Source of the DNA: a virus | Lineage: Duplodnaviria; Caudoviricetes | Strand: one strand, 5' to 3' | IMG/VR virus record: IMGVR_UViG_3300047160_017115 | Span: 1-64,000 of that record | DNA length: 64,000 bases | In this document: in pieces, positions 1 through 64,000 of the stretch | Layout: every line of letters begins with the position of its first letter | How positions within the stretch are numbered: the first letter of the stretch is position 1 | Position numbers and translations under genes: made by a program | Notes under the pieces: generated by a model | What the model saw: only the letters and a program-made list of their open reading frames with translations | Databases searched by the model: none | What the model was told of the DNA's origin: nothing

Positions 1-3
1 CCC

Positions 4-621
4 GTGGCCCCGCCGCCCCCGCCCGTGGAGGTCCCCGCGGCCGTCAAGGCCCTCGTTCCCGGCTCGACCAACGCCGACTGGAGGCAGGAGGTCGATGGGT
101 GGGCGCACAGGGATGCGTGGGGCGCCATCGCGGATTACATCGACGATGACGACAACAGCGGCGACTATTTCAGCCTCGCGCACGGGGTCGTCGTGACCTC
201 CGGGGACGCGTCCATTTCGGACGCGGAAGCGGAAACGGCCGGCCAGTACGACGTCTGCGTGATCTACGGCTCGCGCAACATGGCCGGCGTCGTCGCCGAC
301 AGGATCAAGATCGGCTGCCGGGCCTACTCGCTGGACTACTGGCGTAACCACTACGAGGAGGTCGCCGAGGATCACAACTACACCGAGGACGAGGCCGAGG
401 AGTACAAGACCTACATCGAGGTGCTCGGCAAGGTCTACGGCCTCGACGAGGCCGTGGCCGGCCCCATCCTCCCTGAAGTCCCCCGCGAGGTCCTCGACAA
501 GGTCTCCGGGTCGACCCGCGCTGACTGGGTCAAGCACCCCGGTGGCGGCTACTCCCACAAGAGCGTCGCTATCGACCCCGCGTCGTGGCTCCCCCCCGGG
601 GCCGTACTGACCAACGTCTGA
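4..621 (+). CDS. hypothetical phage protein, probably 5'-truncated by the window
   Basis: 205-aa ORF with phage-like codon usage; internal repeat (LVPGSTNADW / KVSGSTRADW); followed by a 12-bp hairpin. Confidence 0.6.
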   Translation: MAPPPPPVEVPAAVKALVPGSTNADWRQEVDGWAHRDAWGAIADYIDDDDNSGDYFSLAHGVVVTSGDASISDAEAETAGQYDVCVIYGSRNMAGVVADRIKIGCRAYSLDYWRNHYEEVAEDHNYTEDEAEEYKTYIEVLGKVYGLDEAVAGPILPEVPREVLDKVSGSTRADWVKHPGGGYSHKSVAIDPASWLPPGAVLTNV

Positions 622-638
622 CATCGTTCAGGCTCACC

Positions 639-668
639 GCCGGCGCGGCGCCCCGTCGCCGCGCCGGC
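639..668 (+). terminator. perfect 12-bp GC hairpin after stop codon
   Basis: GCCGGCGCGGCG / CGCCGCGCCGGC arms, 6-nt loop, no clear U-tract. Confidence 0.45.
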
Positions 669-696
669 CCCCTTCTCACGAGAGGCTTTTAGACCC

Positions 697-2940
697 TTGA
701 AGATTTGCGATACCCTCCTGCAAACCGAATCCTCGGGAGTCCAGCAGACCACCCAGTTCTCGATCGCCGCCTCGCGAAAGGCCTTCGAGATCCTGTCGTC
801 CGGTCTCTACACGAACAAGTTCCATGCCATCATGCGGGAACTCTCGTGTAACGCGGTCGATGCCCACAACGCCGCGGGGAAGCCCACGCTCCCGTTCGAG
901 ATCCACCTCCCCAACAACAGCGAACCCTACCTCTCCTTCCGCGACTTCGGCGCCGGCCTCTCGCCCGAGCGGATGCTGGACGTCTACATCCGCTACTTCG
1001 TGTCGGACAAGACGGACTCCAACGACTACATCGGGGCGTTCGGCCTGGGCGCCAAGAGCCCCCTGTCGTACGTCGACTCCTTCCAGGTCGTCTCGCGTCA
1101 CGAGGGTAAGCGTCGGACCTACTTCGTCTCCAAGAGCGTCGACGGCATCCCCGAGCTGTCCCTGGTCGAGGAGGCCGATGACCCCGATACCCCTAGCGGC
1201 GTCGAGGTCCAGATCCCCGTCCAGCGCGGGGACTTCTACTCGTTCGAGAACGCCGCGAAGGAGATCCTGCCCCACTTCGAGGTCCACCCCAGGATCGCCG
1301 GCAAGTGGGACTTCGCCCTGACGCGGCCGGAGTACGACGTGCAAACGCCGTCGTGCGGCGTCGTCAAGAAGAGACACTCGGGCTCGTGGGTCAAGCTCGT
1401 GATGGGGGGCGTCGCCTACCCCGTCGACATCAAGGCCGTCTCGGACGACAACAAGGCGCACCCCAAGATCGTCGGCGTCAAGGACCAGAAGTTCGTGATG
1501 CCCGCGGTATTCGACCCCAGCGCCGACAGGTACAGCTACCTCGGCTGGCACATCACACTCTTTGCCGCGATCGGGGACGTCGAGGTCAACGCCAGCCGCG
1601 AGGGCCTCAGCTACACACCCAACACGATCACGAACGTGCGCCGCCTGATCGAGAAGGCACGCGACGAGGTCGTCGAGCACGTCTACAACAAGATCGGCGG
1701 CACGCCCACGCTGTGGGACGCCCGGGTCGAGATGGCGAAGCTCGACGACTACAGCGCCTGGCTCTCCAAGGGTAAGCCCGTGACCTGGCAGGGCCGACCG
1801 GTCGAGCCCAAGCTGCAGTTCAACGACGGCTCCAAGCCCTACCACCTCAAGAACGCCGCCGGACAGGCGGTCCTGGAAGGGGTCTACATGGTGGGGGCGC
1901 TCGACGGCAAGCTCCCCTCTACCCGGTCCGACGTCGGCTACAAGTGGCGCGACAGCACGTGCGACCCGTTCACCGCCTCGACCTGGTTCAAGGCCGTGTT
2001 CGTGGACGACCTGAACGGCAAGCCCGGCAAGTTCGCGCGGTCCCGGCGCTACATCGAAGAAAATCACGGCAGCGGCTGCGGCGGCCTGCTCATTCCTGAG
2101 GAGCTCGCTACCAAGGCGTTCCTCGACGCCTGTGGCTTCGCCCACCTCGTCGTGAAGTGCTCTGCGTGCCCCGAGGCACAGGAGGTCGTCGCCGCGCCGC
2201 GCCAGAAGCGGGAGCGCGTCAAGCTGCGGTCGGTCAGTGAGTACAACTCCTGGGTCAACCACAAGGACGTCGACCCCAGCGCCGGCGGCGTCTTCATCGA
2301 GTGCTGCCGGTTCAAGGTCTACGACGAGCAGAACAAGGACACGAGGAAGCTACGCTCGATCGAGGAGCTTAGGGACGTCTACCACGCGATCGAGGCCTTG
2401 TCGGGGACGAGCCTCCTGCTGTACACCGTGCGCACCGCCGACCGCGAGGGGCTCGTGAAGAAGGGGCCCTGGGTCTCCTTCGACGCCTACGCCCGCAAGC
2501 TCGTGCAGGATCACTCCAAGAAGATGCTGCGCGACCTGTCGCTCAGGATGGCGTACCTCGAGGCCGACAACCCTGACTACCACCACAAGGCGACGCTCGC
2601 GTCCCGGCGTCAGGGGTCGGCGTTCGTCGCGGCCGCTGAGCTCTTCAAGCAGGCGGAGGCGGCGAACAAGAACAAGGCACTCACGGCGTTCGAGCTCCTG
2701 GCGAAGCGCTACGAGCTCCCCAACACGATCCCCAAGCCGGCGCAGGACCTGCTCCAGGCCGACAAGGTCGCTCGTCAACTCTACCCCCTCCTGACGAAGT
2801 CGAACCGGTGGGTTGACATCAAGCCGCACGAGTTCGACGTTTACATCGACCTGGTCGACGCCCAGCAGGGTAACAAGGTCAAGGCGGCCAAGCCTCGCAA
2901 GAAGAAGGCCGCGCTGGTACTGGCCCACGGAGCAGCATAG
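697..2940 (+). CDS. rIIA: rIIA-like protein with N-terminal GHKL (Hsp90-like) ATPase domain
   Basis: EILSSGLYTNK..AIMRELSCNAVDAH, DFGAGL, DYIGAFGLGAKSPLSY motifs as in T4 RIIA-type proteins. Confidence 0.85.
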   Translation: MKICDTLLQTESSGVQQTTQFSIAASRKAFEILSSGLYTNKFHAIMRELSCNAVDAHNAAGKPTLPFEIHLPNNSEPYLSFRDFGAGLSPERMLDVYIRYFVSDKTDSNDYIGAFGLGAKSPLSYVDSFQVVSRHEGKRRTYFVSKSVDGIPELSLVEEADDPDTPSGVEVQIPVQRGDFYSFENAAKEILPHFEVHPRIAGKWDFALTRPEYDVQTPSCGVVKKRHSGSWVKLVMGGVAYPVDIKAVSDDNKAHPKIVGVKDQKFVMPAVFDPSADRYSYLGWHITLFAAIGDVEVNASREGLSYTPNTITNVRRLIEKARDEVVEHVYNKIGGTPTLWDARVEMAKLDDYSAWLSKGKPVTWQGRPVEPKLQFNDGSKPYHLKNAAGQAVLEGVYMVGALDGKLPSTRSDVGYKWRDSTCDPFTASTWFKAVFVDDLNGKPGKFARSRRYIEENHGSGCGGLLIPEELATKAFLDACGFAHLVVKCSACPEAQEVVAAPRQKRERVKLRSVSEYNSWVNHKDVDPSAGGVFIECCRFKVYDEQNKDTRKLRSIEELRDVYHAIEALSGTSLLLYTVRTADREGLVKKGPWVSFDAYARKLVQDHSKKMLRDLSLRMAYLEADNPDYHHKATLASRRQGSAFVAAAELFKQAEAANKNKALTAFELLAKRYELPNTIPKPAQDLLQADKVARQLYPLLTKSNRWVDIKPHEFDVYIDLVDAQQGNKVKAAKPRKKKAALVLAHGAA

Positions 2941-3267
2941 GTGGAAGAACTCGACCAGCGGTTGGCGGCCATCGAGACGTCCTGCGCACGTATCCTCGCC
3001 CTCCTCCAGGGGGGCGGGGGCCCGCCCCCTACCGGGGACCTGTACACGCCCGCGGAGGCCGCCCGCCTCCTGAGGCGCTCGACCTGGACGATCAGGGAGT
3101 GGTGCCGTACCGGTAAGGTCCGGGCCCTGCGCACGGGGTTCACGAGAGGTAAGGCCCACGAGTGGGCCATTCCAGCCGCTGAGGTCGAGAAGCTCCTCGC
3201 GATCGGCGTCGTCAAGGAAAATCAGGGCCCCACAGGGGCTGACACGCTACAGGACACGAAAAACTGA
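2941..3267 (+). CDS. helix-turn-helix (excisionase/HTH_17-like) DNA-binding protein
   Basis: LYTPAEAARLLRRSTWTIREWCRTGKVRA...WAIPAAEVEKLL pattern. Confidence 0.8.
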   Translation: MEELDQRLAAIETSCARILALLQGGGGPPPTGDLYTPAEAARLLRRSTWTIREWCRTGKVRALRTGFTRGKAHEWAIPAAEVEKLLAIGVVKENQGPTGADTLQDTKN

Positions 3268-3271
3268 GCCT

Positions 3272-3463
3272 ATGAATATGGTCTGCCCCGGTTGCCGAGC
3301 GCGTATGAAGCTCACCATAGACAACCGGTTCCCGACTCACGGCTGCGACACCGAGACGCGTCAGTACTGTTCCTGGTCCGGGAGGGTCGCGGTCGATTTC
3401 AAGAATAAGAGGTTTCCCGCCCGCGAGGCCCACAAGGCCCTGAAGGCGAGCGAGAAGAAGTAG
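3272..3463 (+). CDS. small Cys-rich (zinc-ribbon-like) protein
   Basis: 63 aa, CPGC near N-terminus and two further Cys; in + strand gene string. Confidence 0.55.
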   Translation: MNMVCPGCRARMKLTIDNRFPTHGCDTETRQYCSWSGRVAVDFKNKRFPAREAHKALKASEKK

Positions 3464-3473
3464 GAGACACGAC

Positions 3474-3510
3474 CCCTCCCCGGCCGCGTGGCCGGGGAGG
3501 GTTTGTCGTT
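3474..3510 (+). terminator. Rho-independent terminator-like hairpin
   Basis: CCCTCCCCGGCC-gcgt-GGCCGGGGAGGG followed by TTTGTCGTTT. Confidence 0.6.
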
Positions 3511-3543
3511 TCATGCCCTCCCGGGGGCTTCGTACCCGAAGAA
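3511..3543 (+). repeat. dispersed 33-bp hairpin repeat, copy 1 (solitary)
   Basis: TCATGCCCTCCCGGGGGCTTCGTACCCGAAGAA, preceded by GTT; runs into RBS AAGGAG of GTG at 3555. Confidence 0.95.
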
Positions 3544-3554
3544 GGAGTCCTACG

Positions 3555-3773
3555 GTGAGTGGTAATTACGTCCAAGCCCTGGTGACAGGCGTCGAGACCC
3601 TGTACGCACCAGCACCATTAGGCGTCTGGCTCGTAGAGCTTAGGTTTGCCGGCCGAGGTTTCTTGCGCCTGTCCCATACGGACCTCAGGGCCCCCGAGGT
3701 CGGGGAGACCTGGCTCCTGACTGAACCGCAGCTCGTTAGCCGCTACAAGAATTTCCCGAAACCGGTTTTGTGA
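3555..3773 (+). CDS. small hypothetical protein
   Basis: GTG start with AAGGAG RBS; stop overlaps start of next gene. Confidence 0.55.
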   Translation: MSGNYVQALVTGVETLYAPAPLGVWLVELRFAGRGFLRLSHTDLRAPEVGETWLLTEPQLVSRYKNFPKPVL

Positions 3774-4891
3774 GCACGAGAGACACCTTGAACACACGAG
3801 AGAAGCTACAGACGGCCCGGCGCGAGATGTCCGAGGCCCTGATCGAACGCGACGACGAGATCGACCTGCTCCTCACGGCCCTGGTCGCACAGGAGAGCCT
3901 GCTCCTGGTGGGCCCCCCGGGGACGGGCAAGTCCCTGCTGTGCAAGACGCTGGCCCAGCTCATGGACGCCAGGCCCTTCGTACGGCTGCTCACGAAGTTC
4001 ACGACGCCCGACGAGATCTTCGGCCCCATTGCCATTTCCCATCTCGTCAAGGAAGACCGTTACCGCCGGGTCACTACCGGCAAACTGCCCGAGGCCGAGG
4101 TCGCGTTCCTGGACGAGATCTGGAAGGCCAGCTCGGCGATCCTGAACACCCTGCTCACGATCCTCAACGAGCGCGAGTTCGAGAACGAGGGCGAGATCGT
4201 CAAGGTCCCGCTGCGCCTGTTCGTGGCGGCCTCCAACGAGTGGCCTCCCCCCGAGACGGGGAAGGAGCTCGGCGCCCTCATGGACCGGTTCCTGATCCGC
4301 AAGGTGGTACGGCCGGTAGCGACCATCGAGGGCCGGCGTCGCCTCCTCTGGGGGCGCGACCACACCCCTAAACTGTCGGTCAGGCTCACCCCTGAGGAGC
4401 TCGACGAGGCCTCCGCCGCGGCGGCCGCCTTGCCGTGGTCGGACGGTGCCATAACGGCCATGGAGAACGTCCTGACGACCCTCCAGGAAGAGGGCGTGCC
4501 GGTGGGCGACCGTCGGCAGTACAAGGCCGTCGGTGTCGCCCAGGCGGCCGCGTACCTCGAAGGCGCCAAACAGGTCGAGACCGACCACTTCGGCGTCCTG
4601 GCCCACGTCCTCTGGGACGACCCCGTCGAGCAGCCCTCGATCGCGGAGTCGACGATCGTCCGGGTGGCGTCCCCCGCCCCTGTGAAGATCAACAAGCTCC
4701 TGCTCGAGGCCGAGGAGATCGCCGCGAAGACGAACGGGTCCGACCTCGTCGCGGCCAACGCCGCCAAGAAGAAGCTGAACGAGATCCTCGACCTGCTCCT
4801 GGTGTACAAGGGCAACGCCAAGGCCGAGCGAGCGTGGAAGGCGGTCCAGGAGAAGAAGAGCCGCCTCCTCGAGGCCGCCTTCGAGAAATGA
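3770..4891 (+). CDS. MoxR/RavA-family AAA+ ATPase
   Basis: Walker A GPPGTGKS, FTTPDEIFGP, Walker B FLDEIWKASSAILNTLLTILNER, ASNE, ALMDRF. Confidence 0.93.
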   Translation: MSTRDTLNTREKLQTARREMSEALIERDDEIDLLLTALVAQESLLLVGPPGTGKSLLCKTLAQLMDARPFVRLLTKFTTPDEIFGPIAISHLVKEDRYRRVTTGKLPEAEVAFLDEIWKASSAILNTLLTILNEREFENEGEIVKVPLRLFVAASNEWPPPETGKELGALMDRFLIRKVVRPVATIEGRRRLLWGRDHTPKLSVRLTPEELDEASAAAAALPWSDGAITAMENVLTTLQEEGVPVGDRRQYKAVGVAQAAAYLEGAKQVETDHFGVLAHVLWDDPVEQPSIAESTIVRVASPAPVKINKLLLEAEEIAAKTNGSDLVAANAAKKKLNEILDLLLVYKGNAKAERAWKAVQEKKSRLLEAAFEK

Positions 4892-5332
4892 ATGGAGACA
4901 TCGATGAGTCTCGAAAGCCCCAAGTACGCGGCGCGCGTGATGTATCGCTTCGCGGCCGTGATCAAGCCTTACGGTCCGACGGCCGGGCACAAAGGGAGCA
5001 TCGACTGGTCACTTCCCAGGGACGCGCAGTTTTGCTTTCTGGCCCCCAACGTCGACTCGGCCTACAACAAACTGCGCCATCTGTTCAAGCCGGAGGACCC
5101 CAGGCCGCTCCACGGCTACAAGCGCCTTGAGTTGGCCTACGACCGCGTCAGTGCCGACCCGCGCGACGTCTTCCTCGTCTTCGACAGCCGGGGAAGTCGC
5201 GTGGTCGCCGCTCTCAACGAGGAGGAGGCCTTTAAGTGTGTGGGGCGGGGTTGGAGTTCCAGGATCGACAGGATCGGGCCCTACGAGCCCCCTGACGGGG
5301 TCGTCGACACGAAACCGTTTTTGATCTCCTGA
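4892..5332 (+). CDS. hypothetical protein, paralog 1 of tandem triplet A
   Basis: shares PYGP...KG, AYxKLRxLFxPED, DPRDVF and PPDGVVDTKP with 5516 and 6065 ORFs. Confidence 0.8.
   Translation: METSMSLESPKYAARVMYRFAAVIKPYGPTAGHKGSIDWSLPRDAQFCFLAPNVDSAYNKLRHLFKPEDPRPLHGYKRLELAYDRVSADPRDVFLVFDSRGSRVVAALNEEEAFKCVGRGWSSRIDRIGPYEPPDGVVDTKPFLIS
5310..5322 (-). promoter_or_regulatory. 13-bp motif RAAAACGGTTTYG
   Basis: reverse complement AAAAACGGTTTCG; function unknown. Confidence 0.6.
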
Positions 5333-5340
5333 TCGTCGTT

Positions 5341-5503
5341 TCATGCCCTCCCGGGGGCTTCGTACCCGGAGACTGATCTCTTGAACGACCTGCGGGCCCT
5401 AAACCTCAAGCCTTCCCGGGGGCTTCGTACCCGGAGACCCGGTCCCTCGTGATCGCCGGAAAGTATCCCATCACACCCTCCCGAGGGCTTCGTACCCAGA
5501 GTC
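5341..5503 (+). repeat. CRISPR-like mini-array of three 33-bp hairpin repeats (copies 2-4) with two 32-nt unique spacers
   Basis: repeats at 5341-5373, 5406-5438, 5471-5503; exact 65-nt period; third copy degenerate. Confidence 0.9.
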
Positions 5504-5515
5504 AGAAAGGTACAC

Positions 5516-5995
5516 ATGTCAGCAAGTACTGAGGTCACCACCCCGGCTGGCAAACGCCTGGCCTTCGACTACGAGGTCGGTATCGCCCCCTACGGCCCGA
5601 GGGCCAAGTACAAGGGGCGCATCAGTTACCCGTTCAATAGCCGCCCCGTTTTCAAGTTCAGGGCCGAGAACGGCTTCACGGCGTACAGCAAGCTCCGCGC
5701 ACTGTTCCGTCCGGAGGACGGTAGGGAGCTCGCTAAAGGCCACTACCTGAACATCCCCAAGTTTTACTGCAAAAAGGTAGAGGTTGACCGCCGCGACATC
5801 TTCGTCGTCGGGGTGTGGCACAGGCTCATCGTGGCCGCGCTCAACGTGGAGGACGCGGTGCAGGCTGCCCAGCGTCACATAAAGGCCTACGACCTCGCGC
5901 CCCTCGAGTCGCCTGCCCAGACCGTCGTCGTGGGCAACTATCGCCCACCGGACGGCGTCATCGGCGACAAGGCAGTGCTCCTCCAGTGGCCGTAA
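5516..5995 (+). CDS. hypothetical protein, paralog 2 of triplet A
   Basis: YEVGIAPYGP..KYKG, AYSKLRALFRPED, RRDIFVV, PPDGVIGDK; RBS AGAAAGG. Confidence 0.8.
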   Translation: MSASTEVTTPAGKRLAFDYEVGIAPYGPRAKYKGRISYPFNSRPVFKFRAENGFTAYSKLRALFRPEDGRELAKGHYLNIPKFYCKKVEVDRRDIFVVGVWHRLIVAALNVEDAVQAAQRHIKAYDLAPLESPAQTVVVGNYRPPDGVIGDKAVLLQWP

Positions 5996-6064
5996 CCAAC
6001 TACAGAGGTCCGCTCTAGGGTTGGGCATGTCAGCCGACAACTAGCCTCAGACCAGGAGATTCTC

Positions 6065-6568
6065 GTGGGTTATTTCTACCCACCCGAGATGCGCCTACTG
6101 ACCGAAGATCAAATGCGCGGCATCGGGGCCGACACTCGCAGGTGCTACGAGTACGAGGTCGGCATCGTCGCGCACAAACCGGACGCCATGTTCAAGGGCG
6201 CCATCAGGCGGTACAGGCTCGGGCTAGAGCATTTCAAGTTCAGGGCCCCTAACTACATCACGGCCTACAGTACCCTTCGAAGGCTCTACCTACCCGACGA
6301 CCCCAGGCCGTTACGGGGCGGTAAGGACCTGCCGTACTACGCCGACGAGGTCGCCGCCGACCCGCGCGACGTCTTCGTTGTCTGTAATGTCAGGACGTAC
6401 ACGGTCGCCGCCTTAACCTTGGAAGAGGCGGAAGCCGCTGCGCTCGCTCGTTATAAGTACGTGGCGATGACCGCCGATCCCTACTGGCGAGCGCATTCCC
6501 AGGTCACTCGAGTGGGGCCCTTCGAGCCCCCAGACGGCGTCGTCGACACGAAACCCCTGGTACTCTGA
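6065..6568 (+). CDS. hypothetical protein, paralog 3 of triplet A
   Basis: YEVGIV...FKG, AYSTLRRLYLPDDPRPL, DPRDVFVV, PPDGVVDTKP; RBS AGGAG. Confidence 0.8.
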   Translation: MGYFYPPEMRLLTEDQMRGIGADTRRCYEYEVGIVAHKPDAMFKGAIRRYRLGLEHFKFRAPNYITAYSTLRRLYLPDDPRPLRGGKDLPYYADEVAADPRDVFVVCNVRTYTVAALTLEEAEAAALARYKYVAMTADPYWRAHSQVTRVGPFEPPDGVVDTKPLVL

Positions 6569-6575
6569 GGATCGA

Positions 6576-6809
6576 ATGAGACAACTGCGATACCTGTTCC
6601 GCCCGAGGTTTGCCTTGACGCCTCTAGTCGTTACCAAGGACCGGTGTCAATTTCCCGAGACCGGCAGCTCCACGATCTACAAGAACGTCTACGTCTTCGG
6701 CCTCCGGGTGTATACGAGCCGCGACGCGTACAGAGACCACTGTATACCTCGTACCCATGGGGAGACCGTCTCCTGGCTCGACGACGCTGAGGAGTCCGCC
6801 GGGGATTAG
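6576..6809 (+). CDS. small hypothetical protein
   Basis: 77-aa ORF converging on the integrase with 4-nt overlap. Confidence 0.5.
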   Translation: MRQLRYLFRPRFALTPLVVTKDRCQFPETGSSTIYKNVYVFGLRVYTSRDAYRDHCIPRTHGETVSWLDDAEESAGD

Positions 6810-8008
6810 CCGGTACCGAAGACCCTGTGGAGCTCGCCCCGGGCCTGGCCGGGGATCAGGTGGCGGTACCGGCGGACCATCTCTTCCGTCTGATGGCCCA
6901 TCCACTCGTTGATCAGTCGCTGGTCGACCCCGGCCGCGGCGCAGTTTGACGCGAACGAGTGGCGCAGGACGTGCCACCCCGCCATCACCCTCCACCGCGA
7001 CCCCGCGACGGCCCGGCCGAAGTGGTGGTTGCTCCCGTCCACCGTGACAGGGTCGAGCGTCTTGTCACAGAACAGGTACGGGCCGCCCGGGTGCCGGCCT
7101 AGCCAGTCGTCCAGCACCCCGGCCAGGAACGGAGACACGGGGACCACCCGCGTGGTCCTCTTCGCCTTGTTCTTCTTCAGCTCCCGGATGAGAAACGTCC
7201 CCGTCGCGTGCTCGTAATCCGTCTTGTGTGCGCGGAGCATCTCGCTCCGGCGCATCCCCGTGTGCGCCGCCAGGCAGAACATGGGGTAGACCCAGCCCTT
7301 CCTGTCGTAGGTCGCGACGTGCCCCAGGAGCTCCGCGACCTCCGGCAGGGTCAGGAACAGACAGGCCCAGAGCTCGGCCGCCTTCTTCGAAGAGAGGCCC
7401 GCCGTCTTCTTGACGAGCGCGTCGTAGGTCGCGAAGGGCGTCTTCTCGGTGCCTTTCGGATAAACCAAGCCACGCGACGGGAACTCACCGCTGAGCCCCC
7501 CGTCCCCCACAGCCCAGGTCCACGCGGCCCCGAAGGTGGTGATCTCCTTCTTGGTCGTGACCGGCGACACCTTCCGCCCGTAGCGTCCCGTCTGGGCGGA
7601 GCGTCGCGTGACGTGACGCTGGAGATCGGCCCGCGAGAGCGACGCGACCGCGAAGGACGCCCCCAGCGTTGCCGTCAGGTGCCTCTCGTGCGTCGCGATG
7701 GTGTCGAGGGAGTTGGCCTCCAGCGACGCCTTCAGCGAGTCACGGTACTGCTGGAACAACTGCGAGAGAGTGAGAGGGGCGACTGTGGCCAGGCCGGCAG
7801 CCCCTCCCGAGAGCAGGAACAACGGCAGGTCGACCCCCTCCGGGGCCACGAGCCGACCGGTCTCCAGGTCGTGGAGGTTGGCCTCGACGCGCGAGCGGAG
7901 GGCCTCCGCCTCCCGTTGCGTGCACTTACCGAGGGTGCGCTGGTACTTGCGGCCGGCGAAATAGAAGACGATCCGGTAGGTGTTCCCCCGTCTAGCGACT
8001 GACGCCAT
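6806..8008 (-). CDS. tyrosine recombinase / phage integrase
   Basis: catalytic motifs HTGMRRSE, HVLRHSF, GHQT...YRH; N-terminal arm-binding-like region; start placed at ATG 8008 (ORF open to 8020). Confidence 0.95.
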   Translation of the reverse strand: MASVARRGNTYRIVFYFAGRKYQRTLGKCTQREAEALRSRVEANLHDLETGRLVAPEGVDLPLFLLSGGAAGLATVAPLTLSQLFQQYRDSLKASLEANSLDTIATHERHLTATLGASFAVASLSRADLQRHVTRRSAQTGRYGRKVSPVTTKKEITTFGAAWTWAVGDGGLSGEFPSRGLVYPKGTEKTPFATYDALVKKTAGLSSKKAAELWACLFLTLPEVAELLGHVATYDRKGWVYPMFCLAAHTGMRRSEMLRAHKTDYEHATGTFLIRELKKNKAKRTTRVVPVSPFLAGVLDDWLGRHPGGPYLFCDKTLDPVTVDGSNHHFGRAVAGSRWRVMAGWHVLRHSFASNCAAAGVDQRLINEWMGHQTEEMVRRYRHLIPGQARGELHRVFGTG

Positions 8009-8079
8009 GACGACCTCCAACGCGACCCAACACCACCCAACAAATATCCGTTTTGTATCCAGTCGCCGCCCCTTCGAAC

Positions 8080-8118
8080 AAAAAAAGCGGTCACGGCTTT
8101 CGACGTAACCGCTTTCCC
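8080..8118 (-). terminator. Rho-independent terminator downstream of the tRNA fragment
   Basis: minus strand AAAGCGGTTACG...CGTGACCGCTTTTTTT. Confidence 0.7.
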
Positions 8119-8124
8119 TGTAAG

Positions 8125-8184
8125 TGCCGGAGACAGGACTTGAACCTGCACGGGCATGGTTAGCCCACTAGCCCCTCAAGCTAG
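8125..8184 (-). tRNA. 3' 60-nt fragment of tRNA-Leu(GAG), att core, not a complete tRNA
   Basis: minus strand CTAGC-TTGAGGG-GCTAG anticodon arm, long variable arm, GCAGG-TTCAAGT-CCTGT T-arm, CTCCGGCA acceptor 3' strand; no D-arm or 5' acceptor strand upstream. Confidence 0.88.
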
Positions 8185-8498
8185 ACGAGGGGGTGTTGGG
8201 CCGTATTGCCCTGCGTCGGTTCGCGTGGCGGAAAGAGCGGCGCGGTTTCGACTAGCGGCGATTGCCGTGTTGGGTCGTGTTGTACCGTGTTGGGCCGCGT
8301 GGGTCAACACACGTATCCAGTTTGTATCCACCCCGCAGGTCGACGGACGACGGCGTGGGCTGGCGGCGCTCGTGAACGGCGGGTTATACCGCCGCCCCGG
8401 TCTCGAACTCTAACGGAGGGTCGCGACCTGCCCGCCATGATCCAGGAGACCATCGAGGCCGAGGCAACGATCCGCAACCACTTACCGGGAGGAGATCC

Positions 8499-8753
8499 GT
8501 GTTCGGCTTCCTGAAACACAAACCGACCCCCGAGGCGATCGCCGACGAGCTCATCGAGGCCTTGCGAAGCGCCGCGGGTAAGGAGGACGCCATCTTCCTG
8601 TTCAACCAGGACAGCCTGCGGAAACTCCTGCGCATAACGGTCCGCAAGGCTCGCGGGAAGACCGTCGATTGGGGGTGCCTGACCATCCCTATCCACGAAA
8701 ACGGTTTTGAGGACGAGGACGAGCCCTGGTACGTGGGGCCCGAGCCGTTCTGA
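8499..8753 (+). CDS. small hypothetical protein
   Basis: GTG start after GGAGGAG RBS; 84 aa. Confidence 0.65.
   Translation: MFGFLKHKPTPEAIADELIEALRSAAGKEDAIFLFNQDSLRKLLRITVRKARGKTVDWGCLTIPIHENGFEDEDEPWYVGPEPF
8697..8709 (+). promoter_or_regulatory. 13-bp motif RAAAACGGTTTYG
   Basis: GAAAACGGTTTTG inside CDS. Confidence 0.6.
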
Positions 8754-8790
8754 GCTCCCTATTCCATCCACTGCCCGCGAGACCACAGAG

Positions 8791-9426
8791 ATGATCGTCT
8801 ACAAGTTGACCGACCAACGGATGCAGACTCGCAACGGCTTCCAGTGGGGGCTGGGTGTTACGAAACATACCTCAGGTAAAGGGAAGCTTTGCGGCCCCGG
8901 CTGGCTCCATGCTTACGCCGACCCCCTCGTGGCCGTGTTCATGAACCCGGTCCACGCCGAATTCCGTTTCCCACGGCTATTCGAGGCGGAAGCGAGCGGG
9001 GAGCTCGAGTACGACGGGAATCTAAAGCTCGGCACGACGACGCTAACGCTACGAATAGAACTGGCGCTCCCCGTGCTCTCGGAGTTCGTCCGCGCCAGAG
9101 TAGCGATCAAGGCCGCGCAGCTGGTTTTACCGGACGATGTCCGGCCTGCCTGGCGGAGCTGGGCCAACAAGTGGTTGTCCAGGGAGGACCGTTACACCGG
9201 GTCAGCGTTCGACAACTGGGAGTTACTGGATTACACGCTCAACACGGATTTCTGGGCGGCGTCGCACGCGTCGAGCGCCTGTTTTAACTGCTTTCCCGGT
9301 CACGAGACCTGGGCGGCCTACTCAGCGGCCCTGGCGGTGGAGAAGGCCCAAGGTGCAAGGAAGTGTGAGATACCTCTACCCAAGATGATTCGGGAGGCCA
9401 TCGAGGCCGAGAAGGGGCACCAATGA
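8791..9426 (+). CDS. DUF7666-like domain protein, paralog 1 of 7
   Basis: MIVYKLTD..M.T..GFQW...LC..GWLHAY.DPL.A.FM...H....RLFEAEA N-terminal domain. Confidence 0.8.
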   Translation: MIVYKLTDQRMQTRNGFQWGLGVTKHTSGKGKLCGPGWLHAYADPLVAVFMNPVHAEFRFPRLFEAEASGELEYDGNLKLGTTTLTLRIELALPVLSEFVRARVAIKAAQLVLPDDVRPAWRSWANKWLSREDRYTGSAFDNWELLDYTLNTDFWAASHASSACFNCFPGHETWAAYSAALAVEKAQGARKCEIPLPKMIREAIEAEKGHQ

Positions 9427-10040
9427 TCGTCTACAAGGTTACCGACGATGTCATGCAGACCTTTCGCGGCTACCAGTGGGAACTCAACGTCACGAAGACG
9501 ACGGACGGCGCCGGGAGGTTGTGCGGCAAAGGCTGGCTGCACGCCTACCCCGACACCCTGACGGCCGCGTTCATGTGCGAATTCCACTGCGTATACCCCC
9601 CGAGACGGCTCTTCGAGGCTGAGGCCGGCGAGACCGTCCTACACGCGCCGTTCAAGCTCGGCACGACTGAGCTGACGTTGAAGCGCAAGCTGCCGCTCCC
9701 CGTGATCCCTATGGTTGTCGTGCTGCGTACCACGATCACGGCGGTGCTGCGATACGGAACACCGAGGTACCCCACACCGTGGCACCGCTGGGCAGCGCGG
9801 TGGTTGTCGGGCGTTGACCGGAGCACCAACAGGGCAGAAGGGATCTCAAGTCGATACACGAGCCTGGGGGCCGTAGGCTGTGCCAGTCGTGCCGTCCAAC
9901 ACGCGCTATTCGACCCTTCCTCTTCGCGCGCGTGGGCGGGGCAGGCTCTTCACCATCTCGAAACCGTTTTCGACCTGCCCGCCCTCATCCAGGAGGCCGC
10001 AGAAGCGGAAGGAGAGCTAGTGTGCTCGTCTACAAAGTAA
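9423..10040 (+). CDS. DUF7666-like domain protein, paralog 2 of 7
   Basis: same N-terminal domain; ATGA overlap with paralog 1. Confidence 0.8.
   Translation: MIVYKVTDDVMQTFRGYQWELNVTKTTDGAGRLCGKGWLHAYPDTLTAAFMCEFHCVYPPRRLFEAEAGETVLHAPFKLGTTELTLKRKLPLPVIPMVVVLRTTITAVLRYGTPRYPTPWHRWAARWLSGVDRSTNRAEGISSRYTSLGAVGCASRAVQHALFDPSSSRAWAGQALHHLETVFDLPALIQEAAEAEGELVCSSTK
9959..9971 (-). promoter_or_regulatory. 13-bp motif RAAAACGGTTTYG
   Basis: reverse complement GAAAACGGTTTCG inside CDS. Confidence 0.6.
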
Positions 10041-10651
10041 CTGACGCGAACATGAGGACACGCGGCAACTACCAGTGGGCGCTCAACGTCACGCAGACGA
10101 CGGACGGCCGCGGCGATCTCTGTAGCCAAGGCTGGCTGCACGCCTACCCCGACACCCTGACGGCCGCGTTCATGTGCCACTACCACTGCGCGTTCAAACC
10201 CGCGCGCATGTTCGAGGCGGAGACGGGGGAAGTCGTCCGTAAAGAGACGTTGAAGCTTGGTACGACGGAGTTGACCCTGACACGAGAACTCGCGATCTAC
10301 GAGATCCCCCTCGTCGTTTGCGTACGCACGGCGATCGCGGCAACGCTATCGTTCGTGCACCAACAATTCCACTCAAGCTGGGAAGCGTGGGCAAAGATGT
10401 GGCTGGCGGGTGAGGGTCGCGGTGAATATGACGCCGCCAACGCTTTCACCTACGTCGATTGGTACGAGTACTCCAAGATCTACAGCTTCGAGGCCGCGCA
10501 GTTTCTTAGTCGAGCCGCTAGGGAAGGTCGGGATGATGACGAGATAGAGATTCGGCGGCTCGCGGCAGCGGCCGCGGAAAATCTCAATCGTCACGTCGAC
10601 CTACCGCCCCTCCTTCAGGCGGCGGCCGCGGCCGAGGGATTAACAATATGA
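10022..10651 (+). CDS. DUF7666-like domain protein, paralog 3 of 7
   Basis: GTG start VLVYKVTD; long nucleotide identity with paralog 2 (GGCTGGCTGCACGCCTACCCCGACACCCTGACGGCCGCGTTCATGTGC). Confidence 0.8.
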   Translation: MLVYKVTDANMRTRGNYQWALNVTQTTDGRGDLCSQGWLHAYPDTLTAAFMCHYHCAFKPARMFEAETGEVVRKETLKLGTTELTLTRELAIYEIPLVVCVRTAIAATLSFVHQQFHSSWEAWAKMWLAGEGRGEYDAANAFTYVDWYEYSKIYSFEAAQFLSRAAREGRDDDEIEIRRLAAAAAENLNRHVDLPPLLQAAAAAEGLTI

Positions 10652-11259
10652 GCCACCACACCCTCCATAAACTCGGCGGGGTCATCCTGACCAACCCCAA
10701 GTTCGCCCACAACGTTGGGGGCGCGCTCAGGGCCTGTTCCTGCTTCGGCGTCCCGTCTCTCTGGTGGACCGGGAGCCGCGTGACCCTCGATGTCAAGAAC
10801 GGGGAACGGCTGCCCCGCGAGGAGCGCATGAGGGGCTTCCGTGACGTCGAGATGGTCCGCGACGACCGACCCTTTGACCGCCTCCCCGAGGGCGCGACGC
10901 CCGTCGGCGTGGAGGTCCGCCCGAACGCCGAGAACCTCTTCGCGTTCGAGCACCCCGACAATCCCGTATTCGTCTTTGGCCCCGAGGACGGTTCGCTGTC
11001 GCGCACCGTCCTGGGACAGTGCCACAGGTTCGTCTTCCTACCGACTGCCCACTGCCTCAACCTCGCGACCGCCGTCACCGCCGTCCTCTATGACTGGCGG
11101 CTGAAGCGCTGGAAGGCCGGCCTCGACCCCACGCTGACCCTCGGGGACTGCGTCAACCAGGGCGACGGCGGTTTCCCCGAGAACGAGGACGCCCTCGTCG
11201 GCGTGTCCCCCGAGGGGATGGGGCGCGGTCACACCTCCCGCACAAGGACCTTTCGTTGA
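10648..11259 (+). CDS. SpoU/TrmH-family RNA methyltransferase
   Basis: NPKFAHNVGGALRAC motif 1, FVFGPEDGSL motif 2, CLNLATAVTAVLY motif 3. Confidence 0.9.
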   Translation: MSHHTLHKLGGVILTNPKFAHNVGGALRACSCFGVPSLWWTGSRVTLDVKNGERLPREERMRGFRDVEMVRDDRPFDRLPEGATPVGVEVRPNAENLFAFEHPDNPVFVFGPEDGSLSRTVLGQCHRFVFLPTAHCLNLATAVTAVLYDWRLKRWKAGLDPTLTLGDCVNQGDGGFPENEDALVGVSPEGMGRGHTSRTRTFR

Positions 11260-11618
11260 CACGACCGGACGACCTGTCGGACCCAAACCAACAGGTCCTG
11301 TTGTGGATCATCCTCGACATCGGCCTGGCCGCCGCCCACCTGATCACCAACTCGACCGACGACCACGCCGCGGCCTTGTTCTCCTTCGTCGAGGAAGAGT
11401 ATGAGCTTGTCGACGATCCCGCCGAGCCACGGGCCGCCGCCGTGGGCCGCTGGCTCGCGGACGCCGACGACGAACAGATTGGCGAGCTCGCCACCGCCGT
11501 GCTGGCGCTCGGCGCTGACACCGTGGTGTGCGAGCGCTGCCAGCGCGATGTCCCGTCTCGTACCGCCCATACCCGCCGCGGACGCTGGGTGGGCGACGAA
11601 TGTTGTTGGAAGAAGTAA
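11256..11618 (+). CDS. hypothetical protein with C-terminal Cys cluster
   Basis: 120 aa, CERC...CC; overlaps upstream stop. Confidence 0.5.
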   Translation: MTRPDDLSDPNQQVLLWIILDIGLAAAHLITNSTDDHAAALFSFVEEEYELVDDPAEPRAAAVGRWLADADDEQIGELATAVLALGADTVVCERCQRDVPSRTAHTRRGRWVGDECCWKK

Positions 11619-11651
11619 AGGTCCCCCCAAGAGCAACCCAGGAGATTCACA

Positions 11652-13115
11652 GTGGAAGTCTTCACCTCGCGCTCGACTTCTGAAGGGTCTCTCGACAAGA
11701 AGCCCGCGCCGGCGGCGATGATCCGGTCGCTGCACGCCCTGCTCTACATGACTGACCACAGGCTGGCGAACCTGAAGATCACGAGGGAGTGCGCCCTGCG
11801 TCTCCTGATGAACCAGAAGACCGACGAGGCCGGGCTCACGGAGTTCGAGACCCGCGCGATCGAGGCGTGCGACAAGACCATGAGGGGCGCCAACTTCAGG
11901 AACCTGCAGGCGGCGATGGAGGCCGTGGGCTGGGCAGACAAGGAGGCGGTGTTCCAGGCCGTTATCGACAAGTTCCTCCCCGCCGACGCCGGCCCCCTCT
12001 ACGCCTCCGCCCCCACGGACGACGAGCGAGAAGTGCTCGGGGACCAGGCGACAGCTTACGCCGAGCGACGCGCGTCCTGCGCCGCCAAGGCACGGATCGC
12101 GACGCTGTCCTGTCTCGACGAGGACGGCGTATCTCCGCGACTGGCGCGCTTCATCGCCCTCTCGCTGGTGACCGGGGTGCCGAGCCTGACCCCGGCGTGG
12201 TGGAGCCTCGAGGAGAGGACGTACTTCCGCGACAGGGCCTCCCTCCTCAGGGGTACGGAGACCCTCAACGCCCACGTCGCGGCGCGCCTCTCTGACATCG
12301 CGCTCAAGATCGTCGACACGTTCATCCCCAGGCCCCCTGAGGGCGACGGTTACGAGGCGCCTATGTACCTCGACGACGACCGCGACGAACCTCGCGCCGC
12401 CGTGCCGACGGAGTACGAGAAGTCGACCTTCAAGGGCGACGCCGAGTACGCCGCGCGGAAGAGACACGAAGTGGAGCTCGCGGCCCACGCCCTGCGCTCC
12501 CTGTACTCCGAGGCCGCCTCCGACCGCGTGGTAAACTACCTCGTGAGGAAGGCTTTCGAGTCCTTCATCGACGAGAAGGTCCAGCCCCCCACGGGGTTGA
12601 CGCGCGCCGAGCAGAGGCTGATCGACAGTTACGACGACCTGGACGAGGACGTCAGCGCGATCCTGGCCGCGATCCCCCCTGATAACATCACGAAACAGGT
12701 GTTCATCGCCCACGCCATCGAGACGGGACTGCCCCCGCTACAGAGCGGGAACGAGTTCGACCCGACGCCGACGGCGGCCGAGTGCCTCAGTTGGGGTGCG
12801 CAGGCCGTGCGCTACGGGCTGCTGCGAGCCTGGGCCATGACTGACATCCGCCGGATACAGGCCACGGGCCAGCCCTGGGCCACTATGCGAGCTTTCAAGC
12901 TCTGTCTGATGTCAAATCTACAGACCGAGACCCACCTGGAACCGCCGGCCGACTGGCCCCTCGAGGAGCGCGATTACGCCTCGACGTGGCTCGACGAGAT
13001 CCGCTACGCGAAGACCAGACGGAAGGTAGGCTGGGAGGAGTCTCTCGAGACCAAAATGCTCCTGAACATCTTCGAGGAAGCGTTCAACCAACCGGAGGAG
13101 GTCCTTGCCAGTTAA
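11652..13115 (+). CDS. hypothetical protein (487 aa)
   Basis: long ORF with typical codon bias and upstream GGAG; no motif recognised. Confidence 0.75.
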   Translation: MEVFTSRSTSEGSLDKKPAPAAMIRSLHALLYMTDHRLANLKITRECALRLLMNQKTDEAGLTEFETRAIEACDKTMRGANFRNLQAAMEAVGWADKEAVFQAVIDKFLPADAGPLYASAPTDDEREVLGDQATAYAERRASCAAKARIATLSCLDEDGVSPRLARFIALSLVTGVPSLTPAWWSLEERTYFRDRASLLRGTETLNAHVAARLSDIALKIVDTFIPRPPEGDGYEAPMYLDDDRDEPRAAVPTEYEKSTFKGDAEYAARKRHEVELAAHALRSLYSEAASDRVVNYLVRKAFESFIDEKVQPPTGLTRAEQRLIDSYDDLDEDVSAILAAIPPDNITKQVFIAHAIETGLPPLQSGNEFDPTPTAAECLSWGAQAVRYGLLRAWAMTDIRRIQATGQPWATMRAFKLCLMSNLQTETHLEPPADWPLEERDYASTWLDEIRYAKTRRKVGWEESLETKMLLNIFEEAFNQPEEVLAS

Positions 13116-13554
13116 CCCAACCTCGATCGGCGCGCTGCGTGCGGCCATCGAGGGACTGTCCGACAAAGCCGCCCTCCTGCCCGATTGGGCCGAGGGTCAA
13201 CCCCCCGAGGACAGTGAGTACGGTATTGAGGTCTACGGCTTCGAGAAGGGGGCCGACGGGGGCGGCCCCTTCCTCAAACTGAAAGTCGGCCTGTACGACC
13301 TGTACGAGGACACCGAGGACGCCGTCGACCTCGGCCCCATCCCCGTCCACAAGTTCGAGTTCGCCGCGGCCTACATGGCCCGAGCCTTCGTCGACGGCTA
13401 TCTCCTGACGAATCCGGTCACCGATCTCCTCTCCAAGGAACCGGCGTACGAACACGATACCAAACGTTGGATCGTGTCGATCCGGTCCCACCTCCCCGCG
13501 TTCCTCGGCATGAAGTCAGACGCCGAGGGGAATATCTGGCACAGGGCCAAGTGA
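13105..13554 (+). CDS. hypothetical protein
   Basis: 149 aa, GGAGG RBS, coupled to neighbours. Confidence 0.7.
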   Translation: MPVNPTSIGALRAAIEGLSDKAALLPDWAEGQPPEDSEYGIEVYGFEKGADGGGPFLKLKVGLYDLYEDTEDAVDLGPIPVHKFEFAAAYMARAFVDGYLLTNPVTDLLSKEPAYEHDTKRWIVSIRSHLPAFLGMKSDAEGNIWHRAK

Positions 13555-13841
13555 AGACCAGGATTCACGTCAACAGGTTTGTCATCGCCCGCAACCGGAA
13601 GACCGGCGAGTGCCAGCCACCGCTGCGTGCGAAGACCTACAAGGGGAACGAGAAGGCCGGTCAGTTCGACATCCTGGTCCGCGGCGAGGTCGTAGCCAGT
13701 GTCGTGTACCACCCAGAGGCCCCGCTGTCGTGCGGGGCCGTGGCCTGGGTCGAGACCGAGCATGAGGTGAGGGCAGTTTGTACTACGAGATCTACCCCAA
13801 CGGGGGCTGTGGGGGTCGCCGCCCCCTGTACGAGTGCGTAG
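13551..13841 (+). CDS. small conserved phage protein
   Basis: GTG start KTRIHVNR..I..N.KTG...PPL...Y.P..PLSCGA.AWVET pattern that I recognise from many phages. Confidence 0.7.
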   Translation: MKTRIHVNRFVIARNRKTGECQPPLRAKTYKGNEKAGQFDILVRGEVVASVVYHPEAPLSCGAVAWVETEHEVRAVCTTRSTPTGAVGVAAPCTSA

Positions 13842-14194
13842 TCAAGATCCGCGACGAGAACGGGTCCTGGCTCAACCAGTTCCTTTTCAGCGGCGTCGTG
13901 GAGGTCTTGAGGGGCGACGAGGAGGAGTACCGGCTCGGGCGCGAGCGCATCGAGCTCCACCCGCTGAACAGGGTGTACGGCTTCCTGCTGGTCAACGCGT
14001 ACAAGGAAACACACGCCGAGCCGGACGAGACCGTCGAACGCGCCTACAAGTTCTGCAGGCTCGTCGCCGAGGGCGTGCTCACGAACGCTGACGAGTACGG
14101 CAGGGCTCTCCAGCAGTATTACGACGAAGGTGTGCTCCGTGAGGCATTGCTCCCGTGGAAGGGAGCCCTTCTGAGCGCCGCGAACGCTAACTGA
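13778..14194 (+). CDS. hypothetical protein
   Basis: 138 aa, good codon bias, overlaps previous gene end. Confidence 0.65.
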   Translation: MYYEIYPNGGCGGRRPLYECVVKIRDENGSWLNQFLFSGVVEVLRGDEEEYRLGRERIELHPLNRVYGFLLVNAYKETHAEPDETVERAYKFCRLVAEGVLTNADEYGRALQQYYDEGVLREALLPWKGALLSAANAN

Positions 14195-14281
14195 GGACAA
14201 AGTCACAGAGAATGAGCAGCCGCAGTCCGGGCACGGAGGCGTCTAACGCCGCCGTGTCCGCCCCGGGGCCACGCGCGTAGC

Positions 14282-14986
14282 GTGTTCATCCGGGGCAATT
14301 CGAAGTTAGGGGAGGACGTCTGGACCTGGTCGATCCTCGCGGGTCATACCTGTCCCGGTAAGTCGGCCCCCTGCCTTTCGGAATGCTACGCCCTCCACGG
14401 GCATTTTGTATGGGCCAGCACGATCGCGTCCCACCAGAGCCGATGGGAACACTCCCTGAAGCGTAGTTTCGTCAAGGACGCGCTCGCCGAGCTGGAGAAG
14501 CTCAAACCCAAGGTGCTACGCGTGCACGTCGCCGGCGATTTCTACTCGCCGGCCTACGTCCGCAAGTGGCACAAGATCATCGAGGCCACGCCAGGCACTC
14601 AGTTCTTCCTGTTCAGTCGCAGCTGGCGGGTCCCGAACATCCTCCGCGAGCTCCGCAAGCTCGCCGGCCTCAAGAACGTGTGCATGTGGTTCTCCTGCGA
14701 CCAGGAGACCGGCGCACCTCCCTTGGCCCGCAACGTCCGCCGCGCCTACATGTCGCTCAACGACGACGACGCCCCCTTGTACCGCGTCGACCTCGTCTTC
14801 AGGGCGAAGCGGGGCACCACGCAAAAGTTCAACAAGAGAGGTCACTTCGTCTGCCCTGTCGAGCAGGGGATCGTACGCCAGAAGCACATCACGTGCTCCA
14901 CGTGCCGCCTCTGCTTCACCCCAGGGCCCATGCCCAGAAAGGAACCCCAACGTGCCGCGCGCCAACCGACCCTTGCGAGTGTCTAA
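14282..14986 (+). CDS. Gene product 88 (GP88)-family, radical-SAM-like Fe-S protein
   Basis: NSKLG...TCPG..APC..ECYA CxxxxxxCxxxC cluster, RVHVAGDFYS, FLFSRSW, C-terminal CSTCRLC. Confidence 0.8.
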   Translation: MFIRGNSKLGEDVWTWSILAGHTCPGKSAPCLSECYALHGHFVWASTIASHQSRWEHSLKRSFVKDALAELEKLKPKVLRVHVAGDFYSPAYVRKWHKIIEATPGTQFFLFSRSWRVPNILRELRKLAGLKNVCMWFSCDQETGAPPLARNVRRAYMSLNDDDAPLYRVDLVFRAKRGTTQKFNKRGHFVCPVEQGIVRQKHITCSTCRLCFTPGPMPRKEPQRAARQPTLASV

Positions 14987-16205
14987 GATCACGCCAACGG
15001 AGCTCGTCAACGCCTACCCCCTCCCTCCCCTGGAGGCCAAGGACGAGGAGACGTGCGAGGACCTCTACTTCCGCGCCTTCAACGCCGAGGACCGGCTGTT
15101 CCTGTACCTCGCCGACGAGCTCAACGCGGCCGCGGGGTTCAAGGAGCCCTTCCTCGCCGAGCTTGACGCCGCGATCACCGACCTCGAGCTCGTGTACGCC
15201 CACCTGAGCGGCCACCGTTCTCGCAAGCCCGTCGAGAAGAAGACGCAAGCACAGTCTGAGAAGACGGTCAAGGAACTTTTTGACCGCCTCACGACCGTGT
15301 CCCCCTGCCGCGACGTGCCCGCTCAGTGTCACCAACTCGAGTCGCTGCCCTCCCCTCCTGGGTGGAAGATTCAAGTTCGACCCGACGGCTTCACCGCGAC
15401 GCCCGAAGGGGTGACCGAGGGCGAGGTCCTGCCCCAGGACCCGGGTGTGACCCGAGAGGGCACGGAGCCCTCCAAGCCCGCAGGGGGCAAGGCGGACCGC
15501 GCCGCTCAGGTGCTGTCGAACCTCAGGAAGAGGGCCGAGAAGGACGCCCCCCTGGCCGTCTTTCTGTCACACCTCGACGGTGCCTGCGGCGTGAGCCGGC
15601 ACAAGCTGGAGACGAGCGGCCTGCTCAACGAGACGGACCTCAGGAAGATCAACACGATCCTCCAGCACGAAGCGCTGCGGCTCAACCTGCACCGCAGCGA
15701 CATCGTCCGGTCGTCGCCCGCCAAGTCGGGCACCTGGTACCAGTTCCACCCGGACCTCAAGCTCGTCCTCGCGGCCCAACGGCACAACGAGACCGAGGGC
15801 CTCATGCCCTTTAGCGTGTTCGCCGAGGGCTACCACAAGGACATCAGCGACAAGGCGGAGGCGATCCTCGTGAAGGCCCTGTGGGTCGACGAGACCCGGT
15901 ACAAGATCCTGTGCCTGCTGGGCGAGATGAAATCGGACACCGGCTTCATCGACGGCGCGGCCATCGGCCTCAGGACGAGGCAGAGCGCGCTGGGCGTCGG
16001 GCGCAGCGTCGCGAGTCTGCGACGGTTGTCGCTCGAGGCGGGCCTCGGCCCCGAGGAGTTCGTGGAGACCGTTCGCGAGGGGGACAGCCGTTTCTACAAG
16101 CTCCGGCCCGCCGTCCTCGCCGTCCTCGACAACATCAAGGCCAAGGTGGAGCTCAAGGACGCGTCCTCGTGCCTTGCCTCCCCCGCCAAGAAGGTCGCCG
16201 TCTGA
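14952..16205 (+). CDS. hypothetical protein, possible C-terminal winged-helix
   Basis: 417 aa; C-terminal VASLRRLS...VETVREGDSRFYKL resembles wHTH wing; true start may be slightly downstream. Confidence 0.6.
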   Translation: MPRANRPLRVSKITPTELVNAYPLPPLEAKDEETCEDLYFRAFNAEDRLFLYLADELNAAAGFKEPFLAELDAAITDLELVYAHLSGHRSRKPVEKKTQAQSEKTVKELFDRLTTVSPCRDVPAQCHQLESLPSPPGWKIQVRPDGFTATPEGVTEGEVLPQDPGVTREGTEPSKPAGGKADRAAQVLSNLRKRAEKDAPLAVFLSHLDGACGVSRHKLETSGLLNETDLRKINTILQHEALRLNLHRSDIVRSSPAKSGTWYQFHPDLKLVLAAQRHNETEGLMPFSVFAEGYHKDISDKAEAILVKALWVDETRYKILCLLGEMKSDTGFIDGAAIGLRTRQSALGVGRSVASLRRLSLEAGLGPEEFVETVREGDSRFYKLRPAVLAVLDNIKAKVELKDASSCLASPAKKVAV

Positions 16206-16218
16206 CAAAACCGTTTTT
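16206..16218 (-). promoter_or_regulatory. 13-bp motif RAAAACGGTTTYG
   Basis: reverse complement AAAAACGGTTTTG, intergenic between convergent genes. Confidence 0.6.
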
Positions 16219-16250
16219 GTGGCCGGTCCCGTGGGAAGGAGCCCACGGGG

Positions 16251-17426
16251 CTAGGCCAGGCCCCCGTAGGAGGCCGCCAGGGCGTTGAGCTCGGCGTCGG
16301 TGAGGCCGATGCGCACGTCCGAGGACGTCTTACGCAGGGTCGGGTGCAGGCCCAGGTCTCCCATCATGGCGTCGAAGAGCTCGGCGTCAGGTCGGGGGAG
16401 CGTGTGCACCAGCTGTGCCATCTTCTCGGGGTCGACTTCCAGACCCCGACGCACACTGTCGGCGAACTCGTCGCCGAACAGGCTGCGGACGTCGTCGAGG
16501 GCGACCTTGGCGAGCGTCGTCTTGTCGTAACACGACCCGCTGGTGAGCTCGCACTTCGTTGCCAGCTCGCCGGCGGCCTTGGTGAAAGTCGCCTCGAAGA
16601 GCACGTCCTCCGGCGCCGGGATGGCCTGCGAGTAGCGGCCCACGAGGCCCTGGTCGCGGTCGATACCGTCGACGAGCTCCGCGAGCTTTACGAGGTTGTC
16701 GGGGTGACAGAAGCGGCGCTTCTGGTTGTCGATGGCGTTGGCGAGCTCGAAGAGTTTGGTGGTCATGGCCGCGCTCTTCACGAGCCGGCCCCGGTCCCGC
16801 AACATCGCCGTGACCCTGTCAGGGTCGCACACCCCCCGGCCCGCCTGGCGCTCGAGGAACTCGTCGTACCCCGCGCCGAGGGCGGCGCCGTACGCCGCGG
16901 CCTTCTCGAGAATGCGGTCGGCGATCTCGTGGCGCTGGCTGAACGGAAGCGACGTGCGCACCGAGTACAACCACTCGGCGGCCTCCTTGACCCCGGCGGC
17001 GTCGCGCATCAGGCCGTACCGGCCGGAAGGGAACACGGCGGCGAACTCCGAGTCGGGTGGGCCTGCCGCCTCTGCCTCGGCGAGCTCAGCGGCCCGCTTC
17101 TCGACGGCCTCGTACTCCGGCACGATGCCCCAGTACTCAGCGAAGCCCCGCAACCTTCCTTCGATCCGCGCGCGGTCGCTAGGCTTGAACGCGGCCCGCT
17201 TGTCGAGGTAATACGCTGCAGACAACCAGGTAGCGGCCTTGCTGTCGCAGTTGTAGAGGCCGTGAACCTGGTCGGCGCAGGCACCGGCCTCCAGTCGCTC
17301 GGGGCCACCCACGGCGTCGAAGTCGGCCTGCTTGACGAAGTCAGGAAACTCGTACAGGTGCGCGAGGCGCACCAGTTCCGACCGGTTGCGGTCGGAGCGG
17401 ACATCCCCCACGGACGGAATCGACAT
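16251..17426 (-). CDS. hypothetical protein (possible virion/late protein)
   Basis: strong codon bias on minus strand; start placed at MSIPSV (ORF open to 17507); one of few antisense genes. Confidence 0.7.
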   Translation of the reverse strand: MSIPSVGDVRSDRNRSELVRLAHLYEFPDFVKQADFDAVGGPERLEAGACADQVHGLYNCDSKAATWLSAAYYLDKRAAFKPSDRARIEGRLRGFAEYWGIVPEYEAVEKRAAELAEAEAAGPPDSEFAAVFPSGRYGLMRDAAGVKEAAEWLYSVRTSLPFSQRHEIADRILEKAAAYGAALGAGYDEFLERQAGRGVCDPDRVTAMLRDRGRLVKSAAMTTKLFELANAIDNQKRRFCHPDNLVKLAELVDGIDRDQGLVGRYSQAIPAPEDVLFEATFTKAAGELATKCELTSGSCYDKTTLAKVALDDVRSLFGDEFADSVRRGLEVDPEKMAQLVHTLPRPDAELFDAMMGDLGLHPTLRKTSSDVRIGLTDAELNALAASYGGLA

Positions 17427-19011
17427 GCCTGATTCTCCTGAGAACGCGGTCACCGCGATTGCCACCTGGCCCGCAGTCGCCCAGGCCCTTGACGTCCCCC
17501 TGCGCACCCAGGCCTATCCCCAGACCACCCTCTGCCCGGTGTGCCGGACGGGTACGCTCACGGTCCTCTACGATAAACTACGCGAGGGCCACTGGCACCA
17601 CTGTGAGGGCTGTGGCCGTAACGGCGACATGGTCTCCCTGGCCGCGGCGGCCTGGGGCATCAGCCGCGCGGCGGCTCTGCTCCGACTGGGGGCGTCGGAA
17701 CCGCGTGAGGTCTCGTACCTTACCTACGGCGACGACCCGTGGGCCCAGTGCGCCAAGTTGTGGGCCGAGGTCGGTGCCAACGCCCTCCAGGCGCCCGGAC
17801 CGTCCGCGACGCAGCTCCTGACGCGGTTCAAGCTCGACCACTCTCTCTCTCCCGAGCGCGCCGCCGCGGGGCCGGCCCGTCTCTTCGGCCACTGCCACCA
17901 CACGACGGCCGCGGCGTGTTTCAACCCCCATACGGTAGACGGGGCACCGAGTCGGGGGGGTAGTTTCCGCCTGTTCAAGGGCGGGAACTGGGGCCAGGTC
18001 GTGGCCGTCCCCTATTTCGATCTCCCGGGCCGCGTCCGGAGCTTCCTGTTCATCGGTCGCGACGGCGCGCCCGGGGACTACGTCTACCGCCACCACACTG
18101 ACGGCGCGAACGAGTTCGGGCTGGCCGGCCTCGATCTCCTCTACAGGGAGGGCGAGCGCGTCGGCCGGACCGTCGTGGCCATGTCCGACCCCCTGCTCAT
18201 GCTCCAGCTCCAGGTCCGGCACCTTAACAGTTCCACCGTCCCGCTGCCCCTGGTGGCCTGGCACGACGGTATTGAGGGCGTGACCGTCAACGCCTGGGAA
18301 TGCCTGGCCGACCGCACCATCGTGTTCTGGTCACTGGGGATGTCGGCGTCGACCCTGCGGCAGGCGATGCTCGTGGACGGCCACCTCTGCGTCCTCGGTC
18401 CCCAGGACACCGACAACCAGTCCGTTGAACACTACCTCCGGCACAAGTCGCCCCAGGACCAGCTCAAGGCCGTCATGAAGCGCGCCAGGCCGTGGCGCGA
18501 GACCTTGAGGGCGTGGGCCGATAGGGTCGGGGAGGAGGCCTTTGAGAGCCTGCTCGCCGAGCTCGACGACACCGACGTGAACACCGTCCTGCGGTACTGC
18601 GACCCGCGCCTGGCCGACGTCGTCGGCCGCGTGCGGTCGCGCCCCCTGATCCGCTCCGTGCGACTCGGGACCGTGACCGTCACGGAGCACCCGGACGGGT
18701 CGTGGTACGCCGTGAAGTACGCCGCCAAGCGCCCGCCGGAGCCGTGCGGGGTGATCGTGGACGCGGCGCTCAGGATCGAGCAGATCGTTCTCTCGGGCGC
18801 GACGTCGCGCTACAAGGGGTACGTTCGTTACCGCGGCGAGGAAGTCCCCTTCGACGCCCTCAAGTCCTTGGTCGACAAGGACCCGCTCAAGTTCGTGGAC
18901 AGGCTCCTGATCGAGAAGCGCAAGGGCGTTCTCGTCTTCTCGCGCGACTGGTCGGGCCGTCTCATCGCTCTGGCCCAGCTCTTCCACACCCCGCTCATCG
19001 TCAAAGGCTGA
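17425..19011 (+). CDS. primase-like protein with N-terminal CHC2-type zinc finger, Toprim acids not recognised
   Basis: CPVC...HWHHCEGCGRNGDMVSLAAAAWGIS resembles DnaG zinc-binding domain; VPYFDLPGRVRSFLF resembles RNAP subdomain. Confidence 0.55.
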   Translation: MPDSPENAVTAIATWPAVAQALDVPLRTQAYPQTTLCPVCRTGTLTVLYDKLREGHWHHCEGCGRNGDMVSLAAAAWGISRAAALLRLGASEPREVSYLTYGDDPWAQCAKLWAEVGANALQAPGPSATQLLTRFKLDHSLSPERAAAGPARLFGHCHHTTAAACFNPHTVDGAPSRGGSFRLFKGGNWGQVVAVPYFDLPGRVRSFLFIGRDGAPGDYVYRHHTDGANEFGLAGLDLLYREGERVGRTVVAMSDPLLMLQLQVRHLNSSTVPLPLVAWHDGIEGVTVNAWECLADRTIVFWSLGMSASTLRQAMLVDGHLCVLGPQDTDNQSVEHYLRHKSPQDQLKAVMKRARPWRETLRAWADRVGEEAFESLLAELDDTDVNTVLRYCDPRLADVVGRVRSRPLIRSVRLGTVTVTEHPDGSWYAVKYAAKRPPEPCGVIVDAALRIEQIVLSGATSRYKGYVRYRGEEVPFDALKSLVDKDPLKFVDRLLIEKRKGVLVFSRDWSGRLIALAQLFHTPLIVKG

Positions 19012-19024
19012 GGCGGTAACGGGT

Positions 19025-19435
19025 GTGCCGACTCAACAAGAACACCTTCAACAAGGTGCGGAGCTCACCGTGCGTACCGGCTACTACTCGATCATCCAGT
19101 TCTGCCCCAACCTCGCCCGTCACGAGGTAGTTAACGTCGGCGTGGTGTTGTTCTGCCCCGGTCTGTCGTACCTCGACGCCCTCGTGTCTGAAGACAACTC
19201 ACGAATCTGTAAGTTCTTTGGCGCGGAGAGCTTCGACTCTGCCCGTGTCACGTCTTACAAGCAAGGAGTCGTCAAACGGTTACGTCTCGAGCGGGACAAC
19301 TTCAAGTCCCTCAAGGATCTGGAGGAGTTCGCGGCGAGCCGCGCTGGCTTCATCCAGCTCACGAAGCCGCTCGCCGTGACCGTCGTGGTTTCTGAGAACG
19401 ATCTGCAACAACTGTTCGATGAGCTTGTGCGCTGA
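19025..19435 (+). CDS. DUF3037 domain protein
   Basis: GYYSIIQFCPNLARHEVVNVGVVLFCP ... FIQLTKP...L.QLFDELV pattern. Confidence 0.8.
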   Translation: MPTQQEHLQQGAELTVRTGYYSIIQFCPNLARHEVVNVGVVLFCPGLSYLDALVSEDNSRICKFFGAESFDSARVTSYKQGVVKRLRLERDNFKSLKDLEEFAASRAGFIQLTKPLAVTVVVSENDLQQLFDELVR

Positions 19436-19457
19436 TCTACAACAAGAGGTGGGGCGT

Positions 19458-19796
19458 ATGAATTTGAAACCCCATGAAGGTAACGTGCTGAAAGGTAGGG
19501 TGGTCGTCACCCAGGAGCTTATTGACGCGGACTACGTCCCTGTAGGGCTGGGGACCGCCAAGGGCGTGTTCTATAGGTGTTACACCTGCCCTGTCGCCAA
19601 GGCGCTGTTGATAACCTTTCCGTTGGCGGCAAGGGTCCATGTGGACATGAACTTTCTACGCGTCTACGACGGGCTACAGCGGATGTACATTGCCGACACC
19701 CCCAGCACGGTCGCCGAGTTCATGGATCTGCTCGACACAGGTCAAGAGGTGCGACCGATATCGTTCGATGTGACCCTGGCCCGACTTTCTTACTAA
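19458..19796 (+). CDS. hypothetical protein
   Basis: ATG 19458 after AGAGG; CPVAKAL motif. Confidence 0.55.
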   Translation: MNLKPHEGNVLKGRVVVTQELIDADYVPVGLGTAKGVFYRCYTCPVAKALLITFPLAARVHVDMNFLRVYDGLQRMYIADTPSTVAEFMDLLDTGQEVRPISFDVTLARLSY

Positions 19797-19824
19797 CGCA
19801 CCCAGAACCGACACCATAGAGGAG

Positions 19825-20700
19825 ATGATCGTGGAGTACACGTTCTCGTTCGAAGACGGTAGGCCTCCGGTACGCGCGGAGGGCAACAATGAGGCCGATG
19901 CTTTGCATAAGCTTCACGCCCAGGGTGTAAGCCTCGTAAGTCTCCAGGCGTCAGGCCTGAACTTGCGGCATCTCTCACTGGACAAGGCAGACCTCTCGGA
20001 GGCCAGGCTATGCTCTGCGGACCTCACTGGCGCATTTCTCCAGGGTTGTTCGCTCCGCAACGCCAGACTTTCCCAGGCCAACTTGACGACGGCCTTCATG
20101 CGGAACTGCGACCTACACGGCGCCCGAGCGCTTCGTACAAACTTCAGGGGGGTGAATCTGAGCGTCGACGCCTCCTGCGGTTTCAACAACCGCTGATCTA
20201 TCGACGCCCATCAGGCCGTGTTCGCAGGCGCTCACCTGGAGAACATTAACTTCAGCAACTCGTGCCTCCGCAAGGCCGATTTCAGCAACGCGCACCTCGA
20301 CCACGTTCACTTCAATTCCGCCGACCTCTCCGGCGCCACCGGGCTCCTCAATTCCGCCGACTGGCTCCATGCCAACTTCGAGGCGTGCCCTGACGGGCTG
20401 ATCGTCTACAAGCGCATTGGCACGGCCACGATGTACTTGCCTCCCCCGCGCTGGAGGATCGAGTCTGGGAGCGTGCTCGAGGAGGCCTGCAACACGAATC
20501 GCAGCATCGCCTGCGGCTGTGGCGTCAACTTCGGAACCAAGGAGTGGTGTGACGCTAATTACATAACGGCGTCACTCTGGAAGTGCCTGCTCAAGTGGAT
20601 CGACCTCGCCGACGTGGTCGTCCCCTACATGACCGACGGCAAGGCCCGGTGCTCCCGCCTCACCCTCCTGGAGGCCGTCAATGAGCGTGTCGAGGCGTAA
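19825..20700 (+). pseudogene. pentapeptide-repeat protein interrupted by an in-frame TGA (ORFs 19825-20196 and 20218-20700 are in the same frame)
   Basis: ADLSEARLCSADLTGAFLQG and AHLENINFSNSCLRKADFSNAHLD repeats either side of TGA 20194-20196; C-terminal LIVYKRIG...CGCGVNF...GKARC domain. Confidence 0.65.
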
Positions 20701-21175
20701 GCCGGCCCCGGCGTGCCTGTACTGCGGCAGTAAGCTCAAGAAGTACGCGAACTACACCTACCCGGACACGGTCTCTACCGCGAACGGGAATCGGCTGGAA
20801 ACGTCCGACGAGATTATCGCCAGACTCGGGCTCAAACCGTCGCAGATCATAACCAAGGAAAATGGTTACGTCGTGTGGCGCGGGGACGACTACGGCATGT
20901 ACGGCGACGACTGCTTCTGTGGGCGCTGGTGCCAGTCCCGCTACGCCCAAAGAGAGGCGCCGCCCGCCGGTTCCGTGCGGTACCGCGTCGAGGTCGTCCT
21001 CAAGCCCGGGGCCGGGAACACGAGGCCCGTGGAGGTCATGTTCGTCGAGGCCGTCAGGGTCCTCCAGTACGCCCCCGTCACCACCCCAGGCAGGCCTTAC
21101 ATCGTGTCCGACGACAAGGACTGTCAGATCCGTGTGCAGGTCGACGACCGTCGCCCCGAGAAGTACCTCCCCTGA
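20681..21175 (+). CDS. zinc-finger protein, paralog 1 of triplet C
   Basis: PACLYCG..L ... YG...FCGRWC. Confidence 0.75.
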   Translation: MSVSRRKPAPACLYCGSKLKKYANYTYPDTVSTANGNRLETSDEIIARLGLKPSQIITKENGYVVWRGDDYGMYGDDCFCGRWCQSRYAQREAPPAGSVRYRVEVVLKPGAGNTRPVEVMFVEAVRVLQYAPVTTPGRPYIVSDDKDCQIRVQVDDRRPEKYLP

Positions 21176-21189
21176 AACGACCACAACCC

Positions 21190-21672
21190 ATGAATAAGCA
21201 ACCCAGACCGAAGTGTGCCCAGTGCGGTGCGCGCCTCGCCAAGTTCTACGAGACCGAGTTGGCCCAGGCCGGCGAGACGAGGGACGACTTCATCAAACGG
21301 GTGGCGGGCGGGGACGTTACTAGACTGAGTGCTTTCAAGCCCGTGAACCACTGGAGTTATAGCGCCTACGCCCGCGTATGGCACGGCAAGTACGGCAGTC
21401 GGTGTCGGGAGAGCGCGTTCTGCTCGCGGCGTTGTGAGCTGACGTGGTTCAGGCATTTCAGGCCCAAGCCCGACGCCGACACCGTCCACCTGGTCCTCAC
21501 GGTCGACGCCGGCGGTCGCGGTCCTACCATGCCTCAGGACGTTGCCGACACCCTGGTCAAGCTGGCCAAGGACCTACAGAAGAGCGCGGACCTCTCCGAG
21601 CGTCGCGATATCTTCGGCGGTAACGGGAAGGTCAAAGGGACGCTTCAGTTCCACGCCCACAGCGAGAGCTGA
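21190..21672 (+). CDS. zinc-finger protein, paralog 2 of triplet C
   Basis: PKCAQCG..L ... YG...FCSRRC; ATG 21190. Confidence 0.75.
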   Translation: MNKQPRPKCAQCGARLAKFYETELAQAGETRDDFIKRVAGGDVTRLSAFKPVNHWSYSAYARVWHGKYGSRCRESAFCSRRCELTWFRHFRPKPDADTVHLVLTVDAGGRGPTMPQDVADTLVKLAKDLQKSADLSERRDIFGGNGKVKGTLQFHAHSES

Positions 21673-21707
21673 GGCCCGTAGAGCCAACACACAAGGACTT
21701 ACCACCC

Positions 21708-22190
21708 ATGCCCAAGGCCGCGAGGCCGACCTGCGTCATGTGCGGGCGCGCGTTGCCCAAGTACACCAGATGCCGCTACAGCGAACCTGGTGAGAGCAAA
21801 CAGGAGTACGCGAATCGCCACTGCGGCGGCGACCTGTCGAAGATCACGACTTACAAGGACTGGCACGACGGTAGTAGTTGTCGCGGCTACATTTGGGACG
21901 GCGAGTACGGCGCTCACTCCACCGGCCCCGGCCCGTTCTGTTCCACGGCGTGCCAGTTAGCATGGGCCAACAAGTCCGCCCCCCGTAACGGCGACCGTAC
22001 CGTCGTGATCCGGCTCGAGATCACCGAAAACGGTTTTGGGCTGGACCTCAAGAAAGATGTATCCGAGTACCTTGCGAACTTCTCCAAGACCCTCAAGAAC
22101 TGCCAAGACATGCCGTCAGACCTAGTGCTCTTCGACCGTTCTGGGGTCGTGTGTGGCACGTTCTACTACTACGACCGACGGCTCGGATAG
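21708..22190 (+). CDS. zinc-finger protein, paralog 3 of triplet C
   Basis: PTCVMCG..L ... YG...FCSTAC; AAGGA RBS. Confidence 0.75.
   Translation: MPKAARPTCVMCGRALPKYTRCRYSEPGESKQEYANRHCGGDLSKITTYKDWHDGSSCRGYIWDGEYGAHSTGPGPFCSTACQLAWANKSAPRNGDRTVVIRLEITENGFGLDLKKDVSEYLANFSKTLKNCQDMPSDLVLFDRSGVVCGTFYYYDRRLG
22026..22038 (+). promoter_or_regulatory. 13-bp motif RAAAACGGTTTYG
   Basis: GAAAACGGTTTTG inside CDS. Confidence 0.6.
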
Positions 22191-22205
22191 CGCTTCCACC
22201 ACTCA

Positions 22206-22293
22206 TCGTGCCGCCCCGGAGGCTTCGTATCCGGAGACCGTGATCAGGATCGTCAAACCTTCATGCCGCCCCGGAGGCTTCGTATCCGGAGAC
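22206..22293 (+). repeat. pair of 33-bp hairpin repeats (copies 5-6) with 22-nt spacer
   Basis: TCRTGCCGCCCCGGAGGCTTCGTATCCGGAGAC at 22206-22238 and 22261-22293; compensatory G-C to A-T stem pair. Confidence 0.92.
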
Positions 22294-22313
22294 GGGTCGC
22301 CCTCGGTGTAGGG

Positions 22314-24248
22314 TCAGTAGGTCCCAGGCGCCCACACGTTGGTGGGGTTGGAGAGGCGCAGGAGCTCCGGGTCGATCGGCATCTGCGCCGCCTCCGCCGT
22401 GTTCGGCCACTTGCCCGACAACTTCCAGAGGGCGACGCACCCCAGGTTGACCGCCTGGGCGAAGTCGTCGGGGAAGTTCGGGTCGCGGATGACCGAGAAG
22501 AAGTCCCCGCCCAGTCGCGTGTCGGTCTTGACCTCGACCAGTGACAGGAAGTCGTGGAGCAGGCCGCGGTCGTCGGCGCTCTTGTAGTCGTACTGGAAGA
22601 ACCTCAGCATCCCGTACTTCAGGTGGTGGCACGTCAGCGAGAGCGACCACGGCTTGTCGAGGTAGTAGTAGAACCTGGGGTTGAGGTCGTCGGGCGGGTG
22701 TTCGATCAGGATGTCCTTCCCCGCCGTACGACCGAGCATGATCGCCACGAGTCTGTCGTACGGGAAACCGGCCTGGTTGATCACCGTCTCGCGAAGGGCT
22801 CCCGCCCCGCTGTAGTCGTGGACGAGGTGGGACAGCCCGAACCTCCGGATCGCCCCGAGACAGAGCTTGGCTTCACGGACGTGGTCGTGCGGGGTCAGGG
22901 ACCGCATCCCCCAGAAGCACTCGATCTTCCCGTCCGGGAGCATCCCCAGGGCGGCCAGGCACGTGAAGGAGATCATCTCCTTCCCGTTGGGCCCCCGCGC
23001 GCCGCCGCCGCCCCAGTCGGCGGCGAGCACCTTGAACACGTACCTGCCGAGGTGCTTCTCGGCTTCCTCGACCTTGTTCTCCCACGGCAGCACGGCCGCC
23101 GCCTTCAGGTCCGCCACGGTGACGAGCTTCGAGCCCGAGTCGTAGCTCTCGCCGAGGACCTCGTTGAAGAACACGTTGACCCGGGTGTTGTTCCTCCCCT
23201 GGAACTTGGCGACGAGCGCCCCCCAGGCCTTCGTGTTCCCGTAGTGCATCGGCATCAGGATCTGCGGGATGTGGTAACCCGCGAAGTCCCAACGCTTGTC
23301 CTTGAACTGGTGGTACCACCGCCCGTAGCGCGGGTTCAGGGGCTTGGCGCACTTGCCGCAGATGACCCCGGGGTTGTCCGGCGAGATGTCGGACCGGTAG
23401 GGCCCGATCATCTTCACGAGGTCGTACGCCATCGAGGGCACGTTCCAGTGCCCACACCCCGCGTGCCGACACTTGATCACCCACTCCGCCTGGCTCGAGT
23501 CCTGCCACAACTGCTCGATCGTGTTCTCACACGTCAGGGGGGTGCCGGCATACTGCTCGATCTTCCAGGGGGACGCCGACATCGTCTCGCGGATGATCGG
23601 GATGAACGCCGGATCCATGTTCTGGATCTCGTCGTACGCCGTCTTGTCGCAGCTGATACCGCGGGTCCGCTCCGCGTTCAGGAACGCGAAGGAGAAGTAC
23701 ATCTGGGAGTGGTTCTTGAAACTGCGCTGCAGGACGGAGTTCATCGTCGAGGAGCCGGAGAACTGCTTGCGGATCGGGCTCGTCTCGATGAACGGGCGGA
23801 CGTACCCCTGCGAGAACCGGCGGATCATCTCGTAGAGGGGCGTGACGTAGAGTGTCGAGAAGTAGGGGATGCAGTTGCTGAAGAGGACGCCCTGCGCGGC
23901 AAGGCTCGTTGACTTGGCGACCTGACGCCCGGTCTTTAAAAGCGTCCTCGTCGGCATTCTTACGCGGAAAAAGGGCTCGAACGGGAAGTGGTCGTCGAGG
24001 ACGAACGGCTTCCCCTTCAGGAGCAACACGGCCGGCAGGACCGGCCGTAGCGAGTGCATACCGCTGCTCTCGAGCACGTGCTTGGCGACCAGCAGGCGTC
24101 GCTCTTGCTCGCTCTCGCCACCGGTAAAACTGAGCCCCGTGAGCGCGCCGCTGGCCTCCAGGCGCGCCATGGCCAGGGCCCCCTCGTCGGGGAGCCCCTT
24201 GGTAACCTCTCTTGCTGTCTTGGGGGCTGAAAGGATCTCGACCGGCAT
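22314..24248 (-). CDS. terminase large subunit, GpA-type
   Basis: Walker A LLKTGRQVAKST, Walker B RGISCDKTAYDEIQ, CRHAGCGHWN..CGKC zinc module, nuclease VLAADWGGG and late DDFAQA; start placed at MPVEIL (ORF open to 24344). Confidence 0.85.
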   Translation of the reverse strand: MPVEILSAPKTAREVTKGLPDEGALAMARLEASGALTGLSFTGGESEQERRLLVAKHVLESSGMHSLRPVLPAVLLLKGKPFVLDDHFPFEPFFRVRMPTRTLLKTGRQVAKSTSLAAQGVLFSNCIPYFSTLYVTPLYEMIRRFSQGYVRPFIETSPIRKQFSGSSTMNSVLQRSFKNHSQMYFSFAFLNAERTRGISCDKTAYDEIQNMDPAFIPIIRETMSASPWKIEQYAGTPLTCENTIEQLWQDSSQAEWVIKCRHAGCGHWNVPSMAYDLVKMIGPYRSDISPDNPGVICGKCAKPLNPRYGRWYHQFKDKRWDFAGYHIPQILMPMHYGNTKAWGALVAKFQGRNNTRVNVFFNEVLGESYDSGSKLVTVADLKAAAVLPWENKVEEAEKHLGRYVFKVLAADWGGGGARGPNGKEMISFTCLAALGMLPDGKIECFWGMRSLTPHDHVREAKLCLGAIRRFGLSHLVHDYSGAGALRETVINQAGFPYDRLVAIMLGRTAGKDILIEHPPDDLNPRFYYYLDKPWSLSLTCHHLKYGMLRFFQYDYKSADDRGLLHDFLSLVEVKTDTRLGGDFFSVIRDPNFPDDFAQAVNLGCVALWKLSGKWPNTAEAAQMPIDPELLRLSNPTNVWAPGTY

Positions 24249-24362
24249 GAAGCACGTCCTTGTGTGCCGCGGGCCGCCGACCGTGGCGGCTTGTCTAGTC
24301 TGACGTGGCCGGCCTACGCTGAACGGCGTGACCGACCGAAACACATAGGAAGTGAGCAGAAC

Positions 24363-24593
24363 ATGGCGACGGTCCAGGCCGTGACGTCACGAAGCGCGTG
24401 GCAGTTCCTCCGCCGTACGGGGTACCTGCCGACGGATTACTTTCCACGCCCTCGTCTCGACGCCGAAGCGCTACTGGTCCGCCGGGTGCCGTTACACCCC
24501 CCACTCCCGTTGCCCGAGATCACACGGGGCGCGGACGGGGAACCGGCACCCGACGCGGCTGGGATCACTCCCTGGCCGCTCGCGGGAGGTTGA
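24363..24593 (+). CDS. small hypothetical protein
   Basis: ATG 24363, 76 aa. Confidence 0.4.
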   Translation: MATVQAVTSRSAWQFLRRTGYLPTDYFPRPRLDAEALLVRRVPLHPPLPLPEITRGADGEPAPDAAGITPWPLAGG

Positions 24594-24814
24594 TAGTGGC
24601 GAGAGGAGCCGGTGAGTCTGGGGACGGTCCCTTCTTGGCTTGCATGCTCGGCGGCGTCGTTGCCGTCCTGTTTGCCACCGGGAATACAGTGCCGTTCCTC
24701 CTAAGCCTGCTGGGGCTCGCCTTCGCGGCGGGCTGTCTGCAGGGCTTTCGTAAAGGCTAACCGACATACCTTCAAATCGTATCTCGCCAAACCACAGAAA
24801 CCTACAAGACCGAG

Positions 24815-25165
24815 ATGAACCCACACCCATTCCCACTCATCGTCGCGGCGCTAGCGACATGGCAGGCCATTGAGGTCTGGCACCACTCATCGTTGACGTC
24901 CGGGCTCCGGGCGCGTAGCGAGGCTGGGGTCGGCTTCTGGGCCGACCTCAGCCGGTGCGCCTTCTGTCTCTCCAACTGGGTAGGACCGTGTTGCGTCCTC
25001 ATCCTGTCCCTTGCCGCCTCCTGGTGGCCCCTGGCCTGGTGCGCCTGGCCGGCCGCGATTATTGTCCACGGACTGGCGGTCGCCCGACTCGCCAACCTGG
25101 GCAATGACCTGACCAAGGCCTACTGTCGTACGCCGGACCACGGCGACGTCGAGGGGCCGCACTGA
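24815..25165 (+). CDS. DUF1360-like small membrane protein
   Basis: hydrophobic N-terminus ALATWQAIEV, CAFCLSNWVG motif, further TM segments. Confidence 0.65.
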   Translation: MNPHPFPLIVAALATWQAIEVWHHSSLTSGLRARSEAGVGFWADLSRCAFCLSNWVGPCCVLILSLAASWWPLAWCAWPAAIIVHGLAVARLANLGNDLTKAYCRTPDHGDVEGPH

Positions 25166-25181
25166 CAGCCGGAGCGGGCAC

Positions 25182-25523
25182 TTGTCCCAACTCCCGTTCG
25201 ACGCACAGATCGTTCACGACTACCGCGAGCTGACGACGCAACTCCTCGCGTCACACCCCGAGCTCCGGAGCGTCGTGGTCGTCCTCGACTACCACGGCAA
25301 GCTCAACGAGGCCCAGGTCGACCACGCCCTCTGGATGGGCGAGGCGGGCGCCGTCACGGCCCCCGACGCCGTCCTCGGCGGCATGGGGAACATCCTGAGA
25401 GTGCTGCACGCCATGTTCGAGCGCGCGGCCTTGCTCCAGGGGGCGCTCCACGACGAGCTCGCCCGGGTCCTCAAGGAACTCGGTCAGGGGAGACCGCCCG
25501 TTGACGATACGCCCGCGGGCTAA
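25182..25523 (+). CDS. hypothetical protein
   Basis: 113 aa, TTG start after GGAG. Confidence 0.6.
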   Translation: MSQLPFDAQIVHDYRELTTQLLASHPELRSVVVVLDYHGKLNEAQVDHALWMGEAGAVTAPDAVLGGMGNILRVLHAMFERAALLQGALHDELARVLKELGQGRPPVDDTPAG

Positions 25524-26127
25524 GGCGATTGTGGACCCGCACCTCGTCGGCCTGACCGCCGAGCCACTCCACGAACTCCTCTCCCGCCTGGGCATCAAAC
25601 GCTGGGACTGGCTCCTCGTCGGCGACGGCTCGGGCTGCGAGCCCGACCAGGCCGCCGGCTGGTGCTGTCTCCTCGTCGCACATACCGGAGAACGTCAGCT
25701 CCTCCACGGCGCCCTCAACGCCGGCATCGGCGCCTACGCCGAGTTCCTCCCTTACCTCTGCGGGCTGGAGTGGCTCACGACCGTGGTCCACCCCAGGAGC
25801 TCGCAAAAAGGCCGTCGCGTCCACCTCGTCACGGACAACGCGCAGTGTTGCACGTTCGGTCAGTGTGATATCACCGCCAGGGGCTGCCCTCCCCTGCGGT
25901 ACGCGTTCGAGGGCTTTCGCAAGTTCGGCCTGAAGCTCGAGTGGCACCGCGTGCCGCGCGAGACCGTGGGCCTCCACCTCTACGCCGACCGCATGAGCCG
26001 CGCCGACCGCATCCACTACCGGGACACGGAGCCACAGGGGCCCGAGGTCCAAAGGCCCAAGGACACAAAGAGGTACGCGACGCTAGATGATTTCAACCCT
26101 GTCGGGGGCCGACCAAAACCCGTGTGA
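25501..26127 (+). CDS. RNase H-like nuclease
   Basis: LLVGDGSG, AYAE, LVTDNA, WHRVPR...N/L.YAD arrangement of RNase HI acidic residues. Confidence 0.7.
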   Translation: MTIRPRAKAIVDPHLVGLTAEPLHELLSRLGIKRWDWLLVGDGSGCEPDQAAGWCCLLVAHTGERQLLHGALNAGIGAYAEFLPYLCGLEWLTTVVHPRSSQKGRRVHLVTDNAQCCTFGQCDITARGCPPLRYAFEGFRKFGLKLEWHRVPRETVGLHLYADRMSRADRIHYRDTEPQGPEVQRPKDTKRYATLDDFNPVGGRPKPV

Positions 26128-26134
26128 GAGCACG

Positions 26135-26575
26135 ATGGCCGGGACCGACGTCCGGGGTTTCTCCGGAGACTACGACAAACTCGCCCGCCTCGCCGCCGAG
26201 GCGACTGGCGACGACCGCATCGACGCCGCCTGGTTCCGGGCGTTCGTACAGCCTGGCACTTCCGTATGGGTCGTGGGCGACGAGCCCAGGGCGGCCCTGG
26301 GCTTTCAGAACCGGGACGACGACAGCGTCCTGGTGAGCTTCATACTGACAACGCCAGAGTCCTTTGCGGCCGGGGACGACATCGTCCTCATGGAAACACT
26401 CGTGAGTCGGCTCAAGACCCTCCGCCGGGAGCGTGTCGTCGCGCGCGTCCCCGAGGTCCACCTCGAAGCCCAACTCACGTACCAACGCCGCTACAAGTTC
26501 CGGTGCGTCGAGATCCTCCGTGGGGTATCCCCCGACGACGAAACCCGGTACCTGTTCGAGCGCCGACAAGGCTGA
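26135..26575 (+). CDS. GNAT (RimI-like) acetyltransferase-like protein
   Basis: VARVPEVHLEAQLTYQRRYKFRCVEIL resembles GNAT motif B region. Confidence 0.55.
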   Translation: MAGTDVRGFSGDYDKLARLAAEATGDDRIDAAWFRAFVQPGTSVWVVGDEPRAALGFQNRDDDSVLVSFILTTPESFAAGDDIVLMETLVSRLKTLRRERVVARVPEVHLEAQLTYQRRYKFRCVEILRGVSPDDETRYLFERRQG

Positions 26576-26583
26576 GGCCGCCG

Positions 26584-26616
26584 CGTCGGCGGCCCTCTCC
26601 ACGGGGGCCGCCGACG
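26584..26616 (+). terminator. perfect 12-bp GC hairpin after stop codon
   Basis: CGTCGGCGGCCC / GGGCCGCCGACG. Confidence 0.45.
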
Positions 26617-26644
26617 TGCCCCTACAACCAGGGAGACCCTAACC

Positions 26645-27493
26645 ATGCCGCGGGCGGAAGGTGCGCACCCGCTAAAGCCGAAATTCGGCCCCGCCAAGGG
26701 ACCACGCCATCACGCGGTATGTAAGACACAGGCCCCGGACTTCAACGGGGTGTCGCCTCCCCCCAGGACTCTCAAGGAGGCGTCGCGTCTCGCCCGCAAG
26801 TATTACCCCCACTTCGAGCGCTACTTTCGCTGGCGGGCCCAACGCTACCTCTGGCCGTCCGGGTCGTGCGGCCCCCAGCAATGCCAGGCAAACGAACTTC
26901 TCGGATGGTTCTACGAGTGTTGGGTCCACCTCTGGACGTATTACGACCCCACCAGGGGTTCGGCCCCCAACCTGTTCGAGTACGTAATCCGTAGCAAGTT
27001 TCGCGGCAAGGAACTGTCGTACATCGGCGGGCGCACGACCTCCGACCACAACGGTCTCGAGTTTTATGCGCCTAGGGAGCTCAGTGAGCTCGAGAAGTAC
27101 GGTTCTCTTGCGTTCGAAGAAGGCCCCGACGCGCACCCACTCGACCGTCACAAGACCTGCCCCTCGACAGAGGGCGAGTGGGCCGCCGAGCTCATCGAGG
27201 AGCTAGGAGGCCTAGCGGCACTGATCGCGCTCATCCAGAAGCGGTGCGACACAAGGACGGCGGAGATCCTCATCAGGGCCGCCCGCGGCGAGACGCTCAG
27301 CTCGGTCGCCGTGACGTTCGGGGTGACCAAACAACGCGTCAGTCAACTCTGGCAGAAAGGGGCCGAGAGACTCCGCTACGCGTTACTGACCACAGGCAAG
27401 CTGAAGGAACCCTGGGCCGACACCACGAGGTGGCATCAGATTGACGCGCGGTTCCCGTCCAACCCGTCAGTCGAGAGCACGGTACACGCCTAA
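26645..27493 (+). CDS. sigma70-like factor, paralog 1 of triplet D
   Basis: region 2-like ELLGWFYECWVHLWTYYDPTRGS and region 4 HTH GETLSSVAVTFGVTKQRVSQL. Confidence 0.75.
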   Translation: MPRAEGAHPLKPKFGPAKGPRHHAVCKTQAPDFNGVSPPPRTLKEASRLARKYYPHFERYFRWRAQRYLWPSGSCGPQQCQANELLGWFYECWVHLWTYYDPTRGSAPNLFEYVIRSKFRGKELSYIGGRTTSDHNGLEFYAPRELSELEKYGSLAFEEGPDAHPLDRHKTCPSTEGEWAAELIEELGGLAALIALIQKRCDTRTAEILIRAARGETLSSVAVTFGVTKQRVSQLWQKGAERLRYALLTTGKLKEPWADTTRWHQIDARFPSNPSVESTVHA

Positions 27494-27511
27494 CACCACC
27501 ACGGAGGCCAG

Positions 27512-28414
27512 ATGTCACGCGGAACCGAGAGGTCGAGGGGCAACGACGTTGCTCACGTCTACGGCGGTCAAGAGTCGTCGAGGGTGAGGACCGGCAGCCG
27601 CTACACCCCGCCAGATTTCAGCGACCTGTCGACCCCTCCCCGCTCGCTCGAAGAGGCGAAGCGCCTCGCGGTCAAGTACTACCCACAGTACGAGAACCTC
27701 TTGTGGTGGTTCGACAAACGGTTCCGTGCCGGGGCCGCCAGGATGGGGATCAAGAACTTCGAGAGCGGTGAGCTCCTCGGCTGGCTGTACGAGCGCTGGG
27801 TCTACCTCTGGACCATCTACGACCCGGCCAAAGGCGCGGTGACCACCCACTACAACTACTGCGTCCGTGGGTTCTTCAACACCGCGGTCTTCAAGCTCAA
27901 CGGCGGCTACACCCCCGACGGTCACAGTAAGACCAAGCACCGGAGCAACGACTACTTCAGAATTCTCGAGAAGACGGAGGAGCGAAGTAGTAAGGGCACA
28001 CGCACGGGCAAGAGACGCTTTGCCACAAAGGACACAGAAAAACCTGCGAACCAACAAGACACCCAAGCCGAGGTGAGGGAGAACGACTGGTCCACAGACC
28101 TTCTGAACAGCCTCGGAGGCCCCGGGGCGCTCGAGGCAATCGTACGCGGTCGCCTCGACGCGAGGACGGCCACGATCCTGCTCCAGAGTGCCGAGGGGAT
28201 GAACCTCGGAGACATCGGCCGCGGTCTCGGGATCACTAAAGAGCGCACCCGTCAGCTCCGCGTCCGAGGGGCTAAACAGCTCAGGAAGCACCTCCTATGT
28301 AGGGGGATGCTACACGAACCGTGGCTCACCGACGTCGTGAAACGCGACGACGCCGTCACGTTTGGGTATGGGCACAGGAGTAAACCACGTACGAAGAACG
28401 GACTTGACCGCTAA
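27512..28414 (+). CDS. sigma70-like factor, paralog 2 of triplet D
   Basis: ELLGWLYERWVYLWTIYDPAKG; GMNLGDIGRGLGITKERTRQL. Confidence 0.78.
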   Translation: MSRGTERSRGNDVAHVYGGQESSRVRTGSRYTPPDFSDLSTPPRSLEEAKRLAVKYYPQYENLLWWFDKRFRAGAARMGIKNFESGELLGWLYERWVYLWTIYDPAKGAVTTHYNYCVRGFFNTAVFKLNGGYTPDGHSKTKHRSNDYFRILEKTEERSSKGTRTGKRRFATKDTEKPANQQDTQAEVRENDWSTDLLNSLGGPGALEAIVRGRLDARTATILLQSAEGMNLGDIGRGLGITKERTRQLRVRGAKQLRKHLLCRGMLHEPWLTDVVKRDDAVTFGYGHRSKPRTKNGLDR

Positions 28415-28429
28415 CACCACGGAGGCCAG

Positions 28430-29443
28430 ATGTCACGCGGAACCAAACACCCTAACGCCGTCGTTAAGCGTCGCGCCTACCCCGTGACAACGGCGGGCGC
28501 GCCGCAGACCAACAAGAACTTCGTCCCACCCGATTTCAGCAACCTCTCGCCACCGCCACGCCCTCTTGAAGAGGCGAAGCGTCTCGCGCGTGAGTACTAC
28601 CCTCACTACGAGAGGCTCCTGTGGTATCACGAAAAGAGATTACGCAAGGGCGCCTACGGGAACGGCGTCAAAGAGTTACAGAAAGGGGACATCATCGGGT
28701 GGTTGTACGAGTGCTGGGTTCGCGTCTGGACCGTCTACGACCCAACGAGGGGTTCGGTCTCGAACATCTTCGGCTACCTCACACTCGACTTCTACCGCTC
28801 CCACGTCTACGACACCTACGGTGGCCGCAGGTCACGGATGAATAAGAAGACCGAGACCCACGACCACAACTACTTCAGACTCCTTGAAAAGGACAACGAA
28901 CGCCCTCACAAGATCGAAAGCTGGTTGCAACATTTCCACGAGAAGATAGCCCCACACAGCCCCCTGAACTATCTAGACATCCACACCGAGGAGAGAGATA
29001 GCGACTGGAGTTCAGAGGTGATGGAGCGCCTCGGTGGGTACGGGAAGCTCGAGACCCTGATACACACGCACCTCGACGCGAAGACGGCCGATGTCCTACT
29101 CAAGAGCAACGAGGGTAAGACGCTCGAAGAGATCGGGACTGAGTACGGCGTCGTCAAGGAACGCATCCGACAGGTCAGACTCAAAGGGGCCAAGGAACTC
29201 AGACGGCTCCTGCTACGCGAGGGGGCACTGAACGAGCAGTGGCTTGTCGACCTCGCCCGTGACGACGTCGCCACCAGTTTCAGAAGGCAGTTCCGCCGAC
29301 AGTCCCTGGGCGGTAAAGACCCACAGATCACACACAAGAGGACCACACGTGACAGCCCGAGCAACAGGAACCGTGCGCGTGACCCCCAGGGTGACGTGCC
29401 AGCAGCTCAACACCTTCGACCGCAAGATGAAACTGGAGCGTGA
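28430..29443 (+). CDS. sigma70-like factor, paralog 3 of triplet D
   Basis: DIIGWLYECWVRVWTVYDPTRGS; GKTLEEIGTEYGVVKERIRQV. Confidence 0.8.
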   Translation: MSRGTKHPNAVVKRRAYPVTTAGAPQTNKNFVPPDFSNLSPPPRPLEEAKRLAREYYPHYERLLWYHEKRLRKGAYGNGVKELQKGDIIGWLYECWVRVWTVYDPTRGSVSNIFGYLTLDFYRSHVYDTYGGRRSRMNKKTETHDHNYFRLLEKDNERPHKIESWLQHFHEKIAPHSPLNYLDIHTEERDSDWSSEVMERLGGYGKLETLIHTHLDAKTADVLLKSNEGKTLEEIGTEYGVVKERIRQVRLKGAKELRRLLLREGALNEQWLVDLARDDVATSFRRQFRRQSLGGKDPQITHKRTTRDSPSNRNRARDPQGDVPAAQHLRPQDETGA

Positions 29444-29573
29444 ACACAGGCTCGCCGTGACCATTCCCGACGGCGCCTGCCCCGCCGTCATCGAGGCCGC
29501 CCTCATCGATCGCTGCCGGCGGTTGACGCCCTTACGGCACCTCGACGACTTCGAGTTCGAGGTCGTCAATCTC

Positions 29574-29586
29574 GAAAACGGTTTTG
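29574..29586 (+). promoter_or_regulatory. 13-bp motif RAAAACGGTTTYG
   Basis: GAAAACGGTTTTG about 30 nt upstream of dcd. Confidence 0.6.
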
Positions 29587-29614
29587 GGGACATCCCGTAA
29601 GGAGCCGCACGACG

Positions 29615-30283
29615 ATGCTCGGCAAAGCCGCGATTCTCGAGGAGATGGCGAAGGGGAACATCGTCATCGACCCCTTCGACCCCGCCCAGCTCAACCCCAA
29701 CAGCTACAACCTCAGACTCGACCACGAGCTCCTCATTTACAACGTGACCGATTGGTCCGAGGACCAGAGGCGGCTAGTCGGGGGCTGGGACCGGAGCCAG
29801 GACTACCAACCCATCCTGGACGCCGCGTACAACAACCACACCTGTAAGATCAAGCCCCACCCGTACTCGAAGATGTTCGGCTACGAACCCGAGGCCCCCA
29901 ACGTCGACCCCAAGATCTACGAGGACCCTGGCGTCTTCTTCCTGACGCCAGGGAACCTCTACCTCGGCTCGACCATCGAGTACACGGAGACAGGGACCGG
30001 TCTCGTACCGTGCATCGAGGGCAGGTCCTCCGTCGCCAGGCTCGGCCTCTCAGTCCACCTCACGGCGGGCTTCGGGGACGCCGGGTTCGAGGGTCAGTGG
30101 ACCCTCGAGATCACCGTCGTCCATCCCCTTATCGTCTTCCCCGGTATGCAGATCTGTCAGATCTGCTACTCCCGCCTGGAGGGCGAGCCCCAGCAGTATT
30201 CAGGGAAGTATCAGGGCCAGCGCGGCCCCCAACCCAGTCGGTTTTATAAGGAATTCGAGGCCCAACGGCCGAAAGATTGCTAG
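29615..30283 (+). CDS. dcd: dCTP deaminase
   Basis: QLNPNSYNLRL, IEGRSSVARLGL, TAGFGDAGFEGQWTLEI, GMQICQI, YSGKYQGQ. Confidence 0.95.
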   Translation: MLGKAAILEEMAKGNIVIDPFDPAQLNPNSYNLRLDHELLIYNVTDWSEDQRRLVGGWDRSQDYQPILDAAYNNHTCKIKPHPYSKMFGYEPEAPNVDPKIYEDPGVFFLTPGNLYLGSTIEYTETGTGLVPCIEGRSSVARLGLSVHLTAGFGDAGFEGQWTLEITVVHPLIVFPGMQICQICYSRLEGEPQQYSGKYQGQRGPQPSRFYKEFEAQRPKDC

Positions 30284-30344
30284 TAACTCCGTACGGTGCC
30301 GTACGAGCGACACAGTCCGAGACGGTACTGATGAGACCCAAAAC

Positions 30345-30698
30345 ATGGCAGACCCAGAGAACCCAAACAGGCGACGGAAACAGAGTGCCCAGGAACGGGC
30401 CCAGGACAAGCGTAGGGCCGTCCTGAGCCCTGAGGAGCTCGAGAGACAGGAGAACGTGAACAGGCTCCAGACGACGCTAGCAGACGCCGGCATGAGCCTC
30501 CGGAACGTCAACACCCTGGAGGAGGCGGGGATCTTCACGGTAGGCGATTTGGTGGCCCTGTCGGGAGAACAGGTCAGGGCCGTGGAGAACTTCGGTGACA
30601 GGGCCTACGAGGAGGCCAAACAGGTGGTGAGCCGGTTGGGGGTCTACCCCAAGTCCTGGGGGATGACTCCACCACGGGGTTCGAAACGGCTGAGGTAG
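30345..30698 (+). CDS. RNA polymerase alpha-CTD-like protein
   Basis: LADAGMSLRNVNTLEEAGIFTVGDLVALSGEQVRAVENFGDRAYEEA matches alpha-CTD HhH pattern. Confidence 0.8.
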   Translation: MADPENPNRRRKQSAQERAQDKRRAVLSPEELERQENVNRLQTTLADAGMSLRNVNTLEEAGIFTVGDLVALSGEQVRAVENFGDRAYEEAKQVVSRLGVYPKSWGMTPPRGSKRLR

Positions 30699-30714
30699 GG
30701 ATAAGAACGCAGTG

Positions 30715-30879
30715 GTAGTTGCCCGACAGGGATTGGAACCAAAAACAACTACGAGTTGCCTCTTCTTGTTCGGGGAACGGATCAGGGGGACGGAGGACCC
30801 CCCGTTCCACCGGACAAGAAGAGGGTTAAATAACCCCGTAGGGGTTAACAATAAATAAACAACCAGACTTATCTCTGGT
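30715..30879. other. multi-hairpin, partly AT-rich non-coding region (candidate ncRNA or origin)
   Basis: helices GTAGTTG/CAACTAC, CCTCTTCTTGTTCGG/CCGGACAAGAAGAGG with inner GGAACGG/CCGTTCC, TAACCCC-gta-GGGGTTA, ACCAGA/TCTGGT; ACAATAAATAAACAA tract. Confidence 0.6.
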
Positions 30880-30907
30880 CCCGTCCCGCACCCTGCAGGA
30901 GCCGTCC

Positions 30908-31681
30908 TTGCCTGATCTGAACTTCGACATTACGGCTGTAGCCTCCGACCCTGTCTCCGCTGCCGTCCGAACCGCCGTCTTCGGTCCGCTCATGCGGCGC
31001 GACGTCCCTCCACACGACGACCCCGAGTGGCCGCGCCGTTACGCTCAACTCAGAACCGTGTGGCACAAACGTATCGCGTCCCTCCAGGCGCATGGGTGGG
31101 ACGTCGCCGAGAACGCCCTCCGTCGCCAGTACATGCGGAACTGCCCTCCCGTGGGGGCTCGCTCGGTCGACAGCGCTCGTAGCTGTCATCGCTCCCGTGT
31201 CTGTCCGTTCTGCTACGGTCGAGAACGGGTGAGGGAGCCGCTCGAGCGTCTGCTCCCCTACCTGGGGGAGGACAAGATGGTGGTGTCCTTCCGAGCCGTC
31301 GCCGACTTCCAGCGCGTCGCTCAGTTCGAGCCGCTACTCCTCTCCATGATAAAGGCCGACAGGGCGCGTGAGGCCCGCCAACTTACCGGGGCCGGTTACG
31401 TCAACCAGCGCCTCTACCTGGACCGGGAGGTTGTGGGGATTGAGCGTCGCGGCATCTTCGTCTGCCCGAAAGGACCTTTGTCGTCTCTCGGTGGTGTTAA
31501 GGTGTGGCGTCACCACCCGACTGAGGAGGCACTTTGTAAGGCGGCGTCGTACGCCCTCTCCTACTCACCCTGGTTCCTTCAGGGGTTGCCGCAGGACGTC
31601 GTCGTTGTCATGAAAGGTTTGGGCAAGACGCGCCTGCTGGTAGGTTACGGGCTCCAGGCCGACACCGAGTCGGACGAGTAG
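30908..31681 (+). CDS. hypothetical protein with SCHRSRVCPFC zinc knuckle
   Basis: TTG start after GCAGGAG; CxxxxxCPxC motif. Confidence 0.65.
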   Translation: MPDLNFDITAVASDPVSAAVRTAVFGPLMRRDVPPHDDPEWPRRYAQLRTVWHKRIASLQAHGWDVAENALRRQYMRNCPPVGARSVDSARSCHRSRVCPFCYGRERVREPLERLLPYLGEDKMVVSFRAVADFQRVAQFEPLLLSMIKADRAREARQLTGAGYVNQRLYLDREVVGIERRGIFVCPKGPLSSLGGVKVWRHHPTEEALCKAASYALSYSPWFLQGLPQDVVVVMKGLGKTRLLVGYGLQADTESDE

Positions 31682-31693
31682 AAAACGGTTTCG
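31681..31693 (+). promoter_or_regulatory. 13-bp motif RAAAACGGTTTYG
   Basis: GAAAACGGTTTCG intergenic, directly upstream of PIG-L gene. Confidence 0.6.
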
Positions 31694-31703
31694 GGCCGAA
31701 CCC

Positions 31704-32426
31704 GTGTTCCAAGACCACACGCGCGTCATGGTCCTCGCCCCCCACGCCGACGATGAGTCGCTGGGGTGCGGTGGCCTCCTCTCCCGTTTCAGATCGAGTT
31801 TCGAGGCCAGAGGGGAACCGCATACCTCCCTGGTTCTGTGCTCAAACTCCGACGTCACCGTCCACCACGGCCTGTCCCACCGTTTCGTTGCGGCTACGGA
31901 ACGTAGGAAAGAGTTCGAAGCCGTCGCCTGGCAGTTGGCGGCTTCGACGTGTTTCCTCACGTTCAAAACCCGACACCTACGCGACGAGCCTTCCCTTCTC
32001 GTGCAGACCTTGGAACACGTTATTGAGGGCGAACGGCCCTCTGTGCTCCTGATCCCAGGCCCGTCCTTCCACGAGGATCACACCGCCGTCTACCGTGCGG
32101 CCGTCGCCGCGCTGCGTCCCAGGCACTGTCGTTCCGTCCGCCTCGTCCTGGCGTACGAGACGCCCTATTACGCGTGGGCGGCCCAGGGCGACACTTTCGT
32201 CCCCGACGTCTTCGTGCGCCTCTCTACGGCCGAGCTAGAGGCCAAGAAACGCCTCTGTGCGTTCTACACGTCCCAACGCCTCGACACCCCTGACGGTCAG
32301 GAGGCCGTTGAGCGCCTGGCGCGTCGTCGTGGCGCCGAGCTGGAGCCTGTGCCCCACCCCTCCGAGCTCGACGCCGGTCCTCCCCTGGCCGAGGCCTATA
32401 GCCTCGTCCGTTGCGTCCTCAACTAG
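31704..32426 (+). CDS. PIG-L/LmbE-family deacetylase
   Basis: VLAPHADDESLGCGG, RRKE, HEDH, LAYE motifs. Confidence 0.92.
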   Translation: MFQDHTRVMVLAPHADDESLGCGGLLSRFRSSFEARGEPHTSLVLCSNSDVTVHHGLSHRFVAATERRKEFEAVAWQLAASTCFLTFKTRHLRDEPSLLVQTLEHVIEGERPSVLLIPGPSFHEDHTAVYRAAVAALRPRHCRSVRLVLAYETPYYAWAAQGDTFVPDVFVRLSTAELEAKKRLCAFYTSQRLDTPDGQEAVERLARRRGAELEPVPHPSELDAGPPLAEAYSLVRCVLN

Positions 32427-32433
32427 CGGTTTG

Positions 32434-32466
32434 TCATGCCGTCCCGGGGGCTTCATACCCGGAGAC
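32434..32466 (+). repeat. dispersed 33-bp hairpin repeat, copy 7
   Basis: TCATGCCGTCCCGGGGGCTTCATACCCGGAGAC. Confidence 0.92.
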
Positions 32467-32540
32467 TTGACCATCGACGAGCTCATCGAACTTGAGCTTC
32501 TATGAGGGCCTGGTCTTCCTTTCAAACGTCTACGGGTCTG

Positions 32541-32573
32541 TCATGCCGCCCCGGGGGCTTCGTACCCGGAGAT
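32541..32573 (+). repeat. dispersed 33-bp hairpin repeat, copy 8
   Basis: TCATGCCGCCCCGGGGGCTTCGTACCCGGAGAT, runs into GGAG RBS of ATG 32585. Confidence 0.92.
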
Positions 32574-32584
32574 GGAGCCTCACC

Positions 32585-32980
32585 ATGCCTAACAAGTGTT
32601 TCTACGACGACCAGACAGGTCGAACCTCGTACACCTCGGACGGGACCATCGGGGCCCCTCAGGCCAAGCCCCTTACCTTCCGGTACACGACCGAAGAGCT
32701 CAAGGCACACTGCGCCCGTCGTGTCACGGGCTACACCGAACGGTTGTCAGAGTTGGAGGATGCTGACAACGAGATTGGTGACGCCTCGAACTCTCAAGAC
32801 GATGACCTCATGGCCGCGGCGCACAACGCGTTGGACGCTGCGTCGAAGGAAGATGAAGAGGGGGCCTTGTGGAACGCGCGGATCTTCTTCGCGACCATCG
32901 GCCAGCTCCTGTCCCGTACCGACCCCTCCGGCGTCCACCTCCTGACCCTCTCCGAGCTCATCGAACTTGAGCTCGTCTGA
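32585..32980 (+). CDS. hypothetical protein
   Basis: ATG 32585 with GGAG RBS; ends LTLSELIELELV. Confidence 0.7.
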   Translation: MPNKCFYDDQTGRTSYTSDGTIGAPQAKPLTFRYTTEELKAHCARRVTGYTERLSELEDADNEIGDASNSQDDDLMAAAHNALDAASKEDEEGALWNARIFFATIGQLLSRTDPSGVHLLTLSELIELELV

Positions 32981-33455
32981 CGACCTGGTCCTCCTCGTCG
33001 TTTTGCAGAACGCCTATGGCCGAGGCCCTCTAGTTGAGGGCTATAACCCCACGCGCTGGAAGCAGGCCTTCGAATCTAGTCGCACAGGGGTTCGGCTCTC
33101 CCGGGCCCTTCCTGGGGAGGGGTGGAAAGTAAGGTTCACGAACGCGAACCCTGGCCTCGGCCTGGGCCCGTCGTCGTACCTCCCTGCCGACGTCCGGCAC
33201 CTGCGGCGGGCCCTCCGTCGCACGACGCCGGACGTCGTGCTCGTCTGTGGGCGTTCTGCGTCAGTAACCGCCGACATCTGGGGCGGTCCCTTGGTGTCGA
33301 TCCCACACCCCGCCTACCGTTGTCTGACGAATAACCTTCTGGACTGGTGCCGTGAGCACCTCGAGAAGTTCGCCGCAGACGCGGCGTGCCGTCCGAGGTT
33401 TCGCTTCCAGCTCGTCCAAGAGTTGAACGGCGTCCACAAACACAACTTTGAGTGA
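32967..33455 (+). CDS. uracil-DNA glycosylase-superfamily-like protein
   Basis: FTNA, VVLVCGRSA, SIPHPAYR motifs. Confidence 0.6.
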   Translation: MSSSDDLVLLVVLQNAYGRGPLVEGYNPTRWKQAFESSRTGVRLSRALPGEGWKVRFTNANPGLGLGPSSYLPADVRHLRRALRRTTPDVVLVCGRSASVTADIWGGPLVSIPHPAYRCLTNNLLDWCREHLEKFAADAACRPRFRFQLVQELNGVHKHNFE

Positions 33456-33694
33456 ATTTCAAGAATGCAGACCGGCAAAGGGCTGCCTCCTAAAGTGGCG
33501 GCCTACCTCACGGGCACCGACCACCGAAGACAGGTCGAGTGTTCCGACATTCGACGACAGAAGCGCCGTACTTCCAAGCAGCGACGTCGGCTCGACGTCG
33601 CTCAGGTGCGCAGCGACGAAAGCGCAAACTCGGACGTGAGACACGAACAGTACGTTCGGCGTCATTCGCTTCGGCGGGATCGCCCCGTCGGCTG

Positions 33695-34372
33695 ATGCCA
33701 CCGGTCTTGGGGGCTGAGCCACGCAAGCGCGCGGCCGCCCTCGCCCTCGACGCGGTCGCCGACGACCGCTCACGCGTGAGCCGGTACAAGTCGTACTGGA
33801 GGAAAATCACGCCCTCGGACCCAACGGAGCGCTTCCGCCGCTGGCTCTTCGCGTACGCGAGCGTCCAGACGGGCTGGAAGCGCAACATCGTGATCTACGA
33901 GGCCCTCGCGGCCCCCGGCCTGTCCTTCGACCCCCAGAACCTCGAGCAGGTCCTGACGGGTTGCGGGGCGGGCATGCAACGGGTGCGCTCGCGGGGCCTT
34001 GCCCGTTTCCACGCCGACTACTGGTCGGCACCCGATGAGTTCCTCCCATCGGGTGGTGAAACCTTCGCCGCTTGCAGGGACCGGCTCGTCCCCAGGGTCT
34101 ACGGCCTCGGGGTCGCCAAGGTCAGCTTCGCCCTCGAGATGGTGGCGCCTCTGGAGTGCGACGCCGTCTGCCTCGACAGACATCTCCTGCGGCTCTACGG
34201 GGTCGACCCCGAGGCCGCCACGCTCTCAGGCTACAAGACCGCGGAGGCCCACTGGAGGCGTGCGTGCGCGCGCCGCGGCCTGCCGTGTCCGATCGCCCGC
34301 CACATCGTCTGGGACCGCGTCCAGGGGCAGCGCTCGACGCGCTACTGGTCCCGCGTCTTCGAGACGAACTGA
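33695..34372 (+). CDS. HhH-GPD-type DNA glycosylase-like protein
   Basis: VYGLGVAKVSFALEM HhH and VCLDRHLLRLYG catalytic Asp motif. Confidence 0.75.
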   Translation: MPPVLGAEPRKRAAALALDAVADDRSRVSRYKSYWRKITPSDPTERFRRWLFAYASVQTGWKRNIVIYEALAAPGLSFDPQNLEQVLTGCGAGMQRVRSRGLARFHADYWSAPDEFLPSGGETFAACRDRLVPRVYGLGVAKVSFALEMVAPLECDAVCLDRHLLRLYGVDPEAATLSGYKTAEAHWRRACARRGLPCPIARHIVWDRVQGQRSTRYWSRVFETN

Positions 34373-34389
34373 GCAGAGAGGGGTGCGCG

Positions 34390-34659
34390 ATGAAACGCAG
34401 TACGTTCCTCCACGTCCTCGCCGGCGTCGTCCTCGGTACGTCCGCGGTCTTGTGGTCTGTCGTGCTGTTGGGGTACACGGACCCCACCTCGTGCCCCCTC
34501 TGCGCCCGCGCCAGGGACGCCGAGCCGTCATGCCTTCCCGGGGGCTTAGTACCCGGAGACGAGGTCAACTGTTCGCCCCCTCTATCCGGGAGAAGAACGT
34601 TGAGCACTTTCGGAGATAGCACCACGACCGCGGTGTCTACAACCCTCAGATACGATTAG
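34390..34659 (+). CDS. small membrane/secreted protein containing a repeat copy in frame
   Basis: hydrophobic N-terminus, CPLC; may be an artefact of repeat insertion. Confidence 0.4.
   Translation: MKRSTFLHVLAGVVLGTSAVLWSVVLLGYTDPTSCPLCARARDAEPSCLPGGLVPGDEVNCSPPLSGRRTLSTFGDSTTTAVSTTLRYD
34528..34560 (+). repeat. dispersed 33-bp hairpin repeat, copy 9 (solitary)
   Basis: TCATGCCTTCCCGGGGGCTTAGTACCCGGAGAC. Confidence 0.92.
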
Positions 34660-34672
34660 AAGGAGAGCGCCT

Positions 34673-35050
34673 GTGTCGGATGGCGGTTTTTTCAAAACGC
34701 CTCTCGGCGAGCTATGTGACGCTGAACTCGGCAGGGCCCACGCCGCTCTTGAGGCGGAGGTGGAGAACCGGAGGAAGTTGAAGGTCGCGGCCGAGCTCGA
34801 ACATCGGTACGAGTTCCTGAGCCTCCTGTTGAAGAAGACGCAGGACCTCCTCCAGTTCTTCCCGTACCACGACAACCCCGACGACAAGGACTGCCGGGAC
34901 GACCAGGCGTTTAACACGTACAGTGGCGTTCCGAGATGTTCGCGGTGCGCGATCCTCTTCGTCCTGAAACACCAACCCGATCACTACAAGTTCCGATTCG
35001 TGGCGGAGATTTCGCCTCTGCACGAATACGACGAGAGAGACTACAGATGA
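34673..35050 (+). CDS. hypothetical protein
   Basis: GTG start after AAGGAG; C...CSRC. Confidence 0.65.
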   Translation: MSDGGFFKTPLGELCDAELGRAHAALEAEVENRRKLKVAAELEHRYEFLSLLLKKTQDLLQFFPYHDNPDDKDCRDDQAFNTYSGVPRCSRCAILFVLKHQPDHYKFRFVAEISPLHEYDERDYR

Positions 35051-35949
35051 GCACAACGACCGCGGCACCATCCATGGCCCTGCAGACGATCCCGTTCTAC
35101 GGTGACGAGATCGTCGGCGGGGTCGTCGGGGGGGAGGTCTTCGTCCCCCTCAAGCGTCTCTGCGAGAACCTGGGAGTGACCTACTCCCGCAACCTAAGTC
35201 GTCTGAGGTCTTCCGGTTGGGCAGTTGTGCGGGATTTGCGCACAACTGGGAAGGACGGTAAGACCTACTCCCTGTCCTGCATCGACACCGCCACACTCAC
35301 CATGTGGCTGGCCCACATCAACTACAACGACTCGCGCTACTCGGACATCCGCGAGAAGCTCCTGCGCTACCAGAAGGAGGCCTGCGTCGTCCTCAAGGCG
35401 CACTTCCTCAAGGCCCTCGACCGCCCTGAGGACAGCCGTGCCCTCGCCGCCCAGGTGAACTCCCTGGTCGAGCTGGTCGAGGCCCAACAGGCCATGCTCG
35501 TGGCCAACGAGATAAGGTCGACGGCGCAGATCGAGAAACTCACTGAAGCCGTCCAGCACGTTGTCACCAAGGCGGTCAGTTTCGAGAAAGACATCAAGAC
35601 CATGCGGCAGGCGGCCAAGGCCGCCCGCCGGTACATGGAATCGGCCCCGGGGTTCTCCGACAACACGTCGGACGCCGTGGCACGTCAGAACATCACGAAC
35701 TGGATCGAGGCCTGGATCTCGCTGCACCACGGTGACGACGACCCGGCGTTCCACGCCGCGGCATGGGGTCGGTTCTATCGCACATGTGGCAAGCGGTTCG
35801 GGATCGAATTCGAAACGCGTGAGAAGAACGCGAAGAAGGCCGGGCGTCGCTTTCACCCGATGGACGTCCTCGACGAGAAACGCCACACGGCATACGCCTT
35901 CATCATCGCGAGGGAGATCTTCCCTCTGGAGGCAAAGGGGGCGAAGTGA
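35047..35949 (+). CDS. phage antirepressor-like protein (P22_AR N-terminal domain)
   Basis: IPFYGDEI...EVFVPLKRLCENLGV...DGKTY...WL...KLLRYQKEACVVLKAHF. Confidence 0.8.
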   Translation: MSTTTAAPSMALQTIPFYGDEIVGGVVGGEVFVPLKRLCENLGVTYSRNLSRLRSSGWAVVRDLRTTGKDGKTYSLSCIDTATLTMWLAHINYNDSRYSDIREKLLRYQKEACVVLKAHFLKALDRPEDSRALAAQVNSLVELVEAQQAMLVANEIRSTAQIEKLTEAVQHVVTKAVSFEKDIKTMRQAAKAARRYMESAPGFSDNTSDAVARQNITNWIEAWISLHHGDDDPAFHAAAWGRFYRTCGKRFGIEFETREKNAKKAGRRFHPMDVLDEKRHTAYAFIIAREIFPLEAKGAK

Positions 35950-36536
35950 CCTACTACGTCAATGGTAGGGCCGTGAAGCCGCGGAAGGTGGACATCCACG
36001 ACCCGTGGCCTGAGGAGCTCTGGCCGTACCCCGAGGGGTCGGCCGTTTACTACATCGCGACCGGATGCGCGGTCGGTAACCCGCGAATCGGGAACGGTCG
36101 CGTGCACTGGTACAACCCAGCGCTCGTGGGTGATTTCGTCCTGTCAGCGGGTCACCCCATCCTTAACGTGCACGCCCCGAAGCCGTATCTCGGCCACGAG
36201 ATCGTGAGCTTGGTGCACGTAGCCCCCTACAACCGCACGGGCAAGCACCTCATCGAGGCCCGTCTCGAGGCCTACAGGGCCGAGTGTCCTGATTTCAGTT
36301 CGCCGTGCTTCGAGCCCGCGTATCAGCTCGGCCGCGGGGTACCGATCTCGTCGCTCGACGACTACGACATCCGCAAGATCCTACGGACCCGTGGCTTCGA
36401 CATCACGGGCTCCCTGACGCGCAACCGGTTCGTGGCCTGGATGGCGCTCGAGTCCGGGGGAGAGGTCGCCGCCTACCTCACCAAATCGGGCCGCCTCACC
36501 ACCGCCCTCGGCCGGCGCCCGTGCCTCTGCCCTTGA
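35946..36536 (+). CDS. hypothetical protein
   Basis: 196 aa, GTGA overlap with previous gene. Confidence 0.65.
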   Translation: MTYYVNGRAVKPRKVDIHDPWPEELWPYPEGSAVYYIATGCAVGNPRIGNGRVHWYNPALVGDFVLSAGHPILNVHAPKPYLGHEIVSLVHVAPYNRTGKHLIEARLEAYRAECPDFSSPCFEPAYQLGRGVPISSLDDYDIRKILRTRGFDITGSLTRNRFVAWMALESGGEVAAYLTKSGRLTTALGRRPCLCP

Positions 36537-36599
36537 CACTGGGCTGGCGTGGGTTTGCGTCGCACCGTTACATAGAGCCTCCCATGGAAGGGGGGCCTC

Positions 36600-36776
36600 A
36601 TGACGACAAACCCGTCAACCCCGGGCGTGGTCAGGTGTCTGCGTTGTCAGCGTGACTTCGCGAGCCCTGACCGCGTCCGGATCCGAATCTGCAAGGAGTG
36701 CAAGCAGGGCCCAAAGGCCTACGGCTTGCGTGACGTTTCGATGCGCCAACTACGCGGAGCAATCCGTGGGGGATGA
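36600..36776 (+). CDS. small zinc-ribbon protein (58 aa, below ORF-track cutoff)
   Basis: MTTNPSTPGVVRCLRCQRDFASPDRVRIRICKECK; GGAAGGGGG RBS. Confidence 0.65.
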   Translation: MTTNPSTPGVVRCLRCQRDFASPDRVRIRICKECKQGPKAYGLRDVSMRQLRGAIRGG

Positions 36777-36779
36777 ACC

Positions 36780-37571
36780 GTGAACTTCGCCTTGGACCCG
36801 CAACTCCTGAACACGGCCACCAAGTACCCCTCGATCCCCACTTACCACAAGATGCTGGATCGAGGCCTTCTCGGCTCGGAGCGCGTCGCCTTCCCGGCCT
36901 CGGAGGAGGTCCTGGTCTACGAGAAGATCGACGGTTGTAACGGGCGGCTGACTGTCCTTCCCAACGGCGACTGGTTGCTAGGCTCCCGGGAGGAGTGGTT
37001 GACGTGTGACGGCGACCGCCTCGCGAACCCGGCATTGGGTATGGCCGAGGCTCTGAGCCCGTTCGTGAAGAAGTTGGCCTACGGGCTGTTCTCCTTCGTC
37101 CCGGAAGACACGGTCTATACCGCGTATTTTGAGCTGTACGGCGGTCGTGAAACCGGTAGCTGGCGCCACTACGCGACGGAGCCGACGCCTTCAATACGCT
37201 TCTTCGACGTCTCGTCGGTGTCGTGCGCCCAGATCACTGGGGATCGGGAGGCGCTGTCCCGTTGGCGCGATCAGGGGGGACAGACCTTCCTGAAGGTCGA
37301 AGACGCGGCGATGATCGCCATCTCGCTCGGGGTCGGTATCGCCCCTTTTCTGGGGCCCGTCGTGGGCCAACTTCCGACCACCCACGCGGAAACTCTTGCT
37401 TTCCTCGTGCAGGTGGCTCCCCACACGCGCTGTTCGCTCGATGACACTTCGCGCGGAAAGGCTGAGGGCGTGATCCTCCGGACACGTTCGCGTAGCGTCA
37501 TCGCCAAGTTGCGCTTCGAGGACTACGAGCGCACACTTCGTCGTGTCGCCAAGGAGAAGCCCGTTGCCTAG
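36780..37571 (+). CDS. RNA ligase-like nucleotidyltransferase (Rnl2-like)
   Basis: motif I YEKIDGCN, ELYG, FFDV, AEGVILR, IAKLR. Confidence 0.82.
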   Translation: MNFALDPQLLNTATKYPSIPTYHKMLDRGLLGSERVAFPASEEVLVYEKIDGCNGRLTVLPNGDWLLGSREEWLTCDGDRLANPALGMAEALSPFVKKLAYGLFSFVPEDTVYTAYFELYGGRETGSWRHYATEPTPSIRFFDVSSVSCAQITGDREALSRWRDQGGQTFLKVEDAAMIAISLGVGIAPFLGPVVGQLPTTHAETLAFLVQVAPHTRCSLDDTSRGKAEGVILRTRSRSVIAKLRFEDYERTLRRVAKEKPVA

Positions 37572-38682
37572 TCCCGTTGCCGTCCTCGTCAGTGACGCCC
37601 ACCTCCAGGACCGAGCCTGGGCCCACCGTCAGATCGAGGGGGACGCCTACTACTCGTTCGGGCAGGTCGTCGACTACGCGATCAACAATCATCTGGACAT
37701 CATCGGGGCCGGCGACCTCATCGACCGCAGGGTGAACTCCTCCGGCCCCATCCACGCGATGCTCGCCGGCCTTCAGAAGCTCTGGAACAACAGCCGGCGG
37801 TTCTACCACATCCAGGGCCAGCACGAGGCTGACCCCTCGCCCTGGTTCAACCTGTCCCACGCTTCCATCCACGTCCATAAGCAGTCGTTCCAGGTAGGCC
37901 ACATCCGGGTCTACGGTTTGGACTTCACGCCCGCGGACTCCCTGAAGGCTGAACTCGACGCGATCCCCCCGGGCACGGACCTCCTGGTGTGCCACCAGGT
38001 CTGGGATGAGTTCATGGGGGTGCACTGCGGGGCGCAGGCGTCCTTCGCCGACGTCCCCGTCGTCTCCACCGTGCTGACGGGAGACCTTCACGAGAACAGG
38101 ACGCTCAGCGCACGCGGCAAGGATGGACAGCGGCTCACCATTCACTCCCTGGGCTCGACCTGCATGCAGGACATCGCCGAGCCCCCCTCCAAGTTCTTCG
38201 GCGTCCTACGTGACGACCTGTCCGTCCGGCGTGTACGGCTACAGACTCGGCCGTTTATCGCCGCCGGCTTACTCCTGACGGAGGCCGACGTCGAGGCGTT
38301 CCTGGGTCGTACTGAGGCCGAGTTGTCGCGTCTGGCGACGGCAGACACGTCCCTGCCGCCTGAGATTGCCAGGCCCCTTGTCAGGGTGGGGTACTCTCAT
38401 AAGCTCGGGGACCTGTCGCGTCGGGTGCACAAGGTCTTCGGCGAGCGCGCCCACCTGTTTTTGAAGGAAGTCCCCCCTGAGCGCCCGAAAACGGTTTTGA
38501 GACCCGAGGGGGCTGAGGAGGCCGTCCGCACAGGGGCCATGACCCTGGAGGCGGCGCTCCCTTCGGTCCTGTCCGAGGATGACGAGCCTGAACTGTACGC
38601 CCTCGCGCTGCGGGTGCTCGGGGCGCCCGACAAGGCCGCTGAGGTAAACGCCTGGGTCCGGGAGGCCCTCTCTGATGCCTAA
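37564..38682 (+). CDS. Mre11/SbcD-family metallophosphoesterase nuclease
   Basis: VSDAHL, AGDLID, QGQHE, CHQ, TGDLH, SLGS motifs. Confidence 0.88.
   Translation: MPSPVAVLVSDAHLQDRAWAHRQIEGDAYYSFGQVVDYAINNHLDIIGAGDLIDRRVNSSGPIHAMLAGLQKLWNNSRRFYHIQGQHEADPSPWFNLSHASIHVHKQSFQVGHIRVYGLDFTPADSLKAELDAIPPGTDLLVCHQVWDEFMGVHCGAQASFADVPVVSTVLTGDLHENRTLSARGKDGQRLTIHSLGSTCMQDIAEPPSKFFGVLRDDLSVRRVRLQTRPFIAAGLLLTEADVEAFLGRTEAELSRLATADTSLPPEIARPLVRVGYSHKLGDLSRRVHKVFGERAHLFLKEVPPERPKTVLRPEGAEEAVRTGAMTLEAALPSVLSEDDEPELYALALRVLGAPDKAAEVNAWVREALSDA
38487..38499 (+). promoter_or_regulatory. 13-bp motif RAAAACGGTTTYG
   Basis: GAAAACGGTTTTG inside CDS. Confidence 0.6.
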
Positions 38683-39337
38683 CCTGTACAAGGTCGTTGA
38701 CCTTGGTACGAAGCGGGCCGGTGCGCTGGACGAGTTCCTGCGGGCCGGCTCGATGTACTTCGGGGACGAGGTCGCGTCGATCAAGCCAGGCGATTGTCTG
38801 GGGTACGACTACAACGGGAAGTACGACCGCGAGGTACGCGCCAAGGGATACAGGTTCCAGGGCCAGGACCTCACGGACCGTCAGGTCCTCGACGCGCTCC
38901 CCGCTGCGGACTACTACCTCGCCTGGGACTTCCTCGAGCACCTCCCGTCCGTCGAGCACTCCGACAGGATCCTGGAGGTCATGCTCCAGCGCGCCCGTGT
39001 CGGGGTCTGGCTACGGATGCCGAGCTTCGAGCAGGACATGGAGACGGGGGAGGGGAGGCTCCGCGCGCACGGCCTCAGGTTTGCCTGGACCGACTGGCAC
39101 GGGCACAAGAGCCACTACACCCTCGCGATGGCGCGCGACGTCATCACGGCCTCGGGGTTTGGCGCCCTCAAGGTCAAGGGCAACCGTCTGATCGAGACGA
39201 CGGGCGACCGTTGTGTCGTGCCGGTCTCGGCGCCGACCGACACCGTCGAGTATTCCGCGGCCCTCGGGGCGCGGCCGAAGGTGGCTTTCAGCCCCCCGCT
39301 TGTGGGTCAGTGGGAGGTTATCGTCAGCCGGAAGTGA
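38675..39337 (+). CDS. class I SAM-dependent methyltransferase-like protein
   Basis: VVDLGTKRAG, LGYD, AWDFLEHLP and H...YT motifs. Confidence 0.65.
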   Translation: MPNLYKVVDLGTKRAGALDEFLRAGSMYFGDEVASIKPGDCLGYDYNGKYDREVRAKGYRFQGQDLTDRQVLDALPAADYYLAWDFLEHLPSVEHSDRILEVMLQRARVGVWLRMPSFEQDMETGEGRLRAHGLRFAWTDWHGHKSHYTLAMARDVITASGFGALKVKGNRLIETTGDRCVVPVSAPTDTVEYSAALGARPKVAFSPPLVGQWEVIVSRK

Positions 39338-39393
39338 CCACGTAGCCAGAGCTACACGCGGCGAGCGCTAAGCAACCTTGGAGATGAGAGACC

Positions 39394-40029
39394 ATGATCG
39401 TCTACAAGCTGACTGATGAGAGGGTGATGACCTTCGGCCGTTGTCAGTGGGACCTCAATGTGAAGAAGACCACGGACGGCCGTGGTGAGCTCTGCGGCGC
39501 GGGTTGGCTCCACGCCTACCCCGACCCCTTGACGGCCGTGTTCATGAACCGGATCCATGCGAACTTTGGGCACCCTCGTCTGTTCGAGGCCGAGGCCGGC
39601 GGACTCCTCAAGTACGACAAGAAGATGAAACTCGGGGCGACGGAGTTGACCCTGCTCCGTGAGCTCGAGCTGCCTGTCATAACCCCTGTCGTACGGGTGC
39701 GCGTCGCGCTCAAGGCGGTGCTCGAGTCGGTGGGAGACGTTGAGCTACCTGTCTGGAAGTGGTGGGCTCAACACTGGCTCTCGGGCGCCGCCCGTCACGA
39801 GGTGCCGTTGGACGTTGCTCATATCAGCTCGCTCTCCTTCGCGTTGTCGCTCGACCAAATGGCTGCGGCAAACGACGCGGTGTATGCTGCGTGGGAATTG
39901 GCGCATTTTGACGCGAACGGTTCCAGCTTATACACGGCGCATGCGGCGTATGGGCTAGACGCCGACCTCCCGCGGTTGATCCCCGCCGCCGTCGCGGCCG
40001 AGGCGGCTCTCAACGTACAGAAGTCTTGA
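39394..40029 (+). CDS. DUF7666-like domain protein, paralog 4 of 7
   Basis: MIVYKLTD...LCGAGWLHAYPDPL. Confidence 0.8.
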   Translation: MIVYKLTDERVMTFGRCQWDLNVKKTTDGRGELCGAGWLHAYPDPLTAVFMNRIHANFGHPRLFEAEAGGLLKYDKKMKLGATELTLLRELELPVITPVVRVRVALKAVLESVGDVELPVWKWWAQHWLSGAARHEVPLDVAHISSLSFALSLDQMAAANDAVYAAWELAHFDANGSSLYTAHAAYGLDADLPRLIPAAVAAEAALNVQKS

Positions 40030-40057
40030 GGCAAAGACACCTGGAAGGGGCTCCGAA

Positions 40058-40675
40058 GTGCTCGTCTACAAGTTCACCGACCAGAACATGCGGACCTACG
40101 ACGGCTTCGCGTGGAGTCTTGGTAGGGCCCGCAAGGCGTCCGGTAACGTTAAGTATCTCTGCACAGATTCCTGGCTCCATGCGTATCCGGATAAGCTGAC
40201 GGCCTCGTTCATGTGGGCGGCGCACGTGCACGACGATTATACCCGGTTCTTCGAAGCCGAGGCCGGCGGTGAGATACTCCGCGATAAACAAGGCCTCAAA
40301 CTGGGCTGTACCAGGTTGACCCTTATTCGTGAGCTCAATCTCCCCGCGATTAGCCTGAACGTGCGCCGTCGTGTGGCGATCAGGTACGCCAAAGCAACGA
40401 CAGGGCTAGGTAAGGGCGCGTCGTGGTTCGACTGGGCTGAGAAGTGGCTGGCGGGCGAGCGTCCTGTCTTCACACCTTACGTGGCCTCATGCAGTCTGGC
40501 CGAGGACTACGCCTGGCAATCCGTGAGTAAAAGGTCTCCTTACTTCTCCAAGGAGGCGGCGGCGCTGGCGGTGAATGCGGCGACCAGTTTGTCGAAATGT
40601 TCGGCCTCGCTGCCTGAGAGGATTCGCGAGGCCGTCAAGGAGGAGGCCGAGTTGAGGCGTGCCGGTAGGGCCTAG
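40058..40675 (+). CDS. DUF7666-like domain protein, paralog 5 of 7
   Basis: VLVYKFTD...LCTDSWLHAYPDKL. Confidence 0.8.
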   Translation: MLVYKFTDQNMRTYDGFAWSLGRARKASGNVKYLCTDSWLHAYPDKLTASFMWAAHVHDDYTRFFEAEAGGEILRDKQGLKLGCTRLTLIRELNLPAISLNVRRRVAIRYAKATTGLGKGASWFDWAEKWLAGERPVFTPYVASCSLAEDYAWQSVSKRSPYFSKEAAALAVNAATSLSKCSASLPERIREAVKEEAELRRAGRA

Positions 40676-40727
40676 ACGGCCGACGAGTAACCACAATCAC
40701 TTTACAACTTTGGAAGGGGGCTCGATC

Positions 40728-41369
40728 GTGCTCGTCTACAAGTTCACGGACGTCAAGATGCGGACCCGAGGGGGCTTCCAGTGGAAGCTCGGCAAGGCGC
40801 GGAGGGCACCCGGGAAGTCGGAGTGGCTCTGCAATGAGGCCTGGCTCCATGCGTATCCGGATAAGCTGACGGCCTCGTTCATGTGGCCGGCACACGTGAG
40901 CGATTTGTACGTTAGGTTCTTTGAGGCCGAGGCCGATGGTGAGATTCTTCAGGACACTGACGGGAACAAGCTTGGTTGTACGCGGCTGACCCTTCTGCGT
41001 GAGCTCAAGCCTCCTGCGATCAGTCTGGACGTGCGCCGTCGTTTGGCGATCAAGTGCGCCAAAACCTCAACGTCCTCCTTCTTGAGTTGGAACTCCAATT
41101 GGCAACGTTGGGCTGACGGTTGGCTGGCGGGCGAGCGCTCAATAGAGACGGCGTTGAATTATCAGCAGCCTCCCTATATGGGGGCCACGTACCACGCCTC
41201 GGAAGCGGTGATACGAAGGTCGCCGTACGCCTGCAAGGCAGCCGCGGCTTTGGCGGTGGACAGGAGTTACGCTTCTGACTCGTTCGAACTGTCTGAGATG
41301 ATTCGCGAGGCCGTCAAGGAGGAGACCAATCTGAGGCGTGCCGGCCTCATCAGGACGGGCGCCAAGTGA
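40728..41369 (+). CDS. DUF7666-like domain protein, paralog 6 of 7
   Basis: VLVYKFTD...LCNEAWLHAYPDKL; shares TGGAAGGGGGCTC RBS and the tail ATTCGCGAGGCCGTCAAGGAGGAG with paralog 5. Confidence 0.8.
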   Translation: MLVYKFTDVKMRTRGGFQWKLGKARRAPGKSEWLCNEAWLHAYPDKLTASFMWPAHVSDLYVRFFEAEADGEILQDTDGNKLGCTRLTLLRELKPPAISLDVRRRLAIKCAKTSTSSFLSWNSNWQRWADGWLAGERSIETALNYQQPPYMGATYHASEAVIRRSPYACKAAAALAVDRSYASDSFELSEMIREAVKEETNLRRAGLIRTGAK

Positions 41370-41377
41370 CCGTGTCG

Positions 41378-41415
41378 TCATGCCAAGCCTTCCCGGGGGC
41401 TTTGTACCCGGAGAC
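41378..41415 (+). repeat. dispersed hairpin repeat, copy 10 (5-nt expanded 5' end)
   Basis: TCATGCCAAGCCTTCCCGGGGGCTTTGTACCCGGAGAC. Confidence 0.9.
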
Positions 41416-41463
41416 AAAGCGCACGATGGCGTCTAAACACGCTCACCCCTTGCGTCATAAAAC

Positions 41464-43623
41464 TTGCGAGGATTTTCGTTGCACCTGATCCGTACCGTCC
41501 TCAAAAACGTCGGCCCGCACGCCCATACTGTGGTCGACTGGAAGCGTGGCCTGGTCGGCGTCTACGGGCGCAACGGTAGCGGCAAGAGCACTCTCCTGGA
41601 CGCGACCTTCGCCTGCCTGACCAATGACTGGTCGCGCTTCGACGGCGTGCGGCTCGACAGCATCTACTCGTTGGCCGGTGAGGACGAGGAGAGCTACGTC
41701 GAGGTGGAGGCCGAGCACGACGGCGTGCCGTTCAAGGTTGTGCGTGGCCTCCGCCCCGTGCGCCATGAGCTTCACGTCCCCGACCGCAAGAAGCCGTACA
41801 CGTCTGCCGGGGATATCTCCAAACAGCTCGGGGAGCGCCTCGGCATCGACCCCAAGCTGATCGGCACCTACGTCTTCGTGCCCCAGCGCGGGATGTACGC
41901 CTTCCTGGACCAGACGCCGTCCGTCCGCGCCGCCGCCTTTCAGCACTTGTGCCGGACGACGGCGGCCGCAGACGCCTGCGAGGCCATCAACAACAAACTG
42001 AAGGAGCTGGAGAAGGTCGTCGTGACCTCCGACTCCTCTGACGAGCTTGTGGCCACGATCGCCCGGTCCCGGGGTCAGCGCGACGAGCTCAGGGTGGAAT
42101 ACGACGAGCTGCTGCCCCTCGTCCTGACCGATGAGGAGCTCGCCGAGGGCCAAGGCATCCTGACCAAGGCCGAGCGCTTCAAGCTCGTGGAATCGCAACT
42201 GGCCCCGGCCCTCGAGCGCCTCGAGCTGGCCGAGGCCGAACTCGTGCGGGCGCAGGCGCTCGCCAGGGAGCGCTTGGAGACGGCGACCTCTACGGCGTCG
42301 TTAGTGGAACTCAAGGGAAAGGTCGTCACATCGTACCAGGCCGCCCTCTCGGCCCTGGTGAGCCGAGAGAAGGTGGAGGCACGGGTTGAGGTCAGGCGGC
42401 AGGCCCTCGCTCTTGTCGAGACCGATGTGCGTGAGAAGCCGGCAGAGCCGGCGATGCGCGTTGACCTCGACACAGCCCGTGACGAGCTCGCCCGGCTGCG
42501 ACAACAGCTGGCGGACGCCAGGAAGACCGTGAAGCTCTTCGAGACTGACGGCGTCATCGAGTGCCCCACCTGCGGGACTCCTGTGACGAGCCTTCAGGAA
42601 CACATTACACTGGCCCGCGGCGTCATCCTGAGTACCGGCGGCGAGATCCCTAAGCTGGAATCCTCGATCATCGCGGAAGAGGACTACCTATCGCAGTCGC
42701 GGGCGTACCACACGTGGGCGTCTCGCCACCACGTCAAACTCGACGCGGCCCGTCGCGAGCTCACCCTTGCGCTGGGTGACCTCGACGCCCTGGGGCCTCG
42801 TGTCACGGTCCCCGACGACGCTGTAGGGCTCGCCGCGGAGTACGAGGTGCTGCTACTCCGCCAGGAAAGCGAGACGAAGCTGGCCCACAAGGCCGACCGT
42901 CTCGCGGCGGCCGCCGAGTCCACCCTGTCCGCCGCTCGTCAGGAGGTCGATCGCCTGTCGGCGTCTCTCGAGGAAAACCGGGTGAGCCCCAAGCGGGCCG
43001 AGCGGGCGCGCCAGGTCCTGGCCGACCACGAGCGGGCGTGGACACGGGCGGCGGTCATAGACTCCCGTCTGACGACGCTCGCGCACAGTATCCGGCGGGA
43101 CGAGGAGGCACTGGAACGCCAGCGCACCGTCGCGGCCCGTGACAAGAAGCGGAAGAAGGCGATCGCCACGCTCTCGCGTCTCCGCGACGAGGTCATGCAC
43201 CACACCAGGCTCCCCCAGGTCGTCGCCTCGGCGAACCTGGCGGCCATGGTCGACGACATCAACGAGGCCCTGGCCCAGTTCTCCTCGCCCTTCTGGGTGG
43301 AGGCCGACGAGGGTCTGGGCTTCCTGGTCCACTTCCCTGGCGAGCCGCCGCGCCGGGCCGAACGACTGTCGCCGGGACTGAAGGGGGTGTTCGCGCTCGC
43401 CTTCCGGCGGGCCGTGGCGTCCCTGTTCGGGGCCGACGTCGGTATGATGGCCCTGGACGAGCCCACTGACGGCCTCGACGCCGAGAACCTCGGCCACATG
43501 CGTGACGCCCTCAAGACGATGGCCGACGAGGTCCGTGGCCGCCGCCAGATTATCGTTGTCACCCACGCGGAAACGCTCCTGCCGTCCTTTGATCAGGTGG
43601 TGAGGGTAGAAACCGCGCGATGA
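41464..43623 (+). CDS. Rad50/SbcC-family SMC-like ATPase
   Basis: Walker A GRNGSGKST, Q-loop FVPQ, coiled coil with CPTC zinc hook, signature LSPGL, Walker B ALDEPT, H-loop VVTH. Confidence 0.93.
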   Translation: MRGFSLHLIRTVLKNVGPHAHTVVDWKRGLVGVYGRNGSGKSTLLDATFACLTNDWSRFDGVRLDSIYSLAGEDEESYVEVEAEHDGVPFKVVRGLRPVRHELHVPDRKKPYTSAGDISKQLGERLGIDPKLIGTYVFVPQRGMYAFLDQTPSVRAAAFQHLCRTTAAADACEAINNKLKELEKVVVTSDSSDELVATIARSRGQRDELRVEYDELLPLVLTDEELAEGQGILTKAERFKLVESQLAPALERLELAEAELVRAQALARERLETATSTASLVELKGKVVTSYQAALSALVSREKVEARVEVRRQALALVETDVREKPAEPAMRVDLDTARDELARLRQQLADARKTVKLFETDGVIECPTCGTPVTSLQEHITLARGVILSTGGEIPKLESSIIAEEDYLSQSRAYHTWASRHHVKLDAARRELTLALGDLDALGPRVTVPDDAVGLAAEYEVLLLRQESETKLAHKADRLAAAAESTLSAARQEVDRLSASLEENRVSPKRAERARQVLADHERAWTRAAVIDSRLTTLAHSIRRDEEALERQRTVAARDKKRKKAIATLSRLRDEVMHHTRLPQVVASANLAAMVDDINEALAQFSSPFWVEADEGLGFLVHFPGEPPRRAERLSPGLKGVFALAFRRAVASLFGADVGMMALDEPTDGLDAENLGHMRDALKTMADEVRGRRQIIVVTHAETLLPSFDQVVRVETAR

Positions 43624-44510
43624 TTGCCGCCAGGTCGATACCCGTGTCCCTGCAACTCGACCCTCAGGGTCTGGTCTGGTGGGGCGACGCTCGCGACGCC
43701 GCAGAATCGACCTGCATGGGCGCCGAGGAGTTCGCCGCTTCCGGACTACCCATGGAGGCCGGGGCCGTGCGTCTCTTGGGGACCGTGGCCAACGCCCCCC
43801 TGATCGAGGCCCTGGGCCGTCATCACCCGGACCTCCGCGTTTACCTCGGCTCGCCGCTCAAGGCCCCCCTGGACGGCCGCCACGACCCTGAGTGCGTACT
43901 CTCCCGACTCAGGAACGATACGGGCGGCTGGCACCGTCTGAACGAGGCGGCCTGGCAGGCGTACCGGGTCACGGCCCGGGTCGCCGCGTGCGGCGTCGAC
44001 GCCGAGGCCGTCGAGCTCTTCAAGGCCCACCCCGCTTACGCCGCCGCCTCGTTCGTGCCGGGTCACGATGTGGTGGCGGCGTGCCGGTTGGCGGCGGCGG
44101 TAGTTGACCCTCGCTGGTTCACGGACCCGCGGCGCCCGGACCGGGTGTCACGGGTCGCGACGTTCCTGGGGGTCAACCCGTCGAACGCCCAGGCGCGCTA
44201 CGAGGGCACCGGCGGCGGCCGACATGCCGCACGCTTCTCCGATGTCCTGGGGGCGTGGTACGACCGTCCTGGCCTCCCCGTGAAACCGACGGGCCCTTCG
44301 GCCTTCCTCTGGAGGGTCCACGCGGCCGCCGGGGGCGGGCCCAAGGGCCTCCTGAAGGCCTCCCGCTGTTACCTCAGGTTCCTCGTCTCGGTCTGGTCCG
44401 ATCGGACCCATGGTCGCGGCGAGGGCCTCTTCGACGCCGACCTGTTTTTCTCCCGGGACGTCGGTGCCGCCGACGCGTATCGCCAGCACCTGTCTTCCCT
44501 GACGTCCTGA
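43620..44510 (+). CDS. Nop-domain / IS110 C-terminal-like RNA-binding protein
   Basis: HPAY...FVPG...AACRLAAAVVDPRWF...VSRVATFLGVNP and C-terminal KASRCYLRFLVSVW resemble IS110 Transposase_20/Nop pattern; N-terminal RuvC acids not clearly seen. Confidence 0.55.
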   Translation: MIAARSIPVSLQLDPQGLVWWGDARDAAESTCMGAEEFAASGLPMEAGAVRLLGTVANAPLIEALGRHHPDLRVYLGSPLKAPLDGRHDPECVLSRLRNDTGGWHRLNEAAWQAYRVTARVAACGVDAEAVELFKAHPAYAAASFVPGHDVVAACRLAAAVVDPRWFTDPRRPDRVSRVATFLGVNPSNAQARYEGTGGGRHAARFSDVLGAWYDRPGLPVKPTGPSAFLWRVHAAAGGGPKGLLKASRCYLRFLVSVWSDRTHGRGEGLFDADLFFSRDVGAADAYRQHLSSLTS

Positions 44511-44528
44511 CCACGCGGTACGGATACG

Positions 44529-53909: not shown

Positions 53910-55772
53910 ATGTCCGCTGAAACCAGCTTCAGGGGCCGCTCTAAGCGGAGCCTGAAGGCTCGCAGCCGTTCTGTCTACGACAACGAAGTGCACGGCCGCG
54001 GCGACAGCCGCATCCCCCGAGACGACCTGACGATCAACGAGCGTCTCTGCGCCGTGACCATGATCCGGCCCAACTTCGACAAGGGCCCCCTCTACTTCAG
54101 GCCCTGGCCGGCGCTGTCGTACGAGGACCCGCAGAATACCCTGTCCCCGGGACGGATCGGCCTGGCGCCTCGGGCCCAGAGCCACTGGATCGTGAGGATG
54201 CCGGCGGCCAAGTACGTCGGCCTCAACGACCCCTCGTGCGACCGCAGCACCTTCCTCCTCTATCGCCCCGGCGACAAGGAGGCCAAGAACAACAACCCGT
54301 TCCGTATCCTGTCCTACGGCGCCAAGGACGCCCACGACGCCGGCAAGTTCGGCTCCGGACGGGCCTGGAACTCCGAGTGGAACCGCCTCCTGCAGGGCTC
54401 CAAGGGCAAGGGCGCCGAGCTCGGCCGCCCCACCGCCCTCTGGTTCGTGCAGGGCGCCGTTTACGCCAACGGCGACAAGGACTACCTGGAGAGCCGGTCC
54501 GAGCCTTACGGCTCCGGGCCCAAGGACGACCTGGTCGTCCTCCAGCTCCCGACCTCGGCCGGCGGCGCCCTGATGGACCTGCTGGACATCGAGAAGAAGA
54601 AGACCCCCGCGGGGGCCGAGGAGAACCCGAGCCTGGCCTTCTACTATGGTGACGCTGTGGGTCGGTTCGACCCCGAGAAGTTCACCTGCGGGCCCGGCCT
54701 GGTGATCGTCGTCTTCAACCCCAAGAAGACCAGGATCACCGAGGACTCCTCCTTTGACGGCAAGCTCAAGGACGTGCAGGGCTACGAGGTCGCGATCCAG
54801 CCCGACTACGTCGATTCCAACGACGATATCTACAACCCCGAGCTGAGCGGCCAGGCGCTGCAGACGGTCTTCGACCACTGGCAGTTCTGGGAGGACGACC
54901 CCGACTCCGGGGAGCAGGGTTTGCTCCGCTTCCCCTGCATCGAGGAGCAGTGCCTCCTGATCGCCAAGGGCTTCCGGCCGGTCTCCCAGCTCCTTCACTT
55001 CGCCTGGGCCGACCACCCCGAGTTCTTCACCGACGAGGTCAACTCCGTCATCAGGGCACGGCGTGCGGTCGTGATGCCCGGCGACCCTGAAGAGGCGGAC
55101 GAGGACGACGAGGCCCAGAACGAGGAGGCCTACGAGGCCGGTCGCCGCCAGCCGCGCCGCACCGACGTGGCCGTGAGCGGCGCACGCCGGCGCTTCGGTG
55201 AGGACGACGAGGCCGACGAGGCCCCGTCCCGGTCTCCCGCCGGCGACGGTCGAGTGGAGAAAGTCCTGGCCGCCGCCAGGAAGCTGAACGCTCAGACGCC
55301 CGCCGCCGTGGAGCCCGAGGAAGAGGAGCCGGCCTTCGGGTCCACCCGCGCGAAGGCGCGGAAGCCGGACACCAAGGCCCGGAGGCCGAACCGGTTCAAT
55401 GTCGAAGAGGAGGAAGAGGCTCCCGCGCCCGTGGTGACGCCCGCGGCCGACCAGGCCGAGGAGACCCCCGAGGGTGAGGAGGACGCCGAGTCCGAGCTCT
55501 CCGCCGAGGCCGGAGTCGACGACGAGCCTGGGGACGAGGACGTGACGGAGGACGACGACACCCTGCGGGCCCGGATGACCGGGGCGCGTAAGGTTGAGGG
55601 CGACAAGCCCGTCGTCGTCGCCGTGACCGAGACCGCCCCTGACGGCTCCACGGGGGACTCCGAGGCGAATATGCGCGCGGCCCTGAAGGCCGCCCGCGAC
55701 AACAGCGCTACCCGTCGTAATTCCCGCCGGCAGCCGCCCCCGCCGCCGGACCAGACGGACGGGGAGGACTAA
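53910..55772 (+). CDS. hypothetical protein with long acidic tail (possible SSB or recombination mediator)
   Basis: aromatic-rich N-terminal domain, D/E-rich disordered C-terminus; lies between pol and RecA-like genes. Confidence 0.55.
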   Translation: MSAETSFRGRSKRSLKARSRSVYDNEVHGRGDSRIPRDDLTINERLCAVTMIRPNFDKGPLYFRPWPALSYEDPQNTLSPGRIGLAPRAQSHWIVRMPAAKYVGLNDPSCDRSTFLLYRPGDKEAKNNNPFRILSYGAKDAHDAGKFGSGRAWNSEWNRLLQGSKGKGAELGRPTALWFVQGAVYANGDKDYLESRSEPYGSGPKDDLVVLQLPTSAGGALMDLLDIEKKKTPAGAEENPSLAFYYGDAVGRFDPEKFTCGPGLVIVVFNPKKTRITEDSSFDGKLKDVQGYEVAIQPDYVDSNDDIYNPELSGQALQTVFDHWQFWEDDPDSGEQGLLRFPCIEEQCLLIAKGFRPVSQLLHFAWADHPEFFTDEVNSVIRARRAVVMPGDPEEADEDDEAQNEEAYEAGRRQPRRTDVAVSGARRRFGEDDEADEAPSRSPAGDGRVEKVLAAARKLNAQTPAAVEPEEEEPAFGSTRAKARKPDTKARRPNRFNVEEEEEAPAPVVTPAADQAEETPEGEEDAESELSAEAGVDDEPGDEDVTEDDDTLRARMTGARKVEGDKPVVVAVTETAPDGSTGDSEANMRAALKAARDNSATRRNSRRQPPPPPDQTDGED

Positions 55773-55784
55773 CGTAGGGCCCAC

Positions 55785-55812
55785 CCCGGCGCCGACCGCT
55801 GTCGGCGCCGGG
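55785..55812 (+). terminator. perfect 12-bp GC hairpin after stop codon
   Basis: CCCGGCGCCGAC-cgct-GTCGGCGCCGGG. Confidence 0.45.
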
Positions 55813-55831
55813 TGCGGTCCTGCGCGCGCAC

Positions 55832-57292
55832 ATGCCACGTCAAATCAAGCCACGACGGCCCCCCGAGGAGCGCGACAACTCCGCCCAGCCGGGGGAAGAT
55901 GATGATGTGCTCTCTCCTCTGGTCATCAAGCCTGTCGAGGAGACCGAACCGTCGTCCTCCTCGGCGCTGCGGGCATCGATCCCGTGCGCCCCGAAGGACC
56001 GCCCACGACTCGCGCTCCCGTCTGACCTCAAGCTCGACAAGAAGTCCAAGGCCAAGGCCCTCGAGCTCTGGGGCGGCGCGCAGGGCAGGCGACGCCTCGA
56101 CACCTTTATGCAGAAGTCCGCCGAGGAGGCACGGAAGAAGTACGGACACAACGCCGTGCTCATCGGGGACGACGTCAAAAACCTCGTCTGCGGTATCCCG
56201 TGTCCGGCGCTCTCTTTCCAGTATCTCAGCGGACAGGACATCTTCCCGCTGGGCATGATCATCCAGCTCCTGGGGAAGTGGGGGAGCCTGAAATCGGCCC
56301 TCCTCTACGAGTTCTTTCGTTGGTTCGAGCTCGCCGGCGGTGGCGGTTTCCTCAAGGAGAATGAGACCAAGTTTTCCGCCGACCTGTGTGCGTCGCTCAT
56401 GGGCCACGATTCCTTTGCCGAGTGCCCAATCCAGGTCGCCAGGTGCGACTCGGTCGAGGGTTGGCAGGAGTCGACGACCACGACGATCGACCAGCTCAAG
56501 AAGTACATGAAGGGGACCAAGGAGGAACCGGGCCCCGGGCGCACCCAACCGTTCCTGATCGGGATCGATTCGATCATGGGCAAGGTCACCAGGGAGACCC
56601 TGGGCAAGGTGCAGGAGGCGGGTTCCCTCGGGCGTAACCACCCGGTCGAGGCCCTGATGATCAATAACTACATGAAGTCCTTGCCGCAGATGATCGACAA
56701 CTGGCCTGTAGGTGTTGTGCTGGTCAACCATCTCAAGCCACGCAAGGACGAAAAGGGGCATGACGTCCGCGGCAAGTCTGGCGGCATGTCCGTCGACTTC
56801 CAGGAGAGTTTCGAGTACGAGACGCGTAAGGTCCGCGACCTGCAAAGTTCCCAGTGGGACGGCGTCGAGATCGCGATCAAGTGCATCAAAAGCTCTTACG
56901 GCAATACCGGCCGGCTGATCCACACCCGGATGCTCTGGTGGGAGGAAGACGACCCGGTGACCGCCGAGCCGATGCAGCGGACCTTCTTCGACTGGGGCTG
57001 GTCGACCGTTCACATGCTGACGACGTTACAGGGCCGGCTCAAGGAGCGGCTCGACAACAGTGGGTTCCATCTCAAAGCGGAGCACGTCTCGCCGGTGCAG
57101 GCCGACTGCTGGAGCAAAACTCTGGGAATCCCGAAAGGATCCCCCTTGAGTTGGACAGAGACTGGTGATCTCATTCATGCGGATCCTGATCTGATGCTCA
57201 AGTTGCGGCGTGCCCTGGCAATCAAGCAACGGCCTCTGCTGGCAGGGGACTACCTGCGCCAACTGGAGGCCAAGGCGGGAGACCTCCCCTGA
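55832..57292 (+). CDS. RecA/UvsX-like recombinase
   Basis: variant P-loop GKWGSLKS, FLKENE, Walker B IGIDSI, VNHL, KSGG, IKSSY. Confidence 0.78.
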   Translation: MPRQIKPRRPPEERDNSAQPGEDDDVLSPLVIKPVEETEPSSSSALRASIPCAPKDRPRLALPSDLKLDKKSKAKALELWGGAQGRRRLDTFMQKSAEEARKKYGHNAVLIGDDVKNLVCGIPCPALSFQYLSGQDIFPLGMIIQLLGKWGSLKSALLYEFFRWFELAGGGGFLKENETKFSADLCASLMGHDSFAECPIQVARCDSVEGWQESTTTTIDQLKKYMKGTKEEPGPGRTQPFLIGIDSIMGKVTRETLGKVQEAGSLGRNHPVEALMINNYMKSLPQMIDNWPVGVVLVNHLKPRKDEKGHDVRGKSGGMSVDFQESFEYETRKVRDLQSSQWDGVEIAIKCIKSSYGNTGRLIHTRMLWWEEDDPVTAEPMQRTFFDWGWSTVHMLTTLQGRLKERLDNSGFHLKAEHVSPVQADCWSKTLGIPKGSPLSWTETGDLIHADPDLMLKLRRALAIKQRPLLAGDYLRQLEAKAGDLP

Positions 57293-57870
57293 TGGATTTC
57301 TTCGCGCGGATGGGGTCTGGTGGTCGCGACCGCATGGAGGAGGCCGCGAACCTCAGGTACGAGACTCTCAAGGTCAAGTTCGTCATGTCCCGTTCGGGCC
57401 TGGGTCCCCAGGAGGTCCGGCGTCTCAGCCGGCTCCATGAGGACCGGTACGGCGTCCCGGGGCTGTCGTTCGGGATCTTCCGTGAGGAGTACCCGACCTA
57501 CCCGGTGCTGTTGCAGTGCTCGCGCCTCGAAGGCCTGCGACTCCACACCGACCCCAAGTCGATCCTCCCCGTCTGGTTCAAGAACTTCGAGAGCCTCCCC
57601 TTCGTGCCCCCCTTCGTCGCGTTCCACGATTCCATCGTGGCCGTCGAGAAACTGGGGGGTCGTGGGGTCGGGCTCGTCTTCCCCCGCAAGGGGTTCCAGC
57701 AAGGCCTCGTCGTCCATACCGCCGTAGCCAACGGCTCCGGTTGGGAACAGGGCCCGTGTTTCTGTTTCAGGGGCGGTCGCAAGGGCGCGCGGCTCGACCT
57801 CTTCGTCAGGCCGTTCGTGGCGCTCGTTGACGAGATCTATAACAACGGCCACGGGTGGTCGCCCGACTAG
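57292..57870 (+). CDS. hypothetical protein (possible resolvase-like)
   Basis: 192 aa, coupled to RecA-like gene; no firm motif. Confidence 0.6.
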   Translation: MDFFARMGSGGRDRMEEAANLRYETLKVKFVMSRSGLGPQEVRRLSRLHEDRYGVPGLSFGIFREEYPTYPVLLQCSRLEGLRLHTDPKSILPVWFKNFESLPFVPPFVAFHDSIVAVEKLGGRGVGLVFPRKGFQQGLVVHTAVANGSGWEQGPCFCFRGGRKGARLDLFVRPFVALVDEIYNNGHGWSPD

Positions 57871-57877
57871 CGACCTA

Positions 57878-57890
57878 CAAAACCGTTTTC
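57878..57890 (-). promoter_or_regulatory. 13-bp motif RAAAACGGTTTYG
   Basis: reverse complement GAAAACGGTTTTG, intergenic. Confidence 0.6.
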
Positions 57891-57986
57891 TAAACCGTGG
57901 CGTCGATAGGCCGGGGTGGTGTAGTGTCCCCGGCCGTTCCCCCTACACCCGGAATCGACCCCCATTCCGCAGGAGAGTTTTGTCTC

Positions 57987-59003
57987 ATGACAGTCCCAGC
58001 AAAGGCCTCGGCGCCTGAGACCGCGGCGAAGAAGAAGCATGAAGCGCTCCTGGAGGCGATGAAGCCGGCGACCAGGGAGGTCGCTAAGGCGCTGAAGAAC
58101 AGGGCCACCCAGACCCGCAAGGCGGGCGTCCTCTACGCGCACGACGTGGGGACCCAGCTCAACACGGTGGCCGTGAAGGAGACCGTCTACGGCTCCAAGG
58201 CCGTGGAGCAGCTGGTCGGTTACCTGGACCTCAACGAGACCCAGGGTTTCGTCGAGATGTCCCGCAGCCTTGCCACCGCGTTCGATCGCGATACCCTCTC
58301 GGCCGAGCTCGACTCGCCGATGGACAACGGCAAGTCCCTCGAGCTCTACCACTTCGTCTACCTCGGGCGGCTGAACAGCCCGGCCGAGCGGCGCAAGTTC
58401 CTCAAGCGCGTGCGGACCGAGAACCTGTCCGTCAAGCAGCTCCTGGAGCTGATCCGGGGCGAGGCGACCACCCAGACCAAGCGGACCGGGACGGGTCGAC
58501 ACACGACGGTCCCCGAGAGCCCGATGGCCGCGCTCCAGAAGGTCCATTCACTCGGCATCCAGTTCGGGAACTACGTCAGCGAGTTCTCCACCAAGGCGTT
58601 CCCGAAGCTGTCCGACCTCCCCGAAGACCGGGTCGACGAGCGCTACTTGGCGGCGCTACGGAAGACCCAGGAGACTTTGAAGGCCGGTCTCGATACCGGG
58701 CGCGTGACCCTCGACCAGGTCGAGACACTGCTGCACCAGGCCGAGGACACCCTCAAGCACAAGGCCGAGCCCGCCGCCGAGGAGGAGTCCGCGCCCATCG
58801 TCGAGGAGGAGGAGGACCTGACGGCCCCGCTGGTCGTCGCCTCTGACGCGGACGAGGAGGAAGAGCCGGACGAGGACGACGAGGACGAAGAGGAAGAAGA
58901 GGCTCCTGACGAGCCGGACGACGAGGAGGACGAGCCCACGTTCCGGCGTGCGCGCACCTCGACGGTCGCGAAGCGGCCGCCGGCCAAGAGCGCCAGGGCG
59001 TGA
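57987..59003 (+). CDS. hypothetical protein with acidic C-terminus
   Basis: ATG 57987 after AGGAG; helical N-terminus, poly-E/D tail. Confidence 0.75.
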   Translation: MTVPAKASAPETAAKKKHEALLEAMKPATREVAKALKNRATQTRKAGVLYAHDVGTQLNTVAVKETVYGSKAVEQLVGYLDLNETQGFVEMSRSLATAFDRDTLSAELDSPMDNGKSLELYHFVYLGRLNSPAERRKFLKRVRTENLSVKQLLELIRGEATTQTKRTGTGRHTTVPESPMAALQKVHSLGIQFGNYVSEFSTKAFPKLSDLPEDRVDERYLAALRKTQETLKAGLDTGRVTLDQVETLLHQAEDTLKHKAEPAAEEESAPIVEEEEDLTAPLVVASDADEEEEPDEDDEDEEEEEAPDEPDDEEDEPTFRRARTSTVAKRPPAKSARA

Positions 59004-59770
59004 AGTTCTCGGTCTGTGTGCTCTGTTGGGGCGACCACGATGACCTGGCCAGGCGCTGCCTGAGCTCTCTCGTGCCGCGGTTGACCCCGGAGCACGTCGC
59101 CGACCTGCGAGTCGCCCTCAGTCAGCCGAGCCTCGCCACCCGGGGCTGCGTCCGCCAGTACGCGGCGCAGTCCCAGGTGCCCGTCCTCACCGTCCTCACG
59201 GCGGACAATCCCGGCAAGTACCCGCTCATGCGTGAGCTGTTGTACTCGCCCCGGTTGCCGCCGCCGGCCGAGGGGGTCATGTGGTTCGATGACGACTCGT
59301 ACCTGCTGGACGCCCCGGTATCTTCCTGGTGGGAACGCCGCCTGTCCCAGGTGGAGACCGCCGACGCCGGCGTCGTGGGCCAGCGCTGGTACCGGCCCCT
59401 GGTGGGTGGTCAGAAGGCCGCCATAGTGGAGCAGCCGTGGTACACGGGCCGGGCGCTGGACGGCGAGGTCGCCTCACTCAAGAGGCCCGGCCAGCGCTTC
59501 TACGCCTTTGCCACGGGGGGCTGGTGGGCGGCCCGGAGAGACTTCCTCGCTCAGTGGGACTACCCGTTCCCCGCCTTGCGCCACAACGGCGGGGACACGG
59601 CCCTTGGCTGGCTCGTCCACCAGCAGTACCGCCGGCTGGTGGACGACCCGTGGGGCGTGGCGATCAACCAGGCCGCGCGTCGTGGGCTCAACACGCGCCC
59701 CCTGTGGGAGATATCAGAGCCTGTGGTCCCGCCGTCCCCTATCGTGTGGAGACCGCTTGATGGAGATTAG
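59000..59770 (+). CDS. glycosyltransferase family 2-like protein
   Basis: FSVCVLCW, NPGK, WFDDD (DxD) and FATGGWW...HNGGD motifs. Confidence 0.8.
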   Translation: MKFSVCVLCWGDHDDLARRCLSSLVPRLTPEHVADLRVALSQPSLATRGCVRQYAAQSQVPVLTVLTADNPGKYPLMRELLYSPRLPPPAEGVMWFDDDSYLLDAPVSSWWERRLSQVETADAGVVGQRWYRPLVGGQKAAIVEQPWYTGRALDGEVASLKRPGQRFYAFATGGWWAARRDFLAQWDYPFPALRHNGGDTALGWLVHQQYRRLVDDPWGVAINQAARRGLNTRPLWEISEPVVPPSPIVWRPLDGD

Positions 59771-60176
59771 GGTCTTCTGGTTCGGGGTGAACGCGTCCCT
59801 GGCCGCGGGTAAGCCTCCGGTGTTCGCTTACGAGCGCCCGCTTGCCCGGGGCAGGGACGATGGGACTGTCTTCTCGCACGCCCAGGTCGCCCGTGTCGGC
59901 AAGTACCTGACGCCCAAGGCCCCCTTGACCTCTCAAGATCCTGAGTGGACGGTGACGGCCGACGGGCAGTTCGTCATGATCCCGGTCAGTGCCTACAGGA
60001 CTCATGTCCGTTCCCAGGCCGCGGTCTTCGGGCTCGGCCTGGAGCTCGGTTTGAGGGCCGCGACCCGGACGCTCGCTGGGCGTGTCACGGGCGTGGTCCT
60101 CGTTCTCGGTGACGATGTAACTGAACTGGAGGACGGCGTACGTTGCTACGTCGGCCTCGCGCTGCAAGTGGAGTGA
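59760..60176 (+). CDS. hypothetical protein
   Basis: ATG 59760, coupled to GT2 gene. Confidence 0.6.
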   Translation: MEIRVFWFGVNASLAAGKPPVFAYERPLARGRDDGTVFSHAQVARVGKYLTPKAPLTSQDPEWTVTADGQFVMIPVSAYRTHVRSQAAVFGLGLELGLRAATRTLAGRVTGVVLVLGDDVTELEDGVRCYVGLALQVE

Positions 60177-60185
60177 ACGACTCAG

Positions 60186-60575
60186 ATGTCCGATGCTTTG
60201 AAGGCTCTGCCCGAGCACATCAACCAGTTGCGTATCCGTACCGCCGCGGTCGAGAAGGCGGGGGCCGGCTACCTGAAGTTCAACGGGCTCTACGCCCAGA
60301 CGTGCGGCCAGCCGTACGAGGGTCGGCGCCAGGGCCTGCCCCTCCTGGCCTGTCCGGTCTCCCTGGACGGGGTGAACATGCTCGAGACGCCCCTGTCGAT
60401 CGACCTCGCGAAGGTCGACCCCAAGTACCTCCCGACCGTCACGGGGGCCATCGCCGTCTCGTTGGAGGCCCAACTCCTGGAGCAGGCGCAAGCCCTGCAC
60501 ACCCACGCCGCGGCCATCCTGGAGGCGGTGCAACAGCTCGGGGTCTCCGAGGAACAGCCGAAGCAGGCATCATGA
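60186..60575 (+). CDS. hypothetical protein
   Basis: 129 aa, good codon bias. Confidence 0.7.
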   Translation: MSDALKALPEHINQLRIRTAAVEKAGAGYLKFNGLYAQTCGQPYEGRRQGLPLLACPVSLDGVNMLETPLSIDLAKVDPKYLPTVTGAIAVSLEAQLLEQAQALHTHAAAILEAVQQLGVSEEQPKQAS

Positions 60576-61135
60576 GCTCTGACGACCCGCTCCTGGCGAG
60601 CGACCCTGCCGACGGTTACCGGGTTGTGCCACAGGAGCTCGGCGCGGCCGTGGCGTGGCTGGAAATCCAGTTGCTCTCGGGGGGTGAGACTGTACCTGGT
60701 TTTCAGGAGGGCGCGCTCTCCGTCGAGCTCACCTCCTGGTCAAACCCCGACGCCCCGCAGTTCGGCGAGCGGTCGCGTCTGCAGTTCGTCCTCGAGGCCG
60801 TCTGTCGGTACCTGAACACGGGCGGGGACTGGGAAGACCTGAAACGGGTCCTCATGGTCATGATGGCCGTGGCCCCGGGCGGGCGCCATCTGGGGGGTTA
60901 CTACTACCTGGGCGGCGAGCTCAACTCCGAGGGGGTATTCGAGCACCTCTTCGCCAAGGGCGACGGCTCCGGTGCCGCCGTGCGCTGGGTGGAGAACCAG
61001 TTCGTCGAGCCCGTGGACCTCTCCAAGCTAGACTTCGAACTGGATGACGAGGGTGAAGAAGAGGCAGAAGGATACGAGGGGAGCGGGCCCCCCGAAGGTT
61101 GGACACAACTTGAAGGAGGTCTTCCGCCGCCGTGA
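60572..61135 (+). CDS. hypothetical protein
   Basis: ATGA-coupled start MSSDDP; acidic tail. Confidence 0.65.
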   Translation: MSSDDPLLASDPADGYRVVPQELGAAVAWLEIQLLSGGETVPGFQEGALSVELTSWSNPDAPQFGERSRLQFVLEAVCRYLNTGGDWEDLKRVLMVMMAVAPGGRHLGGYYYLGGELNSEGVFEHLFAKGDGSGAAVRWVENQFVEPVDLSKLDFELDDEGEEEAEGYEGSGPPEGWTQLEGGLPPP

Positions 61136-61973
61136 CCAGCTCGGTGCGGTCCTGTCCTTCGAGTTCCATGACAAGTTCCTCGACCGCTCGGAGTTCGACC
61201 GGCTGATCGGACAGTGCCTCCGGGGCCTGCCCGGGGGCATCCTCCCGGAAGTGGTCGAGGACTCGGTCCCCGAGCTCTTCGGTGTGCGGGGGGACCACAA
61301 GAAGTTAGTGACGGCGGCGTGGCGGCTGGCCGGCAACCTCTCCAGGTTGCAGGCTGGCCTGTCCGCCCCGCCGTGGTCGGCCCAGCGTGGCACGGAGTGG
61401 GCGCCTCTGTCAGTGATCGGGGCGTCCCCGGCGCGCCGGCGCGACGCCCTGGGCTGGGAGGTCGAGTTCCGCGTCCTCGCGGGTACGGCCTGCCCCCTGA
61501 CGACGCGTCGGTGGTGGTCCCCGAAGACGTGCCGCGCCCTCTCCCGCCACTTCGGGTTCTCGCGGCCGCTGCCCCAGAACTCGAGACGGTCGCTCCTGCA
61601 CCCGTTCGTGAACGCCGACCAGTTCGTGACCCTGCGCCTGCTCGCGCTCCTGGAGCCCGAGCTGAGCGAACACGGTCCCGGTTTCCTGACGGTGGAGTTT
61701 CCGTCCGCCATACAGGCCTGGAACCGTACACAGCACCTCTACCGTGGCCGCCGCGACGCGGCGCACGCCTGCCCGTTCGGCTACGAACGGGACTGGCCGT
61801 GCCACCGCTGCCACGTCGGCTACCGGGAGTGCCGCGCCGGTACGCACCGTGAGACGTACGTCCCGAGGCCGTGCGCGGCTTGCAAGCGTGAGGACGCCCT
61901 GTTCGACCCGGCACGGCGCCGGGGCGACTGCGTCAACTGTGAGCGGACCCGTGTGTTGCACGGGCCGGTGTGA
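61044..61973 (+). CDS. hypothetical protein with C-terminal Cys-rich zinc-binding region
   Basis: CP..CHRC..C..C..H..CAAC..CVNC cluster. Confidence 0.7.
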   Translation: MTRVKKRQKDTRGAGPPKVGHNLKEVFRRRDQLGAVLSFEFHDKFLDRSEFDRLIGQCLRGLPGGILPEVVEDSVPELFGVRGDHKKLVTAAWRLAGNLSRLQAGLSAPPWSAQRGTEWAPLSVIGASPARRRDALGWEVEFRVLAGTACPLTTRRWWSPKTCRALSRHFGFSRPLPQNSRRSLLHPFVNADQFVTLRLLALLEPELSEHGPGFLTVEFPSAIQAWNRTQHLYRGRRDAAHACPFGYERDWPCHRCHVGYRECRAGTHRETYVPRPCAACKREDALFDPARRRGDCVNCERTRVLHGPV

Positions 61974-61999
61974 CGCCCCTTTGAGAGGAGACCTCCGAG

Positions 62000-62518
62000 A
62001 TGTCGAACGACGAGAAACCGAACCCCGCGACGGTTACCGTGCAGATCCCTCCCCCCGAGCAGGGGGCGTTCTACGACAAGCTCATAACCAAGGGCCGTAC
62101 GGCCGCCGACCTCCTCGACCTTCAGGTCACCATGATCGCGCCCCTGAAACCGGAGACCGGTGACGGGGAGCTCGACAAGGTCACCGGCGCGGTCGTGAAC
62201 TCGTTCGCGGAGAGCCTGAAGACCTCGGCCAGTACCTTACGTGACCTTTGCCGCCACGTCCGACACCTGCACGCCCTGCGCGTCGCCTCGGCCCGGAAGC
62301 ACAACAACGCCGTGCGTACCGCCAAGTCGTACATGAAGCAGGTCGCGTACTACAACTACGGCGTTTACATGGAGCTGATCGAGGAGCGCGACGCGACGGA
62401 GGCCGAGCTCCGGGCTCAAATCGCCGAGCTCCAGGCCCAGCTCGCGGCCCCGCCCGTGTACTCCGATCCTGAGACGCCGGCCCCTACCGACCGGCCCGTC
62501 CTGAGCACCGCGGTCTGA
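62000..62518 (+). CDS. hypothetical coiled-coil protein
   Basis: GAGGAG RBS; heptad-like C-terminus. Confidence 0.7.
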   Translation: MSNDEKPNPATVTVQIPPPEQGAFYDKLITKGRTAADLLDLQVTMIAPLKPETGDGELDKVTGAVVNSFAESLKTSASTLRDLCRHVRHLHALRVASARKHNNAVRTAKSYMKQVAYYNYGVYMELIEERDATEAELRAQIAELQAQLAAPPVYSDPETPAPTDRPVLSTAV

Positions 62519-62531
62519 GCCCGCCACCTGC

Positions 62532-62563
62532 GGCCCCGGCGGCGCGAGTCAGCCGCCGGGGCC
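62532..62563 (+). terminator. perfect 12-bp GC hairpin after stop codon
   Basis: GGCCCCGGCGGC / GCCGCCGGGGCC. Confidence 0.45.
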
Positions 62564-62581
62564 ACACTCCCGTGGTGATAG

Positions 62582-62662
62582 TCATGCCCTCCCGGGGGCT
62601 TCGTATCCGGAGACTCCGGCTGCTCTTTCTTACGCCCTCCCGGGGGCTTCGTATCCGGAGAT
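62582..62662 (+). repeat. pair of 33-bp hairpin repeats (copies 11-12) with 15-nt spacer
   Basis: 62582-62614 and 62630-62662, both ...CCCTCCCGGGGGCTTCGTATCCGGAGA; second runs into GAGG RBS of thyX. Confidence 0.92.
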
Positions 62663-62672
62663 GAGGTAATTG

Positions 62673-63587
62673 ATGCCGAAGCGTTTCGTCTCACCGCAGG
62701 TCCACTTTCTCGGCATGACCGAGGTCGACGAGGAGGGCCTCCAGGGCTACCTTGACGCCACGGGGAACTCCGAGTTCATGGCGTCCTACCGCGAGGCCAG
62801 GGCCAGCGGCCTGTCCTCCGCGGAGTGCCTCTGTAGCTTCTACGCCAAGCTCTGCTACCGGTCTCTGGCCCTGGGCCACAACGCCAACATCTCCCGGGTC
62901 CGCGACATCCGCGACAATCTGGTCACGACGTTCGACAGCGCCCACGGCTCGGTCTTCGAGCACGTGAACCTCAACTTCGTGGCCTACAACGTCTCCAGGG
63001 TGTCGACCCATGAGTGGGTACGCCACCGGATCGGGACGGCCTTCTCCCAGACCTCGGGTCGGTACTGCCGGATCGAGGACCTCCAGCTCGTCTGGGACCC
63101 GATTCTCGATGGTTGCCAGGACCTGCTGGAGGACGCACTCCAGAAGATCGAGGACACCGTGTACCTGATGGAGTGCCACACGGGCCTGCGCGTCCCGCCC
63201 CCGAATACGTCCGGCGTCACCCCTTTTGATTATCTGAGAGCGCGCGACGAGGACGACCTGGTGTTTATTGAGAGGCTTCGCTGGGTCCCCAACCCCGACG
63301 TCGACTTCACCTTCAAGAAGAAGGTCACGAGTGCGATTCGGAGAATCGCCCCCAACGGCCAGCCCAACGAGATGGGCTTCTCGGTCAACCTCCGCTCCCT
63401 GCGCCACGTCGTCATGGTGCGCACGGCCGCGGCCGCCGAGCGCGAGATCCGGGACATCTTTGGACAGGTCTACCGCCTGGCCAAGGCCAAGATGCCCCTG
63501 GCCTTCCACGGCGCCAAGGAGCGCGAGGTGGACGGCCTCGTCGAGGTCTACGGCATGAAACTCCAGCCCTACGAGAGGACAGACTGA
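62673..63587 (+). CDS. thyX: FAD-dependent thymidylate synthase
   Basis: HGSVFEH, VSTHEWVRHR, SQTSGRY, NLRSLRH..R..AEREIR. Confidence 0.95.
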   Translation: MPKRFVSPQVHFLGMTEVDEEGLQGYLDATGNSEFMASYREARASGLSSAECLCSFYAKLCYRSLALGHNANISRVRDIRDNLVTTFDSAHGSVFEHVNLNFVAYNVSRVSTHEWVRHRIGTAFSQTSGRYCRIEDLQLVWDPILDGCQDLLEDALQKIEDTVYLMECHTGLRVPPPNTSGVTPFDYLRARDEDDLVFIERLRWVPNPDVDFTFKKKVTSAIRRIAPNGQPNEMGFSVNLRSLRHVVMVRTAAAAEREIRDIFGQVYRLAKAKMPLAFHGAKEREVDGLVEVYGMKLQPYERTD

Positions 63588-64000
63588 TGTCGTTCCAGGC
63601 TCGCATGTCGGCAGGCGATACGCGGCTCTACTCGGTCAACCGCGACGTCGCCCACCACTTCCCTCAGGTCATGATGCACATCGCCAACCGCCTCGAGAAC
63701 GGGGCGTGGCCCTTCCTCAAAAGCCTCCTCGACGCCTACGGGGTTCCTGAGGAGGAACTGGGGAAGGCGTGCGAGACCTTCTGCGCCTTTATCGCGACGG
63801 CCCACGAGAGGGGCGACACCGTCACGATGGAGGATGCCCTCCAGGCCAGCGGTTTCCTGGCCGTTCACCAGGCGGCCCAGGCCGTCTTCATGGCGTACCT
63901 GGGGTCCGTGATGGCCGGCATCTTCTTCGCCGGCGCCCGTGACGCGAGCCTCGGTGGTGATTCCTACAAGGCGTCCGTCGCCGGCCTCGTGGAGGCGGGC
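63587..64000 (+). CDS. hypothetical protein, 3'-truncated by the window
   Basis: ATG overlapping thyX stop, MSFQARMSAG..., open to the window end. Confidence 0.65.
   Translation, partial: MSFQARMSAGDTRLYSVNRDVAHHFPQVMMHIANRLENGAWPFLKSLLDAYGVPEEELGKACETFCAFIATAHERGDTVTMEDALQASGFLAVHQAAQAVFMAYLGSVMAGIFFAGARDASLGGDSYKASVAGLVEAG

Follow-up and report, generated by a model that had tools for sequence, protein, structure and literature searches.

A co-oriented stem-loop repeat between the genes of a jumbo phage and its possible role as a PeSL-like boundary element

The repeat family

The window analysed here, 64,000 nt of an 87,878-bp virus record, carries a short repeat in intergenic positions, among them a terminase junction, the upstream edge of a core replication module and the region upstream of thyX (Table 1). 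The record represents ~39% of an uncultured jumbo phage, 61% of the genome being missing. A 20-nt core, allowing up to 3 mismatches, matches 12 times in the window, in every case on the + strand, against a chance expectation of 0.06; none of 100 shuffles reaches 12. A copy is present at each of the twelve positions listed in the first-pass annotation. The whole record holds 15 copies, all forward, and zero matches to reverse and control patterns. In a profile search these copies score 32–44 bits and the next-best match 7 bits, a gap that reveals a crisp family without degenerate copies beyond the 15.

The conserved block comprises 33 nt (columns 12–44 of alignment A2) and reads TCAYGCC-NN-CCCGGRGGCTTCGTAYCCGG-AGAC. 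Twenty-four contiguous positions are conserved, and T34 and A35 are nearly invariant (A2 numbering). The GTTTC extension to a 36-mer is confined to the copies at 3511 and 5341, as had been described before. The family is very homogeneous and has sharp ends; dispersed copies share no flanking homology, and terminal inverted repeats and target duplications are absent. Of the ten loci, six are single-copy, and the tandem spacings are 48, 55, 65, 65 and 107 nt.

Table 1. Copies of the repeat and their immediate surroundings
Copy	Positions	Strand	5' side	Arrangement and sequence	3' side
1	3511–3543	+	48 nt past stop of ORF 3272–3463	single; 3' end degenerate, CCCGA-AGAA	GTG start 3555 after 11 nt, AAGGAG between
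2	5341–5373	+	9 nt past stop of ORF 4892–5332	opens triple with 65-nt spacing; GTTTC extension	
3	5406–5438	+		middle of triple; 5' box variant TCAAGCC	
4	5471–5503	+		closes triple; degenerate, two stem pairs broken	ATG 5516 after 12 nt
5	22206–22238	+	16 nt past stop of ORF 21708–22190	opens pair at convergent junction; A-T state	minus-strand terminase gene (stop 22314)
6	22261–22293	+		closes terminase-junction pair, 55-nt spacing; A-T state	no + strand gene downstream
7	32434–32466	+	8 nt past stop of ORF 31704–32426	loop G to A	
8	32541–32573	+		107 nt after copy 7	ATG 32585 after 11 nt, GGAG between
9	34528–34560	+	ORF 33539–34372	single; within 563-nt intergenic gap	antirepressor-like gene 34936–35949
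10	41383–41415	+	14 nt past stop of accessory ORF 40659–41369	single	immediately followed by core replication module, first gene SbcC/Rad50-like
11	62582–62614	+		opens pair upstream of thyX, 48-nt spacing; G-T state	
12	62630–62662	+		second of pair upstream of thyX; G-T state	ThyX gene ATG 62673 after 10 nt, GAGG between
Three further copies beyond the window	starts 68964, 78608, 83469	+		whole-record scan	

Stem, loop and covariation

The inverted repeat CCGGG-N9-CCCGG is predicted to form a 5-bp G+C stem closed by a conserved 9-nt loop. The earlier inference of a real hairpin fits best and is supported by one covarying stem pair, columns 26/36 of A2, which is GC in 10 copies, AU in 3 (22206, 22261 and 68964), GU in 2 (62582 and 62630) and unpaired in none of the 15. 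The remaining stem pairs show three mismatches, two in the copy at 5471 and one in that at 3511, and the copy at 68964 possesses one additional G-C pair. The G-U state and an invariant inner G-U pair on the + (sense) strand only. The hairpin is thermodynamically ordinary and weak, its RNA folding energies showing no advantage over dinucleotide shuffles (z -0.3 to +1.5), and no U-tract follows it. Loop and flanks are conserved to the same degree as the stem.

An N4-type hairpin promoter on the template strand, another early suggestion, fits poorly: on that (minus) strand, the G-T state reads as an A-C mismatch. The N4 early promoters are likewise small hairpins (5–7 bp stem) upstream of genes in one orientation. 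N4 has three of them, with 3-nt loops on the template strand, used by a giant single-subunit RNAP (virion RNAP). This is in contrast to the phage repeat, whose loop is 9 nt and whose wobble pair forms on the non-template strand alone; a polymerase of N4 type was not found for this phage.

Placement between genes

All 15 copies are intergenic relative to the predicted genes and co-oriented with them. At four loci the motif starts 8–16 nt past the upstream stop, and at four it ends 10–12 nt before a start codon, with a Shine-Dalgarno-like run between. No copy was found in either of the two divergent regions, from which transcription of the + strand has to start. Two copies lie at the convergent junction past the terminase gene, with no gene on the + strand downstream of them. 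The copies bracket lineage-specific accessory genes: six genes adjacent to copies or inside the blocks set off by them were found in 0 of 12 relatives, versus 11 of 12 for a gene from a motif-free block. A scan of positions 20001–40000 returned 19 hairpin-plus-T terminators versus 12.2 ± 4.0 in shuffles, four of them on the gene strand, which is not a clear enrichment, and a simple scan of 20–40 kb detected no host-type promoter boxes at the element. Two proteins with sigma-70 region 4 are encoded in the window, and an HTH_17 protein (2941–3267) is encoded near copies.

Relatives of the phage

The phage probably belongs to the "mReC" lineage, because the complete relatives (205–235 kb) all encode a fused beta-beta' RNA polymerase of ~1,500 aa. 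A close relative with the same motif was not found in the searched collections; the motif has one match in IMG/VR and none in JGI metagenomes, and relatives encoding this polymerase show no enrichment of its boxes. In the closest relative, whose terminase is 64% identical, at least 7 copies of a different 15-nt hairpin occupy the terminase junction and 4 more lie upstream of a dCTP-deaminase gene; these include compensatory variants and are bare hairpins without flanking boxes. At the corresponding junction, relative L052 has TIGR-type arrays of 37-nt dual repeats. In other relatives the terminase junction collects unrelated repeats, so copies lying there need not be functional.

CRISPR-type readings and the RAMP protein

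The headline of the first-pass annotation was a CRISPR-repeat-like element resembling type I-G/U, perhaps acting as solitary-repeat anti-CRISPRs or mini-arrays, or as a substrate of the phage RAMP. In its broader form this reading, which we regard as scarcely probable, takes the copies for RNA anti-CRISPRs or for crRNA- or tigRNA-like units, arranged singly or as mini-arrays, with the Cas7-like RAMP, the adjacent IS110/Tas-like protein or Cas proteins of the host binding or processing them. The resemblance consists in a length of 33–36 nt with an internal 5-bp hairpin and in the exact 65-nt period of one three-copy cluster, and L052 has its TIGR-type arrays at the same terminase junction (PMC12045711). 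The RAMP itself is real at the fold level: the protein encoded at 44529–45050 adopts a predicted Cas7-type RAMP fold (model pLDDT 87.5), with its top 50 PDB matches all being Csm3, Cmr, type VII Cas7 or Csf2 (E 5e-6 to 1e-4), and the neighbouring protein (43620–44510) shows a lead-level structural match to IS110 transposases (TM 0.55). Nevertheless, no specific link between the RAMP and the repeat emerges; both genes are part of the clade-wide core of the replication module, occur also in relatives where the motif was not found, and encode proteins with zero matches to Cas, PADLOC, Pfam and NCBIfam models.

The repeat itself gives the CRISPR-type headline no support. Rfam searched at gathering score yields zero family matches in the window, CRISPR-DR families yield none for the "mini-array" even at E<=10, and among 185,579 species genomes the core has single, chance-level matches and forms no arrays. 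The proposed ATGAAAC "handle" is present in only 2–3 of the 15 copies and is thus unconserved, and neither of the two "spacers" matches a protospacer in IMG/VR or GenBank phages. The irregular tandem spacings (48–107 nt) and the single-copy loci, where there is nothing to guide, also speak against a CRISPR-like geometry. Unlike CRISPR repeats, the phage repeat is sense-oriented within operons and adjoins coding genes. The stems of stem-loop TIGR units surround two spacers of 8–12 nt (PMC12045711; 10.64898/2026.09.09.750476), in contrast to the constant 9-nt loop enclosed here.

Promoter, selfish repeat or duplex-DNA site

The block could be purely a promoter, recognised by the clade's fused beta-beta' polymerase with a phage sigma-like protein or by the host enzyme with a phage sigma, with transcription starting at or just after ...GAGAC and the inverted repeat being incidental or an operator. 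Consistent with this are the fused polymerase of all complete relatives, the two sigma-70 region 4 proteins, a block length equal to the span from a -35 element to +1, the -10-element-like T34 and A35, the four copies ending just ahead of a ribosome-binding site, and the co-oriented, sharp-edged and often tandem arrangement known from T7-type promoter families. However, copies are missing from both divergent regions, although operons of the + strand have to start there, and two copies would fire into the terminase gene antisense. Twenty-four contiguous conserved positions differ from the two-box pattern of sigma promoters, and a duplex-DNA promoter leaves the compensatory and wobble stem changes unexplained. 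The relatives with the same polymerase show no enrichment of the boxes, and the closest relative's counterpart is a bare hairpin; a T7-like RNAP was not found in the record or four complete relatives by a search that control genomes did not validate. We consider a pure promoter unlikely.

Still less likely is a selfish miniature repeat (a REP- or MITE-like hairpin) that colonised, in a strand-specific manner, intergenic sites where it does no harm, and that affects expression only secondarily if at all. Its lineage specificity, homogeneity, sharp ends and dispersed copies without flanking homology would suit such a repeat, as would the tandem clusters, the concentration in accessory regions and the build-up at the terminase junction, where the nearest relative accumulates a different hairpin. 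Against it, a Y1/RAYT transposase was not found in the 88 kb of the record (61% of the genome missing), the copies have neither terminal inverted repeats nor target duplications, they correspond to no host repeat family, with only single chance-level matches in species genomes and the one match in IMG/VR, and the stem pair is maintained by compensatory change. The recurrent 10–12-nt fit to ribosome sites also suggests selection on placement. The inverted-repeat half-sites, the tandem copies, the nearby HTH_17 protein and the weak folding energy could further point to a dimeric phage protein reading CCGGG-N9-CCCGG in duplex DNA, as an operator or as a polar site for replication, packaging or recombination. 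This appears very improbable, as a single orientation in 15 of 15 copies is unexpected for a symmetric operator, the G-T state disrupts duplex symmetry and preserves single-strand pairing, and the loop is asymmetric and invariant. Moreover, the conserved duplex-type site of the sub-clade is a different motif, the AT-rich palindrome CAAAAC-N2-3-GTTTTG.

A possible boundary element between cistrons

Gene-cassette boundaries or recombination sites, the last alternative offered originally, fit best. We tentatively favour, at somewhat less than an even chance, a PeSL-like, lineage-specific stem-loop that acts on the sense strand as a boundary element between cistrons and operons. This is suggested by the uniformly intergenic and gene-co-oriented copies, the never-unpaired stem pair with G-U states that pair on the + strand only, the tight distances to stop and start codons, and the presence of copies at the convergent terminase junction together with their absence from the divergent regions. 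The closest relative's different hairpin family at the same junction, the accessory nature of the flanking genes and the lack of clear enrichment of canonical terminators point the same way, as do, by analogy, the PeSL elements of RB49 and phi1. On the other side stand the weak hairpin without a U-tract, a conservation of loop and flanks equal to that of the stem, unnecessary in a plain terminator, and the two broken stem pairs of the copy at 5471. At four loci the next gene lies too close for a promoter of its own to fit in between, so that an efficient terminator there would silence it.

PeSLs are promoter-early stem-loop cassettes of the T4-type phages RB49 and phi1, in which a stop codon is followed by a stem-loop within or next to promoter boxes, an SD and a start codon, and which are enriched around ORFans (Arbiol et al. 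2010, PMC2839356). The phage repeats share the co-oriented intergenic placement, often several in succession, the order of upstream stop, G/C stem-loop in or near conserved boxes, SD and start, and the concentration around lineage-specific ORFans rather than core modules; for both, insulation of transcription and homology for cassette shuffling are proposed. PeSLs are ~100 bp long, with recognisable sigma-70 -35/-10 boxes, an AT-rich tract and stem-loops shown to terminate (PMC2839356). In contrast, the phage unit is 33 nt, G+C-rich and free of host-type promoter boxes in the 20–40 kb scan, its hairpin is short and weak with an invariant loop, and it belongs to an unrelated jumbo phage lineage of high G+C with its own multisubunit RNAP; its roles in termination and cassette swaps are putative.

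The RNase III processing hairpins between T7 genes and the stable intercistronic hairpins of T4 offer a further parallel: some ten structured sites, all in one orientation, at the borders of gene blocks in a phage genome with its genes on one strand. Like them, the repeat would leave the upstream message with a hairpin at its 3' end and give the following message a short leader. T7 RNase III sites are long (~20 bp or more), irregular and sequence-variable duplexes, unlike the 5-bp stem with conserved loop and flanks, which would therefore need a different, sequence-specific factor. With lambda nut sites (boxA + boxB) and other processive antitermination RNA signals, the repeat shares a linear conserved box, a short variable spacer and a 5-bp hairpin with a conserved loop, which is read in nascent sense RNA. 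Lambda has two nut sites per genome, after promoters; the phage repeat lies at ten loci, with tandem copies and one pair that lacks a downstream gene.

If the repeat is a boundary element, we infer that a rightward polycistronic RNA would include it as a transcribed part, that the stem-loop would form and be read by a sequence-specific factor, and that the upstream message would be ended, attenuated or trimmed there. The next cistron, within 10–12 nt, would use its own ribosome-binding site. It is quite conceivable, short of being the expectation, that the 5' TCAYGCC box and the 3' part of the motif would then also serve as a phage-specific restart promoter. Since the 33-bp copies bracket blocks of accessory genes, they would supply homology for the gain and loss of cassettes in this lineage, as PeSL cassettes may do in theirs.

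Copies, conservation and placement of the hairpin repeat

The 33-nt hairpin repeat is real and well defined. In the window, 12 matches to its 20-nt core CCCGGRGGCTTCGTAYCCGG are found at up to three mismatches, all on the + strand, against a shuffle mean of 0.06, and each of the twelve positions listed in the first-pass annotation coincides with one of these matches in the + orientation throughout. The genome-wide count that the annotation had proposed gives 15 copies in the 87,878-bp IMG/VR virus record, whose bases 1-64000 make up the window, all forward, and none for the reverse and control patterns; by CheckV the record is 39% complete, with 61% of the genome unseen. With a profile built from the copies, the members reach 32-44 bits and the best other site 7 bits, and the family therefore has no halo of decayed copies. 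Alignment of the 15 copies reveals a 5' box of moderate conservation, TCAYGCC, then two unconstrained positions, and then 24 near-invariant ones, CCCGGRGGCTTCGTAYCCGG-AGAC; only two positions within the unit are variable.

The copies occupy ten loci (six singles, three pairs and one triple). [quoted passage not shown] The last motif bases of these four start-proximal copies are all divergent (AGAA, AGTC, AGAT and AGAT, respectively, versus AGAC elsewhere). The spacing at four loci on either side and the orientation common to 15/15 copies are shared with the promoter-early stem-loop (PeSL) cassettes of the T4-type phages RB49 and phi1, whose layout runs from a stop codon through a G/C stem-loop, placed in or next to conserved boxes, to a Shine-Dalgarno sequence and a start codon, in one orientation and clustered round lineage-specific genes (PMC2839356). 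The pair 22206/22261 is flanked by two stop codons, that of a + strand gene and that of the minus-strand terminase gene, with no + strand gene downstream, and at copy 41383 an accessory block meets the replication module common to the clade.

The gene content around the copies was compared with that of 12 large relatives, which are distant (terminase 49-58% identical), so that the comparison is coarse. Six genes (3770-4891, 5516-5995, 31704-32426, 33539-34372, 34936-35949 and 40659-41369) occur in none of the 12, and all six flank the motif or lie inside motif-bounded blocks. ThyX is present in 4/12 relatives, and gene 17332-19011, from a 13-kb block free of the motif, in 11/12. From this comparison the motif appears to be preferentially tied to variable, ORFan-rich regions, as PeSL cassettes are.

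Pairing and recognition of the hairpin

The hairpin consists of a 5-bp stem, CCGGG/CCCGG, which encloses a constant 9-nt loop. The covarying stem pair reported in the first-pass annotation is borne out by the alignment, in which pair 26/36 is G-C in 10 copies, A-U in three, G-U in two and unpaired in none; the covariation score is reached by just 13 of 500 column shuffles. The A-U state is found in the tandem pair 22206/22261 and, separately, in the diverged copy 68964, where an adjacent G-A is also changed to a G-C pair. Since the G-U state and an invariant inner G-U pair exist only on the + strand, the folding strand would be the sense strand, as RNA or + single-stranded DNA, and not the template. 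Two stem pairs are broken in copy 5471 and one in copy 3511, and neither single copies nor tandem pairs fold better, on either strand, than dinucleotide shuffles (z -0.3 to +1.5). The loop and the stem are equally conserved, which suggests that a factor recognises specific bases and that the hairpin is not a generic one. With the pairing confined to one strand, we regard an operator read in duplex DNA as very improbable.

The same pairs argue against the N4-type promoter suggested earlier, since both the G-T seen in copies 62582 and 62630 and the inner G-T turn into A-C mismatches when read on the template strand. N4-type promoters further combine a 3-nt template-strand loop with a giant virion RNA polymerase (RNAP), whereas the motif has a 9-nt loop and the 88 kb contain no match to PF00940 and no ORF longer than 1,074 aa. 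As for intrinsic termination, the 5-bp stem and 9-nt loop are followed by AGAC and the Shine-Dalgarno run, without a T-run, and a terminator scan of 20-40 kb picks up no copy. An efficient element that only terminates would fit poorly as well, since there is no space for a separate promoter ahead of four of the downstream genes. Sigma-70 promoters consist of two boxes separated by a non-conserved spacer of ~17 bp, while alignment columns 21-44 of the motif are conserved throughout, which is not the usual pattern; the distance between its weak 5' box (columns 12-18) and T34/A35 nevertheless suits a promoter of the sigma-70 family. No host-type -35/-10 boxes are recognisable in the motif, and none emerged from a scan of 20-40 kb.

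Genome, relatives and lineage

The G+C content along the window is 61-67%, and nearly all genes are on the + strand, the tyrosine integrase and the large terminase being the clear minus-strand genes (Table). The two adjacent sigma-70 region 4 proteins are candidate phage sigma factors. We also note that the terminase is the sole opposite-strand gene amid long one-strand runs, an arrangement kept in four relatives (L022 and L024-L026), and that the terminase of several relatives carries an intein (Intein_splicing and LAGLIDADG_3). The integrase adjoins a segment that resembles the 3' part of a tRNA, in which ARAGORN calls no whole tRNA; the tRNA scan of the window is empty. This fragment is likely attP, and if so, the phage would be a temperate jumbo phage.

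Table. Coordinates of features in the record and in its relatives
Feature	Position	Strand	Remarks
rIIA; MoxR-type AAA+ ATPase; ThyX			Recognisable genes
Replication block			SbcC/Rad50-like, SF2 helicase, DnaB, primase, UDG-PolA fusion, UvsX-like recombinase
Tyrosine integrase	6806-8020	-	
tRNA 3'-part-like segment	~8110-8185	-	T-arm GGTTCAAGTCC
Large terminase	22314-24344	-	
Sigma-70 region 4 proteins, adjacent, ~300 aa each	27512-28414, 28430-29443	+	Pfam 25.0 and 22.6 bits, cut-off 24.1
~300-aa protein, 296 aa	43620-44510	+	Lead-level structural match to IS110 transposases, TM 0.55 over 240 residues
RAMP-fold protein, 173 aa	44529-45050	+	Atlas model vs PF03787 cluster, TM 0.72
Family A DNA polymerase, 1,074 aa	50626-53850	+	N-terminal uracil-DNA glycosylase and 3'-5' exonuclease domains; fusion kept in relatives; largest ORF in the 88 kb
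AT-rich quasi-palindrome, window	3759, 5312, 8698, 16207, 22027, 29575, 31682, 38488, 50487, 57879		(C/G)AAAAC-N2-3-GTTTT(G)
AT-rich quasi-palindrome, beyond the window	64117, 71355, 75947, 78661		Record coordinates
Example beta/beta' locus of a relative	G001:C1:23426-25921		
Hairpin family of the closest relative	L022:852-1025, L022:6188-6478	one orientation	9 exact pattern matches and variants
Dual-repeat arrays of a relative	L052:1241-1597, L052:11737-13061		IMGVR_UViG_3300027838_000002; 37-nt period, two alternating 10-nt repeats

The phage has no close isolate, the best terminase identity among GenBank phages being 28%, and no GenBank phage gives a near match to the first 20 kb of the window. 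Metagenomic terminases that are 50-66% identical number in the hundreds, on contigs of up to 236 kb; the terminase as a single query had no match in IMG/VR. The motif itself gave one chance match in IMG/VR and none in JGI metagenomes, its profile gave no match on the relatives' loci, and five relatives show no enrichment of its two boxes; the searched collections yielded no genome related closely enough to carry it.

An open frame of ~1,500 aa with the RNAP beta (PF00562, E ~1e-55) and beta' (PF00623, E ~1e-20) catalytic domains is present in 4/4 complete relatives (205-235 kb), although split in one of them (G002); the 88 kb of the record contain no such gene. An ORF with sigma-70 region 2 was found in the complete relative G001, and proteins with an RNA_pol_A_CTD domain in the relatives L024 and L025. 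T7-type RNAP (PF00940) is absent from this record and from the four complete relatives in a search that the control genomes did not validate. The fused beta-beta' RNAP of the relatives is compatible with Weinheimer and Aylward's 'mReC' lineage (PMC7481178).

The closest relative available is L022 (terminase 64% identical). Behind its terminase gene, the corresponding convergent junction carries seven or more copies of another 15-nt hairpin, GCGRC-ACTTC-GYCGC, whose variants include a compensatory GCGAC...GTCGC and a G-T; the segments between these tandem copies are duplicated as well. Four further hairpins are located upstream of its dCTP-deaminase gene, the last one 19 nt before the start codon. 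At gene boundaries, then, a small oriented hairpin family recurs, but with a sequence that differs between lineages. Other repeats at the terminase junction are dual-repeat arrays of 37-nt period in L052 and, in L028, tandem repeats of 11 nt that directly follow the terminase stop; since the junction draws such repeats, mere presence there is weak evidence of function. No element is found at the joint upstream of SbcC in two relatives, including the nearest, where the genes overlap, nor is there any spacer upstream of ThyX in G005 and G002.

Many sites of a second motif, the AT-rich quasi-palindrome, either follow a stop codon directly or precede a start codon by 10-40 nt. Pattern counts against controls are 15 versus 1 in this record, 29 versus 0 in G001, where the form is AAAACCGGTTTTG, and 8 versus 0 in G005. 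One G001 site precedes the start of ThyX by 13 nt, at the place that the hairpin pair occupies in this phage. The quasi-palindrome is conserved in the high-G+C sub-clade and is a candidate clade-wide regulator or promoter site.

CRISPR and guide-RNA readings

The hairpin repeat had been described as CRISPR-repeat-like, and the evidence runs against this at several points. Six of the ten loci are single-copy, and the start-to-start distances in the tandem ones (48, 55, 65, 65 and 107 nt) are irregular, as are the intervening segments of 29-88 nt. GTTTC, the reverse complement of GAAAC, extends copies 3511 and 5341 and, with an insertion, 32434, but is absent from the other 12 of the 15 copies, so a type I-like handle (AUUGAAAC) is not a property of the family. 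No Rfam family reached its gathering score in the window and no CRISPR-DR was found at E <= 10 on 5320-5520, Rfam including only some CRISPR repeat families. The search of host genomes that the annotation recommended (185,579 species genomes) returned 12 single-copy hits to the core in diverse taxa; an RNA anti-CRISPR would imitate a repeat of the host or of a related system, and a search for exact matches to the 20-mer core gave no array in these genomes. Nor does the triple behave as a mini-array, as its two intervening segments have no exact 22-mer match in IMG/VR and only chance-level blastn matches (E >= 0.08) among GenBank phages. We consider a guide-RNA or CRISPR-like role highly unlikely.

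The proposal that the repeats are substrates of a phage RAMP holds in one part, the Cas7-type fold being real, but the motif was not found in relatives that keep the RAMP. An AlphaFold model of the RAMP protein from 19 homologues has a pLDDT of 87.5, and its top 50 PDB matches are all of Cas7 type (Csm3, Cmr, type VII Cas7, Csf2); H42, H98 and a G-rich loop are invariant. The ~300-aa protein next to it has homologues of 30-42% identity in four relatives, always between the SbcC-like and RAMP genes. Neither protein matches a family among the Cas, PADLOC, Pfam and NCBIfam models, and no CRISPR locus is in sight near the RAMP gene. The module order SbcC, ~300-aa protein, RAMP, SF2 helicase, DnaB, primase, PolA is kept in the clade, including relatives in which the motif was not found. 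Cas7-type proteins of class 1 effectors bind guide backbones, not repeat hairpins. Were the hairpins nonetheless the RNA partners of this orphan IS110/Tas-like, Cas7-like RAMP and SF2 helicase module beside the replication genes, which seems far-fetched, the RAMP or the protein next to it would bind the conserved hairpin, or cleave it, in transcripts of the sense strand, and the outcome would be 'Cas6-style' operon processing or short guide-like RNAs from the tandem clusters. A hairpin repeat of 33-36 nt beside a protein with a real Cas7-like fold is not of CRISPR type on present evidence, and a tempting false positive is removed.

In TIGR units, edge repeats or stems surround two spacers of 8-12 nt, which box C/D motifs flank (PMC12045711; 10.64898/2026.09.09.750476); this reading of the motif was rejected on architecture, as its stem encloses a constant 9-nt loop rather than spacers. 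Integron attC sites were also rejected on sequence, the unit being too short and devoid of R''/R' core sites, and the integrase having an ordinary tRNA-fragment attP alongside. The L052 arrays, by their sequence, have the architecture of dual-repeat TIGR arrays: the reverse complements of both repeats end in CCA, variable segments of ~8-9 nt lie between them, and one array directly follows the terminase stop. No Nop or Tas was recognised among the ORFs beside these arrays.

Interpretation and significance

The hairpin repeat is probably functional. Of the roles offered in the first-pass annotation, that of a cassette boundary best fits the evidence, and we tentatively favour a sense-strand boundary element of the PeSL kind. 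Such an element would be able to insulate transcription units, its hairpin may attenuate transcription, direct cleavage or protect 3' ends, and the unit may additionally restart transcription; the boundary copies would give homology for cassette exchange. PeSL cassettes differ in combining a sigma-70-like promoter with a terminating stem-loop, whereas the motif has no recognisable host-type boxes.

A stand-alone promoter specific to the phage is made plausible by the RNAP of the relatives and the sigma-like genes. No copy, however, is present in the divergent regions 8021-8498, by the integrase, and ~24249-24814, by the terminase start, in both of which rightward transcription must begin anew; this is the opposite of what a promoter-only role would lead one to expect, and we judge that role unlikely. 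A selfish hairpin repeat, which would spread on its own, is less probable still: a small hairpin family does recur in the closest relative, but REP elements move with a Y1 (HUH) transposase of the RAYT type and occur in both orientations, frequently as inverted pairs, whereas the motif keeps a single one and no PF01797 match is found in the 88 kb of a genome that is 61% unseen.

The motif would be regulatory punctuation of a kind known from phages, in a new form, rather than a CRISPR-like system. We know of no promoter or terminator for the mReC lineage, and to our knowledge nothing is known of how transcription is organised in uncultured, RNAP-encoding jumbo phages of this type. It is conceivable, if doubtful, that with this motif start or stop signals of the deep-branching mReC phage RNAP are seen for the first time. 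Together with the AT-rich palindrome, the 33-nt family supplies concrete candidate signals for transcription in mReC-type jumbo phages, and its chief value lies in giving access to transcription in a polymerase-carrying phage lineage that has not been studied. If the reading as a boundary element between cassettes is true, the PeSL principle, portable regulatory punctuation that doubles as recombination homology for accessory genes, would extend to high-G+C phages of an unrelated lineage that have a polymerase of their own.

Follow-up and report, generated by a model that had tools for sequence, protein, structure and literature searches.

A near-palindromic 14-mer recurs along the genome of an uncultured soil phage and most likely serves as the docking site for a ParB-type DNA-binding protein of the phage itself. 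The analysis covered a window of 64,000 nucleotides, which is the whole stretch of DNA studied here, and the 87.9-kb source record to which it belongs; this record probably makes up about one third of a phage genome of roughly 230 kb. Our preferred reading, held with about even confidence, is that the motif is an autoregulatory operator that was multiplied into a genome-wide set of operators, as with the KorB-OB system or the stoperators, and that the product of gene P0121 is the candidate reader. From the adjacency of gene and site, and from the predicted fold, we infer that P0121 binds the motif, probably as a dimer.

The repeat and its placement

The 13-bp sequence RAAAACGGTTTYG has 11 exact matches in the window, all of which the first-pass annotation had listed with correct coordinate and strand. 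In dinucleotide shuffles the mean was 0.01 and 11 matches were never reached. Genome-wide there are 15 exact copies, and a single near-copy with T as last base lies at 65251. The enrichment held under the codon-preserving shuffle that had been suggested earlier as a check, with means of 0.15 when synonymous codons were permuted and 0.003 when codon order was permuted, against the 15 copies observed. The commonest 12-mer of the genome is also this motif. The 13-bp motif is thus real, but 17 of 19 copies have a C at position -1, which makes the unit a 14-mer. Together with its flanks it reads C-R-AAA-[ACGG/CCGT/CCGG]-TTT-Y-G and is near-palindromic. The 87.9-kb record contains 19 members of this family, 12 lying in the window, and all genome occurrences of AAANNNNTTT are among the 19. 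The flanks of the copies are unrelated, with an information content of about 0 outside positions -1 to 16. A variant with the centre CCGG, CGAAACCGGTTTTG, is found at 3757, and two further copies of the CCGG type lie beyond the window. The first of these had been taken for a one-base insertion near 3758; it is a substitution of the same length, with CCGG for ACGG.

Several copies in the window sit at gene boundaries. The copy with the symmetric centre (3757..3770) lies between genes and ends with the G that opens the GTG start (3770) of a MoxR-like gene. The copy at 16206..16219 (- strand) lies between convergent genes, directly 3' of the TGA stop of gene 14952-16205, and the one at 29573..29586 (+) precedes the ATG (29615) of a dCTP-deaminase-like gene by 28 nt. 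At 31680..31693 (+) the motif overlaps the TAG stop of gene 30908-31681, with the next start (31704) 10 nt downstream. The copy at 57878..57891 (-), which is conserved in position, occupies the gap between a 192-aa gene, P0122, and the ParB-HTH-like gene P0121. The in-gene copies use all three frames. They are found within the last 10 codons of gene 4892-5332 (5310..5323, -, encoding KPFL), in gene 8499-8753, 44 nt ahead of the stop (8696..8709, +, ENGF), near the 3' end of gene 9423-10040 (9959..9972, -, ETVF), in gene 21708-22190, about 150 nt from the stop (22025..22038, +, again ENGF), within gene 37543-38682 (38486..38499, +, KTVL), within the SF2 helicase gene 45017-46531 (46207..46220, +, KNGF) and within the primase gene 49541-50629 (50486..50499, -, QNRF), the last about 126 nt upstream of the PolA start. 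For the copy at 9959..9972, the start of the next paralogue (10022) follows about 50 nt downstream; the motif of gene 9423-10040 is missing from the paralogous position (10593-10637). The copy at 5310..5323 is followed by a mini-array of hairpin elements.

Among the 19 copies of the record, 11 are intergenic where 2.65 would be expected (p<2e-4) and seven or eight lie inside genes. Eight stand within 40 nt upstream of a + strand start codon (0.82 expected) and four within 15 nt after a stop codon (0.37 expected). The use of all three frames, the codon-aware shuffles and the intergenic bias together support the earlier claim that it is the DNA, not the protein, that is under selection. The gaps between the 19 sites range from 1.1 to 7.7 kb with a mean of 4.6 kb; an earlier description of gaps of about 1-9 kb, many of them near 7-8 kb, has to be revised, as there is no clustering at 7-8 kb. 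The spacing is more even than random, judged both by the largest gap of 7.7 kb (P=0.0024) and by the coefficient of variation of 0.47 (P=0.001).

On the + strand the centre reads ACGG eight times, CCGT eight times and the symmetric CCGG three times. About 90% of the genes are on the + strand, and the orientation of the motif relative to transcription is mixed. Such an orientation-blind motif is expected of duplex recognition, not of a promoter or RNA signal. A sigma-70 promoter was rejected on this ground and also because no copy overlaps a promoter-like match, the counts being at shuffle level. An intrinsic terminator was likewise rejected: a terminator scan picked up none of the copies.

We consider it very improbable that the motif works as a hairpin in RNA or single-stranded DNA, be it a terminator or attenuator, an RNA-processing site or a translational-coupling hairpin. 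Such a role would suit the related phage G001, where the palindrome of 18-20 nt is located between a stop and the next start and could form an 8-bp stem with a 4-nt loop (-5.4 to -7.5 kcal/mol). In the genome studied here, however, the predicted folds range from 0 to -4.6 kcal/mol, positions 2 and 13 do not covary (Watson-Crick pairs in 8 of 19 copies vs 9.6 expected), seven copies are inside genes, and no copy matches a terminator or promoter consensus. Moreover, half of the transcripts would have the loop ACGG and the rest CCGU, and no further centre is seen. The absence of covariation between the arms and the weak RNA folds therefore argue that the motif is neither a hairpin nor a terminator.

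Versions of the motif in related phages

The closest relatives are uncultured phages that are 63-70% identical in PolA. The motif system is kept among G001, G002 and G004 in the form of genome-specific versions. In G001 it reads CTCAAAA-[GCGG/CCGC]-TTTTGAG, occurs eight times, nearly always between a stop and the next start, and has an asymmetric centre in all eight copies (P=0.004). The version of G004 is CTCAAAA-[CCAC/CCAT/ATGG]-TTTTGAG (three times) and that of G002 is CTAAAAGCCANTTTTGAG (about six times). Site positions are otherwise not conserved between the phages, barring the P0121 junction and a second junction that is common to G001, G004 and G002 only. In the same three phages the orthologue of gene 37543-38682 has a motif copy just upstream, not inside.

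At the P0121 junction the orthologous copy has each genome's own centre, in step with the other copies of that genome. A palindrome is present upstream of the P0121 family gene in 10 of the 12 phages examined. When loci were picked blind by profile search, the junction palindrome was found in two of three; at the third, TTGAAAACGTTTTCAA lies 15 nt after the family gene. Palindromes with arms of at least 7 amount to 4.0 per kb beside the P0121 family gene vs 1.0 per kb overall. Locus L165 contains the family gene, and a palindrome upstream of it was not found. Locus L169 has CCATTTC-TA-GAAATGG at the junction and is the only relative with the half-site order TTTC...GAAA.

These comparisons bear on whether the copies could be a selfish miniature palindromic repeat of the REP/BIME kind, spreading by itself and needing no trans-acting reader. 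The repeat is dispersed, palindromic, present in both orientations and often placed right after stops, as such an element would be. Against this, the shared part is only 14-18 bp with unrelated flanks, copies are found in frame within genes, the hairpins are weak, and the orthologous junction copy changes with all other copies of its genome; we regard the idea as barely credible. Membership of REP/BIME itself was rejected, as those elements, which a RAYT transposase mobilises, are strictly extragenic and form a stable hairpin whereas 7-8 of the present copies are in genes.

The candidate reader and its partner gene

P0121 (57897..59003, +) is predicted to combine a ParB/Noc-type HTH DNA-binding domain (DUF1016_N / HTH_ParB) with long C-terminal helices and an acidic tail. 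Its real start is likely the ATG at 57987, which gives a protein of 338 aa in a family of about 300 aa. DUF1016_N was matched in nine of nine orthologues (best E 2e-08) and HTH_ParB in four of nine (best E 4e-04), and a search of the PDB with the profile ranked Spo0J first (E 0.0038). When the structural model was compared by VIA-align, the DNA-binding domains of ParB, Noc and Spo0J (12 chains) took ranks 1-7 and 9-13 with Z 7.0-9.0, a range in which the tool warns of non-specific matches for an all-helical model. The rmsd of these matches is mostly about 3 Å over 100-132 aligned residues, including all 116 of the Noc DNA-binding domain, and the best match is the NBS-bound Noc DNA-binding domain (6y93_B, Z 9.0). 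The model is all-helical from residue 9, and about 25-40 residues precede the aligned domain (alignments start at residues 23-43). The N-terminal CTPase domain of ParB (ParB_N) was not found in any of the nine orthologues at E<=0.1, and no membrane-targeting helix was identified in P0121. By predicted fold and family, P0121 is a protein with a ParB-type DNA-binding domain.

Among the conserved core proteins scanned, P0121 is the sole recognisable sequence-specific DNA binder. The ORFs at 2941, 14952 and about 35047, which the first-pass annotation had put forward as binders, are without orthologue in G001, G002 and G004, which share the motif. The domain scan covered about two thirds of the ORFs and the record probably holds about a third of the genome, so that the actual reader may be encoded elsewhere. 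Candidates would be another phage protein, perhaps from the missing two thirds of the genome, or a DNA-binding protein of the host; the copy at P0121 would then mark just one of many regulated promoters. For most conserved core proteins no family could be recognised, and the centre of the motif is ill-suited to a plain homodimer: it is asymmetric (hetero) at no fewer than 16 of the 19 sites, which is commoner than independent half-sites predict (P=0.0017), so that a simple symmetric homodimer does not explain the motif. However, the motif versions differ among related phages of a shared habitat type, which speaks against a common host factor, the association of the P0121 family with the junction held in the blind-picked loci, and the scanned proteins yielded no further conserved DNA-binding domain. 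A reader other than P0121 thus seems rather improbable.

The P0121 gene is in a replication/recombination module and not next to the integrase, where the gene for an immunity repressor would be expected; this counts against the preferred reading. The same module encodes a conserved SMC/Rad50-like ATPase. It is conceivable, though unlikely, that P0121 and its sites have an architectural role, the sites being evenly spaced landing pads for compaction, tethering, organisation or marking of the phage's own DNA, comparable to Noc and its NBS sites or ParB and dispersed parS. The even spacing, the ParB/Noc-type domain, the SMC/Rad50-like ATPase and the copies deep in genes (46207, 22025, 38486), which have no obvious operator target, would agree with this. 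On the other hand, ParB, Noc and KorB clamp and spread by means of a CTPase domain that is missing from P0121, no ParA-type ATPase partner was seen in the roughly 60 ORFs scanned of this partial record, and the marked preference for sites shortly before start codons would be predicted for regulation, not for organisation.

P0121 travels with P0122 (57292..57870, +), the conserved 192-aa gene upstream, and the pair adjoins a UvsX-like recombinase in the replication module. The P0122 model weakly resembles a restriction-endonuclease fold: about half of its top 50 VIA-align neighbours have restriction-endonuclease-like folds, all with Z below 5. In canonical DUF1016 proteins, as their Pfam architecture shows, a PD-(D/E)XK nuclease is joined to this DNA-binding domain. 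P0122 and P0121 might form a site-specific nickase or endonuclease in two parts, in the manner of a split DUF1016/YhcG protein. The motif copies would then serve as programmed break sites from which recombination-dependent replication is seeded along a large phage genome, and each lineage would have evolved a site version of its own. The neighbouring recombinase fits such a scheme, even spacing would suit initiation sites, and the asymmetric centre could define the strand. We nevertheless judge it highly unlikely in view of the low Z scores, the lack of a Foldseek nuclease match with a probability above 0.2 for P0122, and a P0122 family in which neither an invariant Asp nor a (D/E)xK motif was found.

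Proposed mechanism and known operator systems

In the preferred reading, a sequence-specific protein of the phage, probably a dimer, would bind the copies as duplex DNA. The ancestral site would be the palindrome directly upstream of the P0121 gene, acting as an autoregulatory operator. In this lineage, as in G001, it may have multiplied until there was about one copy per 4.6-13 kb. Most of these lie in the short gaps that separate co-directional genes, many of them over the ribosome-binding or start region. We conjecture that occupancy affects transcription, in that occupied sites could act as dispersed operators or roadblocks by which one protein tunes or silences many transcription units together, in the manner of KorB at the OB sites of plasmid RK2 and of the L5-type repressor at its stoperators.

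The arrangement is of a known kind; the protein and the site are new. In phiC31, a GC-rich temperate Streptomyces phage, a 17-bp inverted repeat (CIR) is bound by the phage repressor in well over a dozen intergenic places, and the repressor gene belongs to the immunity region. The CIR operators differ from the present sites in sequence and their repressor is of another family. The IncP plasmid RK2/RP4 carries 12 OB operators for KorB. The palindromic OB operator recurs many times on RK2, with copies a few bp from promoters or far away, and provides global control (PMC11790492). The likeness consists in a ParB-type HTH protein and a repeated palindrome across a mobile genome, with P0121 as the putative reader. 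In contrast to P0121, which is a DNA-binding domain plus helices only, KorB has an N-terminal CTPase clamp and the partners KorA and IncC; the OB site has the T-tract first (TTTAGCGGCTAAA) whereas the present motif has the A-tract first, and the setting is a plasmid instead of a phage.

The stoperators of cluster A mycobacteriophages (L5 gp71, Bxb1 gp69) are tens of 13-14 bp sites in short co-directional gaps; their versions are phage-specific, diverging along with the binding protein, and one copy is found at the gene of the regulator itself (PMC6550527, PMC9283540). They resemble the present sites in their many copies in such gaps and in their genome-specific versions. However, stoperators are asymmetric and share one direction with respect to transcription, and their reader is an immunity repressor that acts as a monomer (PMC9283540, PMC6550527), whereas here the arms are palindromic, the orientation is mixed (8:8:3), and P0121 belongs to another fold family with its gene in the replication module.

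In Bacillus and relatives, Noc binds many 16-bp palindromes (NBS) dispersed over the chromosome (PMC8429893), and specificity in the ParB/Noc family shifts through a few residues (PMC7383237). By analogy, shifts of this kind could yield the genome-specific versions of the motif. P0121 differs from Noc and ParB in having no identified CTPase domain or membrane-targeting helix. The parS/matS-like or stoperator-like binding sites suggested at first pass stand in part: a binding site fits best, and the parS and stoperator analogies are apt given the ParB-type HTH, but the sites are not members of the parS, matS or stoperator classes, since sequence and half-site order differ (TTTC...GAAA in NBS and parS, AAAA...TTTT here), the CTPase domain is missing and the orientation is mixed.

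Copy number and anatomy of the motif

Pattern matching recovers all 11 copies of the 13-bp word RAAAACGGTTTYG that the first-pass annotation had listed in the window (+ strand at 8697, 22026, 29574, 31681, 38487 and 46208; − strand at 5310, 9959, 16206, 50486 and 57878), against a mean of 0.01 in 100 dinucleotide-preserving shuffles of the window. The source is a single virus record of 87,878 bp with 65.4% GC, whose first 64 kb make up the window; over its whole length it holds 15 exact copies and one at 65251 that ends in T. The claim that selection acts on the DNA rather than on the protein held under codon-aware shuffling: permutation of synonymous codons within the called genes gave a mean of 0.15 copies and permutation of codon order 0.003, compared to 15 genome-wide. 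In a plain 12-mer count the motif is the commonest 12-mer of the phage genome (G000), and maximal-order Markov scoring of k-mers did not flag it because its sub-words are equally enriched. A scan of IMG/VR for the 14-mer CAAAAACGGTTTTG returned single matches only, at chance level, and was uninformative. Contigs of four of the 23 soil DNA runs yielded short stretches at low depth that matched the window exactly and included no strain variants.

A C precedes the 13-mer in 17 of the 19 family members, and the unit is therefore a 14-mer, C-R-A-A-A-M-C-G-K-T-T-T-Y-G. Its centre (M..K) is ACGG at eight sites, the complement CCGT at eight, the symmetric CCGG at three (3757, 71353 and 86991) and ACGT at none, an asymmetry that is non-random (P=0.0017). 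What had been described as a one-base-insertion variant near 3758 is in fact the CCGG-centred form, with its length unchanged. All genome occurrences of AAANNNNTTT fall within the 19 family sites. The outer positions are weakly conserved (a C at -1 and a G at +16), from which the motif can be seen to be the eroded remnant of a longer palindrome. Since the flanks beyond these positions are unrelated among copies, and since two paralogous gene-end pairs carry the motif in one partner and lack it in the other, the copies are not by-products of larger duplications. An odd-centred reading, AAAAC-S-GTTTT, was rejected because it fits neither the three CCGG copies nor the motif of the related uncultured phage G001.

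Readings as a hairpin, a terminator or a sigma-70 promoter were also rejected. Motif positions 2 and 13 (R and Y) are Watson-Crick matched in 8 of the 19 copies where 9.6 are expected under independence, and folds of the G000 copies range from 0 to -4.6 kcal/mol, which does not describe an RNA hairpin. Any RNA signal would read ACGG in the transcript of half of the copies and CCGU in that of the other half, with no other centre tolerated; a fixed ACGG/CCGT centre in both orientations is natural for duplex DNA recognition and unnatural for an RNA signal. Consensus scans place neither a terminator nor a sigma-70 promoter on any copy, and the counts of promoter-like and terminator-like matches are both at shuffle level.

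Placement in the genome

Nearly all G000 genes lie on the + strand. Compared to random placement, the sites favor intergenic positions (11 of 19, 2.65 expected, P <2e-4), the 40 nt upstream of a + strand start (8, 0.82 expected, P <2e-4) and the 15 nt past a stop (4, 0.37 expected, P 0.0006). They are also evenly spaced: the largest gap is 7.7 kb and the CV of the inter-site gaps is 0.47, both of which random placement makes larger (P 0.0024 and 0.001, respectively). The seven copies that clearly lie within genes are spread over all three reading frames. An architectural role of the sites would be in agreement with this even spacing, with the copies deep inside genes and with the non-random centre asymmetry; we consider such a role unlikely.

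Four motif copies are found in the first ~14 kb of the window. This region (1-14000) contains a tyrosine integrase on the minus strand (6806-8020) together with a MoxR AAA+ gene, a 747-aa HATPase_c_3 protein and an HTH_17 gene, none of which has an orthologue in the relatives. The distribution suggests either an accessory region old enough in this genome to have picked up sites, or rapid gain of sites.

Motif versions in relatives and the conserved junction

Cultured phages gave no megablast match to G000, and their PolA proteins were at most 27% identical in tblastn, so G000 is without a cultured relative. A search of genome contigs yielded neither a prophage nor a host, the sole match being a weak one to the UDG domain in a Chloroflexi MAG. 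Uncultured relatives were found through the PolA-UDG fusion protein; their PolA is 42-70% identical, gene order is common to them and G000, and from the size of the complete relatives (225-235 kb) the G000 record is probably about a third of a genome. The fusion itself (window 50626-53850), in which DNA polymerase A bears a family-4 UDG-like domain at its N-terminus, is the hallmark of the phage group, with 393 matches at E<=1e-30, and in two relatives (L126, 6526-10677, and L127, 8427-12467) the PolA gene carries a LAGLIDADG insertion, either an intein or a homing endonuclease.

The exact G000 motif is absent in the relatives G001-G004. G001 (107 kb) carries CTCAAAA-[GCGG/CCGC]-TTTTGAG in 8 copies, oriented both ways; it is the most frequent 12-mer of that genome, and seven of the eight copies lie within about 10 nt past a stop codon, most of them just ahead of the next start. 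Read on the opposite strand, the G000 motif differs from it in one central base. G004 has the arms of G001 with the centres CCAC, CCAT and ATGG, and G002 has its own version, CTAAAAGCCANTTTTGAG, in about 6 copies. A more distant relative, G003 (IMG/VR, 224,528 bp), contains a dispersed 20-mer, TCTCTAATAGCGATAACAGA, which occurs 7-9 times across both strands (for example at 109568, 172052, 177792, 195380, 211022 and 218141), with TCT...AGA ends as in the G001/G004 motif and an unrelated core.

One position recurs across genomes. PolA, a 620-aa gene, a UvsX-like gene and a roughly 190-aa gene are followed by a gap that holds a motif copy in G000 (57878..57891, − strand), G001, G004, G002 and the locus L124, and the centre of this copy is that of its own genome (CCGT, CCGC, CCAC, CTGG and CCAC, respectively). 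At the same junction a perfect palindrome of 22-24 bp stands in L163, whose 23 kb hold no second one of this kind; L166 has TTCCAAAAGTGGTTTTTGGAA, and L126 (74.5% GC) has CCGGTTC-ATGA-GAACCGG, which is alike in architecture with 7-bp arms and a 4-bp spacer. For a prospective test, three further loci with a homolog of P0121, the protein encoded directly after the junction, were taken from a profile search. The junction of L168 holds CATAAAATGTGGTTTTTG and that of L169 a perfect 26-bp AT-rich palindrome; L170 has a different gene context and no palindrome upstream, and TTGAAAACGTTTTCAA lies 15 nt past the gene. Neighbours of the L170 gene include a reverse transcriptase (RVT_1), an integrase and a DDE transposase (L170 3255-4610 and 156-1667). 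Overall, a palindrome occupies the junction in 10 of the 12 phages, and palindromes with arms of >=7 bp are four times as dense beside the P0121-family gene as in the remainder of these loci. In G003 the stretch enclosed by the junction's flanking orthologues holds no TCT...AGA-type word. At a second junction, which precedes the orthologue of 37543-38682, G001, G004 and G002 have a copy and G000 has none.

The gene directly downstream of the conserved copy (57987-59003) encodes P0121, of 338 aa from its probable ATG start at 57987. As binders the first-pass annotation had proposed the HTH_17 gene at 2941, the gene at 14952 and the Ant-like gene at 34936; since G001, G002 and G004 lack orthologues of all three, none of them can be the shared reader. 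P0121 alone spans the whole DUF1016_N profile at a sub-threshold E of 0.002; all nine of its orthologues match this profile (best E 2e-08), four of the nine match HTH_ParB, and the top PDB match of the orthologue profile is B. subtilis Spo0J (E 0.0038). The core of the AlphaFold2 model has a pLDDT of about 90. Its VIA-align matches at ranks 1-7 and 9-13 all belong to DNA-binding domains of ParB, Noc or Spo0J, with Z 7.0-9.0 and an rmsd near 3 A in most cases; the site-bound Noc DNA-binding domain is among them over its full length. Foldseek gives a probability >0.85 for ParB or Noc chains only. No CTPase domain was found in the model or in the profile matches of the nine orthologues. The long C-terminal helices of the modelled protein could dimerise. 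At E<=1e-30 the family comprises no fewer than 316 sequence clusters.

The sites might instead be nuclease targets of a conserved pair formed by P0121 and the 192-aa protein encoded upstream of it. The centre asymmetry, the even spacing and the copies deep within genes would suit such targets, and a restriction-endonuclease-like core of the partner is weakly hinted at by its model: the best VIA-align Z is 4.9, Foldseek supports no fold, the atlas gave nothing usable and a catalytic motif was not found. We regard this explanation as very improbable.

The simplest account, to which we assign an even chance, is that the motif set is a putative autoregulatory operator of the ParB-HTH protein, multiplied genome-wide. 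An operator of the protein's own gene would have been copied to give genome-wide operator or roadblock sites. Such a system would work like KorB-OB on RK2 (PMC11790492) and can be likened to stoperators, of which genome-specific versions co-vary with the repressor (PMC6550527). Membership in either family was rejected, as a CTPase domain, the half-site order and a one-way orientation were each looked for and not found. If the autoregulatory account is correct, one short DNA word controls or organises the genomes of a large, wholly uncultured group of GC-rich soil phages and is read by a stripped-down ParB-type protein without the CTPase clamp. The system would then be a third, independent member of the small set of genome-wide single-operator systems, beside KorB-OB and stoperators, and its naturally diverged versions of protein and site would allow drift in DNA-binding specificity to be studied. 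The motif can serve as an annotation handle, its copies marking gene junctions and probable regulatory units; about 80% of the proteins in these phage genomes belong to no known family.

Other features of the genome

A second dispersed repeat, the hairpin element ...CATGCC.T-CCCGGGGGCTTCGTACCCGGAGA, is present 14 times, always on the + strand; its copies sit at gene boundaries, frequently as tandems (3520-3542; three in 5350-5502; two in 22215-22292; two in 32443-32572; 34537; 41392; two in 62591-62661; and, beyond the window, about 78617 and 83478). The element has no fixed spacing to the 14-mer and is therefore a separate feature; it could be a phage promoter or processing signal. Directly before one copy, at 3474-3501, lies a strong terminator-like hairpin with a 12-bp stem, 11 G-C pairs and a T-rich tail.

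Seven paralogous genes of about 200 aa (starts at 8791, 9423, 10022, 39394, 40058, 40728 and 48909) all begin M-I/L-V-Y-K-L/V/F-T-D and belong to no known family. The genes at 16251-17507 and 22314-24344 are among the very few on the minus strand and are conserved in G001, G002 and G003; the latter has a weak terminase GpA ATPase match, though it lies at a great distance from structural modules. A dCTP-deaminase-like gene, ThyX, a family-2 glycosyltransferase and a heptose kinase/adenylyltransferase-like gene co-occur (window 29615-30283 and 62670-63587; locus L138 25-840 and 5595-7052), and together they may indicate that DNA bases are modified or that sugars are added as decoration.
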